From: a virus
Lineage: Duplodnaviria > Caudoviricetes
Reading direction: 5' to 3' (one strand)
Length of the DNA stretch: 64,000 nucleotides
IMG/VR virus record: IMGVR_UViG_3300042291_001013
Within the stretch, counting starts at the first letter, position 1. Each line of letters starts with the position of its first letter. The notes under the pieces are model-generated. The model saw only the letters and a list, made by a program, of their open reading frames with translations. It did not search any database and was not told where the DNA came from. Made by a program: the position numbers and the translations under genes. Below are positions 1 through 64,000 of this stretch, piece by piece.

Positions 1-1167
1 TTGTGCCAGTCGATCTTTAAATGTGTCCAGAGCTTCGGGTGACGCAAACTGTGTGCGACCCTTGGCGTCTTTGATTAGACTGTTGCCCTTACGTGCAATT
101 AAATCAAAGAACATGTTCTTGGGCACTGTGACGCCTTGCTTGACTGTGTTGCCTGCTTGACGATGCAACTCAACCTTTTTGACTTCGCGGCTCTTGCTAC
201 CGGAACTGAAGTTGATTATAAAGTTAGGCGGATGCGAGCCTGTGGCCACATCGCCCATTTTGGTATAAGCATAGAATTTAACGTCAGGATTGGCCTTGGC
301 CACATCATATGCTAGGTCAAGGTATTCTTTACTAAAGAAGTCTCCTGCATCGTGCCAGCGCACCACAAGCTGAATACCAGCTTTATCTGTTTTGTTTTTG
401 AGTGCTGTGATTTCTTTGTTTACAGCGGCCATGTAGCCTTCAGGCTCATTTACCAGGAAGTTCAAGGCCTGTGCCGCGCTCATGCTAGACGCCGGGAACA
501 TTACATAACCGCCTTTACGTGCATAGCAGAACAACTGACATTCGCCTGCGCCCGGGCAGGTCTTTATTTCCACAAAGTCACCCGACTCTTCATCTACTAC
601 AATACCACTCAGTGCAGGCAGTGTTAGATCATAAATGATTTCACCTTCGGTCTTGCTCTTTTCCATTTTGGCATTGGTGCCTAGAATAGCTCGAGGACGT
701 GTGGTGATTTGCTTGGCTAGATCATCTAGATCCCACTCAGTGCCGCCATCGTCCTTGGTAATGGCTTTAATGTTTGAGCCGTGTATAATGGGTGCAAACT
801 TGTCACGCTTGGTCTTGGTGCCTGTTTTGATACGGTCAGCATAGCCTTGCAATTCATCTCGACTCAGTGTTTGTTGTGGTGCATTGAGCTTGATAGCTTC
901 CGCCACACCTTGCTCGTTTTTAACTACAAAACTTGTGTGCTGAAGACCAGTAAGGGGGTCCGTGTATGTGCGCTTGAACACCTTACCGCCATGCTCACGT
1001 GCATGAGCAAATGCTTCAGACTTGCTGTCAAACCTGTTTGAGGGAGGCTTAATCATGGGAGACGCTTGTTCATCTACTCCGCTTTGATCTACTGTGACAA
1101 CAGTAACAGGGAATCCTCCCAGGGTGCGCGGAGCTTCAGCTTGCTCCACAATGGTTTGTAACTTCAT
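1..1167 (-). CDS. Modular protein with C-terminal GP88-like (radical-SAM-like) domain; truncated by the window edge and missing from the ORF track
   Basis: Manual translation from ATG 1167: MKLQTIVEQAE...EQGVAEAIKL...TCPGAGECQLFCYARKG...VVRWHDAGDFFSKEY...FYAYTK. The reading frame stays open to base 1, and its ATG overlaps the upstream TGA (ATGA). Confidence 0.8.
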   Translation of the reverse strand, partial: MKLQTIVEQAEAPRTLGGFPVTVVTVDQSGVDEQASPMIKPPSNRFDSKSEAFAHAREHGGKVFKRTYTDPLTGLQHTSFVVKNEQGVAEAIKLNAPQQTLSRDELQGYADRIKTGTKTKRDKFAPIIHGSNIKAITKDDGGTEWDLDDLAKQITTRPRAILGTNAKMEKSKTEGEIIYDLTLPALSGIVVDEESGDFVEIKTCPGAGECQLFCYARKGGYVMFPASSMSAAQALNFLVNEPEGYMAAVNKEITALKNKTDKAGIQLVVRWHDAGDFFSKEYLDLAYDVAKANPDVKFYAYTKMGDVATGSHPPNFIINFSSGSKSREVKKVELHRQAGNTVKQGVTVPKNMFFDLIARKGNSLIKDAKGRTQFASPEALDTFKDRLAQ

Positions 1168-3815
1168 TTTGCTTCTCCAAATATAGGCCCACGCACAAAT
1201 TGGCCCAGTTGATTTAATATACCATTACGCAGGTTTTCAATCATTTCATCTGTGATATCTCTACGGCGTGTTTGCGCAATAAAGATATGCATTTCAATGG
1301 CGTCATCGCCTTCTTTTTCCAGTATAGCATGGCAACGATGACGTCCGTCATGTCCTTTTACTCGGGCTTCTAGACTAAAGTCACCCTGCTCCCAGGATTC
1401 GGGTACAGACACATTCAAAAATGGTGCGCCAATGCCGCGCTCATTGAGTTCGCCTTTGCAAAACGCAATTGCCTTGCGCTCTTCAGGATCATGTGGGTCC
1501 ATGGGCAGGGCCAGCTTTAGAAACATCGACGGGCGCATTTGTACCTGTAGGCCAAAGTAATCAACGTCAGCATTGTAGGGCACAGCACCCACACCTGAAG
1601 AGTTGTTGATACGTACTTCGTCTAGGCTTTCATTTTTTCTTTTGGCTCGGGCACGACCTGATTTCATGTTGGCCAACCAGTGTGCCAGTTGTCCTTTGCG
1701 CCCGCCTGATTTGGCAGTTTTGCGTAAGCTACTTACACTTGCTTTGGTATTGATACCGTGTCGCTTGGCATCGCCCTTGTCTTGTGGATTACGCCCGTCG
1801 GCAAAGTTTTCTGATACACCTTGCTTGTCAGCCCAGAGCAAGCGTCCTTCTTCTTGCGCTATACGATGTATGTTGGTTCCCAATTTGGTGGGCTGTATGT
1901 CATAGTTGTCGAACTGTGCTGAAAGTTTTTGAAGTATTCTTACAGCACCAAGATATTGATCGCCCACAAGATCATCAGGCACAACTACCAGGATATCAGT
2001 GTCGCTGTTTCTACGATGTTTTCCTGTAGCGCGACTACCATGGAACCATATTTCTTGTGCCACAGGCATGACTTTTTGTATGGCATCAACCACTTCTGGC
2101 CGTACAGAACCTGGTCGAGCTTCGTCTACGTTGTATGTGGGATCAGTCTTTTGACGCGGCATGTCTGGGGGCTGATTGGGATCAACAGGGTCAATGTCTG
2201 TTGTAGTAAGCCCAGTGCGTTTCAGCGCCTGTATGTACTGATGTTCAAGATCTTCGTCACCAAAGCTCAGTATGGCGCTGGGAGGTCCGGCACCAAAGTC
2301 ATGCTTGCCTAGGCCTTTCATGTTGGAAATATGTTGTCCCAGCTTGTACCAGTCGTAGACATCGCTTACATCTACCTTGACAGTGCCTGCAGGCATAGTG
2401 GGCGGAGTTTCTGGGCCCAAGGGTGCATTTAAATCCCTATTGTTGTTGGGACCTTTACTGGGCTGGGGCAAGCGGTATTCTACCATGTCAACTCGGCCGT
2501 CAGCACGTAGCATTTGTGGGCGACCTTGTGCATCAGTTTTTAGACTCATGCGGTTGGCATTTAATCCTGTGGCGCCGGGACGTACATCCTGTGTTAGAGC
2601 CATTTCAAATCTGGGATCATTCTTTTCGGCTTCAGTGGGAATATAACCTGAGCTTTCAAACATAGCAGGGTTGCGATCAGCCCAGTCACGCATGATCACA
2701 CCGGCCACAGCATGTGCTTGGTTTTCCCAGTCACTGCCGGTGTCGCCTGCTTCGTCAGGCAACTCACTATCTTGATTTTGTCTACAATGTGCCAGCTCGT
2801 GTGCAGTGGTGCGCAAGATATCCATGACATGGCGGTTAACCAGGCTCACTTCTAGTGTGTGCGTTTCAGGCGTGTAGCGTCCAAAGCTGTGGCTTTGGGA
2901 ACTCCACTCAGGGTCAGTGTGCAGTTCAATCTGTGGTATTTGTGTTATGCCCAAGCGATCTGCCGCATAGTCAATAAAGTCACGCACCACAGCTTCAGTG
3001 TCCCGGGGCTCGTCTTCTAGGAACATCTTGGTTGAAGGATCCACACCGTCTGGACTTTCTGACATGAAGCCGTAGATTACCGGCGCCATTGGGGTGTTCT
3101 TTTCTGCTAGGCTAAGTTCCTTGGCATGTGCGGCATTGCGAGCGTCAATTAACTGTTTGATAGCACCATGTGCTCGCAACATCTTGAACACCAAGTTGTC
3201 GCAGCCAAATTCGCCCTGCTGTTCCAGGCCAGTTTGGCGCATGGTTTTGATTTTTTGTTGTAGACTACGCATACGATCACTATCGTCACTGGCCACAGCA
3301 GATTCTATACGTGCTTTTAGATCTTGATACTTGGCTTGTACACAGCTATCGTCAATGGTGACTTGTCTGCGTCGAGGAACCTGTATCCAGGCATTGCGCA
3401 ACAAACTGTAAATGCCTTGACTGTGATGTTCTTGATCAGAAGGCTGTGCATACAGTTCTACATCAGCGCCGCCAATGCGTATGTTGTGTTGTTCGTTGTA
3501 CTGATATTTTTTAGCATTAAACAGCTCACGATACACTTCGTCATGAACAACATTGGGTATTTCCACCACAATGTGCAGATCAATGTCAGATCCGTCAGTG
3601 TAGTTGTAGGCCGCGTTAGATCCGCTTACCGTGATGTCTTTGACATCAAGATCGGGTACGCCCAAGAATTCTTGAAAGTCTCGGGCCACCTGTAACAGGC
3701 GTTCTTTTACCTGGGGATGCAGATGTTCTGCACTGTCCCATAACCGAGGGTTGAGTCGGTCATGGAATTTTACAGCATCTGCCAGGTTGAATGATTCCAG
3801 TTCAAATATGTTCAT
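1164..3815 (-). CDS. Polyvalent modular protein: pol-beta-type nucleotidyltransferase, HExxH zincin, second minimal nucleotidyltransferase, ParB-like C-terminus
   Basis: Motifs VSGSNAAYNYTDGSDIDLH, AHELAHCRQ, WFHGSRATGKHRRNSDTDILVV and GHDGRHR; TAAATA box 8 nt upstream of ATG. Confidence 0.75.
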   Translation of the reverse strand: MNIFELESFNLADAVKFHDRLNPRLWDSAEHLHPQVKERLLQVARDFQEFLGVPDLDVKDITVSGSNAAYNYTDGSDIDLHIVVEIPNVVHDEVYRELFNAKKYQYNEQHNIRIGGADVELYAQPSDQEHHSQGIYSLLRNAWIQVPRRRQVTIDDSCVQAKYQDLKARIESAVASDDSDRMRSLQQKIKTMRQTGLEQQGEFGCDNLVFKMLRAHGAIKQLIDARNAAHAKELSLAEKNTPMAPVIYGFMSESPDGVDPSTKMFLEDEPRDTEAVVRDFIDYAADRLGITQIPQIELHTDPEWSSQSHSFGRYTPETHTLEVSLVNRHVMDILRTTAHELAHCRQNQDSELPDEAGDTGSDWENQAHAVAGVIMRDWADRNPAMFESSGYIPTEAEKNDPRFEMALTQDVRPGATGLNANRMSLKTDAQGRPQMLRADGRVDMVEYRLPQPSKGPNNNRDLNAPLGPETPPTMPAGTVKVDVSDVYDWYKLGQHISNMKGLGKHDFGAGPPSAILSFGDEDLEHQYIQALKRTGLTTTDIDPVDPNQPPDMPRQKTDPTYNVDEARPGSVRPEVVDAIQKVMPVAQEIWFHGSRATGKHRRNSDTDILVVVPDDLVGDQYLGAVRILQKLSAQFDNYDIQPTKLGTNIHRIAQEEGRLLWADKQGVSENFADGRNPQDKGDAKRHGINTKASVSSLRKTAKSGGRKGQLAHWLANMKSGRARAKRKNESLDEVRINNSSGVGAVPYNADVDYFGLQVQMRPSMFLKLALPMDPHDPEERKAIAFCKGELNERGIGAPFLNVSVPESWEQGDFSLEARVKGHDGRHRCHAILEKEGDDAIEMHIFIAQTRRRDITDEMIENLRNGILNQLGQFVRGPIFGEAK

Positions 3816-3836
3816 TGAACTGTTATTTACCGCAGT

Positions 3837-4808
3837 TTAGGGTGTAGTGGGTTCTGAACTATTGGTGGCCACAATTTCAGCCACGGGTTCAGCTTCCAGC
3901 ACATGTGTAGGTACTTCGTGTCCACCCTGTGGATTCATTGTGATAGTACCGTCAGCATGTGGTGTAACAGCGGCTCGTGCAGTAGAAGGCGCAGGTACTT
4001 GTACCACGTCTGTGCTGATCACCGGGCTGGTCATGGCATTGAGGTCAATCTTGAGTTTTTCCTGTGCGGCCCAGTCAAACACATAAGTGCCCACGTGACG
4101 TAGTAACACACGCTTGTCAACCCAGACCTGCCCACCAAGATCACGCCAGTTTTCACAGAATGTCCAGTCTTCACTGTAGTAGCGGCCTTCGCGTACTGCT
4201 GTGTCAAAGTAGGTTTTCATGTAAGGGTCCAACTCAGGTGGCAAGCCAATGTCGTTTTTAAACGGCTTGGTGGCAGGGTGTGCATTGAGCTTTTCAAACA
4301 CATCACGCTTGATCAACAAAAAGCCTGTGCCGGTCTTGGTAACTTCAATGTGATTTTCTTCCGGAGCAGGTTCAGGAGTTCCAGGAATACCATTAACACA
4401 CCATTTGATAGGCATGCTCTTCATGGGGTACAATCCGCCAATAATGTCTTTTTGTGCATCCAACATCACCAACAGGTGCCAGGGTTCCCAGCCAATGTCA
4501 GCGTCAACAAACATCAAGTGTGTGGACTCTTTGGTGTGCAAGAACTTGGCTGTGAGCGTGTTTCTAGCACGGCTAATCAAGCTCTCGTTGGTCATGGTTT
4601 CCACGGTCCAGTCAAGGTTCAATTGACGTGCCATGTTGGCCCATTTGATATAGCTCATGAAGGTTTGTTCAGTAAGCTGACCACCATAACATGGCATACA
4701 GATATGCACTCGGGTGGTACGCAAATAGTCCAAGTTTACTTGAATGTTTTGCTGTTGTGTAGCAGTGGGGTCACTGGGTGGTGTAATAGTAGGTTGGGCG
4801 TCAGCCAT
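3837..4808 (-). CDS. GT-A fold glycosyltransferase
   Basis: CMPCYGG, SLISRARN, FVDADIGW (DxD) and YSEDWTFC motifs. Start placed at MADAQP behind a GGAG RBS. Confidence 0.8.
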   Translation of the reverse strand: MADAQPTITPPSDPTATQQQNIQVNLDYLRTTRVHICMPCYGGQLTEQTFMSYIKWANMARQLNLDWTVETMTNESLISRARNTLTAKFLHTKESTHLMFVDADIGWEPWHLLVMLDAQKDIIGGLYPMKSMPIKWCVNGIPGTPEPAPEENHIEVTKTGTGFLLIKRDVFEKLNAHPATKPFKNDIGLPPELDPYMKTYFDTAVREGRYYSEDWTFCENWRDLGGQVWVDKRVLLRHVGTYVFDWAAQEKLKIDLNAMTSPVISTDVVQVPAPSTARAAVTPHADGTITMNPQGGHEVPTHVLEAEPVAEIVATNSSEPTTP

Positions 4809-4859
4809 GTTATCTCCGTTAAAAGTGTGCAGATATTTAATGCAGTACACCCGGTACTA

Positions 4860-5516
4860 TTAAATTCTGTACCATGTAGTATACACTATTTCACGGGCAC
4901 GTTGCAACCTAGCGTTGTCATTTGTAGTTTCTTGATCTGTGGCCAACTCACGCACAGCACGTTGATAAATGTCAAGATCACCCGATTCGGGTTCAAACAC
5001 ACAACTGCGACGATACTGGTCAAATGCTTGTTCGGCCCCAGCATTAAACAAAAGATTCAAAGTGGTCAGTTCTTTCAAACGTGAAAGAAATTGCTCGGGC
5101 TCTTGCCAAATATCACACCATTCTAGATTGAATTGTACGCCTCGACGAATCCAACCTGCATACTGTGCGGCAATTTGGTAACGAACCCCCTGGTCTTCAG
5201 AACGACCTGTTTTCTTTTGTAGATTCAAAAAGAAGTTGAACCAGGCACGATCTGATCCCAGAACAATTTCACAATCGTGCCAGGTAATGCTGTGTTCGCG
5301 ACGTTGAAAATAATTTTGATATTTTATTTCTGAATTTGAATTAACAATTGATTCTATTACTGGAAAATCAAAATTGTCAACATCCCCGCTAATGGATTGA
5401 TTATGTAGCGAGCACCAGGTCAAATAATTCAACCAAGCGCCACCACTGCCCATGGGATACCATAATTTAGGCAATTGCTGTAACTGTGTCCAGGAACCGT
5501 TGACGATCAAGGTCAT
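4860..5516 (-). CDS. Hypothetical protein, possibly divergent sulfotransferase/P-loop-like fold
   Basis: N-terminal YPMGSGGAWLNYL loop resembles that of 28511..29212; the fold call is inference. Confidence 0.4.
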   Translation of the reverse strand: MTLIVNGSWTQLQQLPKLWYPMGSGGAWLNYLTWCSLHNQSISGDVDNFDFPVIESIVNSNSEIKYQNYFQRREHSITWHDCEIVLGSDRAWFNFFLNLQKKTGRSEDQGVRYQIAAQYAGWIRRGVQFNLEWCDIWQEPEQFLSRLKELTTLNLLFNAGAEQAFDQYRRSCVFEPESGDLDIYQRAVRELATDQETTNDNARLQRAREIVYTTWYRI

Positions 5517-6242
5517 TTAAACCCCGCCACGTTCTTCTAGGTAGTCCTGTACAGGCTGATTTTCTCGGGCCTGATAACTGGCTTTCATTCCACCCACTGA
5601 CATCTGTCCCAGTGTTTCGTTTGTGAATGAAGCGGCCCAGCCTTGGTTTTCCGCCACAGTACCAATGGCAGTGTCCAGCATTTTTACAATGTTTGCGGCC
5701 AAGGCCGGATTTGACTGCGTGGCAGGATACAAACTCATGACCAAGGCAGTTTTGCGCTTTTCATTAAGCTGTGGCCATGCATTACGAATTTCTGTGGCTG
5801 ACGTCATGCCTGGACCAAACTCCACTGTGGGCAAGTAGGCCATGTAAGCATGCTGACCAAATGGCGCAATGTTTGTTTCACCTGCCAAGGGCTGTAGGTA
5901 TGCTGGGCTACCATCTTTTTTGATGCCACCGGGTTGTGGAGGTTTGTTGGCGTCTTTTTCTGAACGCACAAATATCAATCGATCTTTTTCAGGATCAAAT
6001 TGACTGGTAATTTCTTCAGCTCTAAATGGTGATTTGACCTGCACAAAATGTCCGGGCTCGACACCAGCTAATTTTGCCAGCTTTTCTTTTACAGCAAAGG
6101 GAAATGGTCTACTGGAGGTATCGTTTGTTGCGGCCACAAACACCTTGGCGCCGGGAAATGCTTTACGGGCAGAATTATACAGTGCAAGATGTCCTGCGTG
6201 AAACGGGTGAAATCCCCCGGGCATGATAACAATGGTACTCAT
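5517..6242 (-). CDS. HxGH nucleotidyltransferase (cytidylyltransferase/NadD/CoaD superfamily)
   Basis: PGGFHPFHAGH and MTSATEIR motifs; TAAATA box 6 nt upstream. Confidence 0.85.
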   Translation of the reverse strand: MSTIVIMPGGFHPFHAGHLALYNSARKAFPGAKVFVAATNDTSSRPFPFAVKEKLAKLAGVEPGHFVQVKSPFRAEEITSQFDPEKDRLIFVRSEKDANKPPQPGGIKKDGSPAYLQPLAGETNIAPFGQHAYMAYLPTVEFGPGMTSATEIRNAWPQLNEKRKTALVMSLYPATQSNPALAANIVKMLDTAIGTVAENQGWAASFTNETLGQMSVGGMKASYQARENQPVQDYLEERGGV

Positions 6243-6257
6243 AATGAGTATTTAGCG

Positions 6258-6701
6258 TTACATGTGCTCCAAGAGCCAGAGATAGATAGGGGTAGAAAAT
6301 GTCAGTATAACTGTGCCGTTACAGCCCATGGTTCCGTAACAGCGTTCAGTAACTGAGTCACCGGTACCGTTGAAATTGTGCTGATACTGTGCTAGAGTTT
6401 GAAATACCTGCGTTACGTCAATGTCGTCAAATTCCACAGCGTCTATTCGTAAACAACTGTCGTATTCAAATCGGCCGTCTGCGTCAAGATGCGCATGGCT
6501 GTCATTTTTGCCATACAGTTCAATTTCCAGCCGGTGTTCGCCGTCTTGATCCGGCATAAACTGATGCAACACTGTTCTTGCTGTGACTGCATCAGTTCTG
6601 TAGAGTTCGTTGCCGTTCAAGCGAATGCACACGCCCAAGGGGCGATCAGGATCTGTGGGCTCAATGGCCAGGGCCAGAGCAATGGTATTTGCGTCAGTCA
6701 T
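6258..6701 (-). CDS. Hypothetical protein
   Basis: Clean ORF translationally coupled to its neighbours. Confidence 0.6.
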   Translation of the reverse strand: MTDANTIALALAIEPTDPDRPLGVCIRLNGNELYRTDAVTARTVLHQFMPDQDGEHRLEIELYGKNDSHAHLDADGRFEYDSCLRIDAVEFDDIDVTQVFQTLAQYQHNFNGTGDSVTERCYGTMGCNGTVILTFSTPIYLWLLEHM

Positions 6702-7063
6702 TAGTAAGTAATAGTAACAGTGTTAATAGTGCCGCCACTAAAGCCTTCAACTCGCACACGCATCCATGTGAAGTTGCCCAGCACAGTTTCGGGATGATAG
6801 TCTGTGAGTGGTATGGTACTGCCATCGCCATACACAAAAGTGGGGAACCAAGTGGCTTGGCCAGGATCTTGATCCAGAGTTGCTTCTAGAGTCATGTCAC
6901 CTTCAAATCCTGTCACAGTAAACAGCACAGTTTGTGTGCTGCCTTGCCCACGATAGTAGGCAGCAGCCTTGACCGCATCACTGATCCAGTCTTGACTGCT
7001 TCCGTCATAGTTGCCGGAAGGCGTACCATAAACAGTGGTATCAAGAATGGTTTGAGTGGTCAT
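6701..7063 (-). CDS. Hypothetical beta-rich, probably virion structural protein
   Basis: Thr/Gly/Asp-rich ORF in a late operon. Confidence 0.55.
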   Translation of the reverse strand: MTTQTILDTTVYGTPSGNYDGSSQDWISDAVKAAAYYRGQGSTQTVLFTVTGFEGDMTLEATLDQDPGQATWFPTFVYGDGSTIPLTDYHPETVLGNFTWMRVRVEGFSGGTINTVTITY

Positions 7064-7227
7064 TATGCTCGTTCTGCTTCTACAACAACACCGGCACCGG
7101 CCAGTTCTTCAGCCACTGATTGCAGAGCCGCAACAATGTCATCGGTAGCAACTGCTTTGACAGCGTCGTTATCTTTGATCAATTTTGAGAGTTTGATCAC
7201 AACTACTTCTTCGTGTATTTTTGCCAT
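7063..7227 (-). CDS. Small hypothetical protein (54 aa), not in ORF track
   Basis: MAKIHEEVVVIKLSKLIKDNDAVKAVATDDIVAALQSVAEELAGAGVVVEAERA; TAAATA box 7 nt upstream; its TAA overlaps the next ATG. Confidence 0.7.
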   Translation of the reverse strand: MAKIHEEVVVIKLSKLIKDNDAVKAVATDDIVAALQSVAEELAGAGVVVEAERA

Positions 7228-7237
7228 AGTGTATTAT

Positions 7238-7876
7238 TTATTGCTTTTGAATAATGGGCATGGTCTTTCTCACCGTCCCGGGCACAGCTATGTGCAACAG
7301 CATGGCGTCTTTTTCGTCATGATGATCCACAAAGAATGATCTAGTGATGTAGGACTGACGGATCAGGCGCCCTTGCCAATGTTTAGTTAGTTTAAACTGC
7401 TGGGGTCTACTGAGTAGGAATTGACTCAAAATCCTCAGTTGATCTTTGGTATAGTGTTTTTCCCGAAAGTAAGTGCGCCATTGATAACTGCTGTCTTTTA
7501 GTAGCACAACATCTCTAGGAAGATCTACCACGGCCTGTTGAAAGTAGCAGTGACTGACCCCGGGAAAACGCTGTAGGATTTCAAAAAAGCCAGGATCGTT
7601 GGTGTAAAAATACTGCCAGTCAGTGTACACCATGCGCTTGTAAGGTACTTCAATGCTGAGAATAGTGTCACACAGTTCCAGCATGGATTCTATAGGCTTG
7701 ATGATTTTCTGTCGATACAGTGAAGCAAAAGCCACAGATTCCTGTATGGACTTGTGCGTGAGTGTTCGCATGCGCCCAGATCCTTCAAATCTAAAGCACA
7801 TGGAATACTCGTACTGATCAAAAAACAGTCTATCTTTACTGACTTGTTTATACATCTGGGAACCTAATAATACCAT
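7238..7876 (-). CDS. Hypothetical protein
   Basis: ORF downstream of clpA. Confidence 0.6.
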   Translation of the reverse strand: MVLLGSQMYKQVSKDRLFFDQYEYSMCFRFEGSGRMRTLTHKSIQESVAFASLYRQKIIKPIESMLELCDTILSIEVPYKRMVYTDWQYFYTNDPGFFEILQRFPGVSHCYFQQAVVDLPRDVVLLKDSSYQWRTYFREKHYTKDQLRILSQFLLSRPQQFKLTKHWQGRLIRQSYITRSFFVDHHDEKDAMLLHIAVPGTVRKTMPIIQKQ

Positions 7877-10133
7877 CGTCAGCTACCACGGGCACCACAT
7901 GTGTGACCACGTCAAACACCACATTGTCATCAACCAAGTTGGCAGTGATGTCACAGTCTGTCAAGCGATCAAACAGGATCCGCTTGCTCAGTGGCACACG
8001 AAGCAACTCATCAATCTTGCGACTCAAGGGTCGAGCGCCCATCTTGGGATCATAGCCCTTGTCGGCCAGCATGTCAACCACGGGCTCACTCAGGTTGAGT
8101 TGTATGTTCTTTGTGGCCAAACTGGTCTTGAGTTCGTCCACAAACTTGACCACAACTTTCTTGATGGCCAAGGTATCCAACTTGGAGAATTTGACAATTT
8201 GATCAATGCGGTTGCGCAGTTCAGGTTTAAAGAACTCCTTGACTGCTTTGTCGTCTTCGCCAGTTTTCTCAAAGCTACCAAAGCCAATGTTGTTGGCTTC
8301 ACTATCACGTGCGCCCAGGTTCGACGTCATGATGATAATACAGTTCTTGCAGTTGGCTTTTTTGCCATTGGTGCTGGTCAACACACCTTCGTCCAGCATC
8401 TGTAGCAGGATGTTTGTGACATCAGGGTGTGCTTTTTCAATCTCATCAAACAAGATAATTGAAAAAGGATTCTTGGTAAGATCAGAGATTAGTTTACCAC
8501 CACCCACATTGCCATCTTCAAAGCCCACGTAGCCTGGGGGAGCACCAATAAGCCCGCTGACACTATGCCGTTCTTGATACTCACTCATGTCATATTTCAG
8601 CAGTTTCATGTCCAAGTTGTTGGCCAGCAATCTAGCAAGTTCAGTTTTACCTGTGCCTGTTGGCCCTAGGAACAAGAATGACGCCATGGGTCGTGTGGCA
8701 TTGGCAATGCCGGCAAAGTTGATATACACACGTTCCAGCACTGAATCCACTGCGCCATCCTGTCCATACAACTTTTGCTTGATGTTGCTTTCTAGTTCCA
8801 CAATCTTGGTTGATCGTTCGTTTTGCAGTTTGTCTGCAGGAACACCTGTCACACGAGCTAACTGAGCTTCAATCAAGGCCCGAGTAATGTTTGCTGTGCC
8901 AGAGTCTTTCACACGCTCACGTGCGCAGGCCGCATCAATCAAGTCAATGCTTTTGTCAGGATTCTTTTTGTCGTGAATATATCGATTCGCCAGTTCCACC
9001 GCTGAGGTAATCGCTTCTGTTTCAATAAGAACATTGTGGAATTGCTCAAGCCTAGGTGACAATCCAATGAGGATTTGTTCTGTGGTGCCAGCATCTGGCT
9101 CATCGATCGACAAGCGATAGAAGCGACGCATAAGTGCGCGATCTTTCTCAAATGACTCATAGTATTCTTCCCAGGTGGTTGATGCTACAACTTTTAAACT
9201 GCCCTTGGTAATAGCAGGCTTGATCATGTTGGCAAGATCCAGGCTGCTGGAACTGTTAGAGCCGGCGCCTTTCATGGTATGTGCTTCGTCAATAAACAAA
9301 ATGCACTTTTTCTTTGTTTCCAGGGCCAGCATCACTGCCTTGAACTTTTCTTCAAACTCGCCGCGATACTTAGATCCGGCCAGCAAGCTACCAACTTCCA
9401 GGCTCCATACTTCATGATCCTTCAAGAACTCAGGCACACGCCCTGCCGCAACTTCCTGTGCCAGGCCTTCCACAATGCAGGTTTTGCCCACACCAGGATC
9501 GCCTACCATGAGCACGTTGGCCTTGAATTTGCGAGCCAGCACAGTGATCATTTCTTCCAGTTCCTTGTTGCGCCCAATCATGGGCTCAAGTTGATTTTTC
9601 AGGGCCAACTTGCTGAGATTCACACAGTACTCAGTTAAAACTTCATCAGCTTGACTAGCGTTCATACGTTCCTCCAGTTTGGCCGCATAATGCTTTTGCC
9701 AAAAGTCCACAAATTCTTGTTTTTTTACACCGTACTTGAGAAAGAAGTAGTGTGCATGACTGTTGGTTTCAGCCATGAGACTCAAGTAAAGATCAATTGT
9801 GGTCATTGATCTGCGCCCAGTAAACATTACCTGTACATTGGCACGGTTGAATAGCCGTTCCAGTGTTTGTGTTTTCTTGGGATGCTGGTCCGGAGTCTTG
9901 GACACCAAGCTGGTCAGACTGTTGAGATAGTCGGTGAGTTCAGTATCAAACTGATCAACTTCTACACCAAATGCATCCAGGCATTTTCTAAACGGTGCAT
10001 ACCGCAAAAGAGCCAGTGTCAGATGTTCACTAGTAACATACTCATGATTGGCATGTCGAGCCAGGTTCACAGCATTTTCAATAATGTGTTCAATTTCAGG
10101 ATTGTTTTGCATAGAGTCCTTGTGTAATGTCAT
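7848..10133 (-). CDS. clpA: ClpA-type Hsp100 AAA+ ATPase
   Basis: Clp N-domain, Walker A motifs GDPGVGKT and GPTGTGKT, KYRGEFEE, FIDEAH, DMSEY, LFDEIEKAH, IGF loop, GARPL; no ClpB coiled-coil middle domain. Confidence 0.95.
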   Translation of the reverse strand: MTLHKDSMQNNPEIEHIIENAVNLARHANHEYVTSEHLTLALLRYAPFRKCLDAFGVEVDQFDTELTDYLNSLTSLVSKTPDQHPKKTQTLERLFNRANVQVMFTGRRSMTTIDLYLSLMAETNSHAHYFFLKYGVKKQEFVDFWQKHYAAKLEERMNASQADEVLTEYCVNLSKLALKNQLEPMIGRNKELEEMITVLARKFKANVLMVGDPGVGKTCIVEGLAQEVAAGRVPEFLKDHEVWSLEVGSLLAGSKYRGEFEEKFKAVMLALETKKKCILFIDEAHTMKGAGSNSSSSLDLANMIKPAITKGSLKVVASTTWEEYYESFEKDRALMRRFYRLSIDEPDAGTTEQILIGLSPRLEQFHNVLIETEAITSAVELANRYIHDKKNPDKSIDLIDAACARERVKDSGTANITRALIEAQLARVTGVPADKLQNERSTKIVELESNIKQKLYGQDGAVDSVLERVYINFAGIANATRPMASFLFLGPTGTGKTELARLLANNLDMKLLKYDMSEYQERHSVSGLIGAPPGYVGFEDGNVGGGKLISDLTKNPFSIILFDEIEKAHPDVTNILLQMLDEGVLTSTNGKKANCKNCIIIMTSNLGARDSEANNIGFGSFEKTGEDDKAVKEFFKPELRNRIDQIVKFSKLDTLAIKKVVVKFVDELKTSLATKNIQLNLSEPVVDMLADKGYDPKMGARPLSRKIDELLRVPLSKRILFDRLTDCDITANLVDDNVVFDVVTHVVPVVADDGIIRFPDV

Positions 10134-10181
10134 ACGCTATTATACTACTTACACCAAAAAACCACAACCATTACGGATAGG

Positions 10182-10979
10182 TTATCGGTGTTGTTGAATC
10201 GCAGCCATGATGGCCGGATCCACTTGATCAGGTATTTGTGCTTGTATCTTGACAAAAAGGTCACCACGCTGTCCTGCTCGATCCAGGATGCCTTGCTGTC
10301 GCAAACGCAGAGTGGTGCCAGGTTGACAGCGTTCAGGAATGGTAACTACCAAACTGTTTCCATCCAAGGTGCGTATTTCAGCTGTGCCGCCCACAATCAA
10401 ATCCCACACCACAATTTCATGTTCGGTGTAAAGATTAAGTCCTTCTCTGCGCCAACGTCGATCAGGCTGTAGTCTAAACTGTATCACAAGGTCTTGCCCA
10501 CCTGGAGCAATGCCGGTGTACTGAACATTGTCTCCGTCGTTGATGCCTTGCGGTATTTCAATTTCCACAGTTTGTTGACCAGAAGCGGTGCCCAGGGCCA
10601 CTGTGCGGTGACCGCCACGTATGCAGTCCAACAAGCTGATCCACAGTGTCATGCGCACATGACTTTGTCGGGGACGCTGAGCAAAGCCCTGTCCAAAAAA
10701 TGGATTGCCTCCACCGCCGCCAAACATGCCGCCAAAGATGTCATTGATGTTGACATGCACACCATCACCAAATCCCCCAAACTGTGGCTGTGGGTTGTCA
10801 TAGGCCTGTCGTTTAGCTGGATCTCCCAGAGTATCGTATGCGGCTTGAATCTCTTGAAACTTTTGTGTGTTCCCACCCTTGTCCGGATGATGTTGGCTGG
10901 CCAGCTTGCGAAAAGCTCGCTTGATTTCATCTGCTGTGGCTGTTTTGGCAACACCTAATGTTGCATAGTGATCGGTCAT
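10182..10979 (-). CDS. dnaJ: DnaJ/CbpA-like J-domain co-chaperone lacking the Zn finger
   Basis: J-domain with HPD (HHPDKGG), G/F-rich linker, DnaJ C-terminal domain. Confidence 0.92.
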   Translation of the reverse strand: MTDHYATLGVAKTATADEIKRAFRKLASQHHPDKGGNTQKFQEIQAAYDTLGDPAKRQAYDNPQPQFGGFGDGVHVNINDIFGGMFGGGGGNPFFGQGFAQRPRQSHVRMTLWISLLDCIRGGHRTVALGTASGQQTVEIEIPQGINDGDNVQYTGIAPGGQDLVIQFRLQPDRRWRREGLNLYTEHEIVVWDLIVGGTAEIRTLDGNSLVVTIPERCQPGTTLRLRQQGILDRAGQRGDLFVKIQAQIPDQVDPAIMAAIQQHR

Positions 10980-10980
10980 G

Positions 10981-11013
10981 AAAAAGGCCCTGTATGTTTA
11001 ATTATACAGGGCC
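10981..11013 (-). terminator. Rho-independent terminator overlapping the dnaJ promoter
   Basis: 10-bp stem GGCCCTGTAT/ATACAGGGCC with 8-nt loop, followed by TTTTT on the minus strand. Confidence 0.8.
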
Positions 11014-11029
11014 CGGTTGCTGATGTCAA
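11001..11029 (-). promoter_or_regulatory. Sigma70 consensus promoter for dnaJ-clpA
   Basis: TTGACA-17 nt-TATAAT. Confidence 0.85.
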
Positions 11030-11245
11030 TTACTTCTTTTCAGGTACCTTGGTACCTTCAAGTTTCTTGTGTTGCTTTACTTCTTTACAGCTTTGCTTGA
11101 CTTTGCCGGTCTTGGTGTCTTTGACTGGTTTGCCTTCTTTATCTTTGACATCCACACAGACTTTTTTAGTTTCTTTCTTGGGCTCTTCAGCAATGACAAA
11201 TTGACTACCTAGTGCCAAGGCTAGTGCGATTAATAGTTGTTTCAT
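11030..11245 (-). CDS. Small exported Lys-rich protein
   Basis: Signal-peptide-like MKQLLIALALALGSQFVIA followed by a charged tail with two Cys. Confidence 0.65.
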   Translation of the reverse strand: MKQLLIALALALGSQFVIAEEPKKETKKVCVDVKDKEGKPVKDTKTGKVKQSCKEVKQHKKLEGTKVPEKK

Positions 11246-11249
11246 GATT

Positions 11250-11738
11250 TTATCTTTCTGGAAATGGTGGTATTACAGGGGCGGGTTTTCCACCAAATCC
11301 TGTAACAATCTCAGCCGCTGGCGCTCCAATTGTTGCACTGCTATTACTGCTGCCTGGTGCTGTTGGTGTTGTACCCCAACTTGGTGCTGGTGTAAAACTT
11401 GTGCTAGGTGTTGGAGACCCGCTTGCAAATCCTGTTGCTGGTGTTTGTATTCCGCCATTGTTAGCCCCTCCTAGTTTTTCTTGTGTGCGACCATACGCCG
11501 CAATACCTAGTACTGCTCCCATGGCAATGTGGAACAAACCAGCACCTTGCAGTGTGAGTGGTTGCCACTGAGTAATAGGTTGCTTGAGCAAGGTCTGTGC
11601 CAGGCTCCATAGTATGGGAAACAGCACAAAGTCTGTTATACAGGTCAGCATATACATCCAGCCCATAGCTGGACGCCACTTTGAGTTCATCCAGTCTTCT
11701 TTTTTCTTTTCACTTTCGCTTTTGACTTCTTCTGTCAT
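11250..11738 (-). CDS. Holin (3TM/GTA-holin-like family)
   Basis: WMNSKWRPAMGWMY...GAVLGIAAYGRTQEK with hydrophobic helices, located near the endolysin. Confidence 0.75.
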   Translation of the reverse strand: MTEEVKSESEKKKEDWMNSKWRPAMGWMYMLTCITDFVLFPILWSLAQTLLKQPITQWQPLTLQGAGLFHIAMGAVLGIAAYGRTQEKLGGANNGGIQTPATGFASGSPTPSTSFTPAPSWGTTPTAPGSSNSSATIGAPAAEIVTGFGGKPAPVIPPFPER

Positions 11739-11750
11739 GTTGGCTCCTTT

Positions 11751-12479
11751 TTAATATCCAAATCTTGCTTTGTACTGATTGTACAAAAGCTGTACCTCTG
11801 CCAGGGTCAATATGCCGCTGTAGGCCTTGACAAACCCTATGTCGCCAGTTTGCACTTCACTGCCTGCGGAACGACTGAACAGTCGTATCTGATTGGGCCC
11901 GCCGCCACCGCCTAGGTTAGTGGCTGTGAACGCAGTACCAGTTGGTTGGGCACTTGTTGCTGTGTATACCTGTCCCAGGCCTGTGGTGGCGTTCCAAGTA
12001 CCCCATATAAAGTTCCATACAGCGTTTGTTCCTGAGCTAGGCAAGTTAACTGAATAGTTGGGATAGAACGCATTTACAAAACCGTTGTAGGCGCCCATCA
12101 TCCAGTCTCTACTGGCTTCACTTTGTGTGTTCAATAATCTGCCAGAACTTGTGACCGACAACTTGTAGGTTGCAAATACCGAATAGCTTTGCCCAGTACT
12201 CCAGTTAGGCCCGCCGTACATGACGTCAGTGCCCACGCCGTTGCTTTTTCTAAACACCCCACCATTGACAGCTTGCCAACTAATACTGGCGCCAGCATTG
12301 GCCACAGTGAGTGTGCGCTGACCTGTGGTACCTGTGCCAGCAACCACAGTTCCATTGGCAGGCATGGCCGCATAATCGGCTGCATCTAGGTCGTAAACTA
12401 GAGAGGCCGAGACTACTGCCCCATTTTCAAATGTAATTCCAGGTCCTACTTCAATTCCTGGTCCAATTACTATTGCCAT
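11751..12479 (-). CDS. ConA/LamG-like lectin-fold virion protein
   Basis: YDLDAADY N-terminus, GDIGFVKAYSGILTLAEVQLLYN C-terminus. Confidence 0.7.
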   Translation of the reverse strand: MAIVIGPGIEVGPGITFENGAVVSASLVYDLDAADYAAMPANGTVVAGTGTTGQRTLTVANAGASISWQAVNGGVFRKSNGVGTDVMYGGPNWSTGQSYSVFATYKLSVTSSGRLLNTQSEASRDWMMGAYNGFVNAFYPNYSVNLPSSGTNAVWNFIWGTWNATTGLGQVYTATSAQPTGTAFTATNLGGGGGPNQIRLFSRSAGSEVQTGDIGFVKAYSGILTLAEVQLLYNQYKARFGY

Positions 12480-13097
12480 TTATGCTCCAAGAACGTGTAA
12501 GGCGTGCTCAGTGTGACTGATACGATCTTCAAGACCAATGTAGCCACCATTGATGGCTCGTGTTAGACCTTTTGTATCATTAGCATCAGCAAAGCGATTC
12601 AAGTTGTTTTGTTCCCAGTACCAGCAGGCGCTTTGTGCGGCACCTTCAAATGTGGCTAGATATTCTGCGGCTTCTTCTACACTAATATCCAAGCTGCCTG
12701 CAAAGAATGTGTAGTTGTCTTTGCCTGTGAGTTGAATCAAGCCACGACCGCAATAGAGCCAGCCATCGCCTGACGCTTCGTCGCCGTTGCCCATTCTGTT
12801 AGCGTACACTCTGTTGGCAATCTTTTCCGGGCGTTTTTCGTACTGTGCAGCCAATTCATCTGTGGGGAAATACTTGGCAAATGTTTTTCTCAGGCTCGCG
12901 GCCTTGTAGTTGAGGTTTTCTTTGATGAAAACAAAATTTCCTGACTCATGAGCGCACTGTGCAATAAAATGTGCCACACGTAACGGTGTGTTGATATTGT
13001 AATCATCTAACAACTGATCCAAGGCGCCGTGCCATTGATTAATGTAAGGGTTCTTGACCATTTGTTTTAGTTGTGATAATGTAAGTATTGAACTCAT
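12480..13097 (-). CDS. GH19 chitinase-like endolysin
   Basis: HFIAQCAHESG, YCGRGLIQLTGKDNY and TRAINGG motifs. Start placed at MSSILT. Confidence 0.92.
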   Translation of the reverse strand: MSSILTLSQLKQMVKNPYINQWHGALDQLLDDYNINTPLRVAHFIAQCAHESGNFVFIKENLNYKAASLRKTFAKYFPTDELAAQYEKRPEKIANRVYANRMGNGDEASGDGWLYCGRGLIQLTGKDNYTFFAGSLDISVEEAAEYLATFEGAAQSACWYWEQNNLNRFADANDTKGLTRAINGGYIGLEDRISHTEHALHVLGA

Positions 13098-13363
13098 TTG
13101 CTGGCTCCTTCGAATATTATTTTTTGTTTTGTGTGCCACTCAATCCATGCGTCTAGTTTGACTGCGCATTCGTAGTACGAGGTGTAGTTTTCAGTAATGG
13201 TACGTGCAATAGTGCTCAAGGCCGCATCATCATTTAATTTTTTGAGATTGGGACAGGGTTGACTGACCAATTGGCCAGGTGCATCAGGAAACTTGGCCAC
13301 AACAGGAACTACAGTACTACATCCTGTCAGGCACAACAATATTGCAATAGCCCAATATTTCAT
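13094..13363 (-). CDS. o-spanin (Rz1-like lipoprotein)
   Basis: Lipobox LTGC after a short signal peptide, Pro-rich segment, additional Cys, adjacent to the endolysin. Confidence 0.75.
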   Translation of the reverse strand: MKYWAIAILLCLTGCSTVVPVVAKFPDAPGQLVSQPCPNLKKLNDDAALSTIARTITENYTSYYECAVKLDAWIEWHTKQKIIFEGASK

Positions 13364-13364
13364 T

Positions 13365-14246
13365 TTAGCAGTTCCACTTTCTTAGTGCTAGAGCTTTGCG
13401 TGTGGGCTTACCATTGGGCTTTTTCATTGGGCCTTTAACTCCGCCCATTCTTGCACAGAAACTCTTGCGGCGCTTGGCTGCTTTTGATCCTGGCTTGAGC
13501 TTGCTGGGCTTTGTGGTCACTGCCATTTGCAATTTACTACCAGGATTCTCTCTGCGATAGCTGGCAACACCTTTGGCGTTGAGTCCGCCTTTTTTGCTCT
13601 TGCCTGCACTGCGTCTCCAGGCGGCTGTTTCGTATAACACGTTGTCTGGCATGGCTTCAAACTGTTCCCACACTAGGTCTTTACTCACGCGATTTTTAAT
13701 AGACATTTCTTCAGCCAACTCGTCCATGGCTTCAAACATGGCGTCTATCTCGGGATCCACTTCGTCTGAGGCTTCTTCTGAATACATGTAATCCCATACC
13801 GCAACCAACATTGATTTGGCCACAGCAATTTTTTCTTGGCACCATTCAGGCAAGTTGTCACCTGATTGAATCAAGTCATCAATGCCTTCAACAGCACGTT
13901 GCAATGTTTCCAAGTTGTTGTCAGCCATGCCTGCTTCGTCATCGTATTCAGGGTTGTAGTTTTCGTCCACGCCTGCTTCTTTCTTTTTAGCAATAGCAAT
14001 TGCGGCTTGCTGTGCAGGATTGGCAGCTTCTTCAACACCTTCTGATTTGTTGCCATAACTGCCAGCGCCTTTTTTGCGACACTGAACCAAGCGTCCAGAT
14101 GCATACGCACTTGGCCATACCTTGGCACTTGCTTTGACCTTGTAGTAACAAGCGTCTTTCTTTTCTGTCATCATCATTTCACTAAACATGGGCCCGCCGC
14201 AATGCGGACATTTGTGTGATGACTCTGTTATGTCTTTGAATTTCAT
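13365..14246 (-). CDS. Modular basic/acidic protein of the type seen in T4-like cyanophages; putative internal head protein
   Basis: MKFKDITE leader; modules KKDACYYKVKASAKVWPSAYASG and AWRRSAGKSKKGGLNAKG...RRKSFCARM separated by x-x-E junctions. Confidence 0.65.
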   Translation of the reverse strand: MKFKDITESSHKCPHCGGPMFSEMMMTEKKDACYYKVKASAKVWPSAYASGRLVQCRKKGAGSYGNKSEGVEEAANPAQQAAIAIAKKKEAGVDENYNPEYDDEAGMADNNLETLQRAVEGIDDLIQSGDNLPEWCQEKIAVAKSMLVAVWDYMYSEEASDEVDPEIDAMFEAMDELAEEMSIKNRVSKDLVWEQFEAMPDNVLYETAAWRRSAGKSKKGGLNAKGVASYRRENPGSKLQMAVTTKPSKLKPGSKAAKRRKSFCARMGGVKGPMKKPNGKPTRKALALRKWNC

Positions 14247-14818
14247 TTGCGTTTTCCTTTGGTACTTACATTTATGGCGGCACCCGAACGGTTGGGATTG
14301 GGATCTTCTCGGCGTTTGCGGGCTGCCGCACTGGCACGACCTTTTTTGCCCAGGGCATGTGCTTTGGCTTGAGGCAAACACTTGGGCTTGCCTTCTTTAC
14401 TACTGCCTCTGGCACAGTCCCCACGTATCTTGCCGTCGGGTCCAAATCGAACCCACTTTTGTTTAAACCAGTCTCGAAGATTTTCTTCAAGCTCTTGAGT
14501 TGACATTTTCTTTTCATACCCTTGCACAGCAGTGTTTCTAGCAGGGTTGGGTGCATCTTTAAATTTGGATGCTGGCAAAAACTTGTCAATACTTTTCAAT
14601 GTTAGTGGACCCATTATGCCATCTATGTCCAAGTTGGCATTGTGTTCTTGATTTAGCATTTGCTGTATTCTGCGTACCGAGTCAGAATCTTTATTTTCTT
14701 CTTCAAGTTCTGTTTCACTCACAGGCACACAATTGGGAACCATTCTAGAGCCTTTTTTCTTCATGCCAGCTTGACGGTATCCGTCCCAGCAGGCTTCTAG
14801 TATTTCTCTGTATCTCAT
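14243..14818 (-). CDS. Modular protein; putative internal head protein with a peptidoglycan-binding-like segment
   Basis: MRYREILE leader; ACWDGY...VPNCVP module; VRRIQQMLN...LDIDGIMGPLT (PG-binding-like); LRDWFKQKWV...PKCLP module. Confidence 0.6.
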   Translation of the reverse strand: MRYREILEACWDGYRQAGMKKKGSRMVPNCVPVSETELEEENKDSDSVRRIQQMLNQEHNANLDIDGIMGPLTLKSIDKFLPASKFKDAPNPARNTAVQGYEKKMSTQELEENLRDWFKQKWVRFGPDGKIRGDCARGSSKEGKPKCLPQAKAHALGKKGRASAAARKRREDPNPNRSGAAINVSTKGKRK

Positions 14819-15306
14819 TTGGGCGGTGCCTCAGCGGCCTGATTGTGGGCCTTGATAAATTCTCGTGGTATTTCACACTGTCCGCCAGGAGCAAACTTGG
14901 TGTCATACTTCACAATCTCACGGTCAACATACTGAATAATATCTTGTCCGCGTCGAGTAATATACTCGGTTTTCTTTACAACTCGTTCCTGGATTTGTAT
15001 ATTTTCTTTTGCGCTTTCGGCTTCGGCAACTCGTAGCTTTGCTTCTACTTCAGCCACTCGCTCGCGCCAGGCCATTTCTACGCCGTAGCCGCCGCGAAAA
15101 TAAACACCTGCTACCAGCAATAAAACACCAATAATTTTGAATGGCAACTGATATTGCCACAGCAACGGAAAAGGAATACGATGAATAAAAACCCCAGCAA
15201 TGGTCAGCACAACACCTATCAGCAATAGAATGTTGCAAAACCAAAGGATTAGTGCATCAGGAAGAAAATGTAAAATCCACATGCAACTATTTAGTTGCGC
15301 CCCCAA
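14815..15306 (-). CDS. i-spanin (Rz-like)
   Basis: N-terminal transmembrane helices followed by a coiled-coil periplasmic domain with a C-terminal Cys; lies in the lysis region. Confidence 0.65.
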   Translation of the reverse strand: MGAQLNSCMWILHFLPDALILWFCNILLLIGVVLTIAGVFIHRIPFPLLWQYQLPFKIIGVLLLVAGVYFRGGYGVEMAWRERVAEVEAKLRVAEAESAKENIQIQERVVKKTEYITRRGQDIIQYVDREIVKYDTKFAPGGQCEIPREFIKAHNQAAEAPPK

Positions 15307-15494
15307 CGAATGTTATTCCAAACACGTTCGTGTGCAAAATACAACAAGGTGTTTACTACCAGCTGAATTACCGCAATTGTGCCAGAAATTGCAAAATCTC
15401 CCAGTATTATGTAACTGATTGCAAAAGTAGCAGTTGACCCTGTAATGCGCCAACTCACCGTCTTTACTAGACTACGAGAAGTGCTGTCACTCAA
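15291..15494 (-). CDS. Small membrane protein (DUF2061-like)
   Basis: RSLVKTVSWR...YFAHERVW pattern. Confidence 0.75.
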   Translation of the reverse strand: MSDSTSRSLVKTVSWRITGSTATFAISYIILGDFAISGTIAVIQLVVNTLLYFAHERVWNNIRWGRN

Positions 15495-16323
15495 GGCCCA
15501 AGGTCTTTCTTATCTTGGTTGCAGAGATATCGGTGATTGATTGATCAAATGATTCTTGCTCAATTTTATACCCCACATCACGTCCGTAAGTGATATTCAC
15601 AATGTTGGGCACAATTTGAATTTCGTACTGCCCTTGATACACCATGTCTAGATCTCTACGTATATAATTCTTTACTTGATCAATAGCAAATGGGTTTGAG
15701 CCTTGCCAGCCTTGACAGTCGCGAATTTGAATCACAACTTGCCCGGTTTTGGCAATGGCACGTTCAAACAAGGCACGATGGCCTGGGTGCCAGGGCTGCC
15801 AACGTCCCAGCATTTGTACTGTTTCTTTTTGCCAGTCAAACACAGGTCTACGTCTGTTATCTACAATATGCGCGGCAATGAACTCGCCCCATTTTTCTGC
15901 ATTTTGCTCTGTGATTCTAAAGTCATAAACTTCAGGCGGAATAAAGGCTTTATTGGTATCTTCGTATCTACCTTTGTCAATGGTATCAACCCACACAGTC
16001 CAGTCTGCTTTGAAGTTGTTGCGCATTTCCACAAGTGGTGCCACAAAGTCACAGATGACATAATCACAATCGGTCATTGTGTCTGCCAGTGTTCTCATGC
16101 GAATGCTTTGACGTATGCGTCCTGCTTCTGAAAAGTCCCAGTCGTTGTATTCTTTACGCACATCATCGGCGTTTAACCAACCTACCTTGATCTTGGCAAG
16201 TGGGGTCAAAGATAGTTCATTCACTTTGTATGAATCTTGTAAATGATCCACAAGGTGCTGTGCTAGATAAGTTTTGCCTGCGCCAGGCAAGCCCATGATT
16301 AAAATACGTTGAGGTTGTTTCAT
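15487..16323 (-). CDS. Adenylyl-sulfate-kinase-like P-loop kinase fused to an HxGH nucleotidyltransferase domain
   Basis: MGLPGAGKT, LNADDVR...DFSEAGRIRQ, DFVAP; then LGRWQPWHPGH and ISATKIR. Confidence 0.8.
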   Translation of the reverse strand: MKQPQRILIMGLPGAGKTYLAQHLVDHLQDSYKVNELSLTPLAKIKVGWLNADDVRKEYNDWDFSEAGRIRQSIRMRTLADTMTDCDYVICDFVAPLVEMRNNFKADWTVWVDTIDKGRYEDTNKAFIPPEVYDFRITEQNAEKWGEFIAAHIVDNRRRPVFDWQKETVQMLGRWQPWHPGHRALFERAIAKTGQVVIQIRDCQGWQGSNPFAIDQVKNYIRRDLDMVYQGQYEIQIVPNIVNITYGRDVGYKIEQESFDQSITDISATKIRKTLGLE

Positions 16324-16922
16324 ATTACTTTTACCTTTATGTCATTTGAGTGATAATTCTGAACATGGTTCAGTGGTGGTGGTTCGAGTGCCAGCATGTT
16401 GGCCAAGTCTCGATTGGTAGCCGGCTCTGCGCCATCATAATTATGCCAGGCCGACAACAGCCCATGATTTTGTTTGCTCACACGATCACACATGGTTTCG
16501 AGGTCTTGATAGTAGGGTTGATAAAAAGGGTATGTGATTGAAAACCCACCAGACCGTACCCACCAGCCCACACAGGCGTCATCAGGTCGGTGTACCAACA
16601 CAATAGGCGCAGTAGGCCAATTTCTACGTAGATAATCAATGTTTTTTCTATAACAAAAAATATGACTTTTTACAATGCGATAACCCGTGCCTGAAAAAGG
16701 AGCATTCCACGTCTGTTCAGCCTGCTCGGGTGTCAACTGGTCAAGGTCTTCAGGAACACTAAATTCCATGCCCGGATCCCAGTATGCACCACAGTGTCCA
16801 GTTTGTTCATACTGTCTTAAGTCTGTGTTGTCAGATCTGTCAATACTAGGCGAGAAATAAATGTTGCGGGCCACAGAACTCCATTTGGATCCTGGAGCTC
16901 CGGCCAAGAAAATATAACTCAT
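16320..16922 (-). CDS. Sulfotransferase-like/P-loop protein
   Basis: FLAGAPGSKWSSV and IVKSH...IVLVHR pattern; the fold call is inference. Confidence 0.45.
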   Translation of the reverse strand: MSYIFLAGAPGSKWSSVARNIYFSPSIDRSDNTDLRQYEQTGHCGAYWDPGMEFSVPEDLDQLTPEQAEQTWNAPFSGTGYRIVKSHIFCYRKNIDYLRRNWPTAPIVLVHRPDDACVGWWVRSGGFSITYPFYQPYYQDLETMCDRVSKQNHGLLSAWHNYDGAEPATNRDLANMLALEPPPLNHVQNYHSNDIKVKVI

Positions 16923-17878
16923 TGCAGTCGTTGAATAATAGGCGCAAAGCTTCTACGCAGTTGTTCAGCATATCTAGCAGTACCTTGTGGGCTCAGTTGT
17001 TGTGGGTCTGTAAAGATAAAACTGTCCCCTGCCCAGGCCTGATACTCTGCGCTTTGTATGGCTCGGCCAAATTCACGCTGATACCAGTCTAGTACGTCTT
17101 GGCGTGTGCCTGGCAACAAGCTCACTACCCATCCTGCATACACAGATATACCGGGCACTGCTGTATTCATCAGCGGTGCATCTTTTAGATTGCGAATATT
17201 ATGTGCGCCTGTGAGTCCAATCAGTTTGACTTTGCCAGCTTCGATCAAGGGACGAGCAACAGCCACGGGCATGATGCCAAATTCAGTAGAATTGCTGGCC
17301 ACGCTTTGCACCGCTGGCGCTGGTCCAGAATGTTTGATAGCCTGTACTTGATCACTGCCACGCTGTGTGTACATGATATACTCATAGGCCATTTGATGCG
17401 CACCTCCGCCAATGGCCACATTGACCGGGCGTCCTGGACGCTGAATCAACGACACGAATTCTGCAGGTGTGTTTACTGCACTGCTGGTGTGTGCCACCAG
17501 TGCCAAGGGCGATTGCCCCAGGGTAACAACATTGACAAATGTGTTGTACTCAAATTTCTTTGTGTCGCGTTGCCAAATGTCATTGGTGACATACTGGCTC
17601 ATGTGACTGGGCACAGCAATAACATGCCCATCTGCTGGCTGTGTGAGAAAATAATTGTGGGCCACAACTGAGTCAGCACCAGGTCTAGTTTCCACCACAA
17701 AGTTCACACCTGGGTTGTTTTGTTGCACTATGCTAGCGGCTTTGCGAAATGAAATCTCATTGCCTGATCCAGGAGCAAATCCCACAATCACTGTGACAGG
17801 TCGAGTGGGTTGCCAAGCCCAGGCAATATTTGTCAGCAGGGCCATGGTCAAAATAAGTAAAATTCTATGCACGATCAA
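16919..17878 (-). CDS. Bug/TctC periplasmic substrate-binding protein
   Basis: Signal peptide, WQPTRPVTVIVGFAPGSGNE, VVETRPGA, GKVKLIGLTG. Confidence 0.9.
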   Translation of the reverse strand: MIVHRILLILTMALLTNIAWAWQPTRPVTVIVGFAPGSGNEISFRKAASIVQQNNPGVNFVVETRPGADSVVAHNYFLTQPADGHVIAVPSHMSQYVTNDIWQRDTKKFEYNTFVNVVTLGQSPLALVAHTSSAVNTPAEFVSLIQRPGRPVNVAIGGGAHQMAYEYIMYTQRGSDQVQAIKHSGPAPAVQSVASNSTEFGIMPVAVARPLIEAGKVKLIGLTGAHNIRNLKDAPLMNTAVPGISVYAGWVVSLLPGTRQDVLDWYQREFGRAIQSAEYQAWAGDSFIFTDPQQLSPQGTARYAEQLRRSFAPIIQRLQ

Positions 17879-18400
17879 TCCTTTTTAAATGAATATTTTA
17901 GTCAGTACTGGAAGCCCACTACTGATGCGTTTACTTATAGTGCTTATGGTGCTGTGGCCGCAAAAATACAGCCGCACGAAGAGGTTTTGGATGTGGGCTG
18001 TGGGTCTAACCCATTCAAAGCATTGTTGCCGCGTGTGACCGGAATTGATCCTGCGTTTGATCAAGCCGACATCAAATGCACAATTGAAAGCTTTCGACCA
18101 ATAAAACTGTATGACGTTGCGTTGTGCCTGGGATCAATTAACTTTGGTGACCACACTGTGATCAACAGACAAATTGCCAAAGTGATTGATTGCCTTAAAC
18201 CTCAGGCCAGAGTCTACTGGCGACTAAATCCTGGACGAACTGATCATGCCAACAGTGAATGCCAGGCTGTGCCGTTTTATCCTTGGACACATAGCAAACT
18301 GCGTAAGCTAGCACTATATCATGGATTTGAACAGCGCAATGAACAAACAGAAGGCAATGACCGTGTGCAACGATTATACGCTGAATGGCATCGCGGGTAA
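17867..18400 (+). CDS. Class I SAM-dependent methyltransferase
   Basis: VLDVGCGSN, GIDP and YDVALCLGSINF motifs; lies on the opposite strand to its neighbours. Confidence 0.85.
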   Translation: MHDQSFLNEYFSQYWKPTTDAFTYSAYGAVAAKIQPHEEVLDVGCGSNPFKALLPRVTGIDPAFDQADIKCTIESFRPIKLYDVALCLGSINFGDHTVINRQIAKVIDCLKPQARVYWRLNPGRTDHANSECQAVPFYPWTHSKLRKLALYHGFEQRNEQTEGNDRVQRLYAEWHRG

Positions 18401-19039
18401 TTGGTCAGAGATATAACGATAGCAGGCCTGGTGTGCATCTGTCAAGGGATGGCACAGGTCACTGATAGCATGCCCTTGCTTGCGACTCCAGTTCACAAAG
18501 TTGTCCCCGTCAAATGTGGTCATGTGCGGCCGTATTGAGTTTTGCATTGCAGTTAACGCTGGAGTGGTGTGAAACTCTGTTTCAAACATCAGATCGTCCA
18601 TGTAAGTCATGATAAATGGCACAGAACGTTTTTGTAGCTGATCCACGCACAGTTGTACCATGCTCAAGGTGCTGAACTTGTCCCTAAACTGTGAATGAAA
18701 ATTGCGATAGTAATAGTTGCCGTGGTTGTCGTTTTCGCTGGGGCGCAGAGTTAGCCATTTGTCTGTGCGAAAATCCACGTAGTCAAAACGATCAATCCAG
18801 GTCCAGTTCACAACATAAAAGTCTGGCTCTGAAGTTGCGGCCAGCGCAGTTAACAAGCGTTCAGCAATGTGCATATTGCCTGCGCCCGGACGTGCATAGC
18901 ATTGATACCCCCAGCCTTGACTCTGCGCCAGCAATGCTGGCCATGTCATTTGTGAAGGAGTGGCATAGGCTGTGCCGTAGCCGTCATCGGGTAGCTCGCA
19001 GCCAAACATAAAGCTACAGCCAAAACTCTTGAGATTCAA
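18374..19039 (-). CDS. SGNH-hydrolase-like protein
   Basis: FGCSFMFG block I, NWTWIDR, C-terminal HPLTDAH. Confidence 0.65.
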   Translation of the reverse strand: MNLKSFGCSFMFGCELPDDGYGTAYATPSQMTWPALLAQSQGWGYQCYARPGAGNMHIAERLLTALAATSEPDFYVVNWTWIDRFDYVDFRTDKWLTLRPSENDNHGNYYYRNFHSQFRDKFSTLSMVQLCVDQLQKRSVPFIMTYMDDLMFETEFHTTPALTAMQNSIRPHMTTFDGDNFVNWSRKQGHAISDLCHPLTDAHQACYRYISDQLPAMPFSV

Positions 19040-19810
19040 TTAATATCCTGCTTTTGCTATTTCAGCACCGCGGTTAAAACTGTCACTCCATGATGCTGTG
19101 CTGACACCGCCGCGAGCCTTTGACCATTGGTAACCGGCTCTGTGTCCTGAACAGTCTTTTGTACAAGGACTCATGCCCATGAACGTTAATTCTCGCAACT
19201 GTTCTTGCCCTTTGATGCCAATTACCATGCTTCGTATATAGTCAGTCTCGGGGTCTTCAAGTTTGATTTTGTCTTTGAAAAGAACCTTTTCCAGGGGAAA
19301 TAGTTCCAGCAATTGATCAGGCGAACCAAAATTGTGTTCACTGCTGGCCTGTACATTGTCTCGGCCCTGCAGGACCACAAGAGTTCCTGAAGGTATGTTA
19401 TCAAACCAGCCATGGTCAGGAATGTCTGTGGTGCTGGTGTTTATTACCAGGCCAGGATCTTGTAACTGACGATAGTCAATTTGATTGGCATCAGCTCGCA
19501 TGTGGTCTACACCATCAATGTTCATGCTCTGTTGCATTTGTTTTCCCTGACGCAACCATTTGGCGTTCTTTTCCACGTCAATGATGCGTTCAATAGGAGT
19601 GTTGGCTTTGCGCAAGATAGTACTCAAGTTACTGTACCATGAGCCCAGTACATAAGCAACTGGCACAGAGTCAATACCCTGTTTGCGCATGACTTGTTGT
19701 AGTTCACGAGCCAACCATATCTTGCTCAAGATCAAGTCTGTGGTATAACTGCCGGCCAAGCTGTAGCCAGAACTTTCTTCAAGTGGTGCATACAGCTCGT
19801 TTAGAATCAT
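19040..19810 (-). CDS. Rossmann/methyltransferase-like protein with Glu leader and short Cys-containing C-terminal module
   Basis: MILNELYAPLEE leader, VLGSWY, IIDVE, VINTS, LVVLQG; C-terminal LRE-LTFMGMSPCTKDCSGHRAGY module. Confidence 0.5.
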   Translation of the reverse strand: MILNELYAPLEESSGYSLAGSYTTDLILSKIWLARELQQVMRKQGIDSVPVAYVLGSWYSNLSTILRKANTPIERIIDVEKNAKWLRQGKQMQQSMNIDGVDHMRADANQIDYRQLQDPGLVINTSTTDIPDHGWFDNIPSGTLVVLQGRDNVQASSEHNFGSPDQLLELFPLEKVLFKDKIKLEDPETDYIRSMVIGIKGQEQLRELTFMGMSPCTKDCSGHRAGYQWSKARGGVSTASWSDSFNRGAEIAKAGY

Positions 19811-19971
19811 GGATTTAGTTTGAAACCTGTGCTTTGCATCACGGGAAAGTTTGATGGCGGTTTCTTTTGCTTGGGACCAAGTTGTGAGGTGCGTGGGTCA
19901 ACCACAGCATTGGGAACTCCTGATGCCACAGGAATAACTCTGTGTGTGCGATTCATTGCGGATTTTCTCAT
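19807..19971 (-). CDS. Small hypothetical protein (54 aa)
   Basis: Fills the gap between the protease and the next gene; its TGA overlaps the next ATG. Confidence 0.5.
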   Translation of the reverse strand: MRKSAMNRTHRVIPVASGVPNAVVDPRTSQLGPKQKKPPSNFPVMQSTGFKLNP

Positions 19972-19972
19972 G

Positions 19973-21520
19973 TTAAGTTCCTAGTCTTGTGTTACTTACC
20001 GACACTGCACCACTCACATTGCTGCCACTGGCAGTGTTAAACGGTAGATACGCAAATCTATTGGGACCACCATGCAAAATTTCTTCATTGCTGTAGTCAG
20101 TTTGCGATCCTGTGTCGTAGAGCATGTTGGCTGTGCTGGTGTCGATTACTTTTTGTCTTATCTGTGCTGGTGTGGCAGTGGGATATACCTGTAGCAATTG
20201 TGCGGCAAGGCCGGCCACCTGTGGTGAAGCCATGGACGTTCCTGAAATACTCATTATTTTATAACTGCCGTTTAGTGGATAAGCTGTGGTTGCGCCAAAT
20301 GTATTGGTAGTACTAGTGGTGCTTACAATGTTGGTACCTGGTGCGTAAACATCAACCCTGGGCCCAGATTCACTATCGCCAAGTTTGTGTTCAGGAGTGT
20401 CATATCCAGTGCTGACGTTGCCCACACAGATTACTCCTGTGGCACTGGCTGGTGAGCCACCACGCATGTAGTATCTAGGAGTGCTTGTTTGGTTAAAATA
20501 GTTGTCGTAATCTGGGCCGCCCAGCACATCTAAAGTTTGATAATAGTTTCCGGCTGCACCAACTAAGACCACACCTGCTGCCAGCAACTCAGCCACATCC
20601 ACATCCACACTGTCTACCCTTACGCCAAAGCGATTGGATGCACTGCCAATCATGCCATAACTGGGTTGTTTGCTACTGCCGGACCAGACTGTTCCACGAT
20701 ATACCCCGCCATTGATACTGGTAAAAGTAGTGATGTAACTCCAGCTCATATTCACAACTGTGGGACGTTTGTAGCCCAAGGCAGGGTCAACTGTTTTGTT
20801 GTTGTGCCAACCCTTGATGCAGTCAAACACATCAGTTGTTGATATCCCATTGGTAGGCGCCACATTGAGGCCGTCCACAGTCATAACATATATTCTGGCA
20901 TTTTTAGCACGACCGTATGTTTTGCCTGCGGCAATGCCACAACAGTGTGTGCCATGTCCGTCGTAGTCGGTATAAAAATTAGCAGGCATGGTGCCCGCAA
21001 TCCCTGACGCTGTGTACCAGTCTATTTGCTGTACTCTAGTCACACCGGCTGCATCTTGAAAATCAGGATGATCAACCTGACAGCCCGAGTCTTGTACCAC
21101 AAAATCTACTCCAGTACCGTCCAAGGGATAGTTGTAGGTTAATGTGCCTGATGCACCTGGGGTATTCATTGTGGTTGAATTGCATCTAAACAGCCCCCAG
21201 TTAATACCAAGATTGTTGGCAGGATTGGTTCCCGGACTTTTATAATACAAGCCAGTTTGGCTGGCGTTGTTGTGAATTTGAATATCTGAGCGATGTTCAG
21301 GAGGGAGTTCTACACAAAAAACTCTAGAGTCGTTGCGCAGGTTATCTGCTTCCTCATCAGTCAAGTCATACCAGCACTGGCGTAGACTAGTAGGTCGCTC
21401 GTTTACAATGTCTATACCGCGTTGGGGCACGTATGTACTGCCCGAGCCGTCTGTTTCTATTTCAGTCCAGAAGGCGTCATAGTCAACGCCTTCTTTGAGA
21501 GCTACGTTGTATGTGGTCAT
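19973..21520 (-). CDS. Subtilisin-like S8 serine protease with N-terminal prodomain
   Basis: Catalytic triad motifs VVQDSG, HGTHCCG and SGTSMASP; oxyanion AAGN. Confidence 0.93.
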   Translation of the reverse strand: MTTYNVALKEGVDYDAFWTEIETDGSGSTYVPQRGIDIVNERPTSLRQCWYDLTDEEADNLRNDSRVFCVELPPEHRSDIQIHNNASQTGLYYKSPGTNPANNLGINWGLFRCNSTTMNTPGASGTLTYNYPLDGTGVDFVVQDSGCQVDHPDFQDAAGVTRVQQIDWYTASGIAGTMPANFYTDYDGHGTHCCGIAAGKTYGRAKNARIYVMTVDGLNVAPTNGISTTDVFDCIKGWHNNKTVDPALGYKRPTVVNMSWSYITTFTSINGGVYRGTVWSGSSKQPSYGMIGSASNRFGVRVDSVDVDVAELLAAGVVLVGAAGNYYQTLDVLGGPDYDNYFNQTSTPRYYMRGGSPASATGVICVGNVSTGYDTPEHKLGDSESGPRVDVYAPGTNIVSTTSTTNTFGATTAYPLNGSYKIMSISGTSMASPQVAGLAAQLLQVYPTATPAQIRQKVIDTSTANMLYDTGSQTDYSNEEILHGGPNRFAYLPFNTASGSNVSGAVSVSNTRLGT

Positions 21521-21522
21521 TG

Positions 21523-24500
21523 TTAGATAATATTGGCCCAGGCACCATTCTCGTAACCCTGGAACTTGTTGACAGATGAATTGTAAATCATGTCACCATT
21601 TGCCGCAATAGTGTTGGCAATTTGTGCTGTGGTTAAACTAGGCAATCGGAATGTGCCGCCACCAATCACACGCACCGCAGACACCGCTGATAAGTCCAAG
21701 TTTGTGGTACTGCTTATTGTGGGAGTACCTGCGCCGCCACCAACAACATTACCAATAAAGTTACCAGCAGTAACGTTGCCAGTAGTTGATATAGGGTTAG
21801 AACCAAATGCAGCCAGATTTGCCGCTACATTGGCGTTGCCATAAGAACTAACACCGTTGGCAATACCAGTCAATAAACTGCCATTACCAATAAAATAGTT
21901 GCTAGAGATATTGCCTGTGGTACTGATTGTGTTACTGCCATACCCAGCTAGCAAGGTAACCACGTTTGAGTTACCATAACCACTTGCGGCAATACCAGTC
22001 AACAGCGATCCATTACCAATAAAGAAATTGCCAGCAATGTTGCCTGTAGCACTAACAATACCGCCAGTGCTGACGTTGGCCGCAACCATGTTGCCTGTGG
22101 CTGATATCACGCCAGGGCTAGTTATGTTGCCACCACTCACGTTACCTGTAGCTGACACCAGGCCTGACACATACGCACCAGTGTTGGCCACTACCATGAC
22201 GTTTGATGTACCGCCAATGGTTACAGTAGCGTTGCCGTTTATCAGTGGCATTGAAATAACACTGGTTCCGTTAATTACACCAGGGTGATTGTGACTTTGT
22301 TCAGCACCAACAGCGTTGGCCACGTTGCCCAGGAAGTAAGCACCTGTGACATTGCCAGTACTACTGATCACACCACCTGTGATAATGTTGCCGCCTGTGA
22401 CGTTGCCGGCAAATGTTGGTGCAGTTTCAATCCCAACTGTGGCAGTTTTACTAGTGGCATTGCCCACAATTGTGACATTGGTACCTGGAGTCAGTGTAAC
22501 TGTGTCATTGGGGCTGGAAGCCACCAAACTGGTACCGTTGGCACTGACTGTGTTGAAAATGTTTGCGGCTGCCGCAGTAATGCCTGTCAGCTGTGAGCCA
22601 TTGCCCACAAAGAACCCAGCTGCCTCAACGTTGCCCACAGCACTGATTGTGCCCAGAGATTCAATATTGTTTTCAACATTCAAGCCATCAACCACTGTGA
22701 CAAATGCACTGTTGTCAGATGTAATGGTGTTGGTAACCAGTATTGGTGTTTCAACACCGCCCTCGGCCCTGATCCCATCTTCTATAGTGACAAAACTGCT
22801 GTCGCCTGATGTGATGCGGCTGGCTGTAATAACACCTGAAACTGTCAAATTGCTCAGTGCGCCCACACTAGTAAGACTACTGTTTACAACATTGGAAGCC
22901 AGTGTATTGCCCACCAAGAGCTGTGCATTGGCATTGGTGGCCACAATGCCAGTCAGCTGTGATCCATTGCCAACGTAGTAACTTGCAAATATATTGCCTG
23001 TGGCACTAATGTTGCTAGCGGCACTCATGCCAGCAGTGGCTTTGACAAATACGCCCTGAATGTTGGCAGTTGTTGTAACGTTGCCAGCCAAAAGTGATAA
23101 GTTACCGGTGTATGTGGGCAAATACGTTGCAACGTTGGCATTGCCATACGATGCCGCAATGCCTGTGAGCAAGGCTCCGTTGCCTAGTACATAGCCGCCT
23201 GTGGAGATATTACCAGTGGCAGTGACAGCACCAGTTATGGTTGTATTGCCACCTGATACAGCGCCCGAGACCGCCAGCGAAGTCAGTGTGCCCACTGACG
23301 TAATTGCTGACTGTGCAGGATTGGTCACTGTGTTGGCAGTTGCGGCGCTGGTGGCAAAACTAGAATTCTGTGCAGTCAGCGCATTGCCAGAGTTGGCCGC
23401 ATAGCCTGCATTGGCCACTGTGCCCGAAACATTGGCACCAGTTATTGAGCTCAGTGCCGAACCATTGCCGCTGATGTTACCACTACTAATGTTACCAGTA
23501 ACTGCCAGCGTTGACAGCGTGCCTACTGAAGTGATATTGGGCTGTGCGGCTGTGGTCACTGTGCCTGCTGTGATGGCCACTGTGGCCAAGGTGGCTGAAT
23601 TTGCAGAGCCAGCAGTGTTGGCAAAATATGCATTGTTTACAATGCCCAACACGTTGGCGCCAGTGATATTGCTGAGTTGTGCGGCGCCACCAATGAAGTT
23701 GGCCCCAGTCACATTGCCAGCTGTACCTAAATTGCCTACGTTAGCATTACCAGTTAATGATATGGCCTCGCCAGTGATATTGCCAGTGTATGTGGGTAAG
23801 AACATGGCTACGTTTGAGTTGCCGTATCCAGACTGAACTCCAGTTAAGAAAGCACCATTGCCAACAAAGTACCCAGTGGTGGTTCTGATATTTCCCACAG
23901 CAAGTACACCATTTAGGGCATTTAAGTTATTGCCAGCCAGGATGTTTCCAACGGTGCTGATAAATCCGCCAACGTTGGCATTGCCTGTAGTGGAAATATT
24001 GTTGGGAGTCAAGTTGCCGGTGTATGTGGGCAAGTACGCCTGCACATTGGCATTGCTGTAAGTGGCTGGCAATCCAGTCAGCTGTGATCCGTTACCAAAC
24101 AGATACCCAGTTGTGGTGATATTGCCAGTTGACACCAAGGATGTTAGAGTGCCCACACTAGTGATATTGGGCTGTGCGGCAGTGGTCACTGTTTGAGCTC
24201 GCACTGCTGTTGTGGCTGTGGCTGCCAGGGTTGCCACAGCAGCCTGCTCAGCATTGGTTGCGTAACTGGCATTGGCCACTGCACCTGACACATTGGCGCC
24301 AGCCACACTGTAGGCCACGTAGGCTATGTTAGCAATTGCGGCTTGATTTACTATACCTGACACATTGGCGCCGGCCACAGCACCTGCTGAGTTGGCATAG
24401 TTTGCTATGCTGGCTGCTCCTGCTGATGTGGCATATGTGGCGTTGGCCACGGTGCCCGAAACGTTGGCACCAGTCACGCTGTAGGCCACGTTGGCTGTGG

Positions 24501-25086
24501 TAGCTGAAGTTGCTGTGCCTGAAAGATTTGAATACTGTGCGTTGGCCACAAGACCAACCACATTACTACCTGTGATACCGGAAAGTCTTGAGCCTGATCC
24601 AACAAAATAAGCCGCATCCACATTGCCTGTGGTGGCCAAGATATTGGTATTGGCATTGTAAGTTAGATTACCACTAGCACCAAATGTGCCATTTTGATTG
24701 AACTGGATCTGGGTGTTTCCACCTGCGGCAATACCAGCACCGTTGCCACCGGCAACTTGAATTAGAATATTGCCATTGCCCAGATTGTTTAAGTAAACAC
24801 CCGGGCCGGTAAAGTTCAGTGTGTTGGCTGATGTTGTAAGAGTATTGCTGTCATACTGTATGGTCACTGTGCGTGGCAGCGCGGCTACCACTACGTTTTG
24901 TGTAGGCAAAGGAGCAAACAAGTTGCCCAGGCCAGTACTTTGAGCTGGTGGACGTGAAAGTCCAGTTTGTGCAGGAACCGGAATTGGCACACCTGAACCA
25001 GGACCTGGCGGTACTGGATCGGGCGCTGTATCAAGCGGTCCAATTACGCCGTCTGCTATGGTAGGGGTGATATTCGCGGTTGGCAT
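21523..25086 (-). CDS. Long Gly/Asn/Ala/Thr-rich repetitive tail-fibre or virion protein
   Basis: Repeats AAQPNITSVGTL, FVGNGSQLTGI and YGNANVA; C-terminal NGDMIYNSSVNKFQGYENGAW. Confidence 0.75.
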   Translation of the reverse strand: MPTANITPTIADGVIGPLDTAPDPVPPGPGSGVPIPVPAQTGLSRPPAQSTGLGNLFAPLPTQNVVVAALPRTVTIQYDSNTLTTSANTLNFTGPGVYLNNLGNGNILIQVAGGNGAGIAAGGNTQIQFNQNGTFGASGNLTYNANTNILATTGNVDAAYFVGSGSRLSGITGSNVVGLVANAQYSNLSGTATSATTANVAYSVTGANVSGTVANATYATSAGAASIANYANSAGAVAGANVSGIVNQAAIANIAYVAYSVAGANVSGAVANASYATNAEQAAVATLAATATTAVRAQTVTTAAQPNITSVGTLTSLVSTGNITTTGYLFGNGSQLTGLPATYSNANVQAYLPTYTGNLTPNNISTTGNANVGGFISTVGNILAGNNLNALNGVLAVGNIRTTTGYFVGNGAFLTGVQSGYGNSNVAMFLPTYTGNITGEAISLTGNANVGNLGTAGNVTGANFIGGAAQLSNITGANVLGIVNNAYFANTAGSANSATLATVAITAGTVTTAAQPNITSVGTLSTLAVTGNISSGNISGNGSALSSITGANVSGTVANAGYAANSGNALTAQNSSFATSAATANTVTNPAQSAITSVGTLTSLAVSGAVSGGNTTITGAVTATGNISTGGYVLGNGALLTGIAASYGNANVATYLPTYTGNLSLLAGNVTTTANIQGVFVKATAGMSAASNISATGNIFASYYVGNGSQLTGIVATNANAQLLVGNTLASNVVNSSLTSVGALSNLTVSGVITASRITSGDSSFVTIEDGIRAEGGVETPILVTNTITSDNSAFVTVVDGLNVENNIESLGTISAVGNVEAAGFFVGNGSQLTGITAAAANIFNTVSANGTSLVASSPNDTVTLTPGTNVTIVGNATSKTATVGIETAPTFAGNVTGGNIITGGVISSTGNVTGAYFLGNVANAVGAEQSHNHPGVINGTSVISMPLINGNATVTIGGTSNVMVVANTGAYVSGLVSATGNVSGGNITSPGVISATGNMVAANVSTGGIVSATGNIAGNFFIGNGSLLTGIAASGYGNSNVVTLLAGYGSNTISTTGNISSNYFIGNGSLLTGIANGVSSYGNANVAANLAAFGSNPISTTGNVTAGNFIGNVVGGGAGTPTISSTTNLDLSAVSAVRVIGGGTFRLPSLTTAQIANTIAANGDMIYNSSVNKFQGYENGAWANII

Positions 25087-25088
25087 TG

Positions 25089-25628
25089 TTATCGTTCTTT
25101 CTTAGGCTGCTGTGCAGGTTGTACCGCTGTGGGTACGTTTTTATAAACACGTTTTTCAGGATCGTAAACTGTTTTTAGTGGGCCCATGCCTGCTAGCTGT
25201 TTAACTCGGGCAACCATGGCTTGATAGTCATCGCCATAGTCTGCTTCTTTTTCTTTGTTTTCTGCTACACCTTGCTTTTTAGCTTGTTGAATCTTTGCTT
25301 GTATTAATTTTAACTGTTTGCTCAATGGGTCGTCTAGACCAACACGACCGCCGTCTTTTACAATAGCATCGATCTTGTCGCTGATTTCGCTTGCTTTAGC
25401 TTTTAATGATGTTAAATCATCAGCGCCTTCCGCCACACCTTGCTTTCTATTATCCAATTTGGTAAACGCTTTAACAAAATTAGGACCACTTTTCATGCTT
25501 TTTGAGTCACTGCGTTTTGTAGGATCCATTTTGTGTTTAAGGTTATCTTTATCTAATTTTGTTAGATAACTGGTTAGCGTAGCATCACTAACCTCCGCCA
25601 CACCTTGAGTAAATTCATTCAGTCTCAT
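25089..25628 (-). CDS. Modular protein with three QGVAE junctions; putative internal head protein
   Basis: MRLNEFTQGVAE...KQGVAEG...KQGVAEN. Start placed at MRLNE. Confidence 0.65.
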   Translation of the reverse strand: MRLNEFTQGVAEVSDATLTSYLTKLDKDNLKHKMDPTKRSDSKSMKSGPNFVKAFTKLDNRKQGVAEGADDLTSLKAKASEISDKIDAIVKDGGRVGLDDPLSKQLKLIQAKIQQAKKQGVAENKEKEADYGDDYQAMVARVKQLAGMGPLKTVYDPEKRVYKNVPTAVQPAQQPKKER

Positions 25629-26215
25629 CTGATGCCCGCCATGCTCTGTAAACTGCGAACGTCCGTGCTGACTTCGTGTATGCGTTTGGTCTTGATACCA
25701 GCGGCCACACGCCACTCATTGAGTTCAGTATCATACTTGGCACGATAAGCGTTGGGTGTGAGTGGCACTGCGTCAGCAAAAGTTTCTTCACTCCAAGGAG
25801 CTTCCTTGCCCTTGTAGTGCATGATCCACTGATCTGCTTCAAATTCAGTTAGTGTGCTCAGGTCATCCAACAACTGTTGAATATGCTGTGGAGCAGCCGA
25901 TCGCCTGCGAAGTTCCACATAAACTAGATAGCGATTGGGTTTGATTTCGCCAGGGCTACGATCAGAATCAAGAACAAAATCGTATCCTTTTTCAAACCAA
26001 CCCACAAGATCCTTGGCGGCTTGCAGGTCACGTACAAAAAATGATATCACGATGATATCTTCATCATCGCCCATTTTGCTAGAAAATTCGTCCACGTGAA
26101 TAGTGGGCTTCATGATGCCATCAAGGTCTTTGTATTGAAGACCTTCAAACAGCAGGGGCTGGTTGTTGTCCGGGTTGTTGTTGAAGGGATTGTTGTGCAT
26201 CTTGGGCCTGGTCAT
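25625..26215 (-). CDS. Conserved-looking phage hypothetical protein (start uncertain)
   Basis: MKPTIHVDEFSSKMGDDEDIIVISF; coupled to its neighbours. Confidence 0.6.
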   Translation of the reverse strand: MTRPKMHNNPFNNNPDNNQPLLFEGLQYKDLDGIMKPTIHVDEFSSKMGDDEDIIVISFFVRDLQAAKDLVGWFEKGYDFVLDSDRSPGEIKPNRYLVYVELRRRSAAPQHIQQLLDDLSTLTEFEADQWIMHYKGKEAPWSEETFADAVPLTPNAYRAKYDTELNEWRVAAGIKTKRIHEVSTDVRSLQSMAGIR

Positions 26216-26735
26216 TGCTTTGGTTAGCTTCTTTGTCTAGATCCTGCTCATAGGCTTGATCTAGTTCATCAAGATCAATGTCTTGATCTTCCATTTCTAT
26301 AGATCCTGTGCGGATATCATTTATCAAGGCCTTGGGCATGGTGATTTCCACAAGCCAAACTTCCTTGGTCATTAACTTGGCTTTTTTCTCGCCGGGGCGA
26401 TAGTCCGAAGGATCGTTAATTTTAATCGGGATCTTTATTTCTTTTTTCTGGTATTCGACTTCGCAATCAAATGGTAGCAAACGTCGAGCACCACGGGGGT
26501 CAGGCATGAGCTTGAGCGGCCACATAAACGTGCAAGCCACACGGTACTTGCCAATTTCAGGTCCGGCCACTAGTTCACCAATTTCCCAGTTTTTAAATGC
26601 GTAGATATCCACTTCGTCCAGCACACGCTCAAAATCCAGCAAGGTAGTCAGGCTACCTTCGCTCATGTAGATGTCGCGAATGTTGTCGGCAACTTGCCAG
26701 TAGTCGGTGTGGTCTTTAAAGAGCTCTTTATCCAT
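26145..26735 (-). CDS. Acidic phage hypothetical protein
   Basis: Start MDKELF 7 nt after a TAAATA box. Confidence 0.65.
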   Translation of the reverse strand: MDKELFKDHTDYWQVADNIRDIYMSEGSLTTLLDFERVLDEVDIYAFKNWEIGELVAGPEIGKYRVACTFMWPLKLMPDPRGARRLLPFDCEVEYQKKEIKIPIKINDPSDYRPGEKKAKLMTKEVWLVEITMPKALINDIRTGSIEMEDQDIDLDELDQAYEQDLDKEANQSNDQAQDAQQSLQQQPGQQPAPAV

Positions 26736-26839
26736 AGTTCTATATTTAGCCGATTGGACTAGAGCCGAAGTTTTGCAGAGATGCAATCCCTGGTGAGTAT
26801 TTAGTGGCTGTGCTGTGCAAAAACAGTGCCTATATTTGA

Positions 26840-27640
26840 TTGAGACACAACTCCGTAAATATCATTGTCCACTTAACGGATACTAAGGAGAAGGAAACTT
26901 TGAGTAGAAATCGCGCCCAAAAGGCCCAAACAAAGCGTATGAATCAGGCAGTAGAAAACACCATAGCCTTTAATCAACAGGCACCTAAGGCGGCACAGCG
27001 CCGCATAGACTTGATCCCTCGAACACGAAATCAAGAAGCCTTGGTGTTGGCTCTACAAAATCCTGATGCTCACATTGTGGTTACGGCAGGCCCTGCAGGA
27101 ACAGGCAAGACGTATCTAGCAATGCTGGCTGCAATAAAAGCATTGAAAGAAGGAGTGTGCGATAGGATAGTAATGACACGCCCAGCAGTGGGTGTGGAGG
27201 GTGAACAGCATGGTTTTCTTCCGGGCAACCTAGTTGCCAAAATGGAACCATGGACTCGTCCCTTGCTAGACGTCATGCGAGAATATTATCGTCCCCAGGA
27301 CATTGTGGCTATGATAGAAGATCAGGTTGTGGAGATAGCGCCTCTGGCATTCATGCGCGGCCGAACCTTTAAAAACTCATGGATCATTGCTGATGAAATG
27401 CAAAATGCCACACCAGCCCAAACCAAGATGTTAATGACACGCATAGGATCAAATAGCAAGATTGTGATAACAGGTGATGTTGAGCAAGCCGACCGCCATA
27501 GCGGTGACAACGGCCTCCTTGACCTGTGTGAACGCTTACAGGCTCAAGCCGTGCGAGGCATAGAAGTATGCCCCATGGAAGCTAGAGATGTACAGCGTCA
27601 TAAGATAATTGGGTCAGTGTTGAAACTCTACGCAGTTTAG
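26840..27640 (+). CDS. phoH: PhoH-family ATPase (start probably the TTG near 26900)
   Basis: GPAGTGKT, RPAV, PLAFMRGRTF, ADEMQN, TGDVEQAD. Confidence 0.95.
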   Translation: MRHNSVNIIVHLTDTKEKETLSRNRAQKAQTKRMNQAVENTIAFNQQAPKAAQRRIDLIPRTRNQEALVLALQNPDAHIVVTAGPAGTGKTYLAMLAAIKALKEGVCDRIVMTRPAVGVEGEQHGFLPGNLVAKMEPWTRPLLDVMREYYRPQDIVAMIEDQVVEIAPLAFMRGRTFKNSWIIADEMQNATPAQTKMLMTRIGSNSKIVITGDVEQADRHSGDNGLLDLCERLQAQAVRGIEVCPMEARDVQRHKIIGSVLKLYAV

Positions 27641-28293
27641 GAGGTGATAATTTCGTAGATTTCCCGCCAATTTTTTACTACGGGATACGGACACTTATAA
27701 TTCATGTTGTGTCCGTGTTCTACTAGTATACTTTTCAAGCCCAGAACATGACCAACATCAGCGTTCTCGGGCTTGTCTTCTATCCAGTAACAACCTGAGT
27801 CTTGGTAAGCACTTAGAGCCTCGTGCTTGTCTGCACCTGTGTCCAAGCAAATGATTTGCTCAAATGCAGTTTTGCCAAACAGTTTACGCAGATTCATTTC
27901 ACGCAGTCGACCAGCGTTAACATCTAGACTCAGGCTAGTAATACAATGAAATACATAACCATGTTCCTCATGCAGTCGTTTCACATAGTACATGGCATCA
28001 CGCAAGGGTGGCAAGAATCCAATTGCGGCAGACTCATTAAACAGTTTGATCAGCTTGCGACCCTGATCTCGACTGATGCCGTATCGTTCGCCAATGTCGT
28101 ATATGAATTCAGAGCCAGGTTGCTTTTCGTGCCCGTGCTGTTCCATCCATATGGCAAAGGCATACTCCCAGTTAAGGAGTACACCGTCTGCATCAACTAG
28201 TAGCAGTTTCTGGGGGTTGTGCTGACTCTTCGGGTTTTTTGAGCTCGATTTCATATCCATTTTCGTTAAACAACCTTGTGATGGTTGCCTCAT
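27637..28293 (-). CDS. HAD-family 5'(3')-nucleotidase-like protein
   Basis: LVDADGVLLNW and WIEDKPEN motifs. Confidence 0.8.
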   Translation of the reverse strand: MRQPSQGCLTKMDMKSSSKNPKSQHNPQKLLLVDADGVLLNWEYAFAIWMEQHGHEKQPGSEFIYDIGERYGISRDQGRKLIKLFNESAAIGFLPPLRDAMYYVKRLHEEHGYVFHCITSLSLDVNAGRLREMNLRKLFGKTAFEQIICLDTGADKHEALSAYQDSGCYWIEDKPENADVGHVLGLKSILVEHGHNMNYKCPYPVVKNWREIYEIITS

Positions 28294-28501
28294 AGTGTTT
28301 CATGTAGTATTCCACAATGCGGTTAAAGTCTCTAGGTACTTGTGTGCCGCCCATGCTACATTTTAACACAGAAAGGGTTCGGAAGTCAAGTATCACATTT
28401 GCCGTTTGGTAATCCCGGGTTTTTAGGCTTTTGGCCACGGCCATGACTTCGTCAATTTGACCATCAGGTTTGGTATAGTAGGTAAGTATCAGATAACGCA
28501 T
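28193..28501 (-). CDS. Hypothetical protein
   Basis: Clean ORF in operon context. Confidence 0.6.
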   Translation of the reverse strand: MRYLILTYYTKPDGQIDEVMAVAKSLKTRDYQTANVILDFRTLSVLKCSMGGTQVPRDFNRIVEYYMKHYEATITRLFNENGYEIELKKPEESAQPPETATS

Positions 28502-28510
28502 TTTTTTAAT

Positions 28511-29212
28511 ATGATTTTAACAATAGGTCCCGGTGGTGCAGGATTAACATTTTTAAATTGGTCCATTGTGTTCCTCCGGGGTGACATAACATACACCACG
28601 ATTGACAAATTGTCAACACAAATAGTAGATATTAATCCATTACAAGGCTCGACTGCACATCACTTTCACAAAGATCATATACAGTCTTCAAATAATTTAT
28701 GCCACCTGGCCACAGGTACTGAAAAATCAGTAATATATGTTACGCCGTCAAACCAAAAAGATTTTGATTATATTTCCCAGTTCAAGTGTAAAAAAATAGT
28801 ATTTGATTGCGGGAATCGAAACAAAGAACTTTTTGTTAGAATGGTCACACAAATGCCTTGTAGGAAGATTCCTGATCTAATAGATAAACTGGCATCCAAG
28901 TTTGGGATTGATGCGGCCAAACAAACTTTACTGGACCGCAGTAAAATGTTCACACACTATTACACTATTCCAAGTGCTGGTGATGAGTATTTTGTAATCA
29001 GCTATGATGATATTTTTGAAAATCTAGATCAACAAATTGGCAAATTGTTTTTGTTTCTTGGGGAGACAATTGATCAATCTAGATTTGATAAATGGCTAGC
29101 TATCTATAAAACTTATCAAGATCTAAACTCCAATTTATTGTCTGACTTTACAGTTGGGTTGTCTGAGGTTCCATACTCTGTTAGGCTTCAAGTTTTTAAA
29201 GAAATATCATAA
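28511..29212 (+). CDS. AT-rich hypothetical protein, sulfotransferase-like fold possible
   Basis: IGPGGAGLTFLNWSI, HHFHKDH, ISYDDIF; inverted relative to flanking genes. Confidence 0.45.
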   Translation: MILTIGPGGAGLTFLNWSIVFLRGDITYTTIDKLSTQIVDINPLQGSTAHHFHKDHIQSSNNLCHLATGTEKSVIYVTPSNQKDFDYISQFKCKKIVFDCGNRNKELFVRMVTQMPCRKIPDLIDKLASKFGIDAAKQTLLDRSKMFTHYYTIPSAGDEYFVISYDDIFENLDQQIGKLFLFLGETIDQSRFDKWLAIYKTYQDLNSNLLSDFTVGLSEVPYSVRLQVFKEIS

Positions 29213-29847
29213 TGGAAAAGTGGTTTCTTCCCGATCACCAGGTTGAACTAGCTGGAAAAACTGTCAAAAGATACGGTTATGATCAACAAGATCTAATAGA
29301 CTATTCGTTTAACAGTCTGGGGTTTAGATCGCCAGAGCCCGCCAACAATCCCCGCCTAGTGGTTGTGGGTAACAGCATATCTTTTGGAATAGGATTAGAT
29401 ATGCACCACACGTTTGGTGCAATGTTGGCACAATACACAAACAGAAGATTAGATAATAGATCGTTGGGGTGTTTTTTTCATGAAAATCACGATCAACTGC
29501 ACAACATAAAATTGTTGGCACAACAAGATCAAGATTCAGTTTTTGTAATACAAATCAACAATCTTGATCGTAAAAGAACTGGAGATTTGGTAATCTCTGA
29601 TAATTCGCCAAGCTGGTGTGTGGAGAGATTTTTAGATTTTTTTGATCAAACAGAGAACATTCTAAAAAATTATCCGCACAAGTACATTTACTGGGACAAT
29701 ATTGACTACCGCTTGCCAACAACAGTATTAGAAAAGATTGTTATTAGAAACCGGTGTCACTACGATAGTAGTTTATCCAACAATAAAAATACTTTTGGAG
29801 CCAAATCTCACAGTCAGATTGCAAAGATACTGCGTCACGCAATCTGA
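29212..29847 (+). CDS. AT-rich SGNH-like protein
   Basis: YSFNSLGFRS, VVGNSISFGIG, FGAKSH. Confidence 0.6.
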   Translation: MEKWFLPDHQVELAGKTVKRYGYDQQDLIDYSFNSLGFRSPEPANNPRLVVVGNSISFGIGLDMHHTFGAMLAQYTNRRLDNRSLGCFFHENHDQLHNIKLLAQQDQDSVFVIQINNLDRKRTGDLVISDNSPSWCVERFLDFFDQTENILKNYPHKYIYWDNIDYRLPTTVLEKIVIRNRCHYDSSLSNNKNTFGAKSHSQIAKILRHAI

Positions 29848-30758
29848 CTCAATTCAATTAGTGTTGCACTCAAATTGATTTCAACGTCGGCCACTGCATT
29901 GTTGTTTACTAAACCATTGCGGATGACCACAATAGCTTGATCCTGTTGCTCCACAGTTTGCCCCCAAAGATCCAAGTTGTCATACATCCAACGAAAGATT
30001 TCTTCTGCTTCCTCGGGACTGCTACTTTGGCACAGCAGTGCTCGAGCTTCGCGTGTTTTGCCACGTTTGAACAAGTCCACACAGTCCAGCTTCCAGTCAC
30101 GTACTGATTTATCACTTGCCCCGGGCGGCGCCAGCTGACCGCTTGCTGAGTTGAGTTGCACAAGATTCAAACATTTGCGCAGATCAGGATAAGTGGCCTT
30201 GACGTAAGTGTCCAGGGTATCTAGTTCAAACTCCACGCCTTCTGTTACCAACACAGTGGCCACACGGGCAGTGAACTCAGTGTGATCAGTCTTGGTCACA
30301 TGAAACCCTTGACAACGACTGTGGATTGGTGGTAGAATTTTGTTGGGATAGTTGCAGGTAAGAATAAACCGCACAGTTTGGCTATAGTCTTCCATCAAGT
30401 TACGCAGTGCAGGCTGTACTGAATGGGGGTTCATGTAGTCTGCTTCGTCTATCAGCACAATCTTGAACTTGCCAAACGGCATGGTTTGACAAAAGCTAAT
30501 CAGCTTGTCCACCCATTCCATCTTGCGAGCTTCTTTTGAACCGTTTGCGTACAAGACATCATATTCGTCCACACCCAGTTCATTGATCAGCATCTTGGCC
30601 AAGGTGGTTTTGCCTGTGCCAGCACCACCACTCAACATCAAGTGCGGGATTGATTCATCACGGATCCACTGTTGTATTTGCTCGCGTTGTGCATCATCTG
30701 CAAACACGTAACCGTCCACAGTGTTGGGACGGTATTTTTCTACCCATAGTTCTTTCAT
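29835..30758 (-). CDS. Clamp-loader AAA+ subunit (T4 gp44/RFC-small-like)
   Basis: WVEKYRP, SGGAGTGKT, LIDEAD, ILTCNY, SRC motifs. Confidence 0.92.
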   Translation of the reverse strand: MKELWVEKYRPNTVDGYVFADDAQREQIQQWIRDESIPHLMLSGGAGTGKTTLAKMLINELGVDEYDVLYANGSKEARKMEWVDKLISFCQTMPFGKFKIVLIDEADYMNPHSVQPALRNLMEDYSQTVRFILTCNYPNKILPPIHSRCQGFHVTKTDHTEFTARVATVLVTEGVEFELDTLDTYVKATYPDLRKCLNLVQLNSASGQLAPPGASDKSVRDWKLDCVDLFKRGKTREARALLCQSSSPEEAEEIFRWMYDNLDLWGQTVEQQDQAIVVIRNGLVNNNAVADVEINLSATLIELSQIA

Positions 30759-30964
30759 TGATATCTACTTCCTGGTTGACCTGGCTCATTTGAGCCAGTA
30801 CATTCTAAATGGTGATCTGTTGAATGTGGGCAACGTTTGTTACCGCACCGGGGGCAAACAATCATTCTGGTCAGCACCCAGGGCCAGCCAGACATTGTTG
30901 TTCTGTCCTTGTTGCAATTATAGCAGAAGCAGGTGTACTTTGCATCCGGATCGGCAAACATCAT
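30755..30964 (-). CDS. Small Cys-rich putative Zn-binding protein
   Basis: CFCYNC and CPRCGNKRCPH motifs. Confidence 0.65.
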   Translation of the reverse strand: MMFADPDAKYTCFCYNCNKDRTTMSGWPWVLTRMIVCPRCGNKRCPHSTDHHLECTGSNEPGQPGSRYQ

Positions 30965-31170
30965 GTGCGTCCGTTTGGAAGTTTTGTTGTACCAAATTGC
31001 TTTTCAAAAGATCCCGGGCCTTGCATATCTTCTGGAAGTGGTGGCGGAACCCAACGTGGCTTGGGTTCTTTCTTGCCAAAAATTTCATCATGCTTTGCAG
31101 CCAATTCTTCTTGGCTGAGAGTATAAGGACGGGGTCTTGATCCTTTGCTCATTTCTTCAGGGCCTTCCAC
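30961..31170 (-). CDS. Small hypothetical protein
   Basis: Coupled ORF. Confidence 0.55.
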   Translation of the reverse strand: MEGPEEMSKGSRPRPYTLSQEELAAKHDEIFGKKEPKPRWVPPPLPEDMQGPGSFEKQFGTTKLPNGRT

Positions 31171-31379
31171 ATTTTTTCTTTTTCCAATTCATCTAGCCAT
31201 TCTTGTTCGCCAGAAAATTTACAAGTGTTTGCCAACATTTCGTCTACAGCAAATTTCACACGATACAAGTCTTGTTTACAAGGCCATTGGTTCCAGCCAG
31301 TTTCATAATTGTCGTTTGCGGCAAAATACATTCGTTGACAGTCACTAATCACCTTGTCTACGTTCCAGTTGATTATCAT
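31149..31379 (-). CDS. Small hypothetical protein
   Basis: Coupled ORF. Confidence 0.55.
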   Translation of the reverse strand: MIINWNVDKVISDCQRMYFAANDNYETGWNQWPCKQDLYRVKFAVDEMLANTCKFSGEQEWLDELEKEKMWKALKK

Positions 31380-31380
31380 A

Positions 31381-31779
31381 TCAGTTGTGTTGCATCCAAT
31401 CAGGTTTGGCTTCCACGTGAATGGCTTCGGAGAAGGTAACGTCTGCTGGCTCCTCGTCAGATTCCATCATGACATCTTTGGGATCTACTCTGCGCAAGGT
31501 TTGCTTGCCCGTTTCATCTTCAATTTCAATACCACGTGTCCAGCGTCCGTGTTCTACACAGATCCATGTGCCTACCTTGATTGTGGTTTGTTCTGGACCC
31601 ACAGCATACACTCGACCCCAGCGTGGACGAATGCCTGAGCTTTTGCCGTTGTCTTTGACCAACACAATGCCACCGTTAGAGAGACGTTCTTCAAAGTTCA
31701 TGTCTCCAACAATCACGCTGTCGCGAAGTGGTTTGAGTTGATCACGCAAGATCTTGTGTGCTGAAAAGGCTGCCTTCAT
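31381..31779 (-). CDS. groES: GroES-like co-chaperonin
   Basis: LKPLRDSVIV, SNGGIVL, GRVYAVGPE, VGTWI pattern. Confidence 0.85.
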   Translation of the reverse strand: MKAAFSAHKILRDQLKPLRDSVIVGDMNFEERLSNGGIVLVKDNGKSSGIRPRWGRVYAVGPEQTTIKVGTWICVEHGRWTRGIEIEDETGKQTLRRVDPKDVMMESDEEPADVTFSEAIHVEAKPDWMQHN

Positions 31780-32000
31780 AGTCCAGTTTCCGAAGAGTCA
31801 ATTATGGGGCGAATTTGTTTTTTGTATTGTTTGTTGACTTGTTCAGGTTTGGTGTTGATCACCCGACCCTGTTCGTCAATTTGGTCACCACGTGCGTTGG
31901 TTTTCATGTTGCCCACGGCTCGCACTTTTTCGTTTTGCAAACGCAAGGCGCCCATGTCAACAGTTTTGCCAGTGGCAGATCTATAAAGTTGTTTGGTCAT
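31776..32000 (-). CDS. Small late hypothetical protein
   Basis: TAAATA box and AGGAG RBS upstream. Confidence 0.65.
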   Translation of the reverse strand: MTKQLYRSATGKTVDMGALRLQNEKVRAVGNMKTNARGDQIDEQGRVINTKPEQVNKQYKKQIRPIIDSSETGL

Positions 32001-32021
32001 AGTTTTCTCCTAAAAATATAT

Positions 32022-32540
32022 TTAACGCAAGAATTCCTCGGGGTCTAAATCATAGTGTAGACTGTCAATTCGATGTACGCCCAGTTTGTACAACACATAA
32101 CTGGCCACACTGCTTCCACGGCCCACACCCCAAATCAGTTGATTGTCACGCATGGTATCCACTAGATATACCAAGTAACGCAACAGGTCGAATAAATTTC
32201 GTTCTTGGAACAGCAGTAGTTCTTGTCCACAGCGTTGTAATTCTGCATTGGACTGGCACATGCCCAACACATGTTCAGCAATGTCCAAGGAAAGATACTG
32301 GTCGGGCATGAACCAACGACTCTGACAATCATGATCAAATTGTTCAGTGTCCATGTCCTGGGCCAGATCATTGTAGGCTATGAGCTTGGGCACATTGTCC
32401 AGCATCAAAGCCGCAGTTTCCAAGTTCACACTTGCATCCACAATCATGCCGTTCAAGTTAGTGGGATCAAGTCCAGACATGATCAACTCAACAAGATCAT
32501 TCTCGCTGAATACCATTTGTCCGTGTTGATCAGTTTTCAT
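32022..32540 (-). CDS. dnaE: Stand-alone fragment of DNA polymerase III alpha (DnaE)
   Basis: YLVDTMRDNQLIWGVGRGSSVASYVLYKLGVHRIDSL matches the DnaE GRGS region; only about 172 aa. Confidence 0.8.
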   Translation of the reverse strand: MKTDQHGQMVFSENDLVELIMSGLDPTNLNGMIVDASVNLETAALMLDNVPKLIAYNDLAQDMDTEQFDHDCQSRWFMPDQYLSLDIAEHVLGMCQSNAELQRCGQELLLFQERNLFDLLRYLVYLVDTMRDNQLIWGVGRGSSVASYVLYKLGVHRIDSLHYDLDPEEFLR

Positions 32541-33123
32541 CTCGACTAAAATTTGCATAAACCACAGTGTTGGCACTTTGCACTGAATTGTCGGGCCAGT
32601 CCAGGTGCATTTCGTTCCAACCAGTTGATGTAACCTTGACCACATTGTCCGGCATTGCCACGGGTTCAATTGCGTCATGCTGTGTGTTGGCTTGATGCCA
32701 CCAGCCTTGGTCTGCAAAAGGCCCAGCAACATCATCTTCACTGTGTTGATACCATACACTGTCGCCCAGCACACTGGACACATCCAGCTGTGTAATAGTC
32801 ATTCTACCTTCCATCACTGCGTTGAGTTTGTAGTATAGCATCATGCCCACTATTTGGTCAACAGGTTCTTCAGGCAAAGTGGTAACATTGATACCAAACA
32901 AACTGAGCATTTCTGCACGTTCGCTTTTTTGATTTATAAAAACTGTGCTTTCCAGAATACCGTGTATGAAATACTTGGCACGATCCATGGCCACGTTGGT
33001 GCTGATGGGATCAGCGGTTTGTGTGATCATGCTCACGCTCACACTGTATTGATTCATTTGTAACCGATCTTCAAAATAGATTCCGGCCAAGAACTCAAAG
33101 TCGTATTGTAATTTTACATTCAT
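32530..33123 (-). CDS. Hypothetical protein
   Basis: Coupled ORF. Confidence 0.6.
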   Translation of the reverse strand: MNVKLQYDFEFLAGIYFEDRLQMNQYSVSVSMITQTADPISTNVAMDRAKYFIHGILESTVFINQKSERAEMLSLFGINVTTLPEEPVDQIVGMMLYYKLNAVMEGRMTITQLDVSSVLGDSVWYQHSEDDVAGPFADQGWWHQANTQHDAIEPVAMPDNVVKVTSTGWNEMHLDWPDNSVQSANTVVYANFSRDEN

Positions 33124-33356
33124 TTGATTTGAATTTTGTTGTCAAAGTTGATGTCGGTGGCTTGCTTGCGATAACTCTCTTGTAGCTTTTCTTGATATTT
33201 GTTTTGGTAACTTTCCAGGGCCATGCGTACCTGATTGCAGAGATGTGCGTTTCCAGACCGTATGGCAATGGATAACTTGTTGCTAAGATCGCTGACTTTA
33301 GCACTGAGGTCATCAATGCTCAAATCATCTAAGTTATTGATTAGTGGGTGTTCCAT
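33120..33356 (-). CDS. Small coiled-coil hypothetical protein
   Basis: Directly behind a sigma70-like promoter. Confidence 0.6.
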   Translation of the reverse strand: MEHPLINNLDDLSIDDLSAKVSDLSNKLSIAIRSGNAHLCNQVRMALESYQNKYQEKLQESYRKQATDINFDNKIQIK

Positions 33357-33361
33357 GCTTT

Positions 33362-33390
33362 ATTATAACTGGAACTCAACACAGAGTCAA
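33362..33390 (-). promoter_or_regulatory. Sigma70-like promoter
   Basis: TTGACT-17-TATAAT. Confidence 0.75.
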
Positions 33391-33399
33391 CCTTTAAGG

Positions 33400-34902
33400 T
33401 TAACTCCAGTTGCCCACACTGGCCACACTGTTGGTGCCAATTGGCGTTAGTTTAAAATAACTGTTGGCCAAAATACTAGGCGAACCGCCTGGCGCAGAAG
33501 TGTACTGAATTTGCGGAGTAAATGTTGTGGCGCTGTTGGTTCTGATAACGCCACGAATCCAAAGAGTGATGTTTTCAGTTCCTGATGATGAACTGGGAGT
33601 GACTGTTAGGGCAGAAACTGCGGTTCCAAACACTGTGGTTACCGCACCAGTTGATGGTGTTGGAGCACCGGTACTGCTGGTGGCTTCAACTATGTATTGA
33701 ATACTGGTCAAGGGTTGACTCACTGCAAACAGTGTGTTCAATTGATGAGCTGTTGTTCCCAAGGTACGTGTGATCACATACATGCCTTCTATAAAATAGC
33801 TGGTGCCGGCTGGCAAGGTAACTGTGCCGTTTGTGGGCGAATTGAATACTTTTTGTGCTGCCGCTGAGTCATTGGCCACATAATTTGAAGTCAACACAAT
33901 AAAGTGCTCAGCTGGTAGTACTCCGCGTTGTTGTGCTTGTGGTGTACCATAAAGAACCACACCGTCAAATTCAATTGCACCGGCTGCCGCTGTGCTGAGG
34001 TTTGTGCCTGACGCCAGCACAATTGGTGCCTGGCTAGCTGAGCCAGCAGTGGGACGAATAAAGCTGTTGACGTTACCGCCCGTGACGTTGCCTGTGGCAC
34101 TGACCAACCCGGCTGTGACTAGGTTACCACCAACAATGTTTGCTGTTGCTGATACTTCGCCAGCTGTGGTAAGATTACCACCTGTGACGTTGCCCACTGA
34201 AATCACGTTGTTTGCAACTTGCACGGTTCTAAACCAAGCAGTTTTGGCAACAGTGTTGGCAACAATGTTACCTGTGGCAGTGACGTCGTCTAATGAAAGG
34301 TCAGCGCCAGAAAAGTTTGTGAGGCCACGGTTTAGGTCAAATACAGTGATAGTAGTACCATTGTCATAGCTGCCAAAGGCAAATTCATAATAGCCTGTGG
34401 CTGTGAATGTAATGGTGTTTGTACCTGCGTTGTAACCTTGGATACCTGCGGTGCCCAGATATGTTGTGGCGCCAGTGAACTGAACAGTATGCGCAAGGTT
34501 CTGGATGTTGAACTGCAACTTCAAGTAGCCATAGGTGCCATTTGACGCCCAGCCACTGAAACTCACGTTGATACTGCCAGATGTGGCAATGGACTGATAG
34601 TGACCGGCACCGTAAATTACACTGATTGCCCCAGATGTTCCTGTGGGCGAAAGTTTGGTAGCACTGAACCCTTGAATTCGTGTGTTGTACAACAACACAT
34701 TGCCCATGTTGTTGTCCAGACTGGTACCAGTCAAGGCTGCTTTAAAAACGCCCTTGGTTTGTAGGTCGGTAATTTCGTCTGCGGCATCCTGAAAATTCAC
34801 CTTGATGTTGGTAAAGTTATCGCGGAAACCTTGCGAATTGTTGTCTTGACCGGCTACTGGATAAGAGCCGTCAATGTTGTTTGGGTTAATTGCACTTGTC
34901 AT
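33400..34902 (-). CDS. Virion structural protein (tail/baseplate-associated)
   Basis: YPVAGQDNNSQGFRDNFTNIK N-terminus, GNVTGGN repeats. Confidence 0.7.
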   Translation of the reverse strand: MTSAINPNNIDGSYPVAGQDNNSQGFRDNFTNIKVNFQDAADEITDLQTKGVFKAALTGTSLDNNMGNVLLYNTRIQGFSATKLSPTGTSGAISVIYGAGHYQSIATSGSINVSFSGWASNGTYGYLKLQFNIQNLAHTVQFTGATTYLGTAGIQGYNAGTNTITFTATGYYEFAFGSYDNGTTITVFDLNRGLTNFSGADLSLDDVTATGNIVANTVAKTAWFRTVQVANNVISVGNVTGGNLTTAGEVSATANIVGGNLVTAGLVSATGNVTGGNVNSFIRPTAGSASQAPIVLASGTNLSTAAAGAIEFDGVVLYGTPQAQQRGVLPAEHFIVLTSNYVANDSAAAQKVFNSPTNGTVTLPAGTSYFIEGMYVITRTLGTTAHQLNTLFAVSQPLTSIQYIVEATSSTGAPTPSTGAVTTVFGTAVSALTVTPSSSSGTENITLWIRGVIRTNSATTFTPQIQYTSAPGGSPSILANSYFKLTPIGTNSVASVGNWS

Positions 34903-34914
34903 TGTTTGTCCTAG

Positions 34915-37900
34915 TTACACCAAAATATCAGCTTTGGGAAATACCAGATATTTATCATTGCGATCGGTGGGATCGTACATATCCACAGGTATTTCAAACG
35001 CCATACTGCCTTCGTCAAATGTGGTTTCTGTACTGGTAATAGTGATCAACGGTACCCAGCTGATTTTACTGAGTCCTGCGGCAGGACTGCTGGGGTAATA
35101 GACCTGAGCACTGCGATAGAAGCTACCACGGGTAACTTGCACGTAGTCAAATTCTGCAGTTTGATCAATCAAGTTCAGGGTCACTTGCGTGGTCAAGGGA
35201 TCAACTGAAATTTCGTAAATTGCCATGCGCTCATTTGCAGGCACAGCAAGCATAGTGCCAGCGGCAGTGGTCAGTGCCAGTACTGATCCTCCCTCAGTGG
35301 CAGTTATCTTGAATTGCGTGCCGCTTACAATATCATACACATAGTAGGTTTGGTTGATCACAATACCGCCAATTACCCCACTGGTAAACACTATTTGTTG
35401 ACCCACACGTATTCCGTTGGTTGAGGCACAAGTAATGATATTGGTGATAGTGGTGGTAGCAGTACAGGTAAAATCAGTTCCGTCGGGCACAGTTTCAGCT
35501 TCATCAAATGATTCACCATCTTGGCTGTACCCCACTGAATCATAAGGATAGATATAGTCTTGCCAGGCGTCGTCATCAGTGGAGTATTGGCTACCCGGCG
35601 GCCCGTCGTAATTTTCTTGTTTGACAAATATCAGCATGTTTCCATTGATATTGCTAATTTCTCCGTCTAGGCCGCCGAGGTCATTGATGTACTGCAAGGT
35701 GCGCTGGTTAACATCAGCATAGGCCAAGTCAGTGGCAATATCCACGGTGCCCAAAAAGTTATATCCAGCAGTGTTGAATCGGTCAAATGTGGTAAGACTG
35801 GGTGTTGGGGTCCAACCTTGAGTTTCAGTATCCCAGTTGCGACTCAAGGTGCGGTCAAGGATGTATCGATCTACTTTGAAGTCTACTCGATTCAGTTGCT
35901 CACCAAATTGACTTTGAATATAGTAAGAAATCTGTCTACTGCGTTCAGGGTAGGTATAACATATTACCCAGGCTGGAGTAAAGCCCAGCACACGGCCATC
36001 GGTCTGTTTGCTGGTCATCCATAGTGGCAATTTGGTTGATATCTGCCCCACAACGTCAATCACTTGATTGCGCATGTCAAACAAGCTGTTGGGATACACT
36101 TGCGTGAGCACAGTACTACCATCAGCAGGGTCAATAATAGGGTAGGCCAAATTTAAAATTTGACTTACACTTTCGCCTTGATTGTTTGTGAGATTGTCAA
36201 TGATCTTGCTGTACACAACTTCATATACAACTTCGCCTGTGATAGGATCCAGGGCCTGAGCTGTTTCAATTTGCCCCAGTACCAAATTTTTCCAGTAGTG
36301 GTTCTTGAACAGACTTTCAGTATATCTATCCAAGGTATCCGGTGCAAGTCCATAGGCATGATTATAATTTACTCGCGTGGCTTTGCCAAAGAACGGATCG
36401 TCAGGCCTAAAAATATATTCAGGCACAAAAATAGTGTCGTTGGTCAAGAGTTCCTGGATCAACACACGGTCATTATTGGGCGGCATGGCTTGAATAATGA
36501 GATTTTGATAGGGCTCGTTGTAAGCACGTTTGACCTTGAGAACAAAAGTTTTGTTCACGCTCACAACGTCACGCACACCAGTGGCTTTCATCACAGGCAC
36601 AAGATTTGCGCCTGATCCGCCAAATGCTTCCACAATGGTTATGATAGCTGGACCATTGTATCCTGAACCTTTGTTGCTGACTTCAACTGTTGTTATGGGA
36701 CCAGTTGTGCTGGGGAAAACGTTGCCAATAAACACATTGCCCACCTGAGCCTGTACTGCCGCGGCGCCAATGGGAGTGCTAAATTCAATAACTGGCAAGT
36801 TGATAGTGCTGTAACCTGAGCCGCCGTTGACCACAGTAACACTGTCAACTTCGTAAACAATTTGCTCAAGATCTTCAGCATAGGCATTGACTGTAAATCT
36901 AAAGGTCAAGTCCCAGGTAGTGGTGTCCTGGTCAAAGGTGGTGTAGCCCAAGTCCACAGCAAAGGTGTTGAATGTTACTCGCCCAGATATTTCTCCTGAC
37001 GGTAACAATTCTAGTCCCTGCGGTAATTCATTAAATGCCCCGGACTTCAACCGATAAAACAGTTCTCTGCCGCCACGATTGATAGCTTCAACTTTGAGCA
37101 AGCTGGTATCGCCGTTGTCAATAATACCAAGGTCAGCAGGAGTGGTCCAGTTTACTTCAGCATCAACTGCACCACTGATGGTAATCAAGAATGGATAAGG
37201 ATCGCTGGCCACCACGAGATTGGCAGTCATAGTACCAGCACCATTGCTGACTGTGGCAGGAGTGGCGCTGCCTAGTAGAGTTGTAACTGTAAAGGTGGTG
37301 TTGTTTACCACACTGAACACATAGTATACCAAGGTGGGCGATGCTGTAATACCACCAAATGCAGTTCCAGTAAACACAATGGGTTGCCCCACACCAATCT
37401 GCGCTGTGCTGTTACAGGTAATATAATTAGTGCCAAATGTAGTAGCAGTACAGGTAATAGGATTGCCTACAAACTCACTTTGATACACAGTGACGTTGAA
37501 ACTGTATTCAACTTCGGTAACACCTTGGTCAGGCACATAACCATAGTAGTATCCACTCACAGGATCTAACTCCAGGCCCGGTGGCAATCCAGCACCTTCG
37601 TTCACAGCAATAGCATACTTAATGTCAGCAGTGTCGTAGTCATTGCCAATGAATTGGTATGCATAGTAGTTGTCACCACGCACAATACCAAGATTGCTGG
37701 GGCTGGCGTTGGTCAAGAAAGGTTTGCGTTCGTTGGTTTGATCTGCTGTGACTGTGGTTGTGTCAACTGTGATAGTTGTGACGTCGGCTGTCATGGTGGC
37801 TCGATCGTACACATAGAAGTAGAATGTTCTTAGGTTACTGGACTTGCCGTCAGTGACTTCCAGGGTAAATTGATAGTTTTTGCTCTGCGCACTAACAATA

Positions 37901-38742
37901 AAGTCATAAGGCAACAGATCTTGAGAAGTGTTATCATAGCCGGCTGTTTCATCTACGTTGACCGCAGGTTGAATGTATCCAGAAATCAGCCCATCAGCAC
38001 TTAGCGTAATGCCGCCTGGAAGCTCACCAGCGGCCAAGCGCACAAACGCAGTTTCGCCTGGATCATCACTGGTAAAATCAATCTGTATGTCTAGCTCATC
38101 GCCATCAAAGTAAGTGCCCAAGCTACCAGCTGGCGTGACAAATTCAGGTACGTCATTGCCGGTAATGGTCAGGGTAAATGTGCGGTCCTTGATGGCTTCA
38201 ACTATGAGTTGATTGTTTACACGATTATAGGTGTAGGCTCTAATGGTAAATTTGTCAGTAACGTCCTGGGCCACTTGATTGGGGATACCTTGTAAACTGG
38301 CTGTTGCCATGGGAATACCCACAATGGTGCCACTGTCACTAATCTGTATGCCTGTGGGCAAGGATCCAGCTTGTAAGTTGTAGTACACATGCTGTGTCAA
38401 TATGGCTTTCATGTAGCCAGTGCCAGTGGTCAGTGCAATGGGTGTGGTGGAAAATTCTGTGGTGCAGATTTGAAATTCAGTACTGCTGATAACTCTAAAA
38501 ATAAAATAAAGAGTGTATGTGTTTGCCCCACCAAACCCAGTGCCGTCAAATGTTACGTTTAGGCCAGCATACATTCCTTCGGTACTGGTGCAAGTAAAGG
38601 TGTCTGTTGTGGCCGAAGATGTGGAAACAATGGGCTGATTGGTCAAAGGCACTGTTGATGCCAAGAGATTATACTGGAAGAATATGCCTTCGGGTACAAC
38701 TCCCAGGCTTCCTGCCGGTGTAATCCAATTTGGTGTTGACAT
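34915..38742 (-). CDS. Large baseplate-wedge-like structural protein with Ig-like (He_PIG-type) repeats
   Basis: Repeated W/F-x-TPAGSLG and GxLPxGLxL...GxISG motifs; TAAATA box upstream. Confidence 0.7.
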   Translation of the reverse strand: MSTPNWITPAGSLGVVPEGIFFQYNLLASTVPLTNQPIVSTSSATTDTFTCTSTEGMYAGLNVTFDGTGFGGANTYTLYFIFRVISSTEFQICTTEFSTTPIALTTGTGYMKAILTQHVYYNLQAGSLPTGIQISDSGTIVGIPMATASLQGIPNQVAQDVTDKFTIRAYTYNRVNNQLIVEAIKDRTFTLTITGNDVPEFVTPAGSLGTYFDGDELDIQIDFTSDDPGETAFVRLAAGELPGGITLSADGLISGYIQPAVNVDETAGYDNTSQDLLPYDFIVSAQSKNYQFTLEVTDGKSSNLRTFYFYVYDRATMTADVTTITVDTTTVTADQTNERKPFLTNASPSNLGIVRGDNYYAYQFIGNDYDTADIKYAIAVNEGAGLPPGLELDPVSGYYYGYVPDQGVTEVEYSFNVTVYQSEFVGNPITCTATTFGTNYITCNSTAQIGVGQPIVFTGTAFGGITASPTLVYYVFSVVNNTTFTVTTLLGSATPATVSNGAGTMTANLVVASDPYPFLITISGAVDAEVNWTTPADLGIIDNGDTSLLKVEAINRGGRELFYRLKSGAFNELPQGLELLPSGEISGRVTFNTFAVDLGYTTFDQDTTTWDLTFRFTVNAYAEDLEQIVYEVDSVTVVNGGSGYSTINLPVIEFSTPIGAAAVQAQVGNVFIGNVFPSTTGPITTVEVSNKGSGYNGPAIITIVEAFGGSGANLVPVMKATGVRDVVSVNKTFVLKVKRAYNEPYQNLIIQAMPPNNDRVLIQELLTNDTIFVPEYIFRPDDPFFGKATRVNYNHAYGLAPDTLDRYTESLFKNHYWKNLVLGQIETAQALDPITGEVVYEVVYSKIIDNLTNNQGESVSQILNLAYPIIDPADGSTVLTQVYPNSLFDMRNQVIDVVGQISTKLPLWMTSKQTDGRVLGFTPAWVICYTYPERSRQISYYIQSQFGEQLNRVDFKVDRYILDRTLSRNWDTETQGWTPTPSLTTFDRFNTAGYNFLGTVDIATDLAYADVNQRTLQYINDLGGLDGEISNINGNMLIFVKQENYDGPPGSQYSTDDDAWQDYIYPYDSVGYSQDGESFDEAETVPDGTDFTCTATTTITNIITCASTNGIRVGQQIVFTSGVIGGIVINQTYYVYDIVSGTQFKITATEGGSVLALTTAAGTMLAVPANERMAIYEISVDPLTTQVTLNLIDQTAEFDYVQVTRGSFYRSAQVYYPSSPAAGLSKISWVPLITITSTETTFDEGSMAFEIPVDMYDPTDRNDKYLVFPKADILV

Positions 38743-38775
38743 GTGTTAAGACCTTGTTGTTATATTTATTGGTGG

Positions 38776-39336
38776 TTAGAAACCATTGGTCAAGCTGTTG
38801 TAGAATATACGACCAGATATTGAACTGGTTCCACCAATAGTAAACGCAAAATTGCTTTGAGCAAAAAAATCGTAGGTGCCAAAAAAGTAGTACTCATACT
38901 CTTGGGGCAAATAGGTTGACCACTGTATTCTAATAGGCACATAGCTGTTGGCCGTGGCAGTGAAGTTAGCACCAGTGGTACCATTTTGAATTAGTGCTGT
39001 GTAGTTGCTGCCGTTGTAACCTGACTTGGCAGTGTTACCGGTCCAGATATAACAGGTGCTGTTGCCACCACCACCCCAATTGTATGCAGTAGCGCCACCT
39101 CCATTAAAAGTATAATATTCTGCATAGGTGCACACAGCACCCAATTGGATTGCAGACGAACTTGCTGGTCTGTAATATCCAATCCATTGATAAGTTACTG
39201 AATATGCTCCACCTTCAGATGACTGTGTGCCAATGTCAATAGGTGATAGTTCTAGGCCATATGTGGTATTAACAAGACCATTGGCATAGATAATGTTTTG
39301 GCCTGTGCCAGCCACGGCTGCCATGATACCACTCAT
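38776..39336 (-). CDS. PA14-like beta-sandwich structural protein
   Basis: QWIGYYRP and YVPIRIQW pattern. Confidence 0.5.
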   Translation of the reverse strand: MSGIMAAVAGTGQNIIYANGLVNTTYGLELSPIDIGTQSSEGGAYSVTYQWIGYYRPASSSAIQLGAVCTYAEYYTFNGGGATAYNWGGGGNSTCYIWTGNTAKSGYNGSNYTALIQNGTTGANFTATANSYVPIRIQWSTYLPQEYEYYFFGTYDFFAQSNFAFTIGGTSSISGRIFYNSLTNGF

Positions 39337-41685
39337 TTAGGTGATTCCTGTTCCTGAAATATACCAAGTATCTGAAGCCACCTTGATCAAGGATGCCTGT
39401 CCATACTGTGCTAGTGTACGTGCTCCAGTGGTGCCTGTGCCGGCCAGTAATAAACTAACACCACCTGCTGGGCTAATTGTAGTTGATGCACTGGCTATAA
39501 CAAGTATAGCAGTACCAATAGTAAAGGCCACTGATGCATTGGTTGGAATTGTGATTGTGCCTGAGCCATAATAGTGTTTGCCGCCATCCTGTCCTGTTAG
39601 TGTACCAAATGCAGTGATCTGCGGTAGGTCTCTATAGCCAATTGTGTAGTTTGCACTGGTGACAGTGGCAGTGTTGCCAGTCACACTCAAACTGGCAGTT
39701 GACGTCAGTGCCGCAGATATAACGTTGCCGCCGTTGACGTTGCCGCTAACACTCAAACTGGTACCACTAACACGAGCTGATGCAACAACGTTGCCACCTG
39801 TAACGTTGCCTGTGGCTGATACTAAACCTGCGGTGTTGACATTACCACCAGTGACATTGCCGCTTACTGTGGCAAATCCGCCTGTGATAACGTTACCACC
39901 AGTAACGTTGCCAGTGGCACTGACTGTTGTGGTAGAAGTAATTGCACCTTGTGCTTCAACCCCACCCAGTACCATGCTTCCATATGCGGCCACACCTGTA
40001 ACAACTTCGTTAAGGATTGTGACTGACGTTGCCGCAAGCAGTTTGCCAGCTGAGTTGTCATAGCCAATAAAGGCTATTTTTTCTGATGTGTCGTACCAGT
40101 ACAGTGCTTCGCCGCGGTCCTTGCCGTCGTTGCTTAACAGCGGATCATTGTTGGGTCCACGACCAATGTTGATAATGGGATCTTGTATTGCCAGAGTAGT
40201 AACGTTGTTGTATTCTGTAGTACCGCCCACAATCAAGTTACCAGTAATAGTAGTGGTGCCGCCTACGCTGAGTGTGCCTGCTGTAGCAATGTTGCCACCT
40301 GTTATAGTTCCGTTGGCTGTGAGTGCGGCAGTGGATTTGTTAAAGGTCAATGCACTATTTGCGTTGGCTATGTTGTTATCGTTAAAGATAATCTGCGTGT
40401 TGGCACCTGGAGAAGCAATATTACCACTGATGTTACCAACCACATTGCCTATAAAGTATGGCGCCACCACGTTGCCAGCAGCCTGCACTTCGCCACCGGT
40501 GTTGATGTTACCGCCAGTGACGTTGCCAGCTACTGATAGCGATACCAGCGCACCAACTTGTGTAATGTTGGTTTGACTGGCAGTGGTCAGAGTACCCACA
40601 ATGTTGCCACCAATCAGCGTTCCTGCGGCGCTGACGTTGCCGGCTGTGACAAGATTTGCACCCACAACGTTACCTGATGAAGAAATCAATGCCCCAGTTA
40701 CTCGCTGTGTAGCATTTACGTTGTTACCAGCAATGTTACCACCAGTTAAGTTTGCAGTGATATTACCGCTGGAAATCAAACTGCCAGTAAACACCGCGCC
40801 CACGCCTTCAACGTTGCCAATACTCACAATGTTGGCACCTGTAATATTACCAGTGGCATTGACCGTTGTGCCCAGTGTTATGGCGTTGGCATCAATACTA
40901 CCAGTGCCGCCCAGAGCATTGCTCACAATCAAGCTGTTTAGGTTGCCCACACTCTGCAAGGTACTTGTGGTTACGTTGGCACTGAGCACGTTGTAAGTTA
41001 GCGAGGCCGCATTTGAACTAACTGTAAAACCTGTTAAACCCGCACCGTTGCCCACAAAAAAGTTGGCGGTCATTGTACCACCTGCTGTGATTGCACCTGC
41101 GGCACTGACCTGTCCAGCAGTGGTCAAGTTACCACCTGCTACGTTACCAGTTGCAGCCACGCCACCACCTGTTACAAAGTTCTGTGCCAGAGCGTTACCT
41201 GATGCACTAACAATTCCTGCTGTGGTAAGGTTACCACCACTGGCGTTGCCAGTCACTGCCAGCGAAGTCAGTGTGCCCACAGTTTGCAAGCTGGAGTTTA
41301 CAACGTTGGAGCTCAGTGTTGCACCAGTAATAAGTGCAGCCGGAGCACTGGAAATAACCCCAGTTAATTGACTTCCGTTGCCAAAATAGAATCCACCTGC
41401 TGTGATGTTGCCTGTAGCTGAAATTGTGGTGTTTGCCAGGAATGTGCCTTGTAGCGTGGCGCCTGTTCCTGAAACCACCAGCACGTTGGCCACGTTTGCG
41501 GAACTAACGCTGACTGTGGCGTCTTCAATAATGTTGATGTTTGAAGAACCGTTAGAAATACCTGACACACCACCGATGTTAAACAGTTCAGTGAAGTTAG
41601 AGTTGGTCTTGGTAAACGCCGTACGAATTGGGTCACCTTGCCCGTCGTTTGCTACGTTTCCTATGTCAATTAGTTGTTGTGCCAT
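39337..41685 (-). CDS. Tail-fibre/baseplate protein with T4 gp9/gp10-like N-terminus
   Basis: IDIGNVANDGQGDPIRTAFTKTNSNFTEL followed by GNVTGGN repeats. Confidence 0.8.
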   Translation of the reverse strand: MAQQLIDIGNVANDGQGDPIRTAFTKTNSNFTELFNIGGVSGISNGSSNINIIEDATVSVSSANVANVLVVSGTGATLQGTFLANTTISATGNITAGGFYFGNGSQLTGVISSAPAALITGATLSSNVVNSSLQTVGTLTSLAVTGNASGGNLTTAGIVSASGNALAQNFVTGGGVAATGNVAGGNLTTAGQVSAAGAITAGGTMTANFFVGNGAGLTGFTVSSNAASLTYNVLSANVTTSTLQSVGNLNSLIVSNALGGTGSIDANAITLGTTVNATGNITGANIVSIGNVEGVGAVFTGSLISSGNITANLTGGNIAGNNVNATQRVTGALISSSGNVVGANLVTAGNVSAAGTLIGGNIVGTLTTASQTNITQVGALVSLSVAGNVTGGNINTGGEVQAAGNVVAPYFIGNVVGNISGNIASPGANTQIIFNDNNIANANSALTFNKSTAALTANGTITGGNIATAGTLSVGGTTTITGNLIVGGTTEYNNVTTLAIQDPIINIGRGPNNDPLLSNDGKDRGEALYWYDTSEKIAFIGYDNSAGKLLAATSVTILNEVVTGVAAYGSMVLGGVEAQGAITSTTTVSATGNVTGGNVITGGFATVSGNVTGGNVNTAGLVSATGNVTGGNVVASARVSGTSLSVSGNVNGGNVISAALTSTASLSVTGNTATVTSANYTIGYRDLPQITAFGTLTGQDGGKHYYGSGTITIPTNASVAFTIGTAILVIASASTTISPAGGVSLLLAGTGTTGARTLAQYGQASLIKVASDTWYISGTGIT

Positions 41686-41773
41686 GTTTAGAGTCCTGTG
41701 TTGTATTTACCAGAACCCTAGACTGCGTCAACATAGCTTGATCATGGCTAAATACAAACAATCGGAGCGATCA

Positions 41774-43444
41774 ATGTCATACATTATAAACAACACCCGT
41801 GGAAACGTCATTGCAGTTGTGGCTGACGGTACTGTTAATACCTCAGCCACAGATCTTGCGTTGGTGGGTCGCGGACTTACAGAGTACGGTGAGTACGAAA
41901 ACGAAAACTACGTATATTTGCTGGAAAACTTTGCAAATAACTCAGCACCCTTACAGCCCATTACAGGACAGCTTTGGTATGATATTGGCAATGACGTAAT
42001 TGCCACTTACACGTCGGGAAACATCTGGAGCAATCTGGCCAGCCAAGACTATGTGCAGGCACAAAAGATTAGCCCAGTTTTTACTGGGGTACCAATTGCA
42101 CCCACTGCATCAGCAGGCACAGCCAGCACACAGCTTGCTACCACTGCGTTTGTGACCAACAGTCCACAATTTAGTGGTGTACCTACTGCGCCCACTGCCA
42201 CTCCCGGAACCCTGGGCAATCAAATTGCCACAGTGGGATTTGTAAACAACAGTCCACAATTCAGCGGGGCTCCACTTGCGCCCACAGCCGCTCAAGGTGT
42301 GAGCAATACTCAAATTGCCACAACTGAATTTGTCACCCGCGGTCCACAATTTAGTGGAATCCCCACAGCGCCGAGCACTGCAAATAATGTAAGCACTACT
42401 CAATTGGCCACAACAGAATTTGTACAAAATCAAAAAGTCAGTCCGGTGTTTACTGGCAATCCCACTGCACCCACAGCCGTGTTTGGAGACAACACGTCAA
42501 GCATTGCTACCACAGCATTTGTACAAAGCGAAAAGTTTAATACTGGATTAACCGGGGTGCCAACTGCTCCTAATGCTCCTTTGGGCACTGCAAATACTCA
42601 AATTGCCACCACTAACTTTGTGGCTATATCAACTGCGGCTCTGCCCACAATGAGTCAGCAAAATGCCAACGCAGTAACCATTTCAGGCGGTGCTATATTT
42701 GGTATTACTGATCTTGCTATTGCAGATGGCGGTACTGGTGCCAGCACAGCCGCCAATGCAAGAGACAACTTGGGCCTGGGCACTTTGGCCACTCAAAATG
42801 CCAATGCTGTTAGTTTTACCGGCGGCAACATGGGCAATATTGGTATCACTGGCGGTACTGTTACTGGACTTAACGTTCCGTTGGCATTGGTATCTGGTGG
42901 TACTGGCTCAGACAATGCCACACAAGCACGTACCAATTTGGGACTGGGATCAATGGCCACGCAAAATGCCGGCGCAGTTGCAATCACAGGCGGCACAATT
43001 GGTGGGTTAGGTACGCCAATCTCACTGGCTGATGGTGGTACTGGCGCAGCCACACAAGATCAAGCAAGAACAAACTTGGGCATTGGCACCCTGGCCGCAC
43101 AGGCTTTTGACAATGTGGGTATAACTGGCGGTACCCTGACAGGAATTAGTTTGTTCCAGGCAGCCAACGTAAATATCACTAGTGGTACCCTAACAGGTAT
43201 TGTGGATCTTGGTGTAGCAGATGGCGGCACCGGGGCAAGCGATCCCGTTAGTGCTAGACAAAATCTTGGCGCTGCCGCAAGCTCTGTGCAGATTATTGCG
43301 GGCGCAGGTCTGCAAGGTGGTGGCGACTTAGTTGCCAGCAGAACACTAGCAATTGCCACAAATTCAAACGGTTACGGAGTGAGATATATCAGTAACGATG
43401 ATCCAAGTGGTGGCAACAACGGTGATATTTGGTACCAAATTTAA
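41774..43444 (+). CDS. Repetitive tail-fibre-like protein
   Basis: Start MSYIINNT after a TAAATA box and GGAG RBS. About six ATTxFV...FxGxPTAPT repeats, then four DGGTG...ARxNLG repeats; ends GDIWYQI. Confidence 0.8.
   Translation: MSYIINNTRGNVIAVVADGTVNTSATDLALVGRGLTEYGEYENENYVYLLENFANNSAPLQPITGQLWYDIGNDVIATYTSGNIWSNLASQDYVQAQKISPVFTGVPIAPTASAGTASTQLATTAFVTNSPQFSGVPTAPTATPGTLGNQIATVGFVNNSPQFSGAPLAPTAAQGVSNTQIATTEFVTRGPQFSGIPTAPSTANNVSTTQLATTEFVQNQKVSPVFTGNPTAPTAVFGDNTSSIATTAFVQSEKFNTGLTGVPTAPNAPLGTANTQIATTNFVAISTAALPTMSQQNANAVTISGGAIFGITDLAIADGGTGASTAANARDNLGLGTLATQNANAVSFTGGNMGNIGITGGTVTGLNVPLALVSGGTGSDNATQARTNLGLGSMATQNAGAVAITGGTIGGLGTPISLADGGTGAATQDQARTNLGIGTLAAQAFDNVGITGGTLTGISLFQAANVNITSGTLTGIVDLGVADGGTGASDPVSARQNLGAAASSVQIIAGAGLQGGGDLVASRTLAIATNSNGYGVRYISNDDPSGGNNGDIWYQI
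42050..43290 (+). repeat. Two degenerate protein-level tandem repeat arrays inside the fibre gene (boundaries approximate)
   Basis: Repeat units of about 30-33 aa visible in the translation; DNA copies are diverged. Confidence 0.75.
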
Positions 43445-43454
43445 AGATTAAAAT

Positions 43455-45761
43455 ATGCCATTAGTAGTCAGGGCCATAGGCCACACAGGACAAACCCAAC
43501 GATTGGTTTGGAATCAAGGTAACAATGTACCGGTTACTGCTTACCTTTGGGGTGGCGGTGGTGGCGGTGGTGGCAATGACAGCAACCCAGGTGGCAACGG
43601 CTCAGGTGGCGCATTCAGCACCACCAACTTCACAGTCAACGAAGGCGACGAACTGCTTTGCGCCGTGGGTGGCCCTGGGGGCCCTGGGGGATCGGGTAGC
43701 AATGCACCCGGAGGATTTGCTGGCGCCAGTTTTATGGCTCAGGGAACAGGCACTTTTTGGGACAGCAGAAGTAATATTGCAAACGGCAATTTTTCAAACG
43801 GAAATATTGGAGCAGGACAACCCTACAGCAACGGTGCCTATTGCAGTTTTTTAAACACGTATGGAATTTGGAACGCCAACTCATTGGGCGGCGTCTATAG
43901 TGAAAATCTTGATGTTGTGTGGAATGTGAGTTTTGCCACCACCGGATACTACAACTTTACCATCAGCTGTGACAACCGAGCTGAGCTGTTTATTGATGGC
44001 AATTTTGCTTGTTTCAGCGATAATTTCAGAACAACTTTCCAACAGTTGTTTTACATAACTGCTGGCACACATAGTATTAGAGTAGTTGGTCTCAACACTG
44101 GCGGTCCTGCGGCAATGGGATTAACTATTAGCGGCGGCACCGGTGATACTGTTTTCAATACTAGAACCACACCAGCTACTCCTCCAGTTTATCCAGCTAC
44201 TGGATATAATAATTCCAGTGTATTTCAAAATGAATTTGGTGTTTGGGAGTCACCATACCAAATCTTCTGCAATCGATCATACAGTGTGCTTTTTCCTACG
44301 TCAGGATCATACACCTTCCAACTTAGTGTTATATACACCGCCACTGTCACTTTAGATGGGGTTACTATATTGCAATCAACAAATTCCTACATCAACCCGC
44401 AGCCTAGTAATGTCACCCTGGTTGTCAGTGCCGGTTATCACCAATTGGCATTTACTGCACAGGGTGTTGATGGGGAAGACGGACCAGGATCAATTGCTTT
44501 GTTAGTGACCAGCAACTCTCAACAATCATATACTGGTGGGCGCGGAGGAAACTCTGGAGGTGCTGGTGGCTCAGGTGCTGGCGGAGGTGGCGGAGGTGCC
44601 ACAATTGTGTACAAGAACGGCTCCGTAATGGCCTGTGGTGGCGGAGGAGGTGGCGGAGGCGGAGGCGGTAACGTAGGAGCCGCAGCCGGACAAAGTGCGC
44701 CAGGCGCCAAAGGACAGGCACCTGTGGGAACACCAGCTGGACAAAACGGAACCAATAAAAACGGCGATGGTGGCGGAGGTGGTGGAGGTGGTGGAGGCTT
44801 AGGCGGCGGCAACGGAGGTGAATCACCAGGTGGTGACGTGGGTGGGCAAGCAGGTGCGTATGGCCTAGGTTCTGGAACCCCAGTTGAACCCAATGGTGTC
44901 ACGCCCGGAGCATCAACTAGCTCTTTTTACAAAGGCGGCACCGCTGTGGGCGGGGTAACTGCACAACAAGGCACAGGCGGCTATGCTGTGTTGGTATTTG
45001 ATGTAGGCGGCACATTTGTTCATCAAAATGGCAACTTTACCGTGGCACAAAAAGTCTGGATCAAAACCGCAGTAGCCTGGCAAAGAGTCAAAACTACCTG
45101 GGTCAAGGACAACGGCGCATGGGAACCAGTGCTGGGATTTTTTGCTCCGTACTTTACACCTATAGACGGATACTGGGGCAGTCAGCCACGTGATGCTGAT
45201 GGCGATGCTGGTGCTGGAGGCGGCGGCGGCGGATGTAAGATTATTTGCCAGAAGTTGGCCGAAATGGGCTTCTTTGATTCAGCAATGAACACAGCTGATC
45301 AACAGTTTGGCGTAATGCTACGAGACCAAGATCCTGATGCCTACAACGGCTATCTGCGTTGGGCACAGCCTGTGGTTGATTTGCTAGACGGCAAAGGCAG
45401 CGTGAAGTTCCGCAAGATTGTGTTGTTCTGGGTGCGTGATGAACAGCGTCGTCAACAGATTCAAAGCAACATTGTGGCACATTACCTGGATGTTATTGCT
45501 AGGCCCTGGGCAGAAGAAATGGCCTATCGCATGAAGGCCGAAGGACATGATCACAGCAATCCAGCTGGACGTTTTATCATGAACATTGGATTACCAATGT
45601 GTCGTGCTATTAGCCGATTTGGCAAACGTAAAGAGTTACCAATGTGGCTCAAGACTGTGTTGATCTGGGCAACTACCACTGTGTTGTTAGTGGCAGTGAC
45701 TGTGATATCCACTGTGGATAAAGTGATCAACCGAGTACGTAAATTATTCAAGAAAGATTGA
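43455..45761 (+). CDS. Gly-rich receptor-binding/tail protein with PA14-like domains and a C-terminal GGGGGC-KIIC domain
   Basis: Poly-Gly tracts, YYNFTISCDNRAELFIDG; C-terminal helical domain with a hydrophobic segment. Confidence 0.7.
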   Translation: MPLVVRAIGHTGQTQRLVWNQGNNVPVTAYLWGGGGGGGGNDSNPGGNGSGGAFSTTNFTVNEGDELLCAVGGPGGPGGSGSNAPGGFAGASFMAQGTGTFWDSRSNIANGNFSNGNIGAGQPYSNGAYCSFLNTYGIWNANSLGGVYSENLDVVWNVSFATTGYYNFTISCDNRAELFIDGNFACFSDNFRTTFQQLFYITAGTHSIRVVGLNTGGPAAMGLTISGGTGDTVFNTRTTPATPPVYPATGYNNSSVFQNEFGVWESPYQIFCNRSYSVLFPTSGSYTFQLSVIYTATVTLDGVTILQSTNSYINPQPSNVTLVVSAGYHQLAFTAQGVDGEDGPGSIALLVTSNSQQSYTGGRGGNSGGAGGSGAGGGGGGATIVYKNGSVMACGGGGGGGGGGGNVGAAAGQSAPGAKGQAPVGTPAGQNGTNKNGDGGGGGGGGGGLGGGNGGESPGGDVGGQAGAYGLGSGTPVEPNGVTPGASTSSFYKGGTAVGGVTAQQGTGGYAVLVFDVGGTFVHQNGNFTVAQKVWIKTAVAWQRVKTTWVKDNGAWEPVLGFFAPYFTPIDGYWGSQPRDADGDAGAGGGGGGCKIICQKLAEMGFFDSAMNTADQQFGVMLRDQDPDAYNGYLRWAQPVVDLLDGKGSVKFRKIVLFWVRDEQRRQQIQSNIVAHYLDVIARPWAEEMAYRMKAEGHDHSNPAGRFIMNIGLPMCRAISRFGKRKELPMWLKTVLIWATTTVLLVAVTVISTVDKVINRVRKLFKKD

Positions 45762-45762
45762 C

Positions 45763-46164
45763 ATGGGAATTAGTATTCAAGAGTTTTTGGCAGGCCGTGT
45801 GGCTTGCCCAGTTTGCGACGCTAGCGGTGACCAAGAGCATTGTATTACTGCGTTGCTCAGTCGTGAAGACAGTTGTATTTTGTTCAATTCGATGTTTCAC
45901 AATCAAAACGCCAGAACACATTCGGACACCAAACTGTTGCAAGAAATACGTGCCACAACCAGTCCACAAGTGGTACTAGACTACTACATACGAAGTGAAC
46001 AGGTTACTCAACGCATCAATGCCAGAGAAGATCGAGCCGATGTTTGGAATCGTGTTTACAAAACTTACATTCCCAACATGTTGGTCAAGGTCCGTGCTGG
46101 CAAAAAAGAAGATGCCATCAAGACCATTGATGGCATGTTGCGCGAGATTGAAAAGAAATACTAG
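45763..46164 (+). CDS. Small protein resembling the CFI-box-CTERM-type helical domain
   Basis: [17 protein letters not shown]...[27 protein letters not shown] pattern, recognised by eye. Confidence 0.45.
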
Positions 46165-46499
46165 ACTGAAAAACTGCTGCCGCAGCCGCAAGTTGACACT
46201 GCTTGCGGATTGTTGATCACAAAGCTAGCGCCTGCTAGATCTTCTTTGTAGTTGATTTCACTGTTTTGCAAGTACTGCCAGCTCATTGAGTCTACCAGCA
46301 CCTTGACATTGCCATACGCAAGATCAAAGTCATCTTCGTTTTGTTCTTCGTCTAGAGTAAATCCATAGCTGAATCCTGAACATCCCCCACCTTGTACAAA
46401 CACTCGTAGTTTGAGATTGGGGTTGTTATCTTCGGCTAGAATATCTCGGAGTTTTTCCACTGCGGATTCAGTCAAGTTCATTATAGTCTTTCGTTGCAA
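46161..46499 (-). CDS. erpA: ErpA/IscA/HesB-family Fe-S carrier
   Basis: [17 protein letters not shown] and [14 protein letters not shown] motifs. Confidence 0.93.
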
Positions 46500-47023
46500 A
46501 CGTCCCAGTCAATGATCTTCCAGATATTGTCTAAGTAACGTTCTTTGTCGCTTTGGTAGTCCAGGGCCCAGACATGTTCCCACCAGTCCACCAGTACACA
46601 AATATCAGTGCGCACTTGGTGGTTGGGAATGGTTTTGATGTCGCCCCCGGTGCTGAGATAAACCCAACCTGATCCTTGGATCTTCATTGCGGCTTCTTTG
46701 AAAGCTTCTTTGAAATCTTCGTAGGTTTTAAACTTTTCTTCTATCAGCGCAAGTACTGCACCACGGGGGCGATTGGCACCTTTAGGAGCCCTAAGCTGAG
46801 GGAAGAACTTATTGTGTAAAAAACTGCCAGCACGATTAAAATTCGCATTGCCTTCTCCTGCGTTGTAACGCTTGGCATAGCCCCGGGCCAAGTGTCCATA
46901 ATGGTATTCTAAACTTTCTTTACTCAACACTGGTTCAAGGTCTTTTTCGCCGTAGGGCAAGGGAGTGGTTTCCAGTTTTGCTGGACGGGTGTTTGCTTCA
47001 ATCAAGTCAATTTGTTCACGCAT
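46481..47023 (-). CDS. sod: Fe/Mn superoxide dismutase with an extra Glu-terminated leader
   Basis: PLPY, HYGH, FLHNKFF, GSGWVYL and DWWEH metal ligands. Confidence 0.9.
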
Positions 47024-47028
47024 GTTAG

Positions 47029-47036
47029 TATTTATA
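47029..47036 (-). promoter_or_regulatory. T4-type late promoter TATAAATA
   Basis: Exact T4 gp55 consensus 5 nt upstream of the sod ATG. Confidence 0.75.
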
Positions 47037-48165
47037 CACCCAAGCAGTAGGCTTTGCTGTAGATTGGTTTGGTATCTAACGGAGCATTAGGGTGTAGCAG
47101 ATGAAATGCACCCAACCACTCCATAAAGTCCTTTTCAGCCACAACGTTTAGAATACCGCGCAGATAAACCTGTGCAGTGTCGTTGTCTGCTTTGATACCA
47201 TCCACCAACAAAGGTTCAGCCTGCGACGGATCAATATTGAGATAGTCGTTGCCAGTGACTTTTAAGCTGACATTTTTTCTATAAAAATGTTTTTGTTCGC
47301 AACTGACCCCGGCTTTGACTTCATCATGACGCCCACAGGATCTAGCATAGGCTCTGTAACCCCAGACACTGTCTGCGTTAAAAGCCACGTGAGCCGTGGT
47401 ACCATTATTGAAGGGTTTTGCTAGCTTTTGAGCTATCTGTTTCATGCCATTCTTGAGCAAATGGCTTTGTTTGAGATGCAGTATTGGGTCAAGAAAAAAG
47501 TTTTCATAATTTTTGGTGCCCATGCTCTGTCTAAAGGCACGGTCCATAACTGAACTCCAGTACACCCCATTGCTGTAGACCACATGCGGTTTTTCGTGCC
47601 CAGTGATCATGGCCCAATTCTTACTGGCATGATTTTTGTCACACAAGAATTCGCCAATAGCGTCACTTGCCGCTTGACCCATGATCAACAAACTGCCACG
47701 ATCTTCCCAGAGCCAATTTTCATTTTTAACTTCTAGTTTTTTGAGTTTGGTATCGTTTTTGTCAAGAAAAGTAATTGTGGTAGTTGGATCCCAGTGGTTG
47801 TTGTGTATCCAATCCACAGTGCTCATGGGAAACCAAGTCTCTAACTGTTCGTTGCCCATGATGACAATTTCATCAATGTGCAGTTTATTACGTTTGAACA
47901 CATTGTAAATGGTATGGCTGTCAGTACCACCACTCCAGAACAAAATCAGTCTATCGTATTTGTTGCGCAGTTGGATAGCACGACGGTCCATCAAAGTTTC
48001 AAAACTTTCAGTCGGATTAGCTCTCCAGTTTAGTTTGTCGTACTCGGCATCATTGCAATACATGTGGACAGTGCCACCAGTACGAAATGCTTCGTGCTGT
48101 GCTAGATAATAGTTGTTGAACTGCTTACCATTACAGGTATAATGGTACTGATTGTATATCGGCAT
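47032..48165 (-). CDS. PP-loop (adenine nucleotide alpha hydrolase-like) protein
   Basis: LILFWSGGTDS motif. Start placed at MPIYNQ just after infA. Confidence 0.65.
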   Translation of the reverse strand: MPIYNQYHYTCNGKQFNNYYLAQHEAFRTGGTVHMYCNDAEYDKLNWRANPTESFETLMDRRAIQLRNKYDRLILFWSGGTDSHTIYNVFKRNKLHIDEIVIMGNEQLETWFPMSTVDWIHNNHWDPTTTITFLDKNDTKLKKLEVKNENWLWEDRGSLLIMGQAASDAIGEFLCDKNHASKNWAMITGHEKPHVVYSNGVYWSSVMDRAFRQSMGTKNYENFFLDPILHLKQSHLLKNGMKQIAQKLAKPFNNGTTAHVAFNADSVWGYRAYARSCGRHDEVKAGVSCEQKHFYRKNVSLKVTGNDYLNIDPSQAEPLLVDGIKADNDTAQVYLRGILNVVAEKDFMEWLGAFHLLHPNAPLDTKPIYSKAYCLGV

Positions 48166-48169
48166 GAAT

Positions 48170-48388
48170 TTATCGACGTCTAGTAATGCGGCCTTTGGTA
48201 ACATCGTATGGGCTAAATTCAATTTCCACACGATCACCCAATAGGATTTTAATGTGGTGCATGCGCATCTTACCAGATATAAAACCAGTCACAGGTTTTT
48301 GTTGTCCATCTACCAGTACGCGGAACATAGCATTGGGCAATACCTCTAGGATAGTGCCGTCCATACGAAATCCTTCTTCTTTAGCCAT
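48170..48388 (-). CDS. infA: Translation initiation factor IF-1
   Basis: [46 protein letters not shown]. Confidence 0.95.
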
Positions 48389-48398
48389 TGACTCTTAC

Positions 48399-48773
48399 TT
48401 AGTTGAATTTCAACTCAGCAGTGACCTTCTTTAGCCGATCAAAGCGGAAACTGCGCCACTCTTTTTTCTCTAGATCAAACACGCGGATACTGTGCTCGTC
48501 GGGCTTTTTGCGTTCTTTGCTTTCTTTAACAATGCCGTCAACTGGCCCGGTAGGTGCTAGGGGCAAATGATCTGGGTTTAGGGTACAAAGCATTTCGCGA
48601 TCTGAGCCGTCAGACTTGGTAAAAATCACTGTGATGGAATCTTTTTGTAACAGGCTTCTAATCCAATCGCGAATGATGGCCTTGTTGGCATCATCTGCTT
48701 CTTGATACTGTGTGCCCGGTGCTCCCTTGAGCAGTCGCACCACTTCTTGCTTTTCCCACAGGTTGATATCCAT
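48399..48773 (-). CDS. WYL-like SH3-fold phage protein
   Basis: FTKSDGSDREMLCTL...VFDLEKKEWRSFRFD. Confidence 0.65.
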   Translation of the reverse strand: MDINLWEKQEVVRLLKGAPGTQYQEADDANKAIIRDWIRSLLQKDSITVIFTKSDGSDREMLCTLNPDHLPLAPTGPVDGIVKESKERKKPDEHSIRVFDLEKKEWRSFRFDRLKKVTAELKFN

Positions 48774-48808
48774 TAATTCACCTCTATAAGTTAGTTGACG
48801 TTTTTTCT

Positions 48809-49198
48809 TCATCCGCGACGCATTTTAGAAATTTCAATTGCTTCTTCATCTGAAAACACAGGCACTGCATTTGACTTGTGCATGGTAGCAATACCCTTGA
48901 CCTTGGTGCCAGTGTAGACTTTGGGCGCGGCCAAGGTAGCGTTGCCGCCTGTGTCACGGCTGGGCAAGTGGGCGGTACTTCGGCCGGGTGGCGCACTCAG
49001 TTTGTAAACCAGTGGTTCAGCGGCCAGAGCACGTTTACGGCGTTTTTCTTCTAGCTCAAGTCCTTGATTCTTTAGCAGTTCTTTCCACGAAGCGTCAAGC
49101 TCACGTGCCTTACGAGCCTCGTCAGCATTGCGGAATTTTACCTTGCCTCGGCGTTTGCCACTGAGGCTGAGACTGGGGTGATGTAAGTGCATGCTCAT
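48809..49198 (-). CDS. Conserved T4-like-phage hypothetical protein
   Basis: YTGTKVKGIATMHKSNAVPVF motif. Confidence 0.65.
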   Translation of the reverse strand: MSMHLHHPSLSLSGKRRGKVKFRNADEARKARELDASWKELLKNQGLELEEKRRKRALAAEPLVYKLSAPPGRSTAHLPSRDTGGNATLAAPKVYTGTKVKGIATMHKSNAVPVFSDEEAIEISKMRRG

Positions 49199-49491
49199 TG
49201 TGATACTCCTAATAGGAAGGCTGTGGCAAGAGCGCCGGATGCAAATCGATAACCTTGTTCATACAATCCATTTTGTTGGTTGAGATGATTGAAGTAAAAG
49301 TAATGTGCTCCACATTCATATCCATGACGCACTAACCACATATCCCAATCTTCTACAAGTTGATGCATCTGTTTTCGAATTCTATTTTGCTCAGCAGAGT
49401 CTTTGGTATTCCCATACTGGGTTATTAGCGGATCAAAAAATGAATCCACGTAGACATATTCAGTAAGATGCGGGTATAACTGTTTCTTCAT
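49195..49491 (-). CDS. Hypothetical protein
   Basis: Directly behind a consensus promoter. Confidence 0.6.
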   Translation of the reverse strand: MKKQLYPHLTEYVYVDSFFDPLITQYGNTKDSAEQNRIRKQMHQLVEDWDMWLVRHGYECGAHYFYFNHLNQQNGLYEQGYRFASGALATAFLLGVSQ

Positions 49492-49497
49492 GCCTTG

Positions 49498-49526
49498 ATT
49501 ATAGCATGAGTAGGATTATTTGTCAA
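49498..49526 (-). promoter_or_regulatory. Sigma70 consensus promoter
   Basis: TTGACA-17-TATAAT. Confidence 0.85.
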
Positions 49527-49841
49527 TTACTTAAAAAGTATTAAGGCCATGCACCCGGCTTGCAGTATAAAACCAAAGCCAATTGTGATGATGTTGAGCA
49601 TGTCTTTGAGCACCACTGCTCGCAAGAACAACAGCACCAGACCGCCCCACAAGAACAAGATCATGTCCAGACCCGGGGTGCGATCACTCAGCCCGGTCAT
49701 CAAGGCCAGGAAACTGGGCAAGGTTGCACAGTGTAACACAATGGCTGCCAACCAGCCCAGTGTGTCTGCTGAAAGTGTTGCCAGGCTGTTTTTAAGGTAT
49801 TCGCGAATGGCAATGATTGTGACAGGAAACTTAAAAGGCAT
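49527..49841 (-). CDS. Small membrane protein
   Basis: Three hydrophobic helices. Confidence 0.65.
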   Translation of the reverse strand: MPFKFPVTIIAIREYLKNSLATLSADTLGWLAAIVLHCATLPSFLALMTGLSDRTPGLDMILFLWGGLVLLFLRAVVLKDMLNIITIGFGFILQAGCMALILFK

Positions 49842-50416
49842 TATCTTTCTCCATAGAAAATGTGACGACCAATTTTGTCAATTCGAGGCAGTCTCCAGCC
49901 CGGACTAACATAGTCTGCATGGTAGTAGAGTGCGTTTGTTAAACCTGGTAATCTAAAGTTTTCCAACAAGACCTTTTTGGCCACCAGTTCACTTTCAGCC
50001 CACAAGGGCGGATACACTGGTCGAGTCTTGTGTGTGGTTTCGCACACCCAACTGAACTGACAGATTACTTTTTCGTAGAATACATTTTTCTGATAGATTA
50101 CCCCACATACACCATCACCAAATTTCCCGTGGGCCACACGGTTCATTGTGACTTGGGCTACTGCCACTTTGCCTTCAAAAGGTTCTGAGGCTGCTTCCCA
50201 GTAGATGTTGCGAGTCAAGCATTCCAGTTGCTTGATCTTTTCTGTAGTGCTGACATAGCCGGCTGGCATTGATTCCACGCCGGATCGAAGATCACTTAGC
50301 TTCTGATTGCATACTGCAATCACAGCCAAGGCCACCAGCCAAAGTCCTGCGACTCGGAAGGCCCGCGAACTCCAGGTGGCAAGTTGATCACTAATATAGT
50401 TTACTTGTGTTTTCAT
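49841..50416 (-). CDS. SleB/Hydrolase_2 cell-wall hydrolase
   Basis: CLTRNIYWEAASE, AVAQVTMNR, CQFSW, YYHADYVSP, IGRHIFY. Confidence 0.9.
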   Translation of the reverse strand: MKTQVNYISDQLATWSSRAFRVAGLWLVALAVIAVCNQKLSDLRSGVESMPAGYVSTTEKIKQLECLTRNIYWEAASEPFEGKVAVAQVTMNRVAHGKFGDGVCGVIYQKNVFYEKVICQFSWVCETTHKTRPVYPPLWAESELVAKKVLLENFRLPGLTNALYYHADYVSPGWRLPRIDKIGRHIFYGER

Positions 50417-50503
50417 GGTAGTTTTACTTACTCAGATGGTTGAGGATCCGGACATTACCGGGCCAAAAAGGCGCCATTTTGTAGTAAACGGCGCTGTTAA
50501 CTA

Positions 50504-51382
50504 TTAAAACTTGCAGACCGGAATTGGTAACATCTTGTGCATGTTACGGGCTCGAGTTTCTTGGTACTGCTTGAGCTTTTTTCTATCATTGGCTGACAAT
50601 TTGGCACTGCCGGGCATGTCAGAGTCTACGGCTTTGCATCGTTTCAAAAAGTCCAGGGCCATCATGCGCTCAAGATCTGGATAGCTCATGCCCAGTTGAC
50701 CTTCGTCAGTGCGACCATCATCCCACAAACCATCTGTGGGTTCGGCGTCAATGATCTCTTGTGGCAAGCCAAAATCACGGCCCATGTCCCACACTTGAGT
50801 TTTCAAGCAGTCACCAATGGGGCTGATGTCCACACCGCCATCACCGTACTTGGTAAAGAACCCCACACCAAAGTCTTCCACTCGGTTGCCTGTTCCTACC
50901 ACAATGCCGTTGTTGCATTGCGCAACCTGGTACAGCGTCATCATGCGTAGTCTAGCACGTGAGTTAGCAAATGCCAACGTTATGGAATCGCTGTTCTGAA
51001 CCACTGGCCACTGGCATACTGGCTCAAGTTTCTTTTCAAATGCTGAGAACACCGGGGTTAGATCCATGCTTATGTGTGTGACGTTTGAGTAGCGTTCCAG
51101 CAACCAACCAGCTTGCATGCTACTACGATTGTCTAACTTCTTGTTTTGCCGAATGGGCATTTGCACCACAATGGTTCGGAGTCCTGTTTCAGCACACAAA
51201 GTGGATACTACACTGGAGTCAATACCTCCTGAAATTCCCACCACAAAACAGTGAATTTTGGCACTCTTGGCATAGGAGCTCAACCACTTCACAATGTGGT
51301 TGATTCGCTTCCGGGGCGTCAACGCACTTTTGGTGCTGGCATTGACTTTAGTTTGTTCCACATCTCGGCTTTTTGTTTGCAT
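50504..51382 (-). CDS. nadE: NH3-dependent NAD+ synthetase (start uncertain)
   Basis: GISGGIDSSV, NSRARLRM, GTGNRVE, GFFTKYGDG, PTDGLW, DEGQLG. Confidence 0.93.
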   Translation of the reverse strand: MQTKSRDVEQTKVNASTKSALTPRKRINHIVKWLSSYAKSAKIHCFVVGISGGIDSSVVSTLCAETGLRTIVVQMPIRQNKKLDNRSSMQAGWLLERYSNVTHISMDLTPVFSAFEKKLEPVCQWPVVQNSDSITLAFANSRARLRMMTLYQVAQCNNGIVVGTGNRVEDFGVGFFTKYGDGGVDISPIGDCLKTQVWDMGRDFGLPQEIIDAEPTDGLWDDGRTDEGQLGMSYPDLERMMALDFLKRCKAVDSDMPGSAKLSANDRKKLKQYQETRARNMHKMLPIPVCKF

Positions 51383-51924
51383 TTCTTCTCCAGTTTACGA
51401 TAGCGTTCGCCTAGTTTTCTAAGATCGTCCCAGTCCTTTTCCATGTCAGGATTGGGGGTAAGAATGTTCAGTCGTTCTTCTACCTTCTGCATCCATTGTA
51501 ACATACTTTTGCCGTTGATGTCAATGTCAGCTTTCTCGCCTGTGAGCGATATCTTGCCTGAGTTGCTTTGAGTATACAGCCCACCGACGGTGCTTTTATC
51601 ACCCCAGGATTGAGTGTTGGGCCCAATAGTGAATGTTTGTCCAATTGCACTGGTATTGGTGCCAGTAGTCCACTGCACATTGGCATTAGAACCGCTGGCA
51701 CCAATGCCACCATTACCGACAACACCACTACTGATTTTAAGATTACTCAAATCAAATGAGTCAACTATTGATACAGATATGGGACTTGTAACCGACGACG
51801 TTATCATTGAATCAAAACTTCCAATGGTCAACGTGTCTATGGTTCCATATTCTCCAATTTCTTTTGTACTGTCCATGTGCCATCCTTGTTGTCTATCCAT
51901 TGAACTGTGTCGCCGACTGCCCAT
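51319..51924 (-). CDS. Hypothetical protein (start uncertain)
   Basis: Ser/Gly-rich N-half, coiled-coil C-terminus. Confidence 0.55.
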   Translation of the reverse strand: MGSRRHSSMDRQQGWHMDSTKEIGEYGTIDTLTIGSFDSMITSSVTSPISVSIVDSFDLSNLKISSGVVGNGGIGASGSNANVQWTTGTNTSAIGQTFTIGPNTQSWGDKSTVGGLYTQSNSGKISLTGEKADIDINGKSMLQWMQKVEERLNILTPNPDMEKDWDDLRKLGERYRKLEKKCKQKAEMWNKLKSMPAPKVR

Positions 51925-52016
51925 CCCAGTTCAGCACACAACTCATTGCCTAGGTCCAGGAGTAGTTCTCCTGGGTGGTCTGGGTCATCAACTACTTGCA
52001 AGGTCCGTGTGTTCAT
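51837..52016 (-). CDS. AbrB/MazE-like small DNA-binding protein
   Basis: GELLLDLGNELCAELGWAVGDTVQW pattern. Confidence 0.6.
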   Translation of the reverse strand: MNTRTLQVVDDPDHPGELLLDLGNELCAELGWAVGDTVQWIDNKDGTWTVQKKLENMEP

Positions 52017-52148
52017 ATCGTTGTTGGTGGGTGCGGGTTGCACGAGCTAGTTTTTCCCGTAGCAGTTGCTCTCGTTGTTCGGGAGTTAGTGTTTGGGGCC
52101 ATTCCGTGCGATCCGGGACTTGATATTGTAGTTGACTATCTTTTACAA

Positions 52149-52337
52149 TCATTTTGCTACGGTCAACGCTTCTTTCTCAGCAGTGATTTCTTTGCGGCGT
52201 TCCTTGATGCCTTTGCTCATTTCTTGCAGGGCTTTACGTGCTCGAGCTGCCGCGGCCTTGACACCTTTGGCTGTGAACTTCTCGTTCTCGGCAATGTATG
52301 ATTCGTAGGCAGCTACGATTTGTTCGTGTTGGGTCAT
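52149..52337 (-). CDS. Hc1-like (histone H1-like) basic protein
   Basis: KGVKAAAARARKALQEMSKGIKERRK resembles the Hc1 core KGNKAAGTRARK. Confidence 0.7.
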   Translation of the reverse strand: MTQHEQIVAAYESYIAENEKFTAKGVKAAAARARKALQEMSKGIKERRKEITAEKEALTVAK

Positions 52338-52366
52338 GTTGTTTCTCCTTGTAATGACTAATAGTA

Positions 52367-52395
52367 ATTATACAGCCGCTAGGCGCGGTTGTCAA
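52367..52395 (-). promoter_or_regulatory. Sigma70 consensus promoter
   Basis: TTGACA-17-TATAAT, followed by AGGAG RBS. Confidence 0.85.
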
Positions 52396-52410
52396 TATCT
52401 AGATGCTCAA

Positions 52411-52659
52411 TTAATCTAAATAAATGTGGCGTCGGGTCCAGGTATCCCATACTGTCACGGCACTCATGCCATGTACCCATGTGACCCTAAACGTTTCAAA
52501 AGACTTTTGATCGTGAAGCATCATTCTGTTGCCGGTAACAGATGCATTGTCAACTCGATTTTCTTTGAGCCATGACCTAAGCAGTTGTTCTGCTTGGGTG
52601 GTGTTACGTAGGATTACAATGTACAGTGGCTCTACCGCACGGTAGGATGTTATGGTCAT
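52411..52659 (-). CDS. Small hypothetical protein
   Basis: Coupled ORF. Confidence 0.55.
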   Translation of the reverse strand: MTITSYRAVEPLYIVILRNTTQAEQLLRSWLKENRVDNASVTGNRMMLHDQKSFETFRVTWVHGMSAVTVWDTWTRRHIYLD

Positions 52660-52913
52660 TAATGGATTATGGTACCCTGTGGGATTTCTATTGGGCCCAA
52701 AGTATTTAATTCTTTGAATACTTCTGCAAACTTTTCATCTAGTTCTATTACATCTTGATCGTGTTCGGCGGCCACAGTATCTTGTACCCCCAGCAACCTC
52801 ATTATGGCACCCATGCGCACTGTTTTGAAGTTGTTGCGATACATGATAGCCATGATGTCCATCATTACCGATCTAATTTGTTCATGAAGTTGATCTGGAT
52901 CTTCGGTCTGCAT
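52659..52913 (-). CDS. Small hypothetical protein
   Basis: Coupled ORF. Confidence 0.55.
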   Translation of the reverse strand: MQTEDPDQLHEQIRSVMMDIMAIMYRNNFKTVRMGAIMRLLGVQDTVAAEHDQDVIELDEKFAEVFKELNTLGPIEIPQGTIIH

Positions 52914-52950
52914 ATAGTAATTATCATCTCAATACAAAGATGTGAAAAAG

Positions 52951-52975
52951 CGGCCCGGGGGCCGCTTGTTTGGAG
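52951..52975 (-). terminator. Rho-independent terminator (boundaries approximate)
   Basis: AAGCGGCCC...GGGCCGCTT hairpin followed by a T run. Confidence 0.7.
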
Positions 52976-52985
52976 CATTGGGCCA

Positions 52986-53342
52986 TTAGGCTTTGACTGC
53001 TTCCAAAATAGCCTCGGCAGTCACTGCCTTTTTAGCAGACTTGGCTTTTACACCTGCGCTGGCTTGTACTTTGACTTCGCCTTTCTTGGCAACCTTGCTC
53101 TTCTCAGCCAGTTTATTGGCCACAGCATAGTTGGCATCACCATCAGTAATGCCTTGCTCTGTGAGATACTGGAGAGCTTGCAGTTTGGTCATTGGCTCAG
53201 GGAGCTCAACAAGAGTGATGTTGGTAGCACCTGCCTTGTTCAGGATCTTGATGCGAGCCACTAGATCGTTTGCAAAACGAGCCTTAGTTACACCATTGTG
53301 GGTTGCGGTACCTGCTACGGTAAAAGTTTTTTCTTTTGACAT
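52986..53342 (-). CDS. Ala/Lys-rich early protein
   Basis: Start MSKEKTF downstream of the promoter at 53410. Confidence 0.6.
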   Translation of the reverse strand: MSKEKTFTVAGTATHNGVTKARFANDLVARIKILNKAGATNITLVELPEPMTKLQALQYLTEQGITDGDANYAVANKLAEKSKVAKKGEVKVQASAGVKAKSAKKAVTAEAILEAVKA

Positions 53343-53409
53343 AAGTTGCCTTTCAAAGTTGCCTATAAAGTTTAAAAAAATGCCTTGCATTACTGCTCAA
53401 CATATCAAT

Positions 53410-53438
53410 AGTATAGCAAAAGAGCAGTTATTGGTCAA
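53410..53438 (-). promoter_or_regulatory. Sigma70-like early promoter
   Basis: TTGACC-17-TATACT. Confidence 0.75.
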
Positions 53439-53475
53439 GTCTTTTTTGCTATAATTTTGATTCGGTTTGCCCAAA

Positions 53476-53604
53476 TTACTGAGCCAATTCTTTGCTTTGA
53501 TTTTGGATGGTTTGCACGCCTCGATCAAACATTCGAGCAATGCCCGAAAAGCCAACGGCACTGACCACCAAGCCTAAAACGAATCCAATTATGAGTTTGC
53601 TCAT
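53476..53604 (-). CDS. Small single-TM protein (42 aa), not in ORF track
   Basis: MSKLIIGFVLGLVVSAVGFSGIARMFDRGVQTIQNQSKELAQ; TAATG overlap with the upstream gene. Confidence 0.65.
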   Translation of the reverse strand: MSKLIIGFVLGLVVSAVGFSGIARMFDRGVQTIQNQSKELAQ

Positions 53605-53753
53605 TATTTCTTCTCCCGAATGTCAACGCTGGGTTTAGGTTCAACCCATTTGCCCACGTCTTGCAAATCTTGTCCGGCACCTTTGAGGGTACCTGCCACG
53701 GTGCCACAGGCACTCAAGGCCAGGGCAGTTAGAATAACCATTAGTGTTTTCAT
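53604..53753 (-). CDS. Entericidin EcnA/B-like lipoprotein (49 aa), not in ORF track
   Basis: MKTLMVILTALALSACGTVAGTLKGAGQDLQDVGKWVEPKPSVDIREKK; lipobox LSAC; AGGA RBS. Confidence 0.7.
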   Translation of the reverse strand: MKTLMVILTALALSACGTVAGTLKGAGQDLQDVGKWVEPKPSVDIREKK

Positions 53754-53762
53754 GATGTTTCC

Positions 53763-54542
53763 TTAGATAATGCTCACACGATTGAGTTGAGTAGTACCGT
53801 CTCTGTGAGCTTTGACGGTACCCAGGATGGTGTGTTGTACACCAGTAGCCAGTTGTTGGCGGTATGCAAAAAACACCGCACAATTGTCTGTGGTAATAGC
53901 AGTTGCGTACCAAGTGTTCCATTGCTGGCTGTAGTTGGTCTTGATGATCTCCACGCTCAGTTGAACCTTGTTGCCAGGTTGCCCCACATAGTTGCCTGTG
54001 GCCTGACGCACTCGTTCTTGAGTGGCCTGGCGCTCTAGGGCACGAGCATAACTTGCAGGAAGACTTGCAATCACAGCCAGCTCGTATTTGTTTTTGACTG
54101 TATCAAATTCTTCTGCCACAGCCAGCACCTTGCTGGTTGCAGAGTCAAACTCTGTGAGCTTGTTTTTAAGAGCACGGAAGGTAATGTCGTTTTGCAGGAA
54201 CTTGCGGCACTCCTGCCCTTGTGCAATATCTTCTACAGTGAGCACAGCAGGATTGGCCAAGATGTCCACCATGATATCACGGTTGCGTTGTTTCTCAACT
54301 ACACTTGTATTCTTGTCTTCGTCAAAACGGTATTGAGGTTCTTTTACATAAGCACCGTTGATGCGTTGTGCCGCCACTGCCGCACCCCAGACATTGTCTA
54401 AAGAGTGCTTGGTACCCTCAGGCTTGGCTCGAGGTTGCCACGTTTGGCGTGGCTGATAGGGTTCAGCATCGTAGTCGTCAGCATGACCCATGCGTCGAAC
54501 TTGTTCGCTGGTCATATTTGATACGTCAACAAATCCTGGCAT
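53763..54542 (-). CDS. Hypothetical protein with C-terminal OB-fold-like region
   Basis: Start MPGFVD; ends ILGTVKAHRDGTTQLNRV. Confidence 0.55.
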   Translation of the reverse strand: MPGFVDVSNMTSEQVRRMGHADDYDAEPYQPRQTWQPRAKPEGTKHSLDNVWGAAVAAQRINGAYVKEPQYRFDEDKNTSVVEKQRNRDIMVDILANPAVLTVEDIAQGQECRKFLQNDITFRALKNKLTEFDSATSKVLAVAEEFDTVKNKYELAVIASLPASYARALERQATQERVRQATGNYVGQPGNKVQLSVEIIKTNYSQQWNTWYATAITTDNCAVFFAYRQQLATGVQHTILGTVKAHRDGTTQLNRVSII

Positions 54543-54552
54543 GTTGGTCACC

Positions 54553-54792
54553 TTAGCAATAAAAAGTTGTTTGAAAGCCCAGGGCGGAATAAACACATTC
54601 TCGCACAGCAGTGTCAGTGGCCTCGCCAAAGTCTTTTTGTTTGCTCAATTCACACAGAGCGCGATAGGTCTCGGGCCACGTCAGTTTGCTTTCACGAGCT
54701 GACACAACCAAGGCGTGGACTGCGGCGTTGCCAAGTTCTGTAAACATGTCGTAGTCTTTGACAGCCTCTGTCAAGTTGTATTCGATTTCCAT
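54553..54792 (-). CDS. Small early protein
   Basis: Start MEIEYN behind the cassette promoter and RBS. Confidence 0.6.
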   Translation of the reverse strand: MEIEYNLTEAVKDYDMFTELGNAAVHALVVSARESKLTWPETYRALCELSKQKDFGEATDTAVRECVYSALGFQTTFYC

Positions 54793-54822
54793 TTCAGTTC
54801 CTTTTTGCGTTGTCATGTCCAT

Positions 54823-54851
54823 ATTATAGCATTTGAGCAATTATTGGTCAA
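54823..54851 (-). promoter_or_regulatory. Early promoter cassette copy
   Basis: TTGACC-17-TATAAT. Confidence 0.8.
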
Positions 54852-55186
54852 CCGCGGGCAATACGATAAGTGATGCCTTGATCAGTAACCACTTTGGTGA
54901 TGTCGCCTTGCACAATGTAGTCTTTTTCCAACAGGGCCAGAGTCTTGCGATCACGCACATGAGCTTGATCCAATTTGATAGTCACAAACTTCTTGCGATA
55001 TGTAATAAAGGCACTCTTGGCAGAGTACACCATTTCTAGTCCCAGCTTCATGCGTTCTGCACGAACCTTTTGGGCGTCAGTGTACAGGGTGCTGGCGGCA
55101 TAACTTTTCATTGCCGCGTCACGTGCGGCAAACCATTTGTATGCGCCGATTTCTGCTTCTTGTGTACCTAAAAATTGTGCGTTCAT
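54848..55186 (-). CDS. Small early protein
   Basis: Its stop TGA lies within the next -35 box. Confidence 0.65.
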   Translation of the reverse strand: MNAQFLGTQEAEIGAYKWFAARDAAMKSYAASTLYTDAQKVRAERMKLGLEMVYSAKSAFITYRKKFVTIKLDQAHVRDRKTLALLEKDYIVQGDITKVVTDQGITYRIARG

Positions 55187-55215
55187 TCTGGCTCCTGTTT
55201 GCTGTTTATGTGTAT

Positions 55216-55244
55216 ATTATAGCATTTTGGGATATTTTGGTCAA
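55216..55244 (-). promoter_or_regulatory. Early promoter cassette copy
   Basis: TTGACC-17-TATAAT. Confidence 0.8.
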
Positions 55245-55278
55245 CCAAAAAAGTGTTGCAAAAATGCAACACTTTTAC

Positions 55279-55752
55279 TTACACAGTAACCACTTTCCAA
55301 GCCAGTTCTTCTGCCAAGGGCTTGAGTTGATTGCTCAGAGCAGTTTCGCCATAGGTGTCGCCCACGTACCACACACCATCTCGCATGATGTAGTAGTACT
55401 CGGCACCACAGTTGTCGCATTGTTCCATGAACTCTGCAAAGGTGTGAGCCACTTTGAACTCTGAGCCTGACTCGCCACGATCGCGGCCATAAAAGGTACA
55501 CCAGTTTTCAGTCAACAGTTTATAGCCTGCGACCTCTTCAGCCCGCAGTTCAAAATGACTAAACGCATGTTTCTCGCCCAGTTCAGGACGCAGGCTTGAC
55601 AGGTCGCCTAGAGCCACAAGGTTATTGGCCTTGGCACTGTTATAGTGCTCTTGCAGGATCTGGCCATTGTGCTCCAGGTAGCCGTCCCAGTGGCAGTAAA
55701 CTGATTTGACTTTGTCACCGTGCATGACGCCAATTCTTGAACGTGTTCCCAT
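55279..55752 (-). CDS. Conserved phage hypothetical protein
   Basis: MGTRSRIG...YCHWDGY motif. Confidence 0.7.
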   Translation of the reverse strand: MGTRSRIGVMHGDKVKSVYCHWDGYLEHNGQILQEHYNSAKANNLVALGDLSSLRPELGEKHAFSHFELRAEEVAGYKLLTENWCTFYGRDRGESGSEFKVAHTFAEFMEQCDNCGAEYYYIMRDGVWYVGDTYGETALSNQLKPLAEELAWKVVTV

Positions 55753-55762
55753 TTTGGACTCC

Positions 55763-56086
55763 TTAGATAGATTTAGAAATTTTGAAACCTTCGGCCTTCA
55801 AAAACGCAATAGCATCTTTGATCTTTGTCTGTTTGCGCTCCACTGCCGCAATCGCTCTTACAGCGGCTTCTCTAGTCTTGCCACCAACCTTTGTACCGGT
55901 ATTGGTGTGGACTCCGCGGTAGCATGTGGTAGCATCAATAAAGGTTCGTTGTGTATAACCATACATGCAAAATTCTGCACTTTCTTGTCCCATTGGCAGT
56001 TGTGGTTTAGTGCTTTTACTTGGATATTTGGCATTCCAATATTCTTCAAATTTGCCTAACTTACGGACTGTATCTTTTGTAGTCAT
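55763..56086 (-). CDS. Small basic early protein
   Basis: Start MTTKDT behind the cassette RBS GGAG. Confidence 0.6.
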   Translation of the reverse strand: MTTKDTVRKLGKFEEYWNAKYPSKSTKPQLPMGQESAEFCMYGYTQRTFIDATTCYRGVHTNTGTKVGGKTREAAVRAIAAVERKQTKIKDAIAFLKAEGFKISKSI

Positions 56087-56116
56087 TCGGAACTCCTTTT
56101 GCGTTAATATGTGTAT

Positions 56117-56145
56117 ATTATAGCAGTTTGGGATTATTTGGTCAA
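56117..56145 (-). promoter_or_regulatory. Early promoter cassette copy
   Basis: TTGACC-17-TATAAT. Confidence 0.8.
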
Positions 56146-56327
56146 CCAAAATAGTTTTCCACAGCACCCTCAATGCCTTCTTCAAAGGTATCGCCGTAGA
56201 GCCCTTCGATGTCCTGTTCAAAGAACTTCACCAGTTCTTCTTTGGAAGGAGCCTTGCCATTGAGTTCTTTGGCGTACTCTTTGACTGATTTGATAACATG
56301 TTTTGGAACAGTAATCGTAATCTTCAT
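56142..56327 (-). CDS. Small early protein
   Basis: Start MKITIT; its stop TGA lies within the next -35 box. Confidence 0.6.
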   Translation of the reverse strand: MKITITVPKHVIKSVKEYAKELNGKAPSKEELVKFFEQDIEGLYGDTFEEGIEGAVENYFG

Positions 56328-56357
56328 TTGGAACTCCTTTTGCGTTAATATGTCCAT

Positions 56358-56386
56358 AGTATAGCAGATTGGGAATTATTGGTCAA
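56358..56386 (-). promoter_or_regulatory. Early promoter cassette copy
   Basis: TTGACC-17-TATACT. Confidence 0.8.
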
Positions 56387-56389
56387 CCC

Positions 56390-56420
56390 AAAAAAAAGCC
56401 CTACAATCTGTAGGGCTTTT
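56390..56420. terminator. Rho-independent, possibly bidirectional terminator
   Basis: AAAAGCCCTACA-ATC-TGTAGGGCTTTT with an A8 run on one side. Confidence 0.85.
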
Positions 56421-56434
56421 GTAGTACTTGAGTA

Positions 56435-56644
56435 TTACTTTTTAAACTCGCGTTGTACATAGTACTCGACCAGTTTACGCTGGATCATTGTGACCAAGTT
56501 GTTGTGATCTTCGGGCACCACAAACCTATAAGGGCATCGTCCCCAAGATCCGCGTTTGACAAATTCATGGTACCAATGTCTATGATCTTTGCTGTTTGGA
56601 TCAAAAACAGTCCAGGGCCGGCAGTTTAGTTCTAGCATGCTCAT
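56435..56644 (-). CDS. Small hypothetical protein
   Basis: Last gene of the operon starting at the 58498 promoter. Confidence 0.6.
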   Translation of the reverse strand: MSMLELNCRPWTVFDPNSKDHRHWYHEFVKRGSWGRCPYRFVVPEDHNNLVTMIQRKLVEYYVQREFKK

Positions 56645-56647
56645 GTT

Positions 56648-57199
56648 TTACACCTTAAAGTAAGAGTAATGACTGTCCAAATTCCAAGTTGCAGGGTCTA
56701 TTGCAGTACCATCATGTGTTTCTAGCTGAATACCAAGTGCTTGGTATCGTTGCCAAAACCAATAAATGTCTGGAGTCGTTGATCCTAGCTTGGTGCTATT
56801 TAACTTTTTGTGCTTGGCGGCACTCAAACGGCAAGTAGGAATATTGAGTGTTTCATCAACTGTGAGTCGATCACGCAACAACAAGTCACGAGCCACCTTG
56901 GCCGGGATCACATGCTCAAACTCTGTTTTGGTGCCATGCGACAAACCTTTTTCAAAATAGTGAGCACCAATGTTTTCCTTTATTGAATAGTTTTGGTAAC
57001 GACGTACCGCTTGATCAATCTTGTCACGAGTCAACCGTGCAAATTGATCTTCAACAGCAAGTGCTTTGTATACTGCAACAGCATCGGTGATTTCAATAAC
57101 TGCCCATCGATATGTTGCGTCATAACTGGCGCCACTGCGTTTGACCGGTGTGAGAGTTGTTTGCGTAAACCCACTAACACGTTCTAATAGAGTTTTCAT
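56648..57199 (-). CDS. Putative HNH/His-Me-finger nuclease-like protein
   Basis: TEFEHVIPA followed by IPTCRLSAAKHKKLN, similar to the EHIxP motif of DUF1524/GmrSD-type HNH domains. Confidence 0.5.
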   Translation of the reverse strand: MKTLLERVSGFTQTTLTPVKRSGASYDATYRWAVIEITDAVAVYKALAVEDQFARLTRDKIDQAVRRYQNYSIKENIGAHYFEKGLSHGTKTEFEHVIPAKVARDLLLRDRLTVDETLNIPTCRLSAAKHKKLNSTKLGSTTPDIYWFWQRYQALGIQLETHDGTAIDPATWNLDSHYSYFKV

Positions 57200-57200
57200 A

Positions 57201-58391
57201 TTAGAACAAGTCCTTTGCGTCCAACACAAACGCACTGAATGGTTGCTTGGGAAACTTGAACTTTACGCCCTTGGGCTTGGCCCAGGTCGCATTGAGTTGA
57301 TGCCAGAAAAATGCAAGACCTTGTGGTGTGTTCTTGGCATTGCGCGGAGCATCGGGCCACAAGTTCTTGGGCATACCTTTATGCATCTTGTTGTATGCAT
57401 TGATATTGGCTTCATGCACCTGAGTCCAGTAAGGGCCGCGGGCATCAAAGTTTGCGTCAAACAAGCCGATACAATGATTTGCCAAGTCCACAATGTCAGC
57501 GTCCGAGTACACAATGTCCTGTTGCTCACACAAGTTCAAAAACTCAATAATGATAGGACTTTCCTTGCTGTTGATAGCTCGTTGCTGAACGTCCACAATG
57601 TGTCCTGCGTATACTGCAAATTGCCGCACAACTTCAACGCTAGATTCCAGCACCTCTTGTAGGCGACTCAAGGCACCAATTTCATTGGTGTTGTTGAACT
57701 TGTCAGCAGTTACAAACACGCCAGCAGTGTCAAGATGTGTCCACTTGGTGTGCGCATCCACCCAGTCTTGTTCAGTCACCCCATCAACTTCAACACCGTA
57801 AACCATTTGTTCAAAGATGTCAATGAGATCTAGGGGCTTTTTACCTGCGTTCTTGCCGGTAGTGGTGTTCATGTTGATAAACAGGTTGCGCAGATCCGCA
57901 CGGCTTGTGACGTCATAAATGTTAGCCGGTACCATGACAGTGGTAAGATCCAAGTTGAGTGCATCACGTGCAATTAGGTACATGGCTAATGCAGTGTGCT
58001 GACTGTCCCATGCACCCCAGAGGTTACCATGGCCAAACACCTGCATGGGTTGTGCTTGGTAGTCACGGAAGTTGGTAATAATTTTGATAATCCACTGCAA
58101 GTCCGGTTCGCGTTGCATGGTGGTATCAACCATGATATCCATCATGGGGATGTCTGTCGCTTGCACTAGTCGAAACAGTTTTCGATTGTTGAAGTCCTTG
58201 ACATTTGGATAGCTCTTTTTAAAGGCTTGGATTGCCTTTTTAAGACTTGACGCCCAGTTTGCCTTTGCTTGTGCAGTAGGCAATGAGTTGATGGTGTCGT
58301 TTAAACGATCAACCAGGGTAATGAAATGTGAAGTGGAGTTGCGAAATTTCGCGTTACGCTGAGTCGCGTAGAGAGAGTTGGCTTTTGCCAT
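57201..58391 (-). CDS. ParB/sulfiredoxin-fold (DGQHR/DUF262-like) protein
   Basis: IMVDTTMQRE, WDSQHTALA (DGQH variant), LFINMN...KKPL. Start placed at MAKANS behind an AGGA RBS. Confidence 0.6.
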   Translation of the reverse strand: MAKANSLYATQRNAKFRNSTSHFITLVDRLNDTINSLPTAQAKANWASSLKKAIQAFKKSYPNVKDFNNRKLFRLVQATDIPMMDIMVDTTMQREPDLQWIIKIITNFRDYQAQPMQVFGHGNLWGAWDSQHTALAMYLIARDALNLDLTTVMVPANIYDVTSRADLRNLFINMNTTTGKNAGKKPLDLIDIFEQMVYGVEVDGVTEQDWVDAHTKWTHLDTAGVFVTADKFNNTNEIGALSRLQEVLESSVEVVRQFAVYAGHIVDVQQRAINSKESPIIIEFLNLCEQQDIVYSDADIVDLANHCIGLFDANFDARGPYWTQVHEANINAYNKMHKGMPKNLWPDAPRNAKNTPQGLAFFWHQLNATWAKPKGVKFKFPKQPFSAFVLDAKDLF

Positions 58392-58497
58392 GATAGTTTC
58401 CTTAATTGGTAGCGAATATAGCAGTAGCGACCGAATTGTCACTAGCACCATTTTTATCACTAGCTAATAAAATAAGTTAATTTCTTAACTTACGTCA

Positions 58498-58527
58498 AGT
58501 ATACGACAGAAACACACACAAGGTCAA
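58498..58527 (-). promoter_or_regulatory. Sigma70-like promoter
   Basis: TTGACC-18-TATACT. Confidence 0.65.
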
Positions 58528-58537
58528 GTCTTTTAAA

Positions 58538-58566
58538 GAAAAATCCGCAAAACAATTTGCGGATTT
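58538..58566 (-). terminator. Rho-independent terminator
   Basis: AAATCCGCAAA/TTTGCGGATTT stem followed by a T run on the minus strand. Confidence 0.75.
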
Positions 58567-58576
58567 AGTCGTTTTT

Positions 58577-59317
58577 TTACAACACTCTTACAGCTACTTT
58601 TTGGTGCCGGCTTACTCGCCCAATGTATTCATAGTTGACGCCGTACATTTTGCAATGCTCTTGCCAGGCCTTAAATTCATCCAGTTGCCAACCTGGGTAG
58701 TTCATGTACTCATCAAACACAATCACAGTTCCAGGCACAATGTTGTTTTTCAAGTTGTTTAAAACTGTGACAGTGCTGGAATACAAATCACAATCCACAT
58801 GCAATAACGCAATGGGTCTGGTCAATTGTACTTTTTCCTTGAACCCAGGCAAGGTCTGATCAAACCAACCAACCCATAACTGACAGTTTTTTCTTACTCG
58901 GGGCAGGTTGCTACGTGCAAAAAAGCCTTTGCGCATGCGGCTGGTCCAGTCTTCGGGCAAGCCCTCAAATCCATCAAATCCATGCACAGGTTTGTTGGGC
59001 AACCAATGAGCAAATTGATTCAGTGTACGACCTGTAGCAACACCAAATTCTAACACTGTGCCTCTAGACAACAGGTCAGTATCAAGTTGCGTGGTTGTAA
59101 TCCATTTGTGAAGATCGTAGTCAGTGTCAAAGTTGGGCACAGCTCTCATGTGTTGTAAAACATACTGAGCTGATTCTTCTGACGCCAACCTTACAGCAGT
59201 GAACTCTGTGTCTATAACATCAGTGTATTGTCCCAGCAGTTGTTTCTGGGCACGACTGGGCTGTGGGTAACGCCACCATTCTTCTAGTCTGTCTCGGATC
59301 CTGTATAAGTCTATCAT
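58577..59317 (-). CDS. TylF/MycF-like class I methyltransferase
   Basis: LEFGVATG, GFDGFEGLPE, GWFDQTL, LHVDCDLYSST, IVFDEY. Confidence 0.85.
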   Translation of the reverse strand: MIDLYRIRDRLEEWWRYPQPSRAQKQLLGQYTDVIDTEFTAVRLASEESAQYVLQHMRAVPNFDTDYDLHKWITTTQLDTDLLSRGTVLEFGVATGRTLNQFAHWLPNKPVHGFDGFEGLPEDWTSRMRKGFFARSNLPRVRKNCQLWVGWFDQTLPGFKEKVQLTRPIALLHVDCDLYSSTVTVLNNLKNNIVPGTVIVFDEYMNYPGWQLDEFKAWQEHCKMYGVNYEYIGRVSRHQKVAVRVL

Positions 59318-59646
59318 GTGATTAATATTTCCTCGTTGTTTGCACGATCACTGTATATGCGTTGACCAAGTCGGCGTATGGTATCTGCAGACATTTGCGG
59401 ATTGGCTTCAAACATGTCTCGTATGTCATCAGCAGTGATACCGTCTGTGGCACAGACAACATAGATTTCATAGTGTCGTTGCATATTATAACGTGCGCGA
59501 AGCATGAGATGGTGAATATTTGGGATGGTATATTTTAGTTCTTCGCCTTTGAGCGCGGCCCAGGTGCGTTGCTGTGCATCCAAGGTAATGTCGCCAATGT
59601 ACTCTAGTCCAGTGTTATCCCAGACCACAACAAACTGATGGTCCAT
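59314..59646 (-). CDS. Hypothetical protein
   Basis: Coupled ORF. Confidence 0.6.
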   Translation of the reverse strand: MDHQFVVVWDNTGLEYIGDITLDAQQRTWAALKGEELKYTIPNIHHLMLRARYNMQRHYEIYVVCATDGITADDIRDMFEANPQMSADTIRRLGQRIYSDRANNEEILIT

Positions 59647-59820
59647 TTAGAATCCTCGTGTGTCTAACACAATCATGGCACCGATTACCAGCCACAACAC
59701 TGCTAGTCCATACTGGCCCAGGGCCAGGTAGTTCAACGCCGCCAGCAGGTTCAGCCCACCAACAGTATATCCAATCGCTTTACGGTTGCGACCAATCCAG
59801 ATTAAAATTTTGTTTTTCAT
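59647..59820 (-). CDS. Small two-TM membrane protein (57 aa), not in ORF track
   Basis: MKNKILIWIGRNRKAIGYTVGGLNLLAALNYLALGQYGLAVLWLVIGAMIVLDTRGF; ATGA overlap with the upstream gene. Confidence 0.65.
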   Translation of the reverse strand: MKNKILIWIGRNRKAIGYTVGGLNLLAALNYLALGQYGLAVLWLVIGAMIVLDTRGF

Positions 59821-60053
59821 AGCATGAACTTTTTAAGATATTGCCTAGCGTCAGCATATTGCCCATGTACCTTGGTCAGCATTTCTTCCATGCTTTCCAA
59901 AATAATGAGACGTTGCAACACTTCGGCCTGTGCTTGGTCCTCAGCATCCAGTAGCTGGTACCACTCAAGATATTCTTCAGCAGTTTCAAAGCTCCACATG
60001 AGATCGCACATTTCTACTTGGTCCGGGGTAAGATTTTCCAGTTGAATCGACAT
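59817..60053 (-). CDS. Small acidic early protein
   Basis: Start MSIQLE behind the promoter at 60084. Confidence 0.6.
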   Translation of the reverse strand: MSIQLENLTPDQVEMCDLMWSFETAEEYLEWYQLLDAEDQAQAEVLQRLIILESMEEMLTKVHGQYADARQYLKKFML

Positions 60054-60083
60054 TGTGACACCTATCAAAGTTTTTACACTGTG

Positions 60084-60112
60084 ATTATACAACATTGTGA
60101 ATTAATTGTCAA
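60084..60112 (-). promoter_or_regulatory. Sigma70 consensus promoter
   Basis: TTGACA-17-TATAAT. Confidence 0.85.
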
Positions 60113-60114
60113 GC

Positions 60115-60357
60115 CTACTGCCAGTACAGTGTAAAAGCAAAGAAGTCGCGTTCAGAATCAAAATAAAAAATGTAACGTCCAGGCCCTTGATCGTTGCTCA
60201 TTTCCACCAGTTGCCAACGCCAATCATCTCGAAGCTCACTCTTGCACCAATCCAAAATCCCATCAAGTTGTCCAAAAGGTTTGAGGATTTCGCGAGCGTA
60301 CCGAAAACTTTCTTTGTCTCTGATTTGATAGTCTGGAGATTGTTTTAGCTTGATCAC
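60115..60357 (-). CDS. Small protein, F-x-L-x-W paralog family
   Basis: Ends YIFYFDSERDFFAFTLYWQ. Confidence 0.6.
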   Translation of the reverse strand: MIKLKQSPDYQIRDKESFRYAREILKPFGQLDGILDWCKSELRDDWRWQLVEMSNDQGPGRYIFYFDSERDFFAFTLYWQ

Positions 60358-60396
60358 ACCAATAATTATCGTGTTATGTTTACGTGTTGCAAATTT

Positions 60397-60609
60397 TTAC
60401 TGCCATTTCAGTTGATAGAATGTTGCCAAGGCTGGATTTTGAAAACTAAACACTGTGTGCTTTGGGCGTTCCTGCGTGAAGCCATCCCAATGTGCTGGAT
60501 GATATTCCCACTCAAAATCTTCATGCATGATCAGCCCATCCTGCACCAGTTGATCTCTGAGCCACATGGCCTCAACGGGCTCTATGTCTCGCAAGATAAC
60601 TCTATACAT
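60397..60609 (-). CDS. Small protein, F-x-L-x-W paralog family
   Basis: Ends TVFSFQNPALATFYQLKWQ. Confidence 0.6.
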   Translation of the reverse strand: MYRVILRDIEPVEAMWLRDQLVQDGLIMHEDFEWEYHPAHWDGFTQERPKHTVFSFQNPALATFYQLKWQ

Positions 60610-60833
60610 CTGGCCTGTCCATTCTTTAACACAAACAACATGCGATCCTGTGGATCACGAAACCACCACACCATTTCATTTATGTTGATTTCAGTGATGT
60701 AGCGATTGCCAGGTAAGCCGAATGTTTCTATGCCCCAGATAGACACTTCGTCCCACTTGGTTATGGTGTCATAGGGCCGGCCCCAGGTCAAGTGAGCACC
60801 GTGTGGGAAATCAGGGTCTTGCAAGCCATTCAC
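60582..60833 (-). CDS. Small protein, probable member of the same family
   Basis: MVWWFRDPQDRMLFVLK. Confidence 0.55.
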   Translation of the reverse strand: MNGLQDPDFPHGAHLTWGRPYDTITKWDEVSIWGIETFGLPGNRYITEININEMVWWFRDPQDRMLFVLKNGQARCIELSCET

Positions 60834-61059
60834 TCCTTATAATTGAGTCACACTTGACCCAATTTCGTTCGTAGTACAGTCGATTGTCTGAGATACCAAA
60901 GTGGTTGCAAAAACTCTGTCCGTAACGTTGATCAACCAGGGCATGCCAGGTGTAGATTTTTTGCCACTCATGATAATTATCTTCGCTAACCGAACCAGGT
61001 TCTGCGCTGTTTTCTTGGGCGTACATGATGTCGCGTACCATGTGTTGTAGTCCGGTCAT
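60811..61059 (-). CDS. Small hypothetical protein
   Basis: Coupled ORF. Confidence 0.55.
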   Translation of the reverse strand: MTGLQHMVRDIMYAQENSAEPGSVSEDNYHEWQKIYTWHALVDQRYGQSFCNHFGISDNRLYYERNWVKCDSIIRSEWLARP

Positions 61060-61373
61060 TGTGATTTCTTTGTAATTAAGTCGTCAGTGCAACCTGTGCA
61101 GGTTGCTTGTTTACACACATTGGTCCTGGGCGACCACTCAGTTAATGCATTGCCAAGATAATCGTTCTTACATTCTCCACTCCAGACATCAAAGTTTTTG
61201 TCAATATAAAATCTAGTTTCCCCGGCACTGCAATTCCATCCTTGCCACTGATCCAAGCCTTGGTTGTGTAGCCAGTTGGCATACACAAGGTGTTCTTGAC
61301 CTTGGTCATCAGTCACGCGGCAGTTGTAGTTTTGATGTTTAATCATGTATGAGATTGATGCTGTGACTGACAT
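61056..61373 (-). CDS. Stand-alone SPASM/Twitch-like Cys-rich domain (probable start ATG 61346)
   Basis: GWNCSAG...GECKNDYLGN...CKQATCTGC. Confidence 0.6.
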   Translation of the reverse strand: MSVTASISYMIKHQNYNCRVTDDQGQEHLVYANWLHNQGLDQWQGWNCSAGETRFYIDKNFDVWSGECKNDYLGNALTEWSPRTNVCKQATCTGCTDDLITKKSQ

Positions 61374-61899
61374 TGTGCAAATTCAGCAACTCTTGATAGT
61401 GTGGGAAATTGTGTCGATTCCAAGCTTCATCCATGATGTTGACATGACAACTTTTTGCCGGGCGTGTCATCACAGCATTGACTGCAATCACAGTTTCAAA
61501 GAACTTTTGTTCTTTCCAAAACTCTGAGTGAGTACTGAAACTGATTGCATCTACTAGCTGGGCCAGTCGTAGATAGTAGTCAGTACTGGCGCTACCATTG
61601 GTGGTCACAATGATTTGACTAATATCAAAGTTGTTGCGCAAGTGTTTGATCAAGGGCAAGAAGCTACGATTGGCAGTGACTTCGCCACCGGTGAAACTGA
61701 TTTTGTAAGGCAACCCCTGGGCATGTGTTTTGTCATAGAAGTTTTGCCACACCTGCTTGAGTGTGTCCAGCTCTGGGTGCGCACTGGTATCATCATGCAA
61801 CTCAGCAGGACAATACGAGCATGCATAGTTGCACCGTGATCCAATCATCCAAGTCATGCTTATGGCAGGCACAACTGGTTCAACTTGAACAATTTTCAT
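61339..61899 (-). CDS. Radical SAM enzyme (short core)
   Basis: CNYACSYC (CxxxCxxC), SFTGGEVT, TTNGS. Confidence 0.9.
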   Translation of the reverse strand: MKIVQVEPVVPAISMTWMIGSRCNYACSYCPAELHDDTSAHPELDTLKQVWQNFYDKTHAQGLPYKISFTGGEVTANRSFLPLIKHLRNNFDISQIIVTTNGSASTDYYLRLAQLVDAISFSTHSEFWKEQKFFETVIAVNAVMTRPAKSCHVNIMDEAWNRHNFPHYQELLNLHNVSHSINLIHD

Positions 61900-62634
61900 T
61901 TATGGCAAACGCAAATCGTAAAGTTGATAATACCAACGGTCAGCATGGTAACCACGAAAGCTACTGGGTCTAACGCGATGTTTCAGCGCCACTTGTTCGC
62001 GTTCAAACAAACTGTCAATCATGCCCATCAAAGGATTGTCAGTCCTGATTGAAAACGCAAAAGGTATACCACCAGTTCCGGTTGTCCACCAGTACTGATT
62101 GATTTCTCCTGATCGACGACTGCGAAATATCTTACGCAGTGGCTGGAAGGACATTACCATGGGTTGTGAATCTATCAGCACTGGAGAGATGGCTTTGCTG
62201 TTGACAGTATTTTCTACCACATGGTCAATGTCAAGATCTTCTGCGTAAAAATACGGCAAGCGATACAACATGCCTATTTCTTCTTTGGTAATCTCCAACT
62301 GATCAGTTACCAGGGCACCCAGCTTGCGTCTAAACTCACTAACCTTCCCGTTAACGTTTTTTAACGCAGACATCACCAGTCGTTCACGATAGTACGTTCG
62401 CAAGGCCTGAGCCTGTTCAATGTCATCCTGCCATACCACTACATTGTCAATGTCTTCCCAACGACGTGCAGGGGTTTCTTTCCATATACGATAGCTGGCA
62501 CAGGCACAGGCAATGGGATCTTGTTTGAAAGTTATAATCTTTTTGGATGGTGGGTTCCCTATTAGGCGACCTTCAACATCGTCAAGCAAGTCTTGAATCC
62601 ATGGTGTGGCGCCAACAATTTGTACATTAGGCAT
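61900..62634 (-). CDS. Hypothetical protein
   Basis: Start placed at MPNVQI. Confidence 0.6.
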   Translation of the reverse strand: MPNVQIVGATPWIQDLLDDVEGRLIGNPPSKKIITFKQDPIACACASYRIWKETPARRWEDIDNVVVWQDDIEQAQALRTYYRERLVMSALKNVNGKVSEFRRKLGALVTDQLEITKEEIGMLYRLPYFYAEDLDIDHVVENTVNSKAISPVLIDSQPMVMSFQPLRKIFRSRRSGEINQYWWTTGTGGIPFAFSIRTDNPLMGMIDSLFEREQVALKHRVRPSSFRGYHADRWYYQLYDLRLP

Positions 62635-62636
62635 GT

Positions 62637-63365
62637 TCAATCCCAAAGAGCTTGGTAGTATTTGCCAAACAAGCGGAAGCCGTTGTCAATTCGAGCTTGA
62701 ACTACCTTCATACCTTCATAATCGCACTTGTAGGTGTCCTTGGGACCTTTGCCCATTTGGTAGAACTTGTGTTCTCCTTTGGGCACTTCGTTGCCATCTG
62801 CGTCCACAGGAATCCAAAGAATATCATGTTCGCCTTCGCGGAATGCTTCTTCCCACGAGTCATCCACTTTGCATTCAAACGCAAAGATCATTTCGCCCAT
62901 GGCCCAGTCCCAACGCTTGAAGTGGTTTTCATCTGTGTCCCACTCGTTCTTCTTGGGAGGTGCCGCAGTGCTTTTGAGTTCGTCAGGCACATCCTCATCG
63001 TCTACAAACGGACTACCATGCTTGACTTCTTTCAGTTGCCGGAGCATGGGCAGGATAATAGGACTCAGAGTATGATCCATGCTCCAGGTGTCATAGTGAT
63101 CAATCTTTACATAGTTGATGGCCGGATGCACTCGATCCCAAACCCATGCAATAGCTTTGCTGATGGGGGTGAGTCGATCACTCCATTTTTCCACCCACTC
63201 TGGGCGTTCCACATATTTGTGTTCACGCTCTTCGGCCAGTGAACGAATCACAGTTTTGTCTCGACTGCACTTGCTCCAGTCAGTCCAAAAGAACGCATAG
63301 TCCAACATGGTGTAGGGACTAATCCAGTGATCTCGATACTTACTAATGTAAACTTTCATTACCAA
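62637..63365 (-). CDS. Conserved phage hypothetical protein
   Basis: KIDHYDTWSMDHTLSPIILPML...GFRLFGKYYQALWD. Confidence 0.7.
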   Translation of the reverse strand: MVMKVYISKYRDHWISPYTMLDYAFFWTDWSKCSRDKTVIRSLAEEREHKYVERPEWVEKWSDRLTPISKAIAWVWDRVHPAINYVKIDHYDTWSMDHTLSPIILPMLRQLKEVKHGSPFVDDEDVPDELKSTAAPPKKNEWDTDENHFKRWDWAMGEMIFAFECKVDDSWEEAFREGEHDILWIPVDADGNEVPKGEHKFYQMGKGPKDTYKCDYEGMKVVQARIDNGFRLFGKYYQALWD

Positions 63366-63565
63366 TCTCCGTTATCTATCCAAATACGCACAATTAAAAA
63401 TGTCCAGCCCACTGACCAGCATCTTTCATTGGGGCTGGGCCAACCATCGTTGTAGTCTCGTCTGGCCCAGGGTACCCAACGCCAATGATAGGGATTCAGT
63501 GTTATTATAACACTAAGTCCACTATAGGCCAACCACTTTAAATATCCACGGTTAGAAGTTTCCAT
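63359..63565 (-). CDS. Small Trp-rich hypothetical protein
   Basis: Coupled ORF. Confidence 0.55.
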   Translation of the reverse strand: METSNRGYLKWLAYSGLSVIITLNPYHWRWVPWARRDYNDGWPSPNERCWSVGWTFLIVRIWIDNGDW

Positions 63566-64000
63566 TCTTCAGCCCTCGCTTCATGTCCAGCATATCCACG
63601 TGGGTTGCACACCACACGAGTTTCACCAACCATGTAGTCAAATGGGTGATGAGTATGTCCATGTGTCCATAGTTTAATCTGTGGACGATCCTTGATAAAC
63701 TCCTCCATGTCCGAACTGTAGCCACCGTTCATGATGGTATCGTGTTTGTACATTTCATGAGTGCTCAACCGACTTGGTGCATGATGCCCAACCACAACAT
63801 ACTTGTTGGGGTCTTCACCAAGAAAAGCAGTTACCACTTGAATATACTCTTTCATTTTCACATGTTCCGTCACAGCGTCTTCGGGGCTGAACTTGGCCAC
63901 GCGAGTTCGAAACTCACCTTCTTGTGTTCTAAAGTGAACTGGCACGGCGCTGTTTTGAATAACACGGAAGTCATTCATCATGGTTCGCATGTGATACAAT
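63538..64000 (-). CDS. Calcineurin-like metallophosphoesterase, C-terminal part (5' end outside window)
   Basis: VVVGHHAP, WTHGHTH and VVCNPRGY motifs. Confidence 0.85.
   Translation of the reverse strand, partial: LYHMRTMMNDFRVIQNSAVPVHFRTQEGEFRTRVAKFSPEDAVTEHVKMKEYIQVVTAFLGEDPNKYVVVGHHAPSRLSTHEMYKHDTIMNGGYSSDMEEFIKDRPQIKLWTHGHTHHPFDYMVGETRVVCNPRGYAGHEARAEEWKLLTVDI

Follow-up and report, generated by a model that had tools for sequence, protein, structure and literature searches.

The closest described parallel to the system reported here comes from phage T4, in which the internal proteins IPI, IPII and IPIII and the Alt protein carry an N-terminal leader of ~10 residues with an E-F/L-I/L-x-E core and a Glu end, the sole common part of unrelated mature proteins. 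As read from T4 DNA, these leaders are MKTYQEFIAE in IPII and IPIII, MELITELFDE in Alt and MAKINELLRE in gp24, with the same core throughout. Leader residues 8 and 10 control processing, the prohead protease gp21 cuts after L/I-X-E, and proteases of the gp21/gp175 family are recognised by sites with a P1 Glu and Leu, Ile or Val at P3 (PMC9026906). Polyvalent proteins, found in phages and conjugative elements (Iyer, Burroughs, Anand, de Souza, Aravind 2017, PMC5512222), are predicted, in the passages of that paper searched, to accompany the DNA in packaging and delivery, and autoproteolysis by their zincin (MPTase) module is proposed there; those passages hold no N-terminal targeting leader, no conserved linker and not the word 'linker'. 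Lastly, in phiKZ, 201phi2-1 and SPN3US the diverged gp21 homologue gp175/gp245 cleaves ejection and inner-body proteins (PMC9026906, PMC10052503); it cuts many proteins inside the head after Glu, and their propeptides hold redundant sites.

The 64,000-nucleotide stretch analysed here (the window, whose coordinates are used below) belongs to IMG/VR record IMGVR_UViG_3300042291_001013, of which 128 kb was analysed (34% of the estimated genome). The source phage belongs to an uncultured T4-like giant-phage clade of ~350 kb genomes with a T4-type DNA polymerase (42-51% identity to T4-like jumbo phage counterparts). Five near-complete syntenic relatives of 340-349 kb were available, and no cultured phage carrying the leader and linker system was found among the relatives.

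The clade shares with T4 the leader architecture described above, its occurrence on otherwise unrelated proteins, small basic modules that resemble internal proteins, a protease of the gp21 family and a head module in T4 order. It differs in that its putative cargo forms polyproteins, up to ~1500 aa long, whose internal linkers are of the cut type, that Val, Met and Phe appear to be accepted at P3 of the putative sites, that its QGVAE linker is codon-fixed and acts as a homology breakpoint, and that the predicted cargo includes superoxide dismutase (SOD), nucleotidyltransferases and a zincin. Like polyvalent proteins, as the searched passages present them, its proteins are mosaics of nucleotidyltransferase, zincin and GP88 modules, with amidoligase, deaminase, acetyltransferase and lysozyme/chitinase modules too; unlike them, its junctions conform to the rule of the prohead protease, and single-domain proteins carry the same leader too. 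The phiKZ-type phages have Ser, Ala or Gly at P3, whereas P3 in the clade is hydrophobic; their replication and capsid genes are not T4-like, and neither a common N-terminal leader nor a DNA-fixed linker has been described for them. The features concerned are as follows.

1..1167, minus strand: GP88-family protein of 441 aa, N-terminal 389 aa in the window, the gene continuing to window coordinate -158
1144..1167, minus strand: its leader codons, MKLQTIVE
1069-1083, minus strand: its SGVDE site
898..912, minus strand: its QGVAE linker, CAAGGTGTGGCGGAA; same junction and flanks in an IMG/VR contig
1164..3815, minus strand: 883-aa polyvalent protein (PF01909/PF18765; phrog_36119 over residues 14-236)
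13365..14246, minus strand: 293-aa protein with leader, Zn-ribbon module and C-terminal DUF6321 (PF19846)
14223-14246, 14028-14042 and 13962-13976, minus strand: its leader MKFKDITE and its EGVEE and AGVDE sites
14243..14818, minus strand: 191-aa protein with leader MRYREILE (14795-14818), then a CWDGY module
19040..19810, minus strand: 256-aa protein with leader MILNELYAPLEE (19775-19810)
25089..25628, minus strand: 179-aa protein with a fused leader and first linker, MRLNEFTQGVAE (25593-25628)
25428-25442 and 25260-25274, minus strand: QGVAE between the three ~55-aa basic modules (pI 8.2-9.8) of this protein
46481..47023, minus strand: Fe/Mn SOD (PF02777 and PF00081) with 9-aa leader MREQIDLIE (46997-47023)
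47029..47036, minus strand: late promoter box of T4 type (exact match), TATAAATA, 13 nt ahead of the SOD start
-10174 to -159, just outside the window: canonical leaders MRANEFILE, MILDQLFE, MSNDIRSILE and MRNYLNLLE

The preliminary description had listed seven leaders, and all of them read exactly at minus-strand starts 1167, 3815, 14246, 14818, 19810, 25628 and 47023, with ATGA coupling to the upstream gene at 14246 and 25628. The likeness that it drew to the T4 capsid-targeting sequence also holds, since the E-F-I-x-E core is common to both. The class consensus is M-R/K-x-x-E/D-F/L/I-I/L/V-x-E, carried by ~10 mutually unrelated proteins on leaders of 8-15 residues. When a leader is defined loosely, as [ILVMF]-x-E whose Glu falls at any of residues 6-12, 31 of the 166 proteins match where 18.6-20.7 would be expected (p ~0.008), so most loose matches are due to chance. 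A position weight matrix trained by EM solely on N-termini of other IMG/VR contigs bore out the class against permuted controls: 12 N-termini in the 128-kb record scored at least 8 bits where 1.0-1.3 were expected, and the highest count in 1000 permutations preserving N-terminal composition was 6-7. Scores in bits were 10.5 (25628), 10.2 (14818), 9.2 (14246), 8.3 (1167), 7.4 (19810) and 6.4 (3815), with the SOD leader below 3.3. The matrix hits on the DNA polymerase and on a phrog_12062 protein are likely false positives; relative G026 does not keep the Glu of the latter. Leader genes are clustered, at about 10 per 345 kb, and are not the 'genome-wide' set first proposed.

It is very improbable that these patterns arise merely because N-termini abound in Lys/Arg, Leu/Ile and Glu and because hydrophobic-x-Glu triplets are common in helical proteins. 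The loose motif does occur in 20% of all genes, and chance alone would give 38 of the 52 internal triplets, but such an explanation is contradicted by the permutation tests, by the SOD leader series, by the match of junctions to homology breaks and by the enrichment of the loose motif in QGVAE-bearing ORFs (52% vs 23% of neighbouring ORFs, p = 1.5e-7), which in other contigs begin MRAQEFITE, MKTYQFITE, MRATEFIIE and similar. For the leader class as a whole chance is refuted, and it applies only to individual weak members such as MNIFELE. Leader codons vary across contigs, and the C-terminal L/I/V-x-E is invariant while the remainder of the leader drifts. The tests support a real signal that acts at the peptide level.

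Within the proteins, the generic [ILVMF]-x-E motif is mostly chance: the seven proteins hold 52 copies vs 37.9 in shuffles (1.37x), and its density in the remaining proteome is 1.10x shuffle. The core of the system is instead the QGVAE linker, codon-fixed and present in at least 120 viral contigs. QGV[AS]E occurs 5 times (6 with QGVTE) vs 0.49 expected for QGVxE; the canonical form is K/E/Q-Q-G-V-A-E followed by G, and other junctions are VDE, MVE, MFE and LDE. The proposal that [ILVFM]-x-E separates the modules holds at specific sites, which match linkers or homology breaks, and is overstated for the generic motif. Linker codons are GGT in 87/88, GTG in 73/88 and GCG in 75/88 cases (background 46%, 23% and 10%), and homology continues across QGVAE in only 21-29% of flank homologues vs 60-66% at control positions. 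As both the Q-G-V-A-E-G specificity and the codon fixation exceed the needs of a protease site, the linker acts, instead or in addition, at the nucleic-acid level.

This conservation as DNA (GGT, GTG, GCG codons; 90% codon identity within the linker vs 54% in diverged flanks), and the precise break of homology there, would also suit motifs that are simply joints, that is, flexible linkers and in-frame recombination junctions within mosaic multi-domain proteins that function without being cut, the leader being a retained targeting or interaction helix. Such an account is compatible with cutting by a head protease in all but its denial of cutting. We consider it unlikely, as DNA exchange leaves unexplained the constant L/I-x-E end of the codon-variable leaders (40/40 SOD leaders), the occurrence of leader and linker at the same position ahead of a module, and MFE, MVE, VDE and LDE junctions that have in common only the residues of the protease rule.

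The equivalence of leader and linker is seen in the Zn-ribbon, CWxGY, TTSGS and NGCP modules, which stand behind a leader in some phages, behind QGVAE, xLDE or xVxE in others. The Zn-ribbon module of the 293-aa protein follows a leader (MIIDDLFE/, MNINDIITE/) or internal QGVAE/ in other contigs, and the CWDGY module follows MRYKEILE/, internal ...QLDE/ or QGVAEEQLDE/. The first module of the 179-aa protein, whose gene is preceded by two genes matching 'virion structural protein' PHROGs, is internal in contig L018, after KKQGVAE/. These arrangements support the view that leader and internal hydrophobic-x-Glu linker are interchangeable ahead of the same modules. Homologues of the 256-aa protein begin MRLYDLNE/SSP and MKASDLTE/ASP; the earlier methyltransferase assignment stands as a weak language-model lead, by which this protein is possibly a class I enzyme.

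In the GP88 protein, the leader is followed by two short modules and the GP88 domain (PF17338, 9e-33, residues 164-337). Likely counterparts, matched by their TLGGF start without alignment, begin MRAHDFILKE/TTLGGF (L012) and MRFNELQE/TTLGGF (G026). The 883-aa protein has 1975 mosaic homologues and the following modules and junctions.

Residues ~20-241: nucleotidyltransferase
Residues 269-386: minigluzincin-like zincin, HELAH at 339-343
Residues 473-555: module without a family assignment
Residues ~571-641: second, Pol-beta nucleotidyltransferase
Residues 670-883: C-terminal modules without a family assignment
2655..2663, minus strand: junction MFE387/S, end of the zincin module (6 homology ends and 5 starts)
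2478..2486, minus strand: junction MVE446/Y (19 homology ends)
2121..2129, minus strand: junction VDE565/A (64/172 homology ends)
1809..1823, minus strand: QGVSE669 linker (32 homology starts)

Its AlphaFold model consists of separate domains joined by low-confidence linkers, with fold matches to aminoglycoside nucleotidyltransferases and abylysin (4jiu, prob 1.00). Among its homology-break ends, 58% lie within 2 residues of an [ILVMF]-x-E Glu vs 19% for random Glu sets (p ~0.008), and breaks coincide with low-confidence linkers at MFE387, MVE446, VDE565 and QGVSE669. In 34 homologues E238, F386, E387 and the zincin residues H339, E340 and H343 are invariant, and E446 is kept in at least 90%. 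The junction sites lie in model segments of pLDDT <50, the drop coming at residue 387; E446 lies within the low-confidence stretch 387-472, and VDE565, the main switch point of homologues to other modules, within that at 556-622. In contrast, E38, E49 and E85 sit within the confident nucleotidyltransferase domain. The junctions of the polyproteins fit the cutting rule of a head protease and are putative cleavage sites. The MNIFELE start is a doubtful leader: it breaks the rule at Glu7, since its P3 is Glu, and Glu7 is D, S or N in most homologues. It is probably part of the nucleotidyltransferase N-terminus. Domain matches, conservation and fold matches uphold the two nucleotidyltransferases, zincin, GP88 and SOD named in the preliminary description; searches gave no support to its 'ParB-like' assignment, and its interpretation as a whole is partly supported.

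The gp21-like protease that this interpretation calls for was not found in the 128-kb record, but PF03420 is present in 5/5 near-complete relatives and in 7/25 other QGVAE contigs, and judging from the relatives the source phage presumably encodes one as well. The relatives' head module follows the T4 order of portal, core, gp21-type protease, scaffold and gp23-like capsid protein. The N-terminus of their capsid protein, ...KKQLLAE/SS, adjoins a segment alignable with the cleaved ...FLTE/AEIGG of T4, and the core protein next to the protease has a linker look-alike, EQGMVE/A.

With its T4-style leaders and its Glu-ending junctions fitting the protease rule, this phage probably packs its head with cut-up enzyme cargo. 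We put at about two in three the probability of the whole reading, in which T4-type leader propeptides and gp21-family cutting at Glu-ending linkers would load the head; its basis is the leader signal, the T4 likeness, the leader-linker equivalence, the junction positions and the protease in relatives. Core binding, cleavage, packaging and ejection are steps that we infer by analogy with T4. The leader would bring each protein into the prohead by docking it on the scaffolding core, and the gp21-family serine protease would cut after the Glu of L/I/V/M/F-x-E, removing the leader and splitting multi-module chains at their Glu-ending linkers. The head would then contain free small basic proteins and enzymes, the predicted cargo being two nucleotidyltransferases, a small zincin, a GP88-family domain, Zn-ribbon and CWxGY modules and the Fe/Mn SOD, some of which may exit with the DNA. 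Counting against this are the gp21-type gene missing from 128 kb, the over-specific codon-fixed linker, the matrix false positives, late boxes that are not enriched, and the P3 residue of the commonest linker, which is Val, as opposed to L/I in the T4 rule and Leu at the site in the clade's own capsid protein.

Furthermore, the 883-aa protein's own zincin could do the cutting. Its invariant HExxH, its resemblance to minigluzincin zymogens and the autoproteolysis predicted in the searched passages on polyvalent proteins (PMC5512222) would suit processing outside the head, in the cytoplasm, by this module or by another phage or host protease. This is less probable still than uncut joints: a zincin is lacking from most of the proteins that bear a leader or linker, the leaders share their core with the T4 capsid-targeting sequence, and P1 Glu with P3 Leu, Ile or Val is known for the gp21/gp175 family (PMC9026906). 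The record also encodes ClpP and a ClpA-like ATPase, which offer a further candidate. ClpP is not known to cut at defined sites, which counts against it as the processing protease.

Packaging in the head, the preferred reading, would extend to the SOD, whose domain begins near residue 16. Its leader is retained in the class despite the low matrix score because of comparative evidence: 79 SOD relatives have 40 distinct leaders of 9-15 aa, all 40 ending in [LI][VLI]E, with 45% identity vs 88% in the mature part. Late-promoter boxes were not enriched before leader genes in outside contigs (6/42 vs 173/698). The exact box upstream of the SOD gene is among only four such copies in 128 kb.

Seven unrelated minus-strand genes of the window had been described as starting with a short peptide (leader) that ends in Glu, and every one of these leaders reads exactly as reported:

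start 1167, minus strand: GP88 protein
1164-3815, minus strand: polyvalent protein of 883 aa, starting MNIFELE
start 14246, minus strand: leader-bearing gene
start 14818, minus strand: leader-bearing gene
start 19810, minus strand: leader-bearing gene
25089-25628, minus strand: protein of 179 aa
46481-47023, minus strand: Fe/Mn superoxide dismutase (SOD)

At 14246 and 25628 the start codon shares bases with the stop codon of the preceding gene (ATGA), an arrangement typical of translational coupling. Likeness to the T4-type ending L/I-x-E held for six of the seven, which have Ile, Leu or Val at the third residue before the putative cut (P3), but not for MNIFELE at Glu7: hundreds of homologues keep MNIxEL(D/S/N), with Glu absent at position 7. 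MNIFELE is a doubtful leader, and the I-x-E at residues 3-5 of the 883-aa protein is possibly the conserved site; residues 1-19 were modelled with low confidence by AlphaFold.

The window corresponds to bases 9755-73754, read on the reverse strand, of an IMG/VR record of 128,034 bases, in which nearly all genes lie on one strand. CheckV put the completeness of the record at 34%, so that the whole genome would measure ∼375 kb. A family B DNA polymerase encoded just outside the window shares 42-51% identity with those of T4-like jumbo phages (Sinorhizobium phage Phosso, Agrobacterium phage Atu_ph07 and the Rak2/121Q group), while megablast and blastn searches with the window DNA found no close cultured phage. 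The SOD, used as an IMG/VR query, retrieved 274 relatives, including near-complete contigs of 340-349 kb, one of them with terminal repeats. Its identity (window 46481-47036) was 84-93% in the best 80 of the 274, a conservation that points to a clade abundant in fresh water and the sea. The nearest of these near-complete contigs, G026 (345,154 bases), is collinear over its whole comparison with the record, at only ∼72% identity where the two can be aligned. Replication and head genes are T4-like, judging from the DNA polymerase identity and from the head gene order in relatives.

Of the 166 proteins, 31 carried a loose motif (hydrophobic-x-Glu ending at residue 6-12), where 19-21 would be expected (p about 0.008); at 31-35 genes versus about 19-21 expected, it was too weak to be used as evidence by itself. 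A stricter regular expression was dropped because most true leaders escaped it. As the loose definition discriminated little, the leader was instead learnt from independent data, by fitting an EM mixture model to 665 N-termini of ORFs from other viral contigs. The resulting position weight matrix describes M-(K/R)-(L/I/A)-x-(E/D)-(L/I/F)-(L/I/V). Scanning the record against shuffled controls, as the preliminary description had proposed, bore out an excess: 12 N-termini scored at least 8 bits, compared with 1.0-1.3 expected and a maximum of 6-7 in 1000 permutations that kept the N-terminal composition. Four of the seven described leaders reached 8 bits and two came near it (7.4 for 19810, 6.4 for 3815); the SOD leader scored low and was rescued by comparative evidence. 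At least two hits, the DNA polymerase and a phrog_12062 protein, are probably false; G026 has Asp or Gln in place of their Glu. Further leaders lie in the same record, left of the window (locus L002, within -10174 to -159):

MRANEFILE: protein of 69 aa, the most canonical leader
MILDQLFE: LysM protein of 877 aa
MSNDIRSILE...LVE/G: protein of 254 aa (here and below, a slash marks a putative cut)
MRNYLNLLE: Cys-rich protein of 142 aa

Applied to G026, the matrix gave 16 hits where 3.4 were expected. Those that convince are grouped at 338-345 kb and 0.7 kb, a region in synteny with the window's left part, and one further hit is the core protein adjoining the head protease.

Leaders in outside contigs are remarkably alike. 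ORFs containing the internal junction QGVAE (linker) start, for example, with MRAQEFITE, MRATEFIIE, MKTYQFITE, MKLSEIIIE, MNFKELFE or MRFNEITE, and many neighbouring ORFs without a linker start likewise (MRANEFLIE, MRAKEFITE, MRASEFVTE). In these contigs the loose motif was present in 52% of linker ORFs versus 23% of other ORFs (Fisher p = 1.5e-7). The codons of the leaders vary freely, which places the constraint at the peptide level. No family was found for the 179-, 254-, 142- and 534-aa proteins in Pfam, PHROG or PDB-sequence searches. The cultured flavobacterial phage Maribacter phage Molly_1 encodes, as gene 26, a stand-alone homologue of the first nucleotidyltransferase of the 883-aa protein with a leader-like MNLKTLVE, and the leader signal may extend outside the T4-like giant clade.

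Read directly from T4 DNA, IPII and IPIII start MKTYQEFIAE, Alt MELITELFDE and gp24 MAKINELLRE, and gp23 contains FLTE/AEIGG; with the matrix trained on outside contigs, the scores were 8.1 bits for Alt and 9.2 bits for gp24. The environmental consensus E-F-I-x-E corresponds to residues 6-10 of the T4 leader. In T4, residues 1-10 of IPIII are the capsid-targeting sequence, where residues 4 and 7 matter in targeting and residues 8 and 10 in processing, and the prohead protease gp21 cuts after L/I-X-E (PMC9026906). Leader core and putative cutting rule are alike in the two systems (PMC3012670, PMC9026906). The ejection proteins of phiKZ-type phages are also cut after Glu, but their P3 is small (PMC9026906); the Ser, Ala or Gly at P3 of these chimallivirus-type motifs is replaced here by Leu, Ile, Val, Met or Phe.

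The SOD provided the clearest series of leaders. Its assignment was upheld by matches to both the N-terminal hairpin (PF00081, 1.4e-6) and the C-terminal domain (PF02777, 8.8e-22). Among 79 relatives there were 40 different leaders, of 9, 11, 13, 14 or 15 residues, and all 40 end in L/I-V/L/I-E immediately ahead of A-S/T-T-R-P-A-K. Pairwise identity was 45% at leader positions P8-P4 versus 88% in the mature enzyme. Such a pattern would be expected of a removable targeting propeptide; neither a translation-enhancing sequence nor a structural helix at the N-terminus would produce it. Packaging of an SOD in the head would be unusual. At 13 nt upstream of the gene there is an exact T4 late box, one of only four exact TATAAATA boxes in 128 kb, and in outside contigs the shorter TAAATA box showed no enrichment ahead of canonical leader genes. 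The late promoter was therefore rejected as a marker of the leader set and gives it no general support.

For every module found behind a leader in this genome, we compared what precedes its homologues elsewhere. The same modules occur behind leaders and behind internal junctions:

Modules found after leaders and after internal Glu-ending junctions
Zn-ribbon (CPHCGGPM): after leaders MIIDDLFE, MNINDIITE, MIVNDLFE; after internal QGVAE, QVKE, AVEE
CWxGY: after leader MRYKEILE; after internal QLDE, QGVAEEQLDE, TLDE
TTSGS: after leader MKMRDIME; after internal EKIE, EKLDE
NGCP: after leaders MRNFINLLE, MRELINFIE; after internal QAVAE

Similarly, another contig has the module that opens the 179-aa protein at an internal position, where KKQGVAE precedes it. 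Leader and linker are thus interchangeable ahead of these modules, the kept feature being the Glu site.

In a listing of G-V-x-E sites, QGVxE occurs six times against 0.49 expected. Five of the six are QGV[AS]E, within three of the seven described proteins:

898-912, minus strand: linker in the GP88 protein
1809-1823, minus strand: linker in the 883-aa protein
25260-25274, minus strand: linker in the 179-aa protein
25428-25442, minus strand: linker in the 179-aa protein
25593-25607, minus strand: linker in the 179-aa protein

Three linker copies have the DNA string CAAGGTGTGGCGGA in common, and the linker DNA motif is absent from other frames and from between genes in this record. The 16-mer CAAGGTGTGGCGGAAG was found in at least 120 IMG/VR contigs, often in 2-5 copies within a few hundred bases; among the matches listed, 159 of 162 copies fall within an ORF in the frame that gives QGVAE, flanked on each side by unrelated sequence. 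Extended to its neighbouring residues, the site has the consensus K-(K/E/Q)-Q-G-V-A-E-(G/A)-S, with a basic stretch ahead of it and an acidic one behind. The 25 largest of these contigs among the matches listed are mostly, as CheckV estimates, fragments of ∼350-kb genomes. A search of cultured phages with the 16-mer (50,697 phage records, 2.3 Gb) gave chance-level matches only, and a literature search for QGVAE returned only papers on alpha-synuclein and none on phages.

The linker is conserved at the codon level as well. Its DNA, CAA GGT GTG GCG GAA, kept in at least 120 viral contigs, uses codons rare in these genomes. After leaving out the copy that had brought in each locus, 88 copies remained among the matches listed, with GGT in 87, GTG in 73 and GCG in 75 (background 46%, 23% and 10%). 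At identical residues the same codon was used in 90% of cases in the linker versus 54% in the diverged homologous flank; this pairwise test required one homologous flank, as requiring both gave no pairs. No clear covariation was seen between the GTG/GCG and GTA/GCA linker variants. Such codon fixation exceeds what a protease site needs, and candidate explanations are in-frame cassette exchange through 15-20 nt of identity or a rare-codon pause. We tentatively propose, as a possibility well short of an even chance, that QGVAE is a two-level device, in which the peptide would be a preferred head-protease site and the codon-fixed 15-20-nt AG CAA GGT GTG GCG GAA GG an in-frame microhomology for swapping cargo cassettes between co-infecting giant phages. 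If so, it would resemble an integron in function, for head-packaged proteins and inside reading frames, and would be a new way of shuffling the injected viral arsenal, spread through a phage clade that is uncultured yet abundant in fresh water and the sea.

Homology breaks at these junctions. In outside contigs, 21-29% of the homologues of one QGVAE flank continue across it, versus 60-66% at control positions. The 883-aa protein has 1975 homologues (E ≤ 1e-5) of 540-1541 aa, with added amidoligase, deaminase, chitinase+LysM, GNAT and GP88 modules. Counting homology ends and starts other than those at subject termini, breaks pile up at particular Glu residues:

E565 (YNVDE/A): 64 homology ends
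E446 (DMVE/Y): 19 homology ends
E669 (QGVSE/N): 32 homology starts
E387 (AMFE/S): 6 homology ends and 5 starts
E238/E253 and E733: weaker pile-up

Ends within two residues of hydrophobic-x-Glu made up 58%, compared with 19% for random Glu sets (p about 0.008) and 9% for random positions (p about 0.0004). The proposed junction rule therefore picked true junctions, but as a generic triplet it was enriched only 1.37-fold, with 38 of 52 occurrences in the seven proteins expected by chance. In an alignment of 34 homologues, E238, F386-E387 and HExxH are invariant and E446 is kept in at least 90%. The AlphaFold model built on this alignment has confident domains at 20-241, 269-386 and 473-555 and pLDDT below 50 at 1-19, 242-268, 387-472 and 556-622, placing the junction Glu residues in or at the edge of linkers; E38, E49 and E85 fall inside the first domain.

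Several of the enzyme assignments made beforehand for these modules were supported. Two nucleotidyltransferases are indicated by two domain matches in the 883-aa protein and by a Foldseek match of domain 1 to aminoglycoside nucleotidyltransferases, and GP88 was likewise supported. The zincin module had no Pfam match; it is supported by the motif H339-E340-x-x-H343, invariant in the 34 homologues, and by a Foldseek match of domain 2 (269-386) to the minigluzincin zymogens abylysin and jannalysin (4jiu, 4jix; prob 0.96-1.00, E 8e-3 to 0.13), the weak E-values being due to the long, multi-domain query. The methyltransferase is a weak lead only. A ParB-like C-terminus in the 883-aa protein was not borne out: Pfam (E up to 1), PHROGs and PDB sequences gave no match, model confidence there is low, and a DGRHR-like motif was seen by eye only.

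The gp21-like prohead protease that such cutting would call for was present in relatives and absent from the 128 kb of the record, which is 34% of the genome. Its family, PF03420 (Peptidase_S77), occurs once in each of five out of five near-complete syntenic relatives. Of the 25 largest contigs with a linker among the matches listed, 7 have it, including a 524-kb contig rated 100% complete. In two linker-bearing contigs (G001, G006) it lies within a module of T4 order: portal, core protein, protease, scaffold, capsid protein. The acidic core protein (MDNKKFEQLIDLIINE...) contains EQGMVE/A, the scaffold is rich in L/I/M-x-E, and the gp23-like capsid protein (400 aa) has KKQLLAE/SS ahead of its conserved core. 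The two core proteins, adjoining the protease (8823-9653 of locus L131 in G001, 10118-10942 of L132 in G006), carry EQGMVE/A or EEGMTE/E, look-alikes of QGVAE, and have a leader-like N-terminus, FEQLIDLIINE. A ClpP was rejected as the head protease; it matches cellular-type ClpP at 276 bits and is encoded alongside a ClpA-like ATPase and DnaJ, and so was read as part of a proteostasis set and not as a site-specific maturation protease.

The simplest and most likely reading is that the leader is a T4-type capsid-targeting propeptide, and that a gp21-family protease would remove it and cut the linkers inside the prohead. The products would be free small basic proteins and free enzymes; the 179-aa protein would be split into three parts, each about 55 aa long, with pI values of 8.2-9.8. 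Supporting context comes from the late box of the SOD and from the neighbours of the 179-aa gene, which follows two genes matching virion-structural PHROGs. We infer cleavage, packaging and ejection of these proteins, of which ejection is the weakest. That the mosaic proteins work uncut is an unlikely alternative: the codon fixation of the linker and the homology breaks at it speak in its favour, and the constant ending of the 40 SOD leaders speaks against it. Slightly less probable still is cutting by the zincin or another protease. Polyvalent proteins are predicted to be packaged and processed by their own MPTase (PMC5512222), and the 883-aa protein resembles them in its mosaic of enzyme modules, having at least two unrelated effector-type domains, mosaic homologue architectures and a zincin (MPTase) module; set against this, a zincin is absent from most of the proteins with a leader or linker.

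T4 fills its capsid with arbitrary proteins by means of a ten-residue tag and a Glu-specific head protease. If the leaders and linkers are a capsid-targeting and cutting system, the same principle would be at work far more extensively in a giant-phage clade that is abundant and uncultured, and a simple sequence rule would predict virion cargo and candidate early effectors among many unknown genes, including an unexpected packaged superoxide dismutase. Giant mosaic "polyvalent" proteins would then be explained as precursors for cutting, and the leaders could extend T4-style protein-packaging tools. The codon-fixed linker may point to a dedicated cassette-exchange mechanism, so far undescribed. 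In the literature we found no description of giant environmental phages in which a whole set of unrelated enzymes shares a T4-type leader, of polyprotein cargo cut at prohead-protease-type linkers, or of a codon-fixed linker that doubles as a homology breakpoint.

Besides the SOD, the record encodes a proteostasis and stress set (window 7848-10112 and 10182-10979, both minus strand; L001:1863-2450 and L002:6336-6779), comprising a ClpA/ClpB-like ATPase (phrog_4871, E 7e-237), a product with a DnaJ-like start (by eye only), the cellular-type ClpP (PF00574, 276 bits) and a Dps/ferritin protein. Immediately after the gene of the 179-aa linker protein (19973-25086, minus strand) come a 515-aa protein, matching phrog_9158 and the 'protease' PHROG phrog_3677, and a 1187-aa ORF without a family; both products may be further virion components. 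The block at 33400-45761 holds large ORFs of 500, 1275, 186 and 782 aa, with a tail-fibre look from N-terminal sequence only and a PHROG match in just one ORF ('structural protein'). It includes two plus-strand genes, 41774-43444 and 43503-45761, the latter encoding eight consecutive Gly and matching a 'major head protein' PHROG weakly and only in part.

Follow-up and report, generated by a model that had tools for sequence, protein, structure and literature searches.

A DNA word of about 20 bp (consensus AG-CAAGGTGTGGCGGAA-GGC), encoding the peptide QGVAE, is kept constant at the DNA level in an uncultured T4-like jumbo phage from a lake and in hundreds of its relatives, and cassettes are gained, lost, and swapped in frame at this word. 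It very probably acts as a DNA-level exchange junction, and it likely encodes a head-protease site as well. The reading that we prefer, with a probability of roughly 0.6, is a self-reinforcing short-homology junction that would at the same time encode the head-protease site, the shuffled cassettes being released as separate proteins carried in the virion.

The window, that is, the whole analyzed stretch of 64,000 nucleotides, contains five copies of the word, all on the minus strand and all in frame. The exact 15-mer was found at 898–912, preceding a GP88-like core, and at 25428–25442 (copy 2), where GGC follows. The 14-nucleotide match at 25594–25607 is part of copy 1 (25593–25607; 14 of 15 positions exact), which encodes QGVAE with GAG as the Glu codon and lies directly behind the seven-residue leader MRLNEFT. 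Copy 3 (25260–25274) has decayed, with changes at two silent positions (GTA GCA), and retains QGVAE; the copy at 1809–1823, which separates a nucleotidyltransferase cassette from the NFADG module, is decayed too, with three mismatches, and encodes QGVSE. All five positions had been reported in the first-pass annotation and were borne out, with the qualification that only three genes are concerned, since three of the five copies sit in one gene (25089–25628). A QGVTE at 37513–37527 was excluded from the set as likely chance. With up to two mismatches allowed, four matches were found versus 0.42 expected, and none of 100 shuffles reached four; the whole 128-kb record contains no exact 14-mer besides these three. 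The probability that at least three of four QGVAE peptides would use these four codons is 1.7e-6 at the codon usage of this genome, where GCG accounts for 9% of Ala codons. The Val codon by itself is no evidence, because GTG is already the commonest Val codon here (40%).

The 179-aa gene (25089–25628, minus strand) is a short allele of a variable-length slot located behind two genes for virion structural proteins, and comprises the leader, cassettes A and B, and a terminal module. Both cassettes recur in other phages with about 82%–96% DNA identity, next to different neighbors, and end at the word. The basic 50-aa cassette A (VSDATL...LDNRK; 25443–25592, minus strand) is 96% identical at the DNA level in three relatives (L018, L091, and L204) from nucleotide 22 to nucleotides 200–204 of the gene, and the 51-aa cassette B (GADDLTSL...QQAKK; 25275–25427, minus strand) is 82%–93% identical in four others (L119, L303, L179, and L064), with its limits at words. 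The terminal module (KEADYGDDY...GPLKTVYDP...TAVQP; 25089–25259, minus strand) closes polyproteins of 370–1,055 aa in the equivalent slot of relatives. An Atlas search with the 179-aa protein gave only weak matches to hypothetical viral clusters, and the gene region had no INPHARED match. The GP88-like gene (1–1167, minus strand; Pfam GP88, E = 9e-33) extends past the window edge, encodes 441 aa in the genome, and has 521 relatives. Between its leader and the word lies an optional 52-aa module (QASPMIKPP...VVKNE; 913–1068, minus strand), present in L309 and missing or replaced in other orthologues; additional modules in orthologues are inserted exactly ahead of the core, at the Glu/Ala joint. 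The protein encoded by the third gene (1164–3815, minus strand) has 883 aa and several modules and is similar to a polyvalent protein; it includes a 99-aa Pol-beta nucleotidyltransferase cassette (1824–2120, minus strand; Pfam NTP_transf_2, E = 4e-12) that in L147 is flanked by QGVAE on both sides. No module is common to any two of the three genes.

Sharp breaks of homology among relatives fell on the word in 446 of 737 cases versus 36.8 expected (12-fold enrichment), as the first-pass annotation had anticipated for breakpoints of module gain or loss. The remaining approximately 40% were off the word, and about half of them (140 of 291 versus 42 expected, 3.3-fold) lay at other hydrophobic-x-Glu sites; therefore, modules can fuse without the word. 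Flank types seen at least two times had more than one partner in 114 of 126 cases upstream and 109 of 116 downstream, and three clean in-frame gain or loss events were identified. The cassettes have a median length of 80 aa and fall into 178 families among 245. The spacing of the words was a multiple of three in 276 of 289 cases, and 274 of 289 internal cassettes were open in frame. The allele at position 1 of the word tracked the upstream module (19/29 versus 8/79) and that at position 15 the downstream module (12/25 versus 2/38), while core variants tracked neither, which points to a crossover inside the word. Core variants were almost never carried to new junctions. The earlier suggestion of recombinational shuffling is thus well supported as regards the junction, whereas the exchange occurs mainly across the phage population, not among the three genes in the window. 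Modules are also joined at other hydrophobic-x-Glu sites that lack the word.

T4 gp21 cleaves after L/I-X-E and strips a 10-residue targeting sequence, and homologous proteases use S/A-X-E (PMC9026906). In the word, the P1 Glu showed 9 non-synonymous versus 55 synonymous changes, and P3 was kept aliphatic, with mostly Val to Met changes; it is Val or Met here, not the Leu or Ile of T4. The leader pattern M-x-h-x-[EDQNH]-h, which was derived from these same leaders, occurred in 106 of 197 word-bearing proteins (54%) versus 10 of 129 other ORFs (8%; p = 4e-19). The gp21 protease gene (Peptidase_S77; PHROG 207) was present in 16 of 20 relatives carrying the word and absent from the 128-kb record, itself 34% complete. 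In one relative, an L-A-E site lies close to the N-terminus of the major capsid protein. The protease site proposed in the first pass therefore gains indirect support from the P1 Glu, the aliphatic P3, the common leaders, and gp21, and loses from the Val at P3.

A search for recombinant junctions in reads had also been proposed in the first pass. In four of four lake runs, Logan unitigs start or stop at 25578–25607, and the lake assemblies branch at 25607, the first base of the word, where the loose end runs in frame into another module; among the joints listed, which come from assembled lake contigs only, none skips cassette A or B. Cassettes that are 96% identical in co-occurring phages do make graph branches, but it is scarcely credible that the shuffling is an artefact of chimeric metagenome assembly: assembly k-mers exceed the word in length, unitig X1 (24249–25607) runs through copies 2 and 3 with no difference, a separate IMG/VR contig (L296) is identical across the whole 179-aa gene, and cassettes merely 50%–70% identical are shuffled too. 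That codon bias or recent descent from a single linker accounts for the word, which would then do nothing at the DNA level today, was refuted and is very improbable, although CAA, GAA, and, in this genome, GTG are preferred codons. Identity at synonymous positions held up on a larger scale, since junctions picked by peptide alone had identical codons in 181 of 249 cases versus 1.3 expected. Bias as its source was rejected, as GCG makes up 86% of the Ala codons within the word versus the 9% background and the excess persisted in loci retrieved via motif-free core proteins (42 of 66 exact). Young common descent was rejected because the cassettes between word copies are synonymously saturated while the word is still conserved (silent-site identity of 0.79–0.92 versus 0.40–0.44 in cassettes). 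Middle copies were exact more often than end copies (59% versus 40%), and first and last copies were equally decayed.

It is unlikely that the word is kept as another DNA or RNA signal (protein binding, a translational pause, a Chi-like site, or a G-quadruplex), with breakpoints accumulating there via selection for the protease site. The 3.3-fold enrichment at word-less hydrophobic-x-Glu sites would fit this, as would a G-rich word found always on the coding strand, but the enrichment is 12-fold on the word itself, the word is confined to one reading frame of leader-bearing genes, and the 8-mer TGTGGCGG occurs only four times in the record, three of them inside the word. A G-quadruplex was rejected since exactness does not depend on the fourth GG tract (81% versus 77%, p = 0.35), and a hairpin since folding energy at junctions equals that of flank-swapped controls. 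No listed Chi motif matched (PMC8022716), and a Chi site of the listed kinds was rejected on this basis; the host may have a specific Chi of its own. CRISPR-like polarity or copying from a neighboring repeat was not seen among the copies and was also rejected. A host-genome origin was discarded: the 19-mer had 19 GTDB matches in 596 Gb versus about 4 expected by base composition, three of them clustered in one contig, and the word is therefore not a bacterial repeat family. Somewhat less unlikely, but still doubtful, is that a dedicated, unrecognized site-specific recombinase or nuclease of phage or host moves the cassettes in the manner of an intragenic integron; combined with release by the head protease, this would make an integron-like in-frame diversifier of protein cargo, outside known recombinase families. 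It would account for the predominance of one word over hundreds of contigs without a rival word, for the failure of core variants to reach new junctions, and for the stronger fixation of Gln CAA than of Glu GAA (9 versus 55 silent changes). The nearest cultured phages also lack the word: no exact copy was found in the best capsid matches (Phosso, 2.275.O, PA5oct, BF, and XbC2; 65%–70%), nor was any cultured phage carrying it. Against such an enzyme, the Tyr, Ser, IS110, Cas1, RT, Rad52, RecT, and ERF families had no match in near-complete relatives; a tyrosine recombinase was found in 0/20 relatives, including 0/9 near-complete ones, with the control detected in 14/14, and Cas1 was found in 0/5 genomes. 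Moreover, the word contains no inverted repeat and no extra hairpin potential, its conservation tapers gradually over about 20 bp, and fusions occur at other Glu linkers too. RecA/UvsX was encoded by 10 of 10 relatives, and a general rather than a dedicated recombinase probably acts at the word.

In the preferred reading of a self-reinforcing junction, the word would be the standard in-frame joint of genes for head-packaged proteins in an uncultured, aquatic clade of T4-like jumbo phages. General, replication-coupled recombination of the UvsX/RecA type would cross over within the short identity of the word, probably often with longer homology in an adjacent module common to both partners as an anchor. 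New junctions would arise mostly between matching copies, which would make the commonest word self-reinforcing, and copies at stable junctions would decay. A gp21-type prohead protease would cut V-A-E after Glu, so that a cassette added at the word could be released in the head as its own small protein and may be injected; since every joint would have a cut site, fusions at the word would be tolerated and kept. Several observations speak against this reading. An identity of 15–20 bp is little for homologous recombination to work efficiently, tandem duplications of cassettes, which unequal crossing-over should produce, were nearly absent (one case), and a single dominant word would also be explained by a sequence-specific protein. 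In addition, Val at P3 is outside the T4 L/I-X-E consensus, and about 40% of the sharp breakpoints are off the word.

If true, the old "linker" model of how phages evolve in modules would gain a concrete mechanism at the sub-gene scale: one 20-bp word would set the frame, direct exchange to safe points, and provide the processing site. Aquatic jumbo phages of this widespread clade could then draw on a common library of small injected proteins. As a search handle, the word also allows the polyproteins to be divided into candidates for anti-defence or host takeover, and it turns the choice between minimal homology and a dedicated recombinase into a directly testable question.

No description of the word was found in the literature. 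Integrons and shufflons likewise change the order of cassettes at a repeated site, in shufflons also in frame, and both systems require a tyrosine recombinase. The phage word differs in having no attC-like hairpin, in its copies being direct repeats rather than inversion sites, and in the absence of this recombinase from 20 of 20 relatives. It differs from CRISPR arrays in the lack of Cas1 (0/5) and of leader-end polarity of repeat decay, and from Chi in matching none of the listed motifs and being bound to a frame rather than spread genome-wide. The PeSL elements of the T4-type phages RB49 and phi1 are similar: there, too, crossover at a repeated short element shuffles modules, and no dedicated recombinase was identified (Arbiol et al. 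2010, PMC2839356). However, PeSLs are intergenic promoter and terminator stem-loop elements moving whole ORFs (PMC2839356), whereas the word, of about 20 bp, lies in frame inside genes, is free of a hairpin, and encodes a peptide site. Polyvalent proteins resemble the polyproteins described here as predicted-packaged multi-domain proteins with Pol-beta nucleotidyltransferase, GNAT, zincin, and other domains; they are released via embedded peptidases, the text of that study does not use the term "linker", and no conserved DNA joint was found in the passages considered (Iyer et al. 2017, PMC5512222). Disparate conflict domains occur in our set as well (the nucleotidyltransferase in 1164–3815; GNAT, ParB, and NT5C in relatives), and most cassettes match no family. 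The VENN motif of CdiA and PxxxxDPxGL of Rhs are likewise conserved peptide-coding DNA where identity abruptly ends, and in-frame module recombination was proposed for them (Poole et al. 2011, PMC3150448). Those bacterial systems exchange one terminal toxin domain with its immunity gene from silent orphan modules, while the phage word bounds many internal cassettes on both sides in one reading frame; no immunity genes or orphan modules were seen beside the phage cassettes, and no Pfam toxin family was found among 64 polyproteins. T4 IPI–III and Alt share with the phage proteins a short N-terminal leader, cleavage after Glu (predicted here), variable cargo, and a protease of the gp21 family, encoded here in the clade (PMC9026906). 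Each T4 internal protein is small, stands alone, and is cut once, after L/I-X-E (PMC9026906), whereas the phage proteins are strings of cassettes with V-A-E linkers fixed as DNA.

The DNA word encoding QGVAE at protein-module joints is a real feature, occurring above chance. All five sites claimed by the first-pass annotation were found; each is an in-frame, minus-strand site coding for Q-G-V-A/S-E, and together they fall in three genes: a GP88-like gene (1–1167), an 883-aa gene (1164–3815), and a 179-aa gene (25089–25628, three copies). Four matches with at most two mismatches were observed where 0.42 would be expected, and every shuffle gave fewer than four. The 128-kb record, a longer stretch of this genome, contained three exact 14-mers and no others. 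Given the codon usage of this genome, the probability that three of four QGVAE sites carry these codons was 1.7e-6. A QGVTE at 37513–37527 (minus strand), with three mismatches to the 14-mer and located within a 1275-aa gene missing the leader (a short shared N-terminal stretch), is probably a chance match.

The source record, a viral contig of 34% completeness, encodes a T4-like polymerase and clamp loader, and the virus occurs in lake metagenomes. Relatives found via the GP88-like gene included near-complete genomes of 340–400 kb, one of which has a major capsid protein with 65–70% identity to those of Phosso, 2.275.O, PA5oct, BF, and CBB. Exact copies were absent from the five cultured phages scanned among those with the best capsid matches, and 20 uncultured relatives contained 1–9 copies per genome, mostly on one strand only (reversed control, 0–1).

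Conservation as DNA was assessed in 249 distinct junctions selected by peptide alone ([EK]QGVAEG, codons unconstrained). CAA GGT GTG GCG was used in 181 of them, against 1.3 expected; use of GCG was 86% in the word versus 9% in the background, and that of GTG 84% versus 19%. Since the skew extended to flanking codons (AAG/GAG ahead, GGC behind), the word is about 20 bp long with soft edges. Exact matches made up 21/39 and 21/27 of the sites in loci retrieved via core proteins. For homologous cassettes (modules between word copies) below 70% protein identity, silent-site identity was 0.40–0.44 inside versus 0.79–0.92 in the flanking words. The silent-site difference, the codon counts, and the core-protein loci rule out recent descent and codon bias, the latter being the explanation that the first-pass annotation had set against its own proposal.

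In three other loci (L018, L091, and L204), a 96% match to cassette A (25443–25592) began at base 1 of word copy 1 and stopped where copy 2 ends, with different neighbors in each; cassette B was likewise word-bounded with other neighbors in L119, L303, L179, and L064. Relatives' proteins in the slot of the 179-aa gene comprised 370–1055 aa and ended with the same terminal module. GP88-like orthologs consist of a leader (~24–45 aa) and a core; inserts, which can reach hundreds of residues, sit precisely at the E|A boundary ahead of the core. In locus L147, QGVAE lies on both sides of the nucleotidyltransferase cassette found in the 883-aa gene. Sharp homology breaks, which are not fully independent events, numbered 737 in the full set of loci. 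The word accounted for 446 of them, versus 36.8 predicted from the fraction of these genes that it occupies, a positive outcome of the breakpoint check proposed in the first-pass annotation; of the remaining 291, 140 were located at hydrophobic-x-Glu sites other than the word, versus 42 expected. Flank types seen twice mostly had several partners (maximum 11), three clean in-frame gain/loss events were identified, and the distance between adjacent copies was a multiple of three in 276/289 cases. In contigs, not reads, unitigs from four lake sequencing runs end or begin at 25578–25607, and in one run (X5) depth summed over cassettes was about 3x that of the flanks; a loose end at 25607 in this run, translated from a two-contig consensus, is an open frame into QGVAE. 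At locus L232, the junction shows partial tandem duplication, the 42 nt ahead of two successive words being identical.

The position-1 allele of the word tracked the upstream module (19/29 vs 8/79), and that at position 15 the downstream one (12/25 vs 2/38). Position 12 leaned weakly downstream (7/37 vs 0/46), and variants at positions 2–11 showed sharing above chance with neither module. Judged from sequence comparison, the exchange therefore lies within the word, and mutated copies are rarely reused. In arrays, middle copies were exact in 59% of cases versus 40% for first or last copies, and neighboring copies had no variants in common. Such a pattern is compatible with short-homology recombination as well as with a sequence-specific protein. 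A dedicated, as yet undescribed recombinase could produce such alleles and leave mutated copies unused, but we consider it unlikely: tyrosine, serine, IS110, Cas1, reverse transcriptase, Rad52, RecT, and ERF families were not found in the relatives (controls were positive). RecA/UvsX was present in 10/10 relatives, and neither a hairpin nor a Chi match nor dependence on a G-quadruplex emerged as a basis of the word. For these reasons, we prefer general recombination, which would act at the word, with one word standardized by frequency dependence. Of the proposed recombinational shuffling through the motif, module change at the word and crossover inside it stood, while its attribution to short homology is a preference.

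Among 699 near-copies of the word, the Glu codon had 9 non-synonymous versus 55 silent changes, Val changed mostly to Met, and Gln varied freely, which points to selection on a hydrophobic-x-Glu peptide in addition to the DNA word. The common leader was found in 54% of word-bearing proteins versus 8% of other ORFs. The prohead protease gp21 was encoded in 16/20 relatives. Its gene belongs to a head gene cluster of T4-like type, and the capsid protein encoded there carries L-A-E close to the N-terminus. T4 gp21 cleaves after L/I-X-E, removing a 10-residue targeting sequence, and its phiKZ homolog recognizes S/A-X-E (PMC9026906). Val at P3 (Glu being P1) is off the T4 consensus but plausible for gp21-type cleavage. 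The word, earlier suggested to be a protease site, probably also serves as a maturation cut site, at which the head protease would cleave putatively packaged proteins. The 245 cassettes fall into 178 families, mostly cargo without assigned function; the few matches include GNAT, ParB, NT5C, DnaJ, and DUF6321. Inserted modules of two GP88 orthologs (L369 and L376) begin with DRRGFL.GLGAAA and may be membrane-targeted cassettes. Pfam TAT_signal matched 3/64 polyproteins.

Motifs read directly from the sequence of the 883-aa product included an N-terminal NTase-like region besides the Pfam nucleotidyltransferase cassette, a zincin-like HELAH at about aa 338, and a ParB-like DGRHR close to the C-terminus, so that it looks like a polyvalent protein; DSG, HGTH, and GTSMASP were read in the same way in a subtilase-like protein (19973–21520, minus strand), with a long fiber-like gene upstream. 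Two leader-bearing genes at 13365–14818 (minus strand), both lacking word copies, contain PHROG 727/3477/38880 modules and DUF6321 common to relatives' QGVAE polyproteins. The leader-bearing gene at 19040–19810 (minus strand) ends with an ELTF..CTKDCSGH.AGY module, which is inserted in GP88 orthologs L370/L371 and terminal in L472/L497. The 19-mer occurs three times, in a cluster, on an 8.9-kb contig (L419) binned into a Bacteroidetes (bacterial) MAG; the contig is probably phage DNA that was mis-binned.

No published description of the word was found within our incomplete coverage of the literature. The word system failed the tests defining PeSLs, integrons, CRISPR arrays, and CDI/Rhs systems. 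It resembles CdiA VENN and Rhs motifs in that identity stops at a peptide-coding repeat (PMC3150448), and the PeSLs of T4-type phages in repeat-guided shuffling without a known recombinase (PMC2839356). Word-bearing proteins are similar to polyvalent proteins (PMC5512222), and the word would feed something similar to the T4 internal-protein pathway. It represents linker-guided module exchange, new in being intragenic, in frame, and bounded on both sides.
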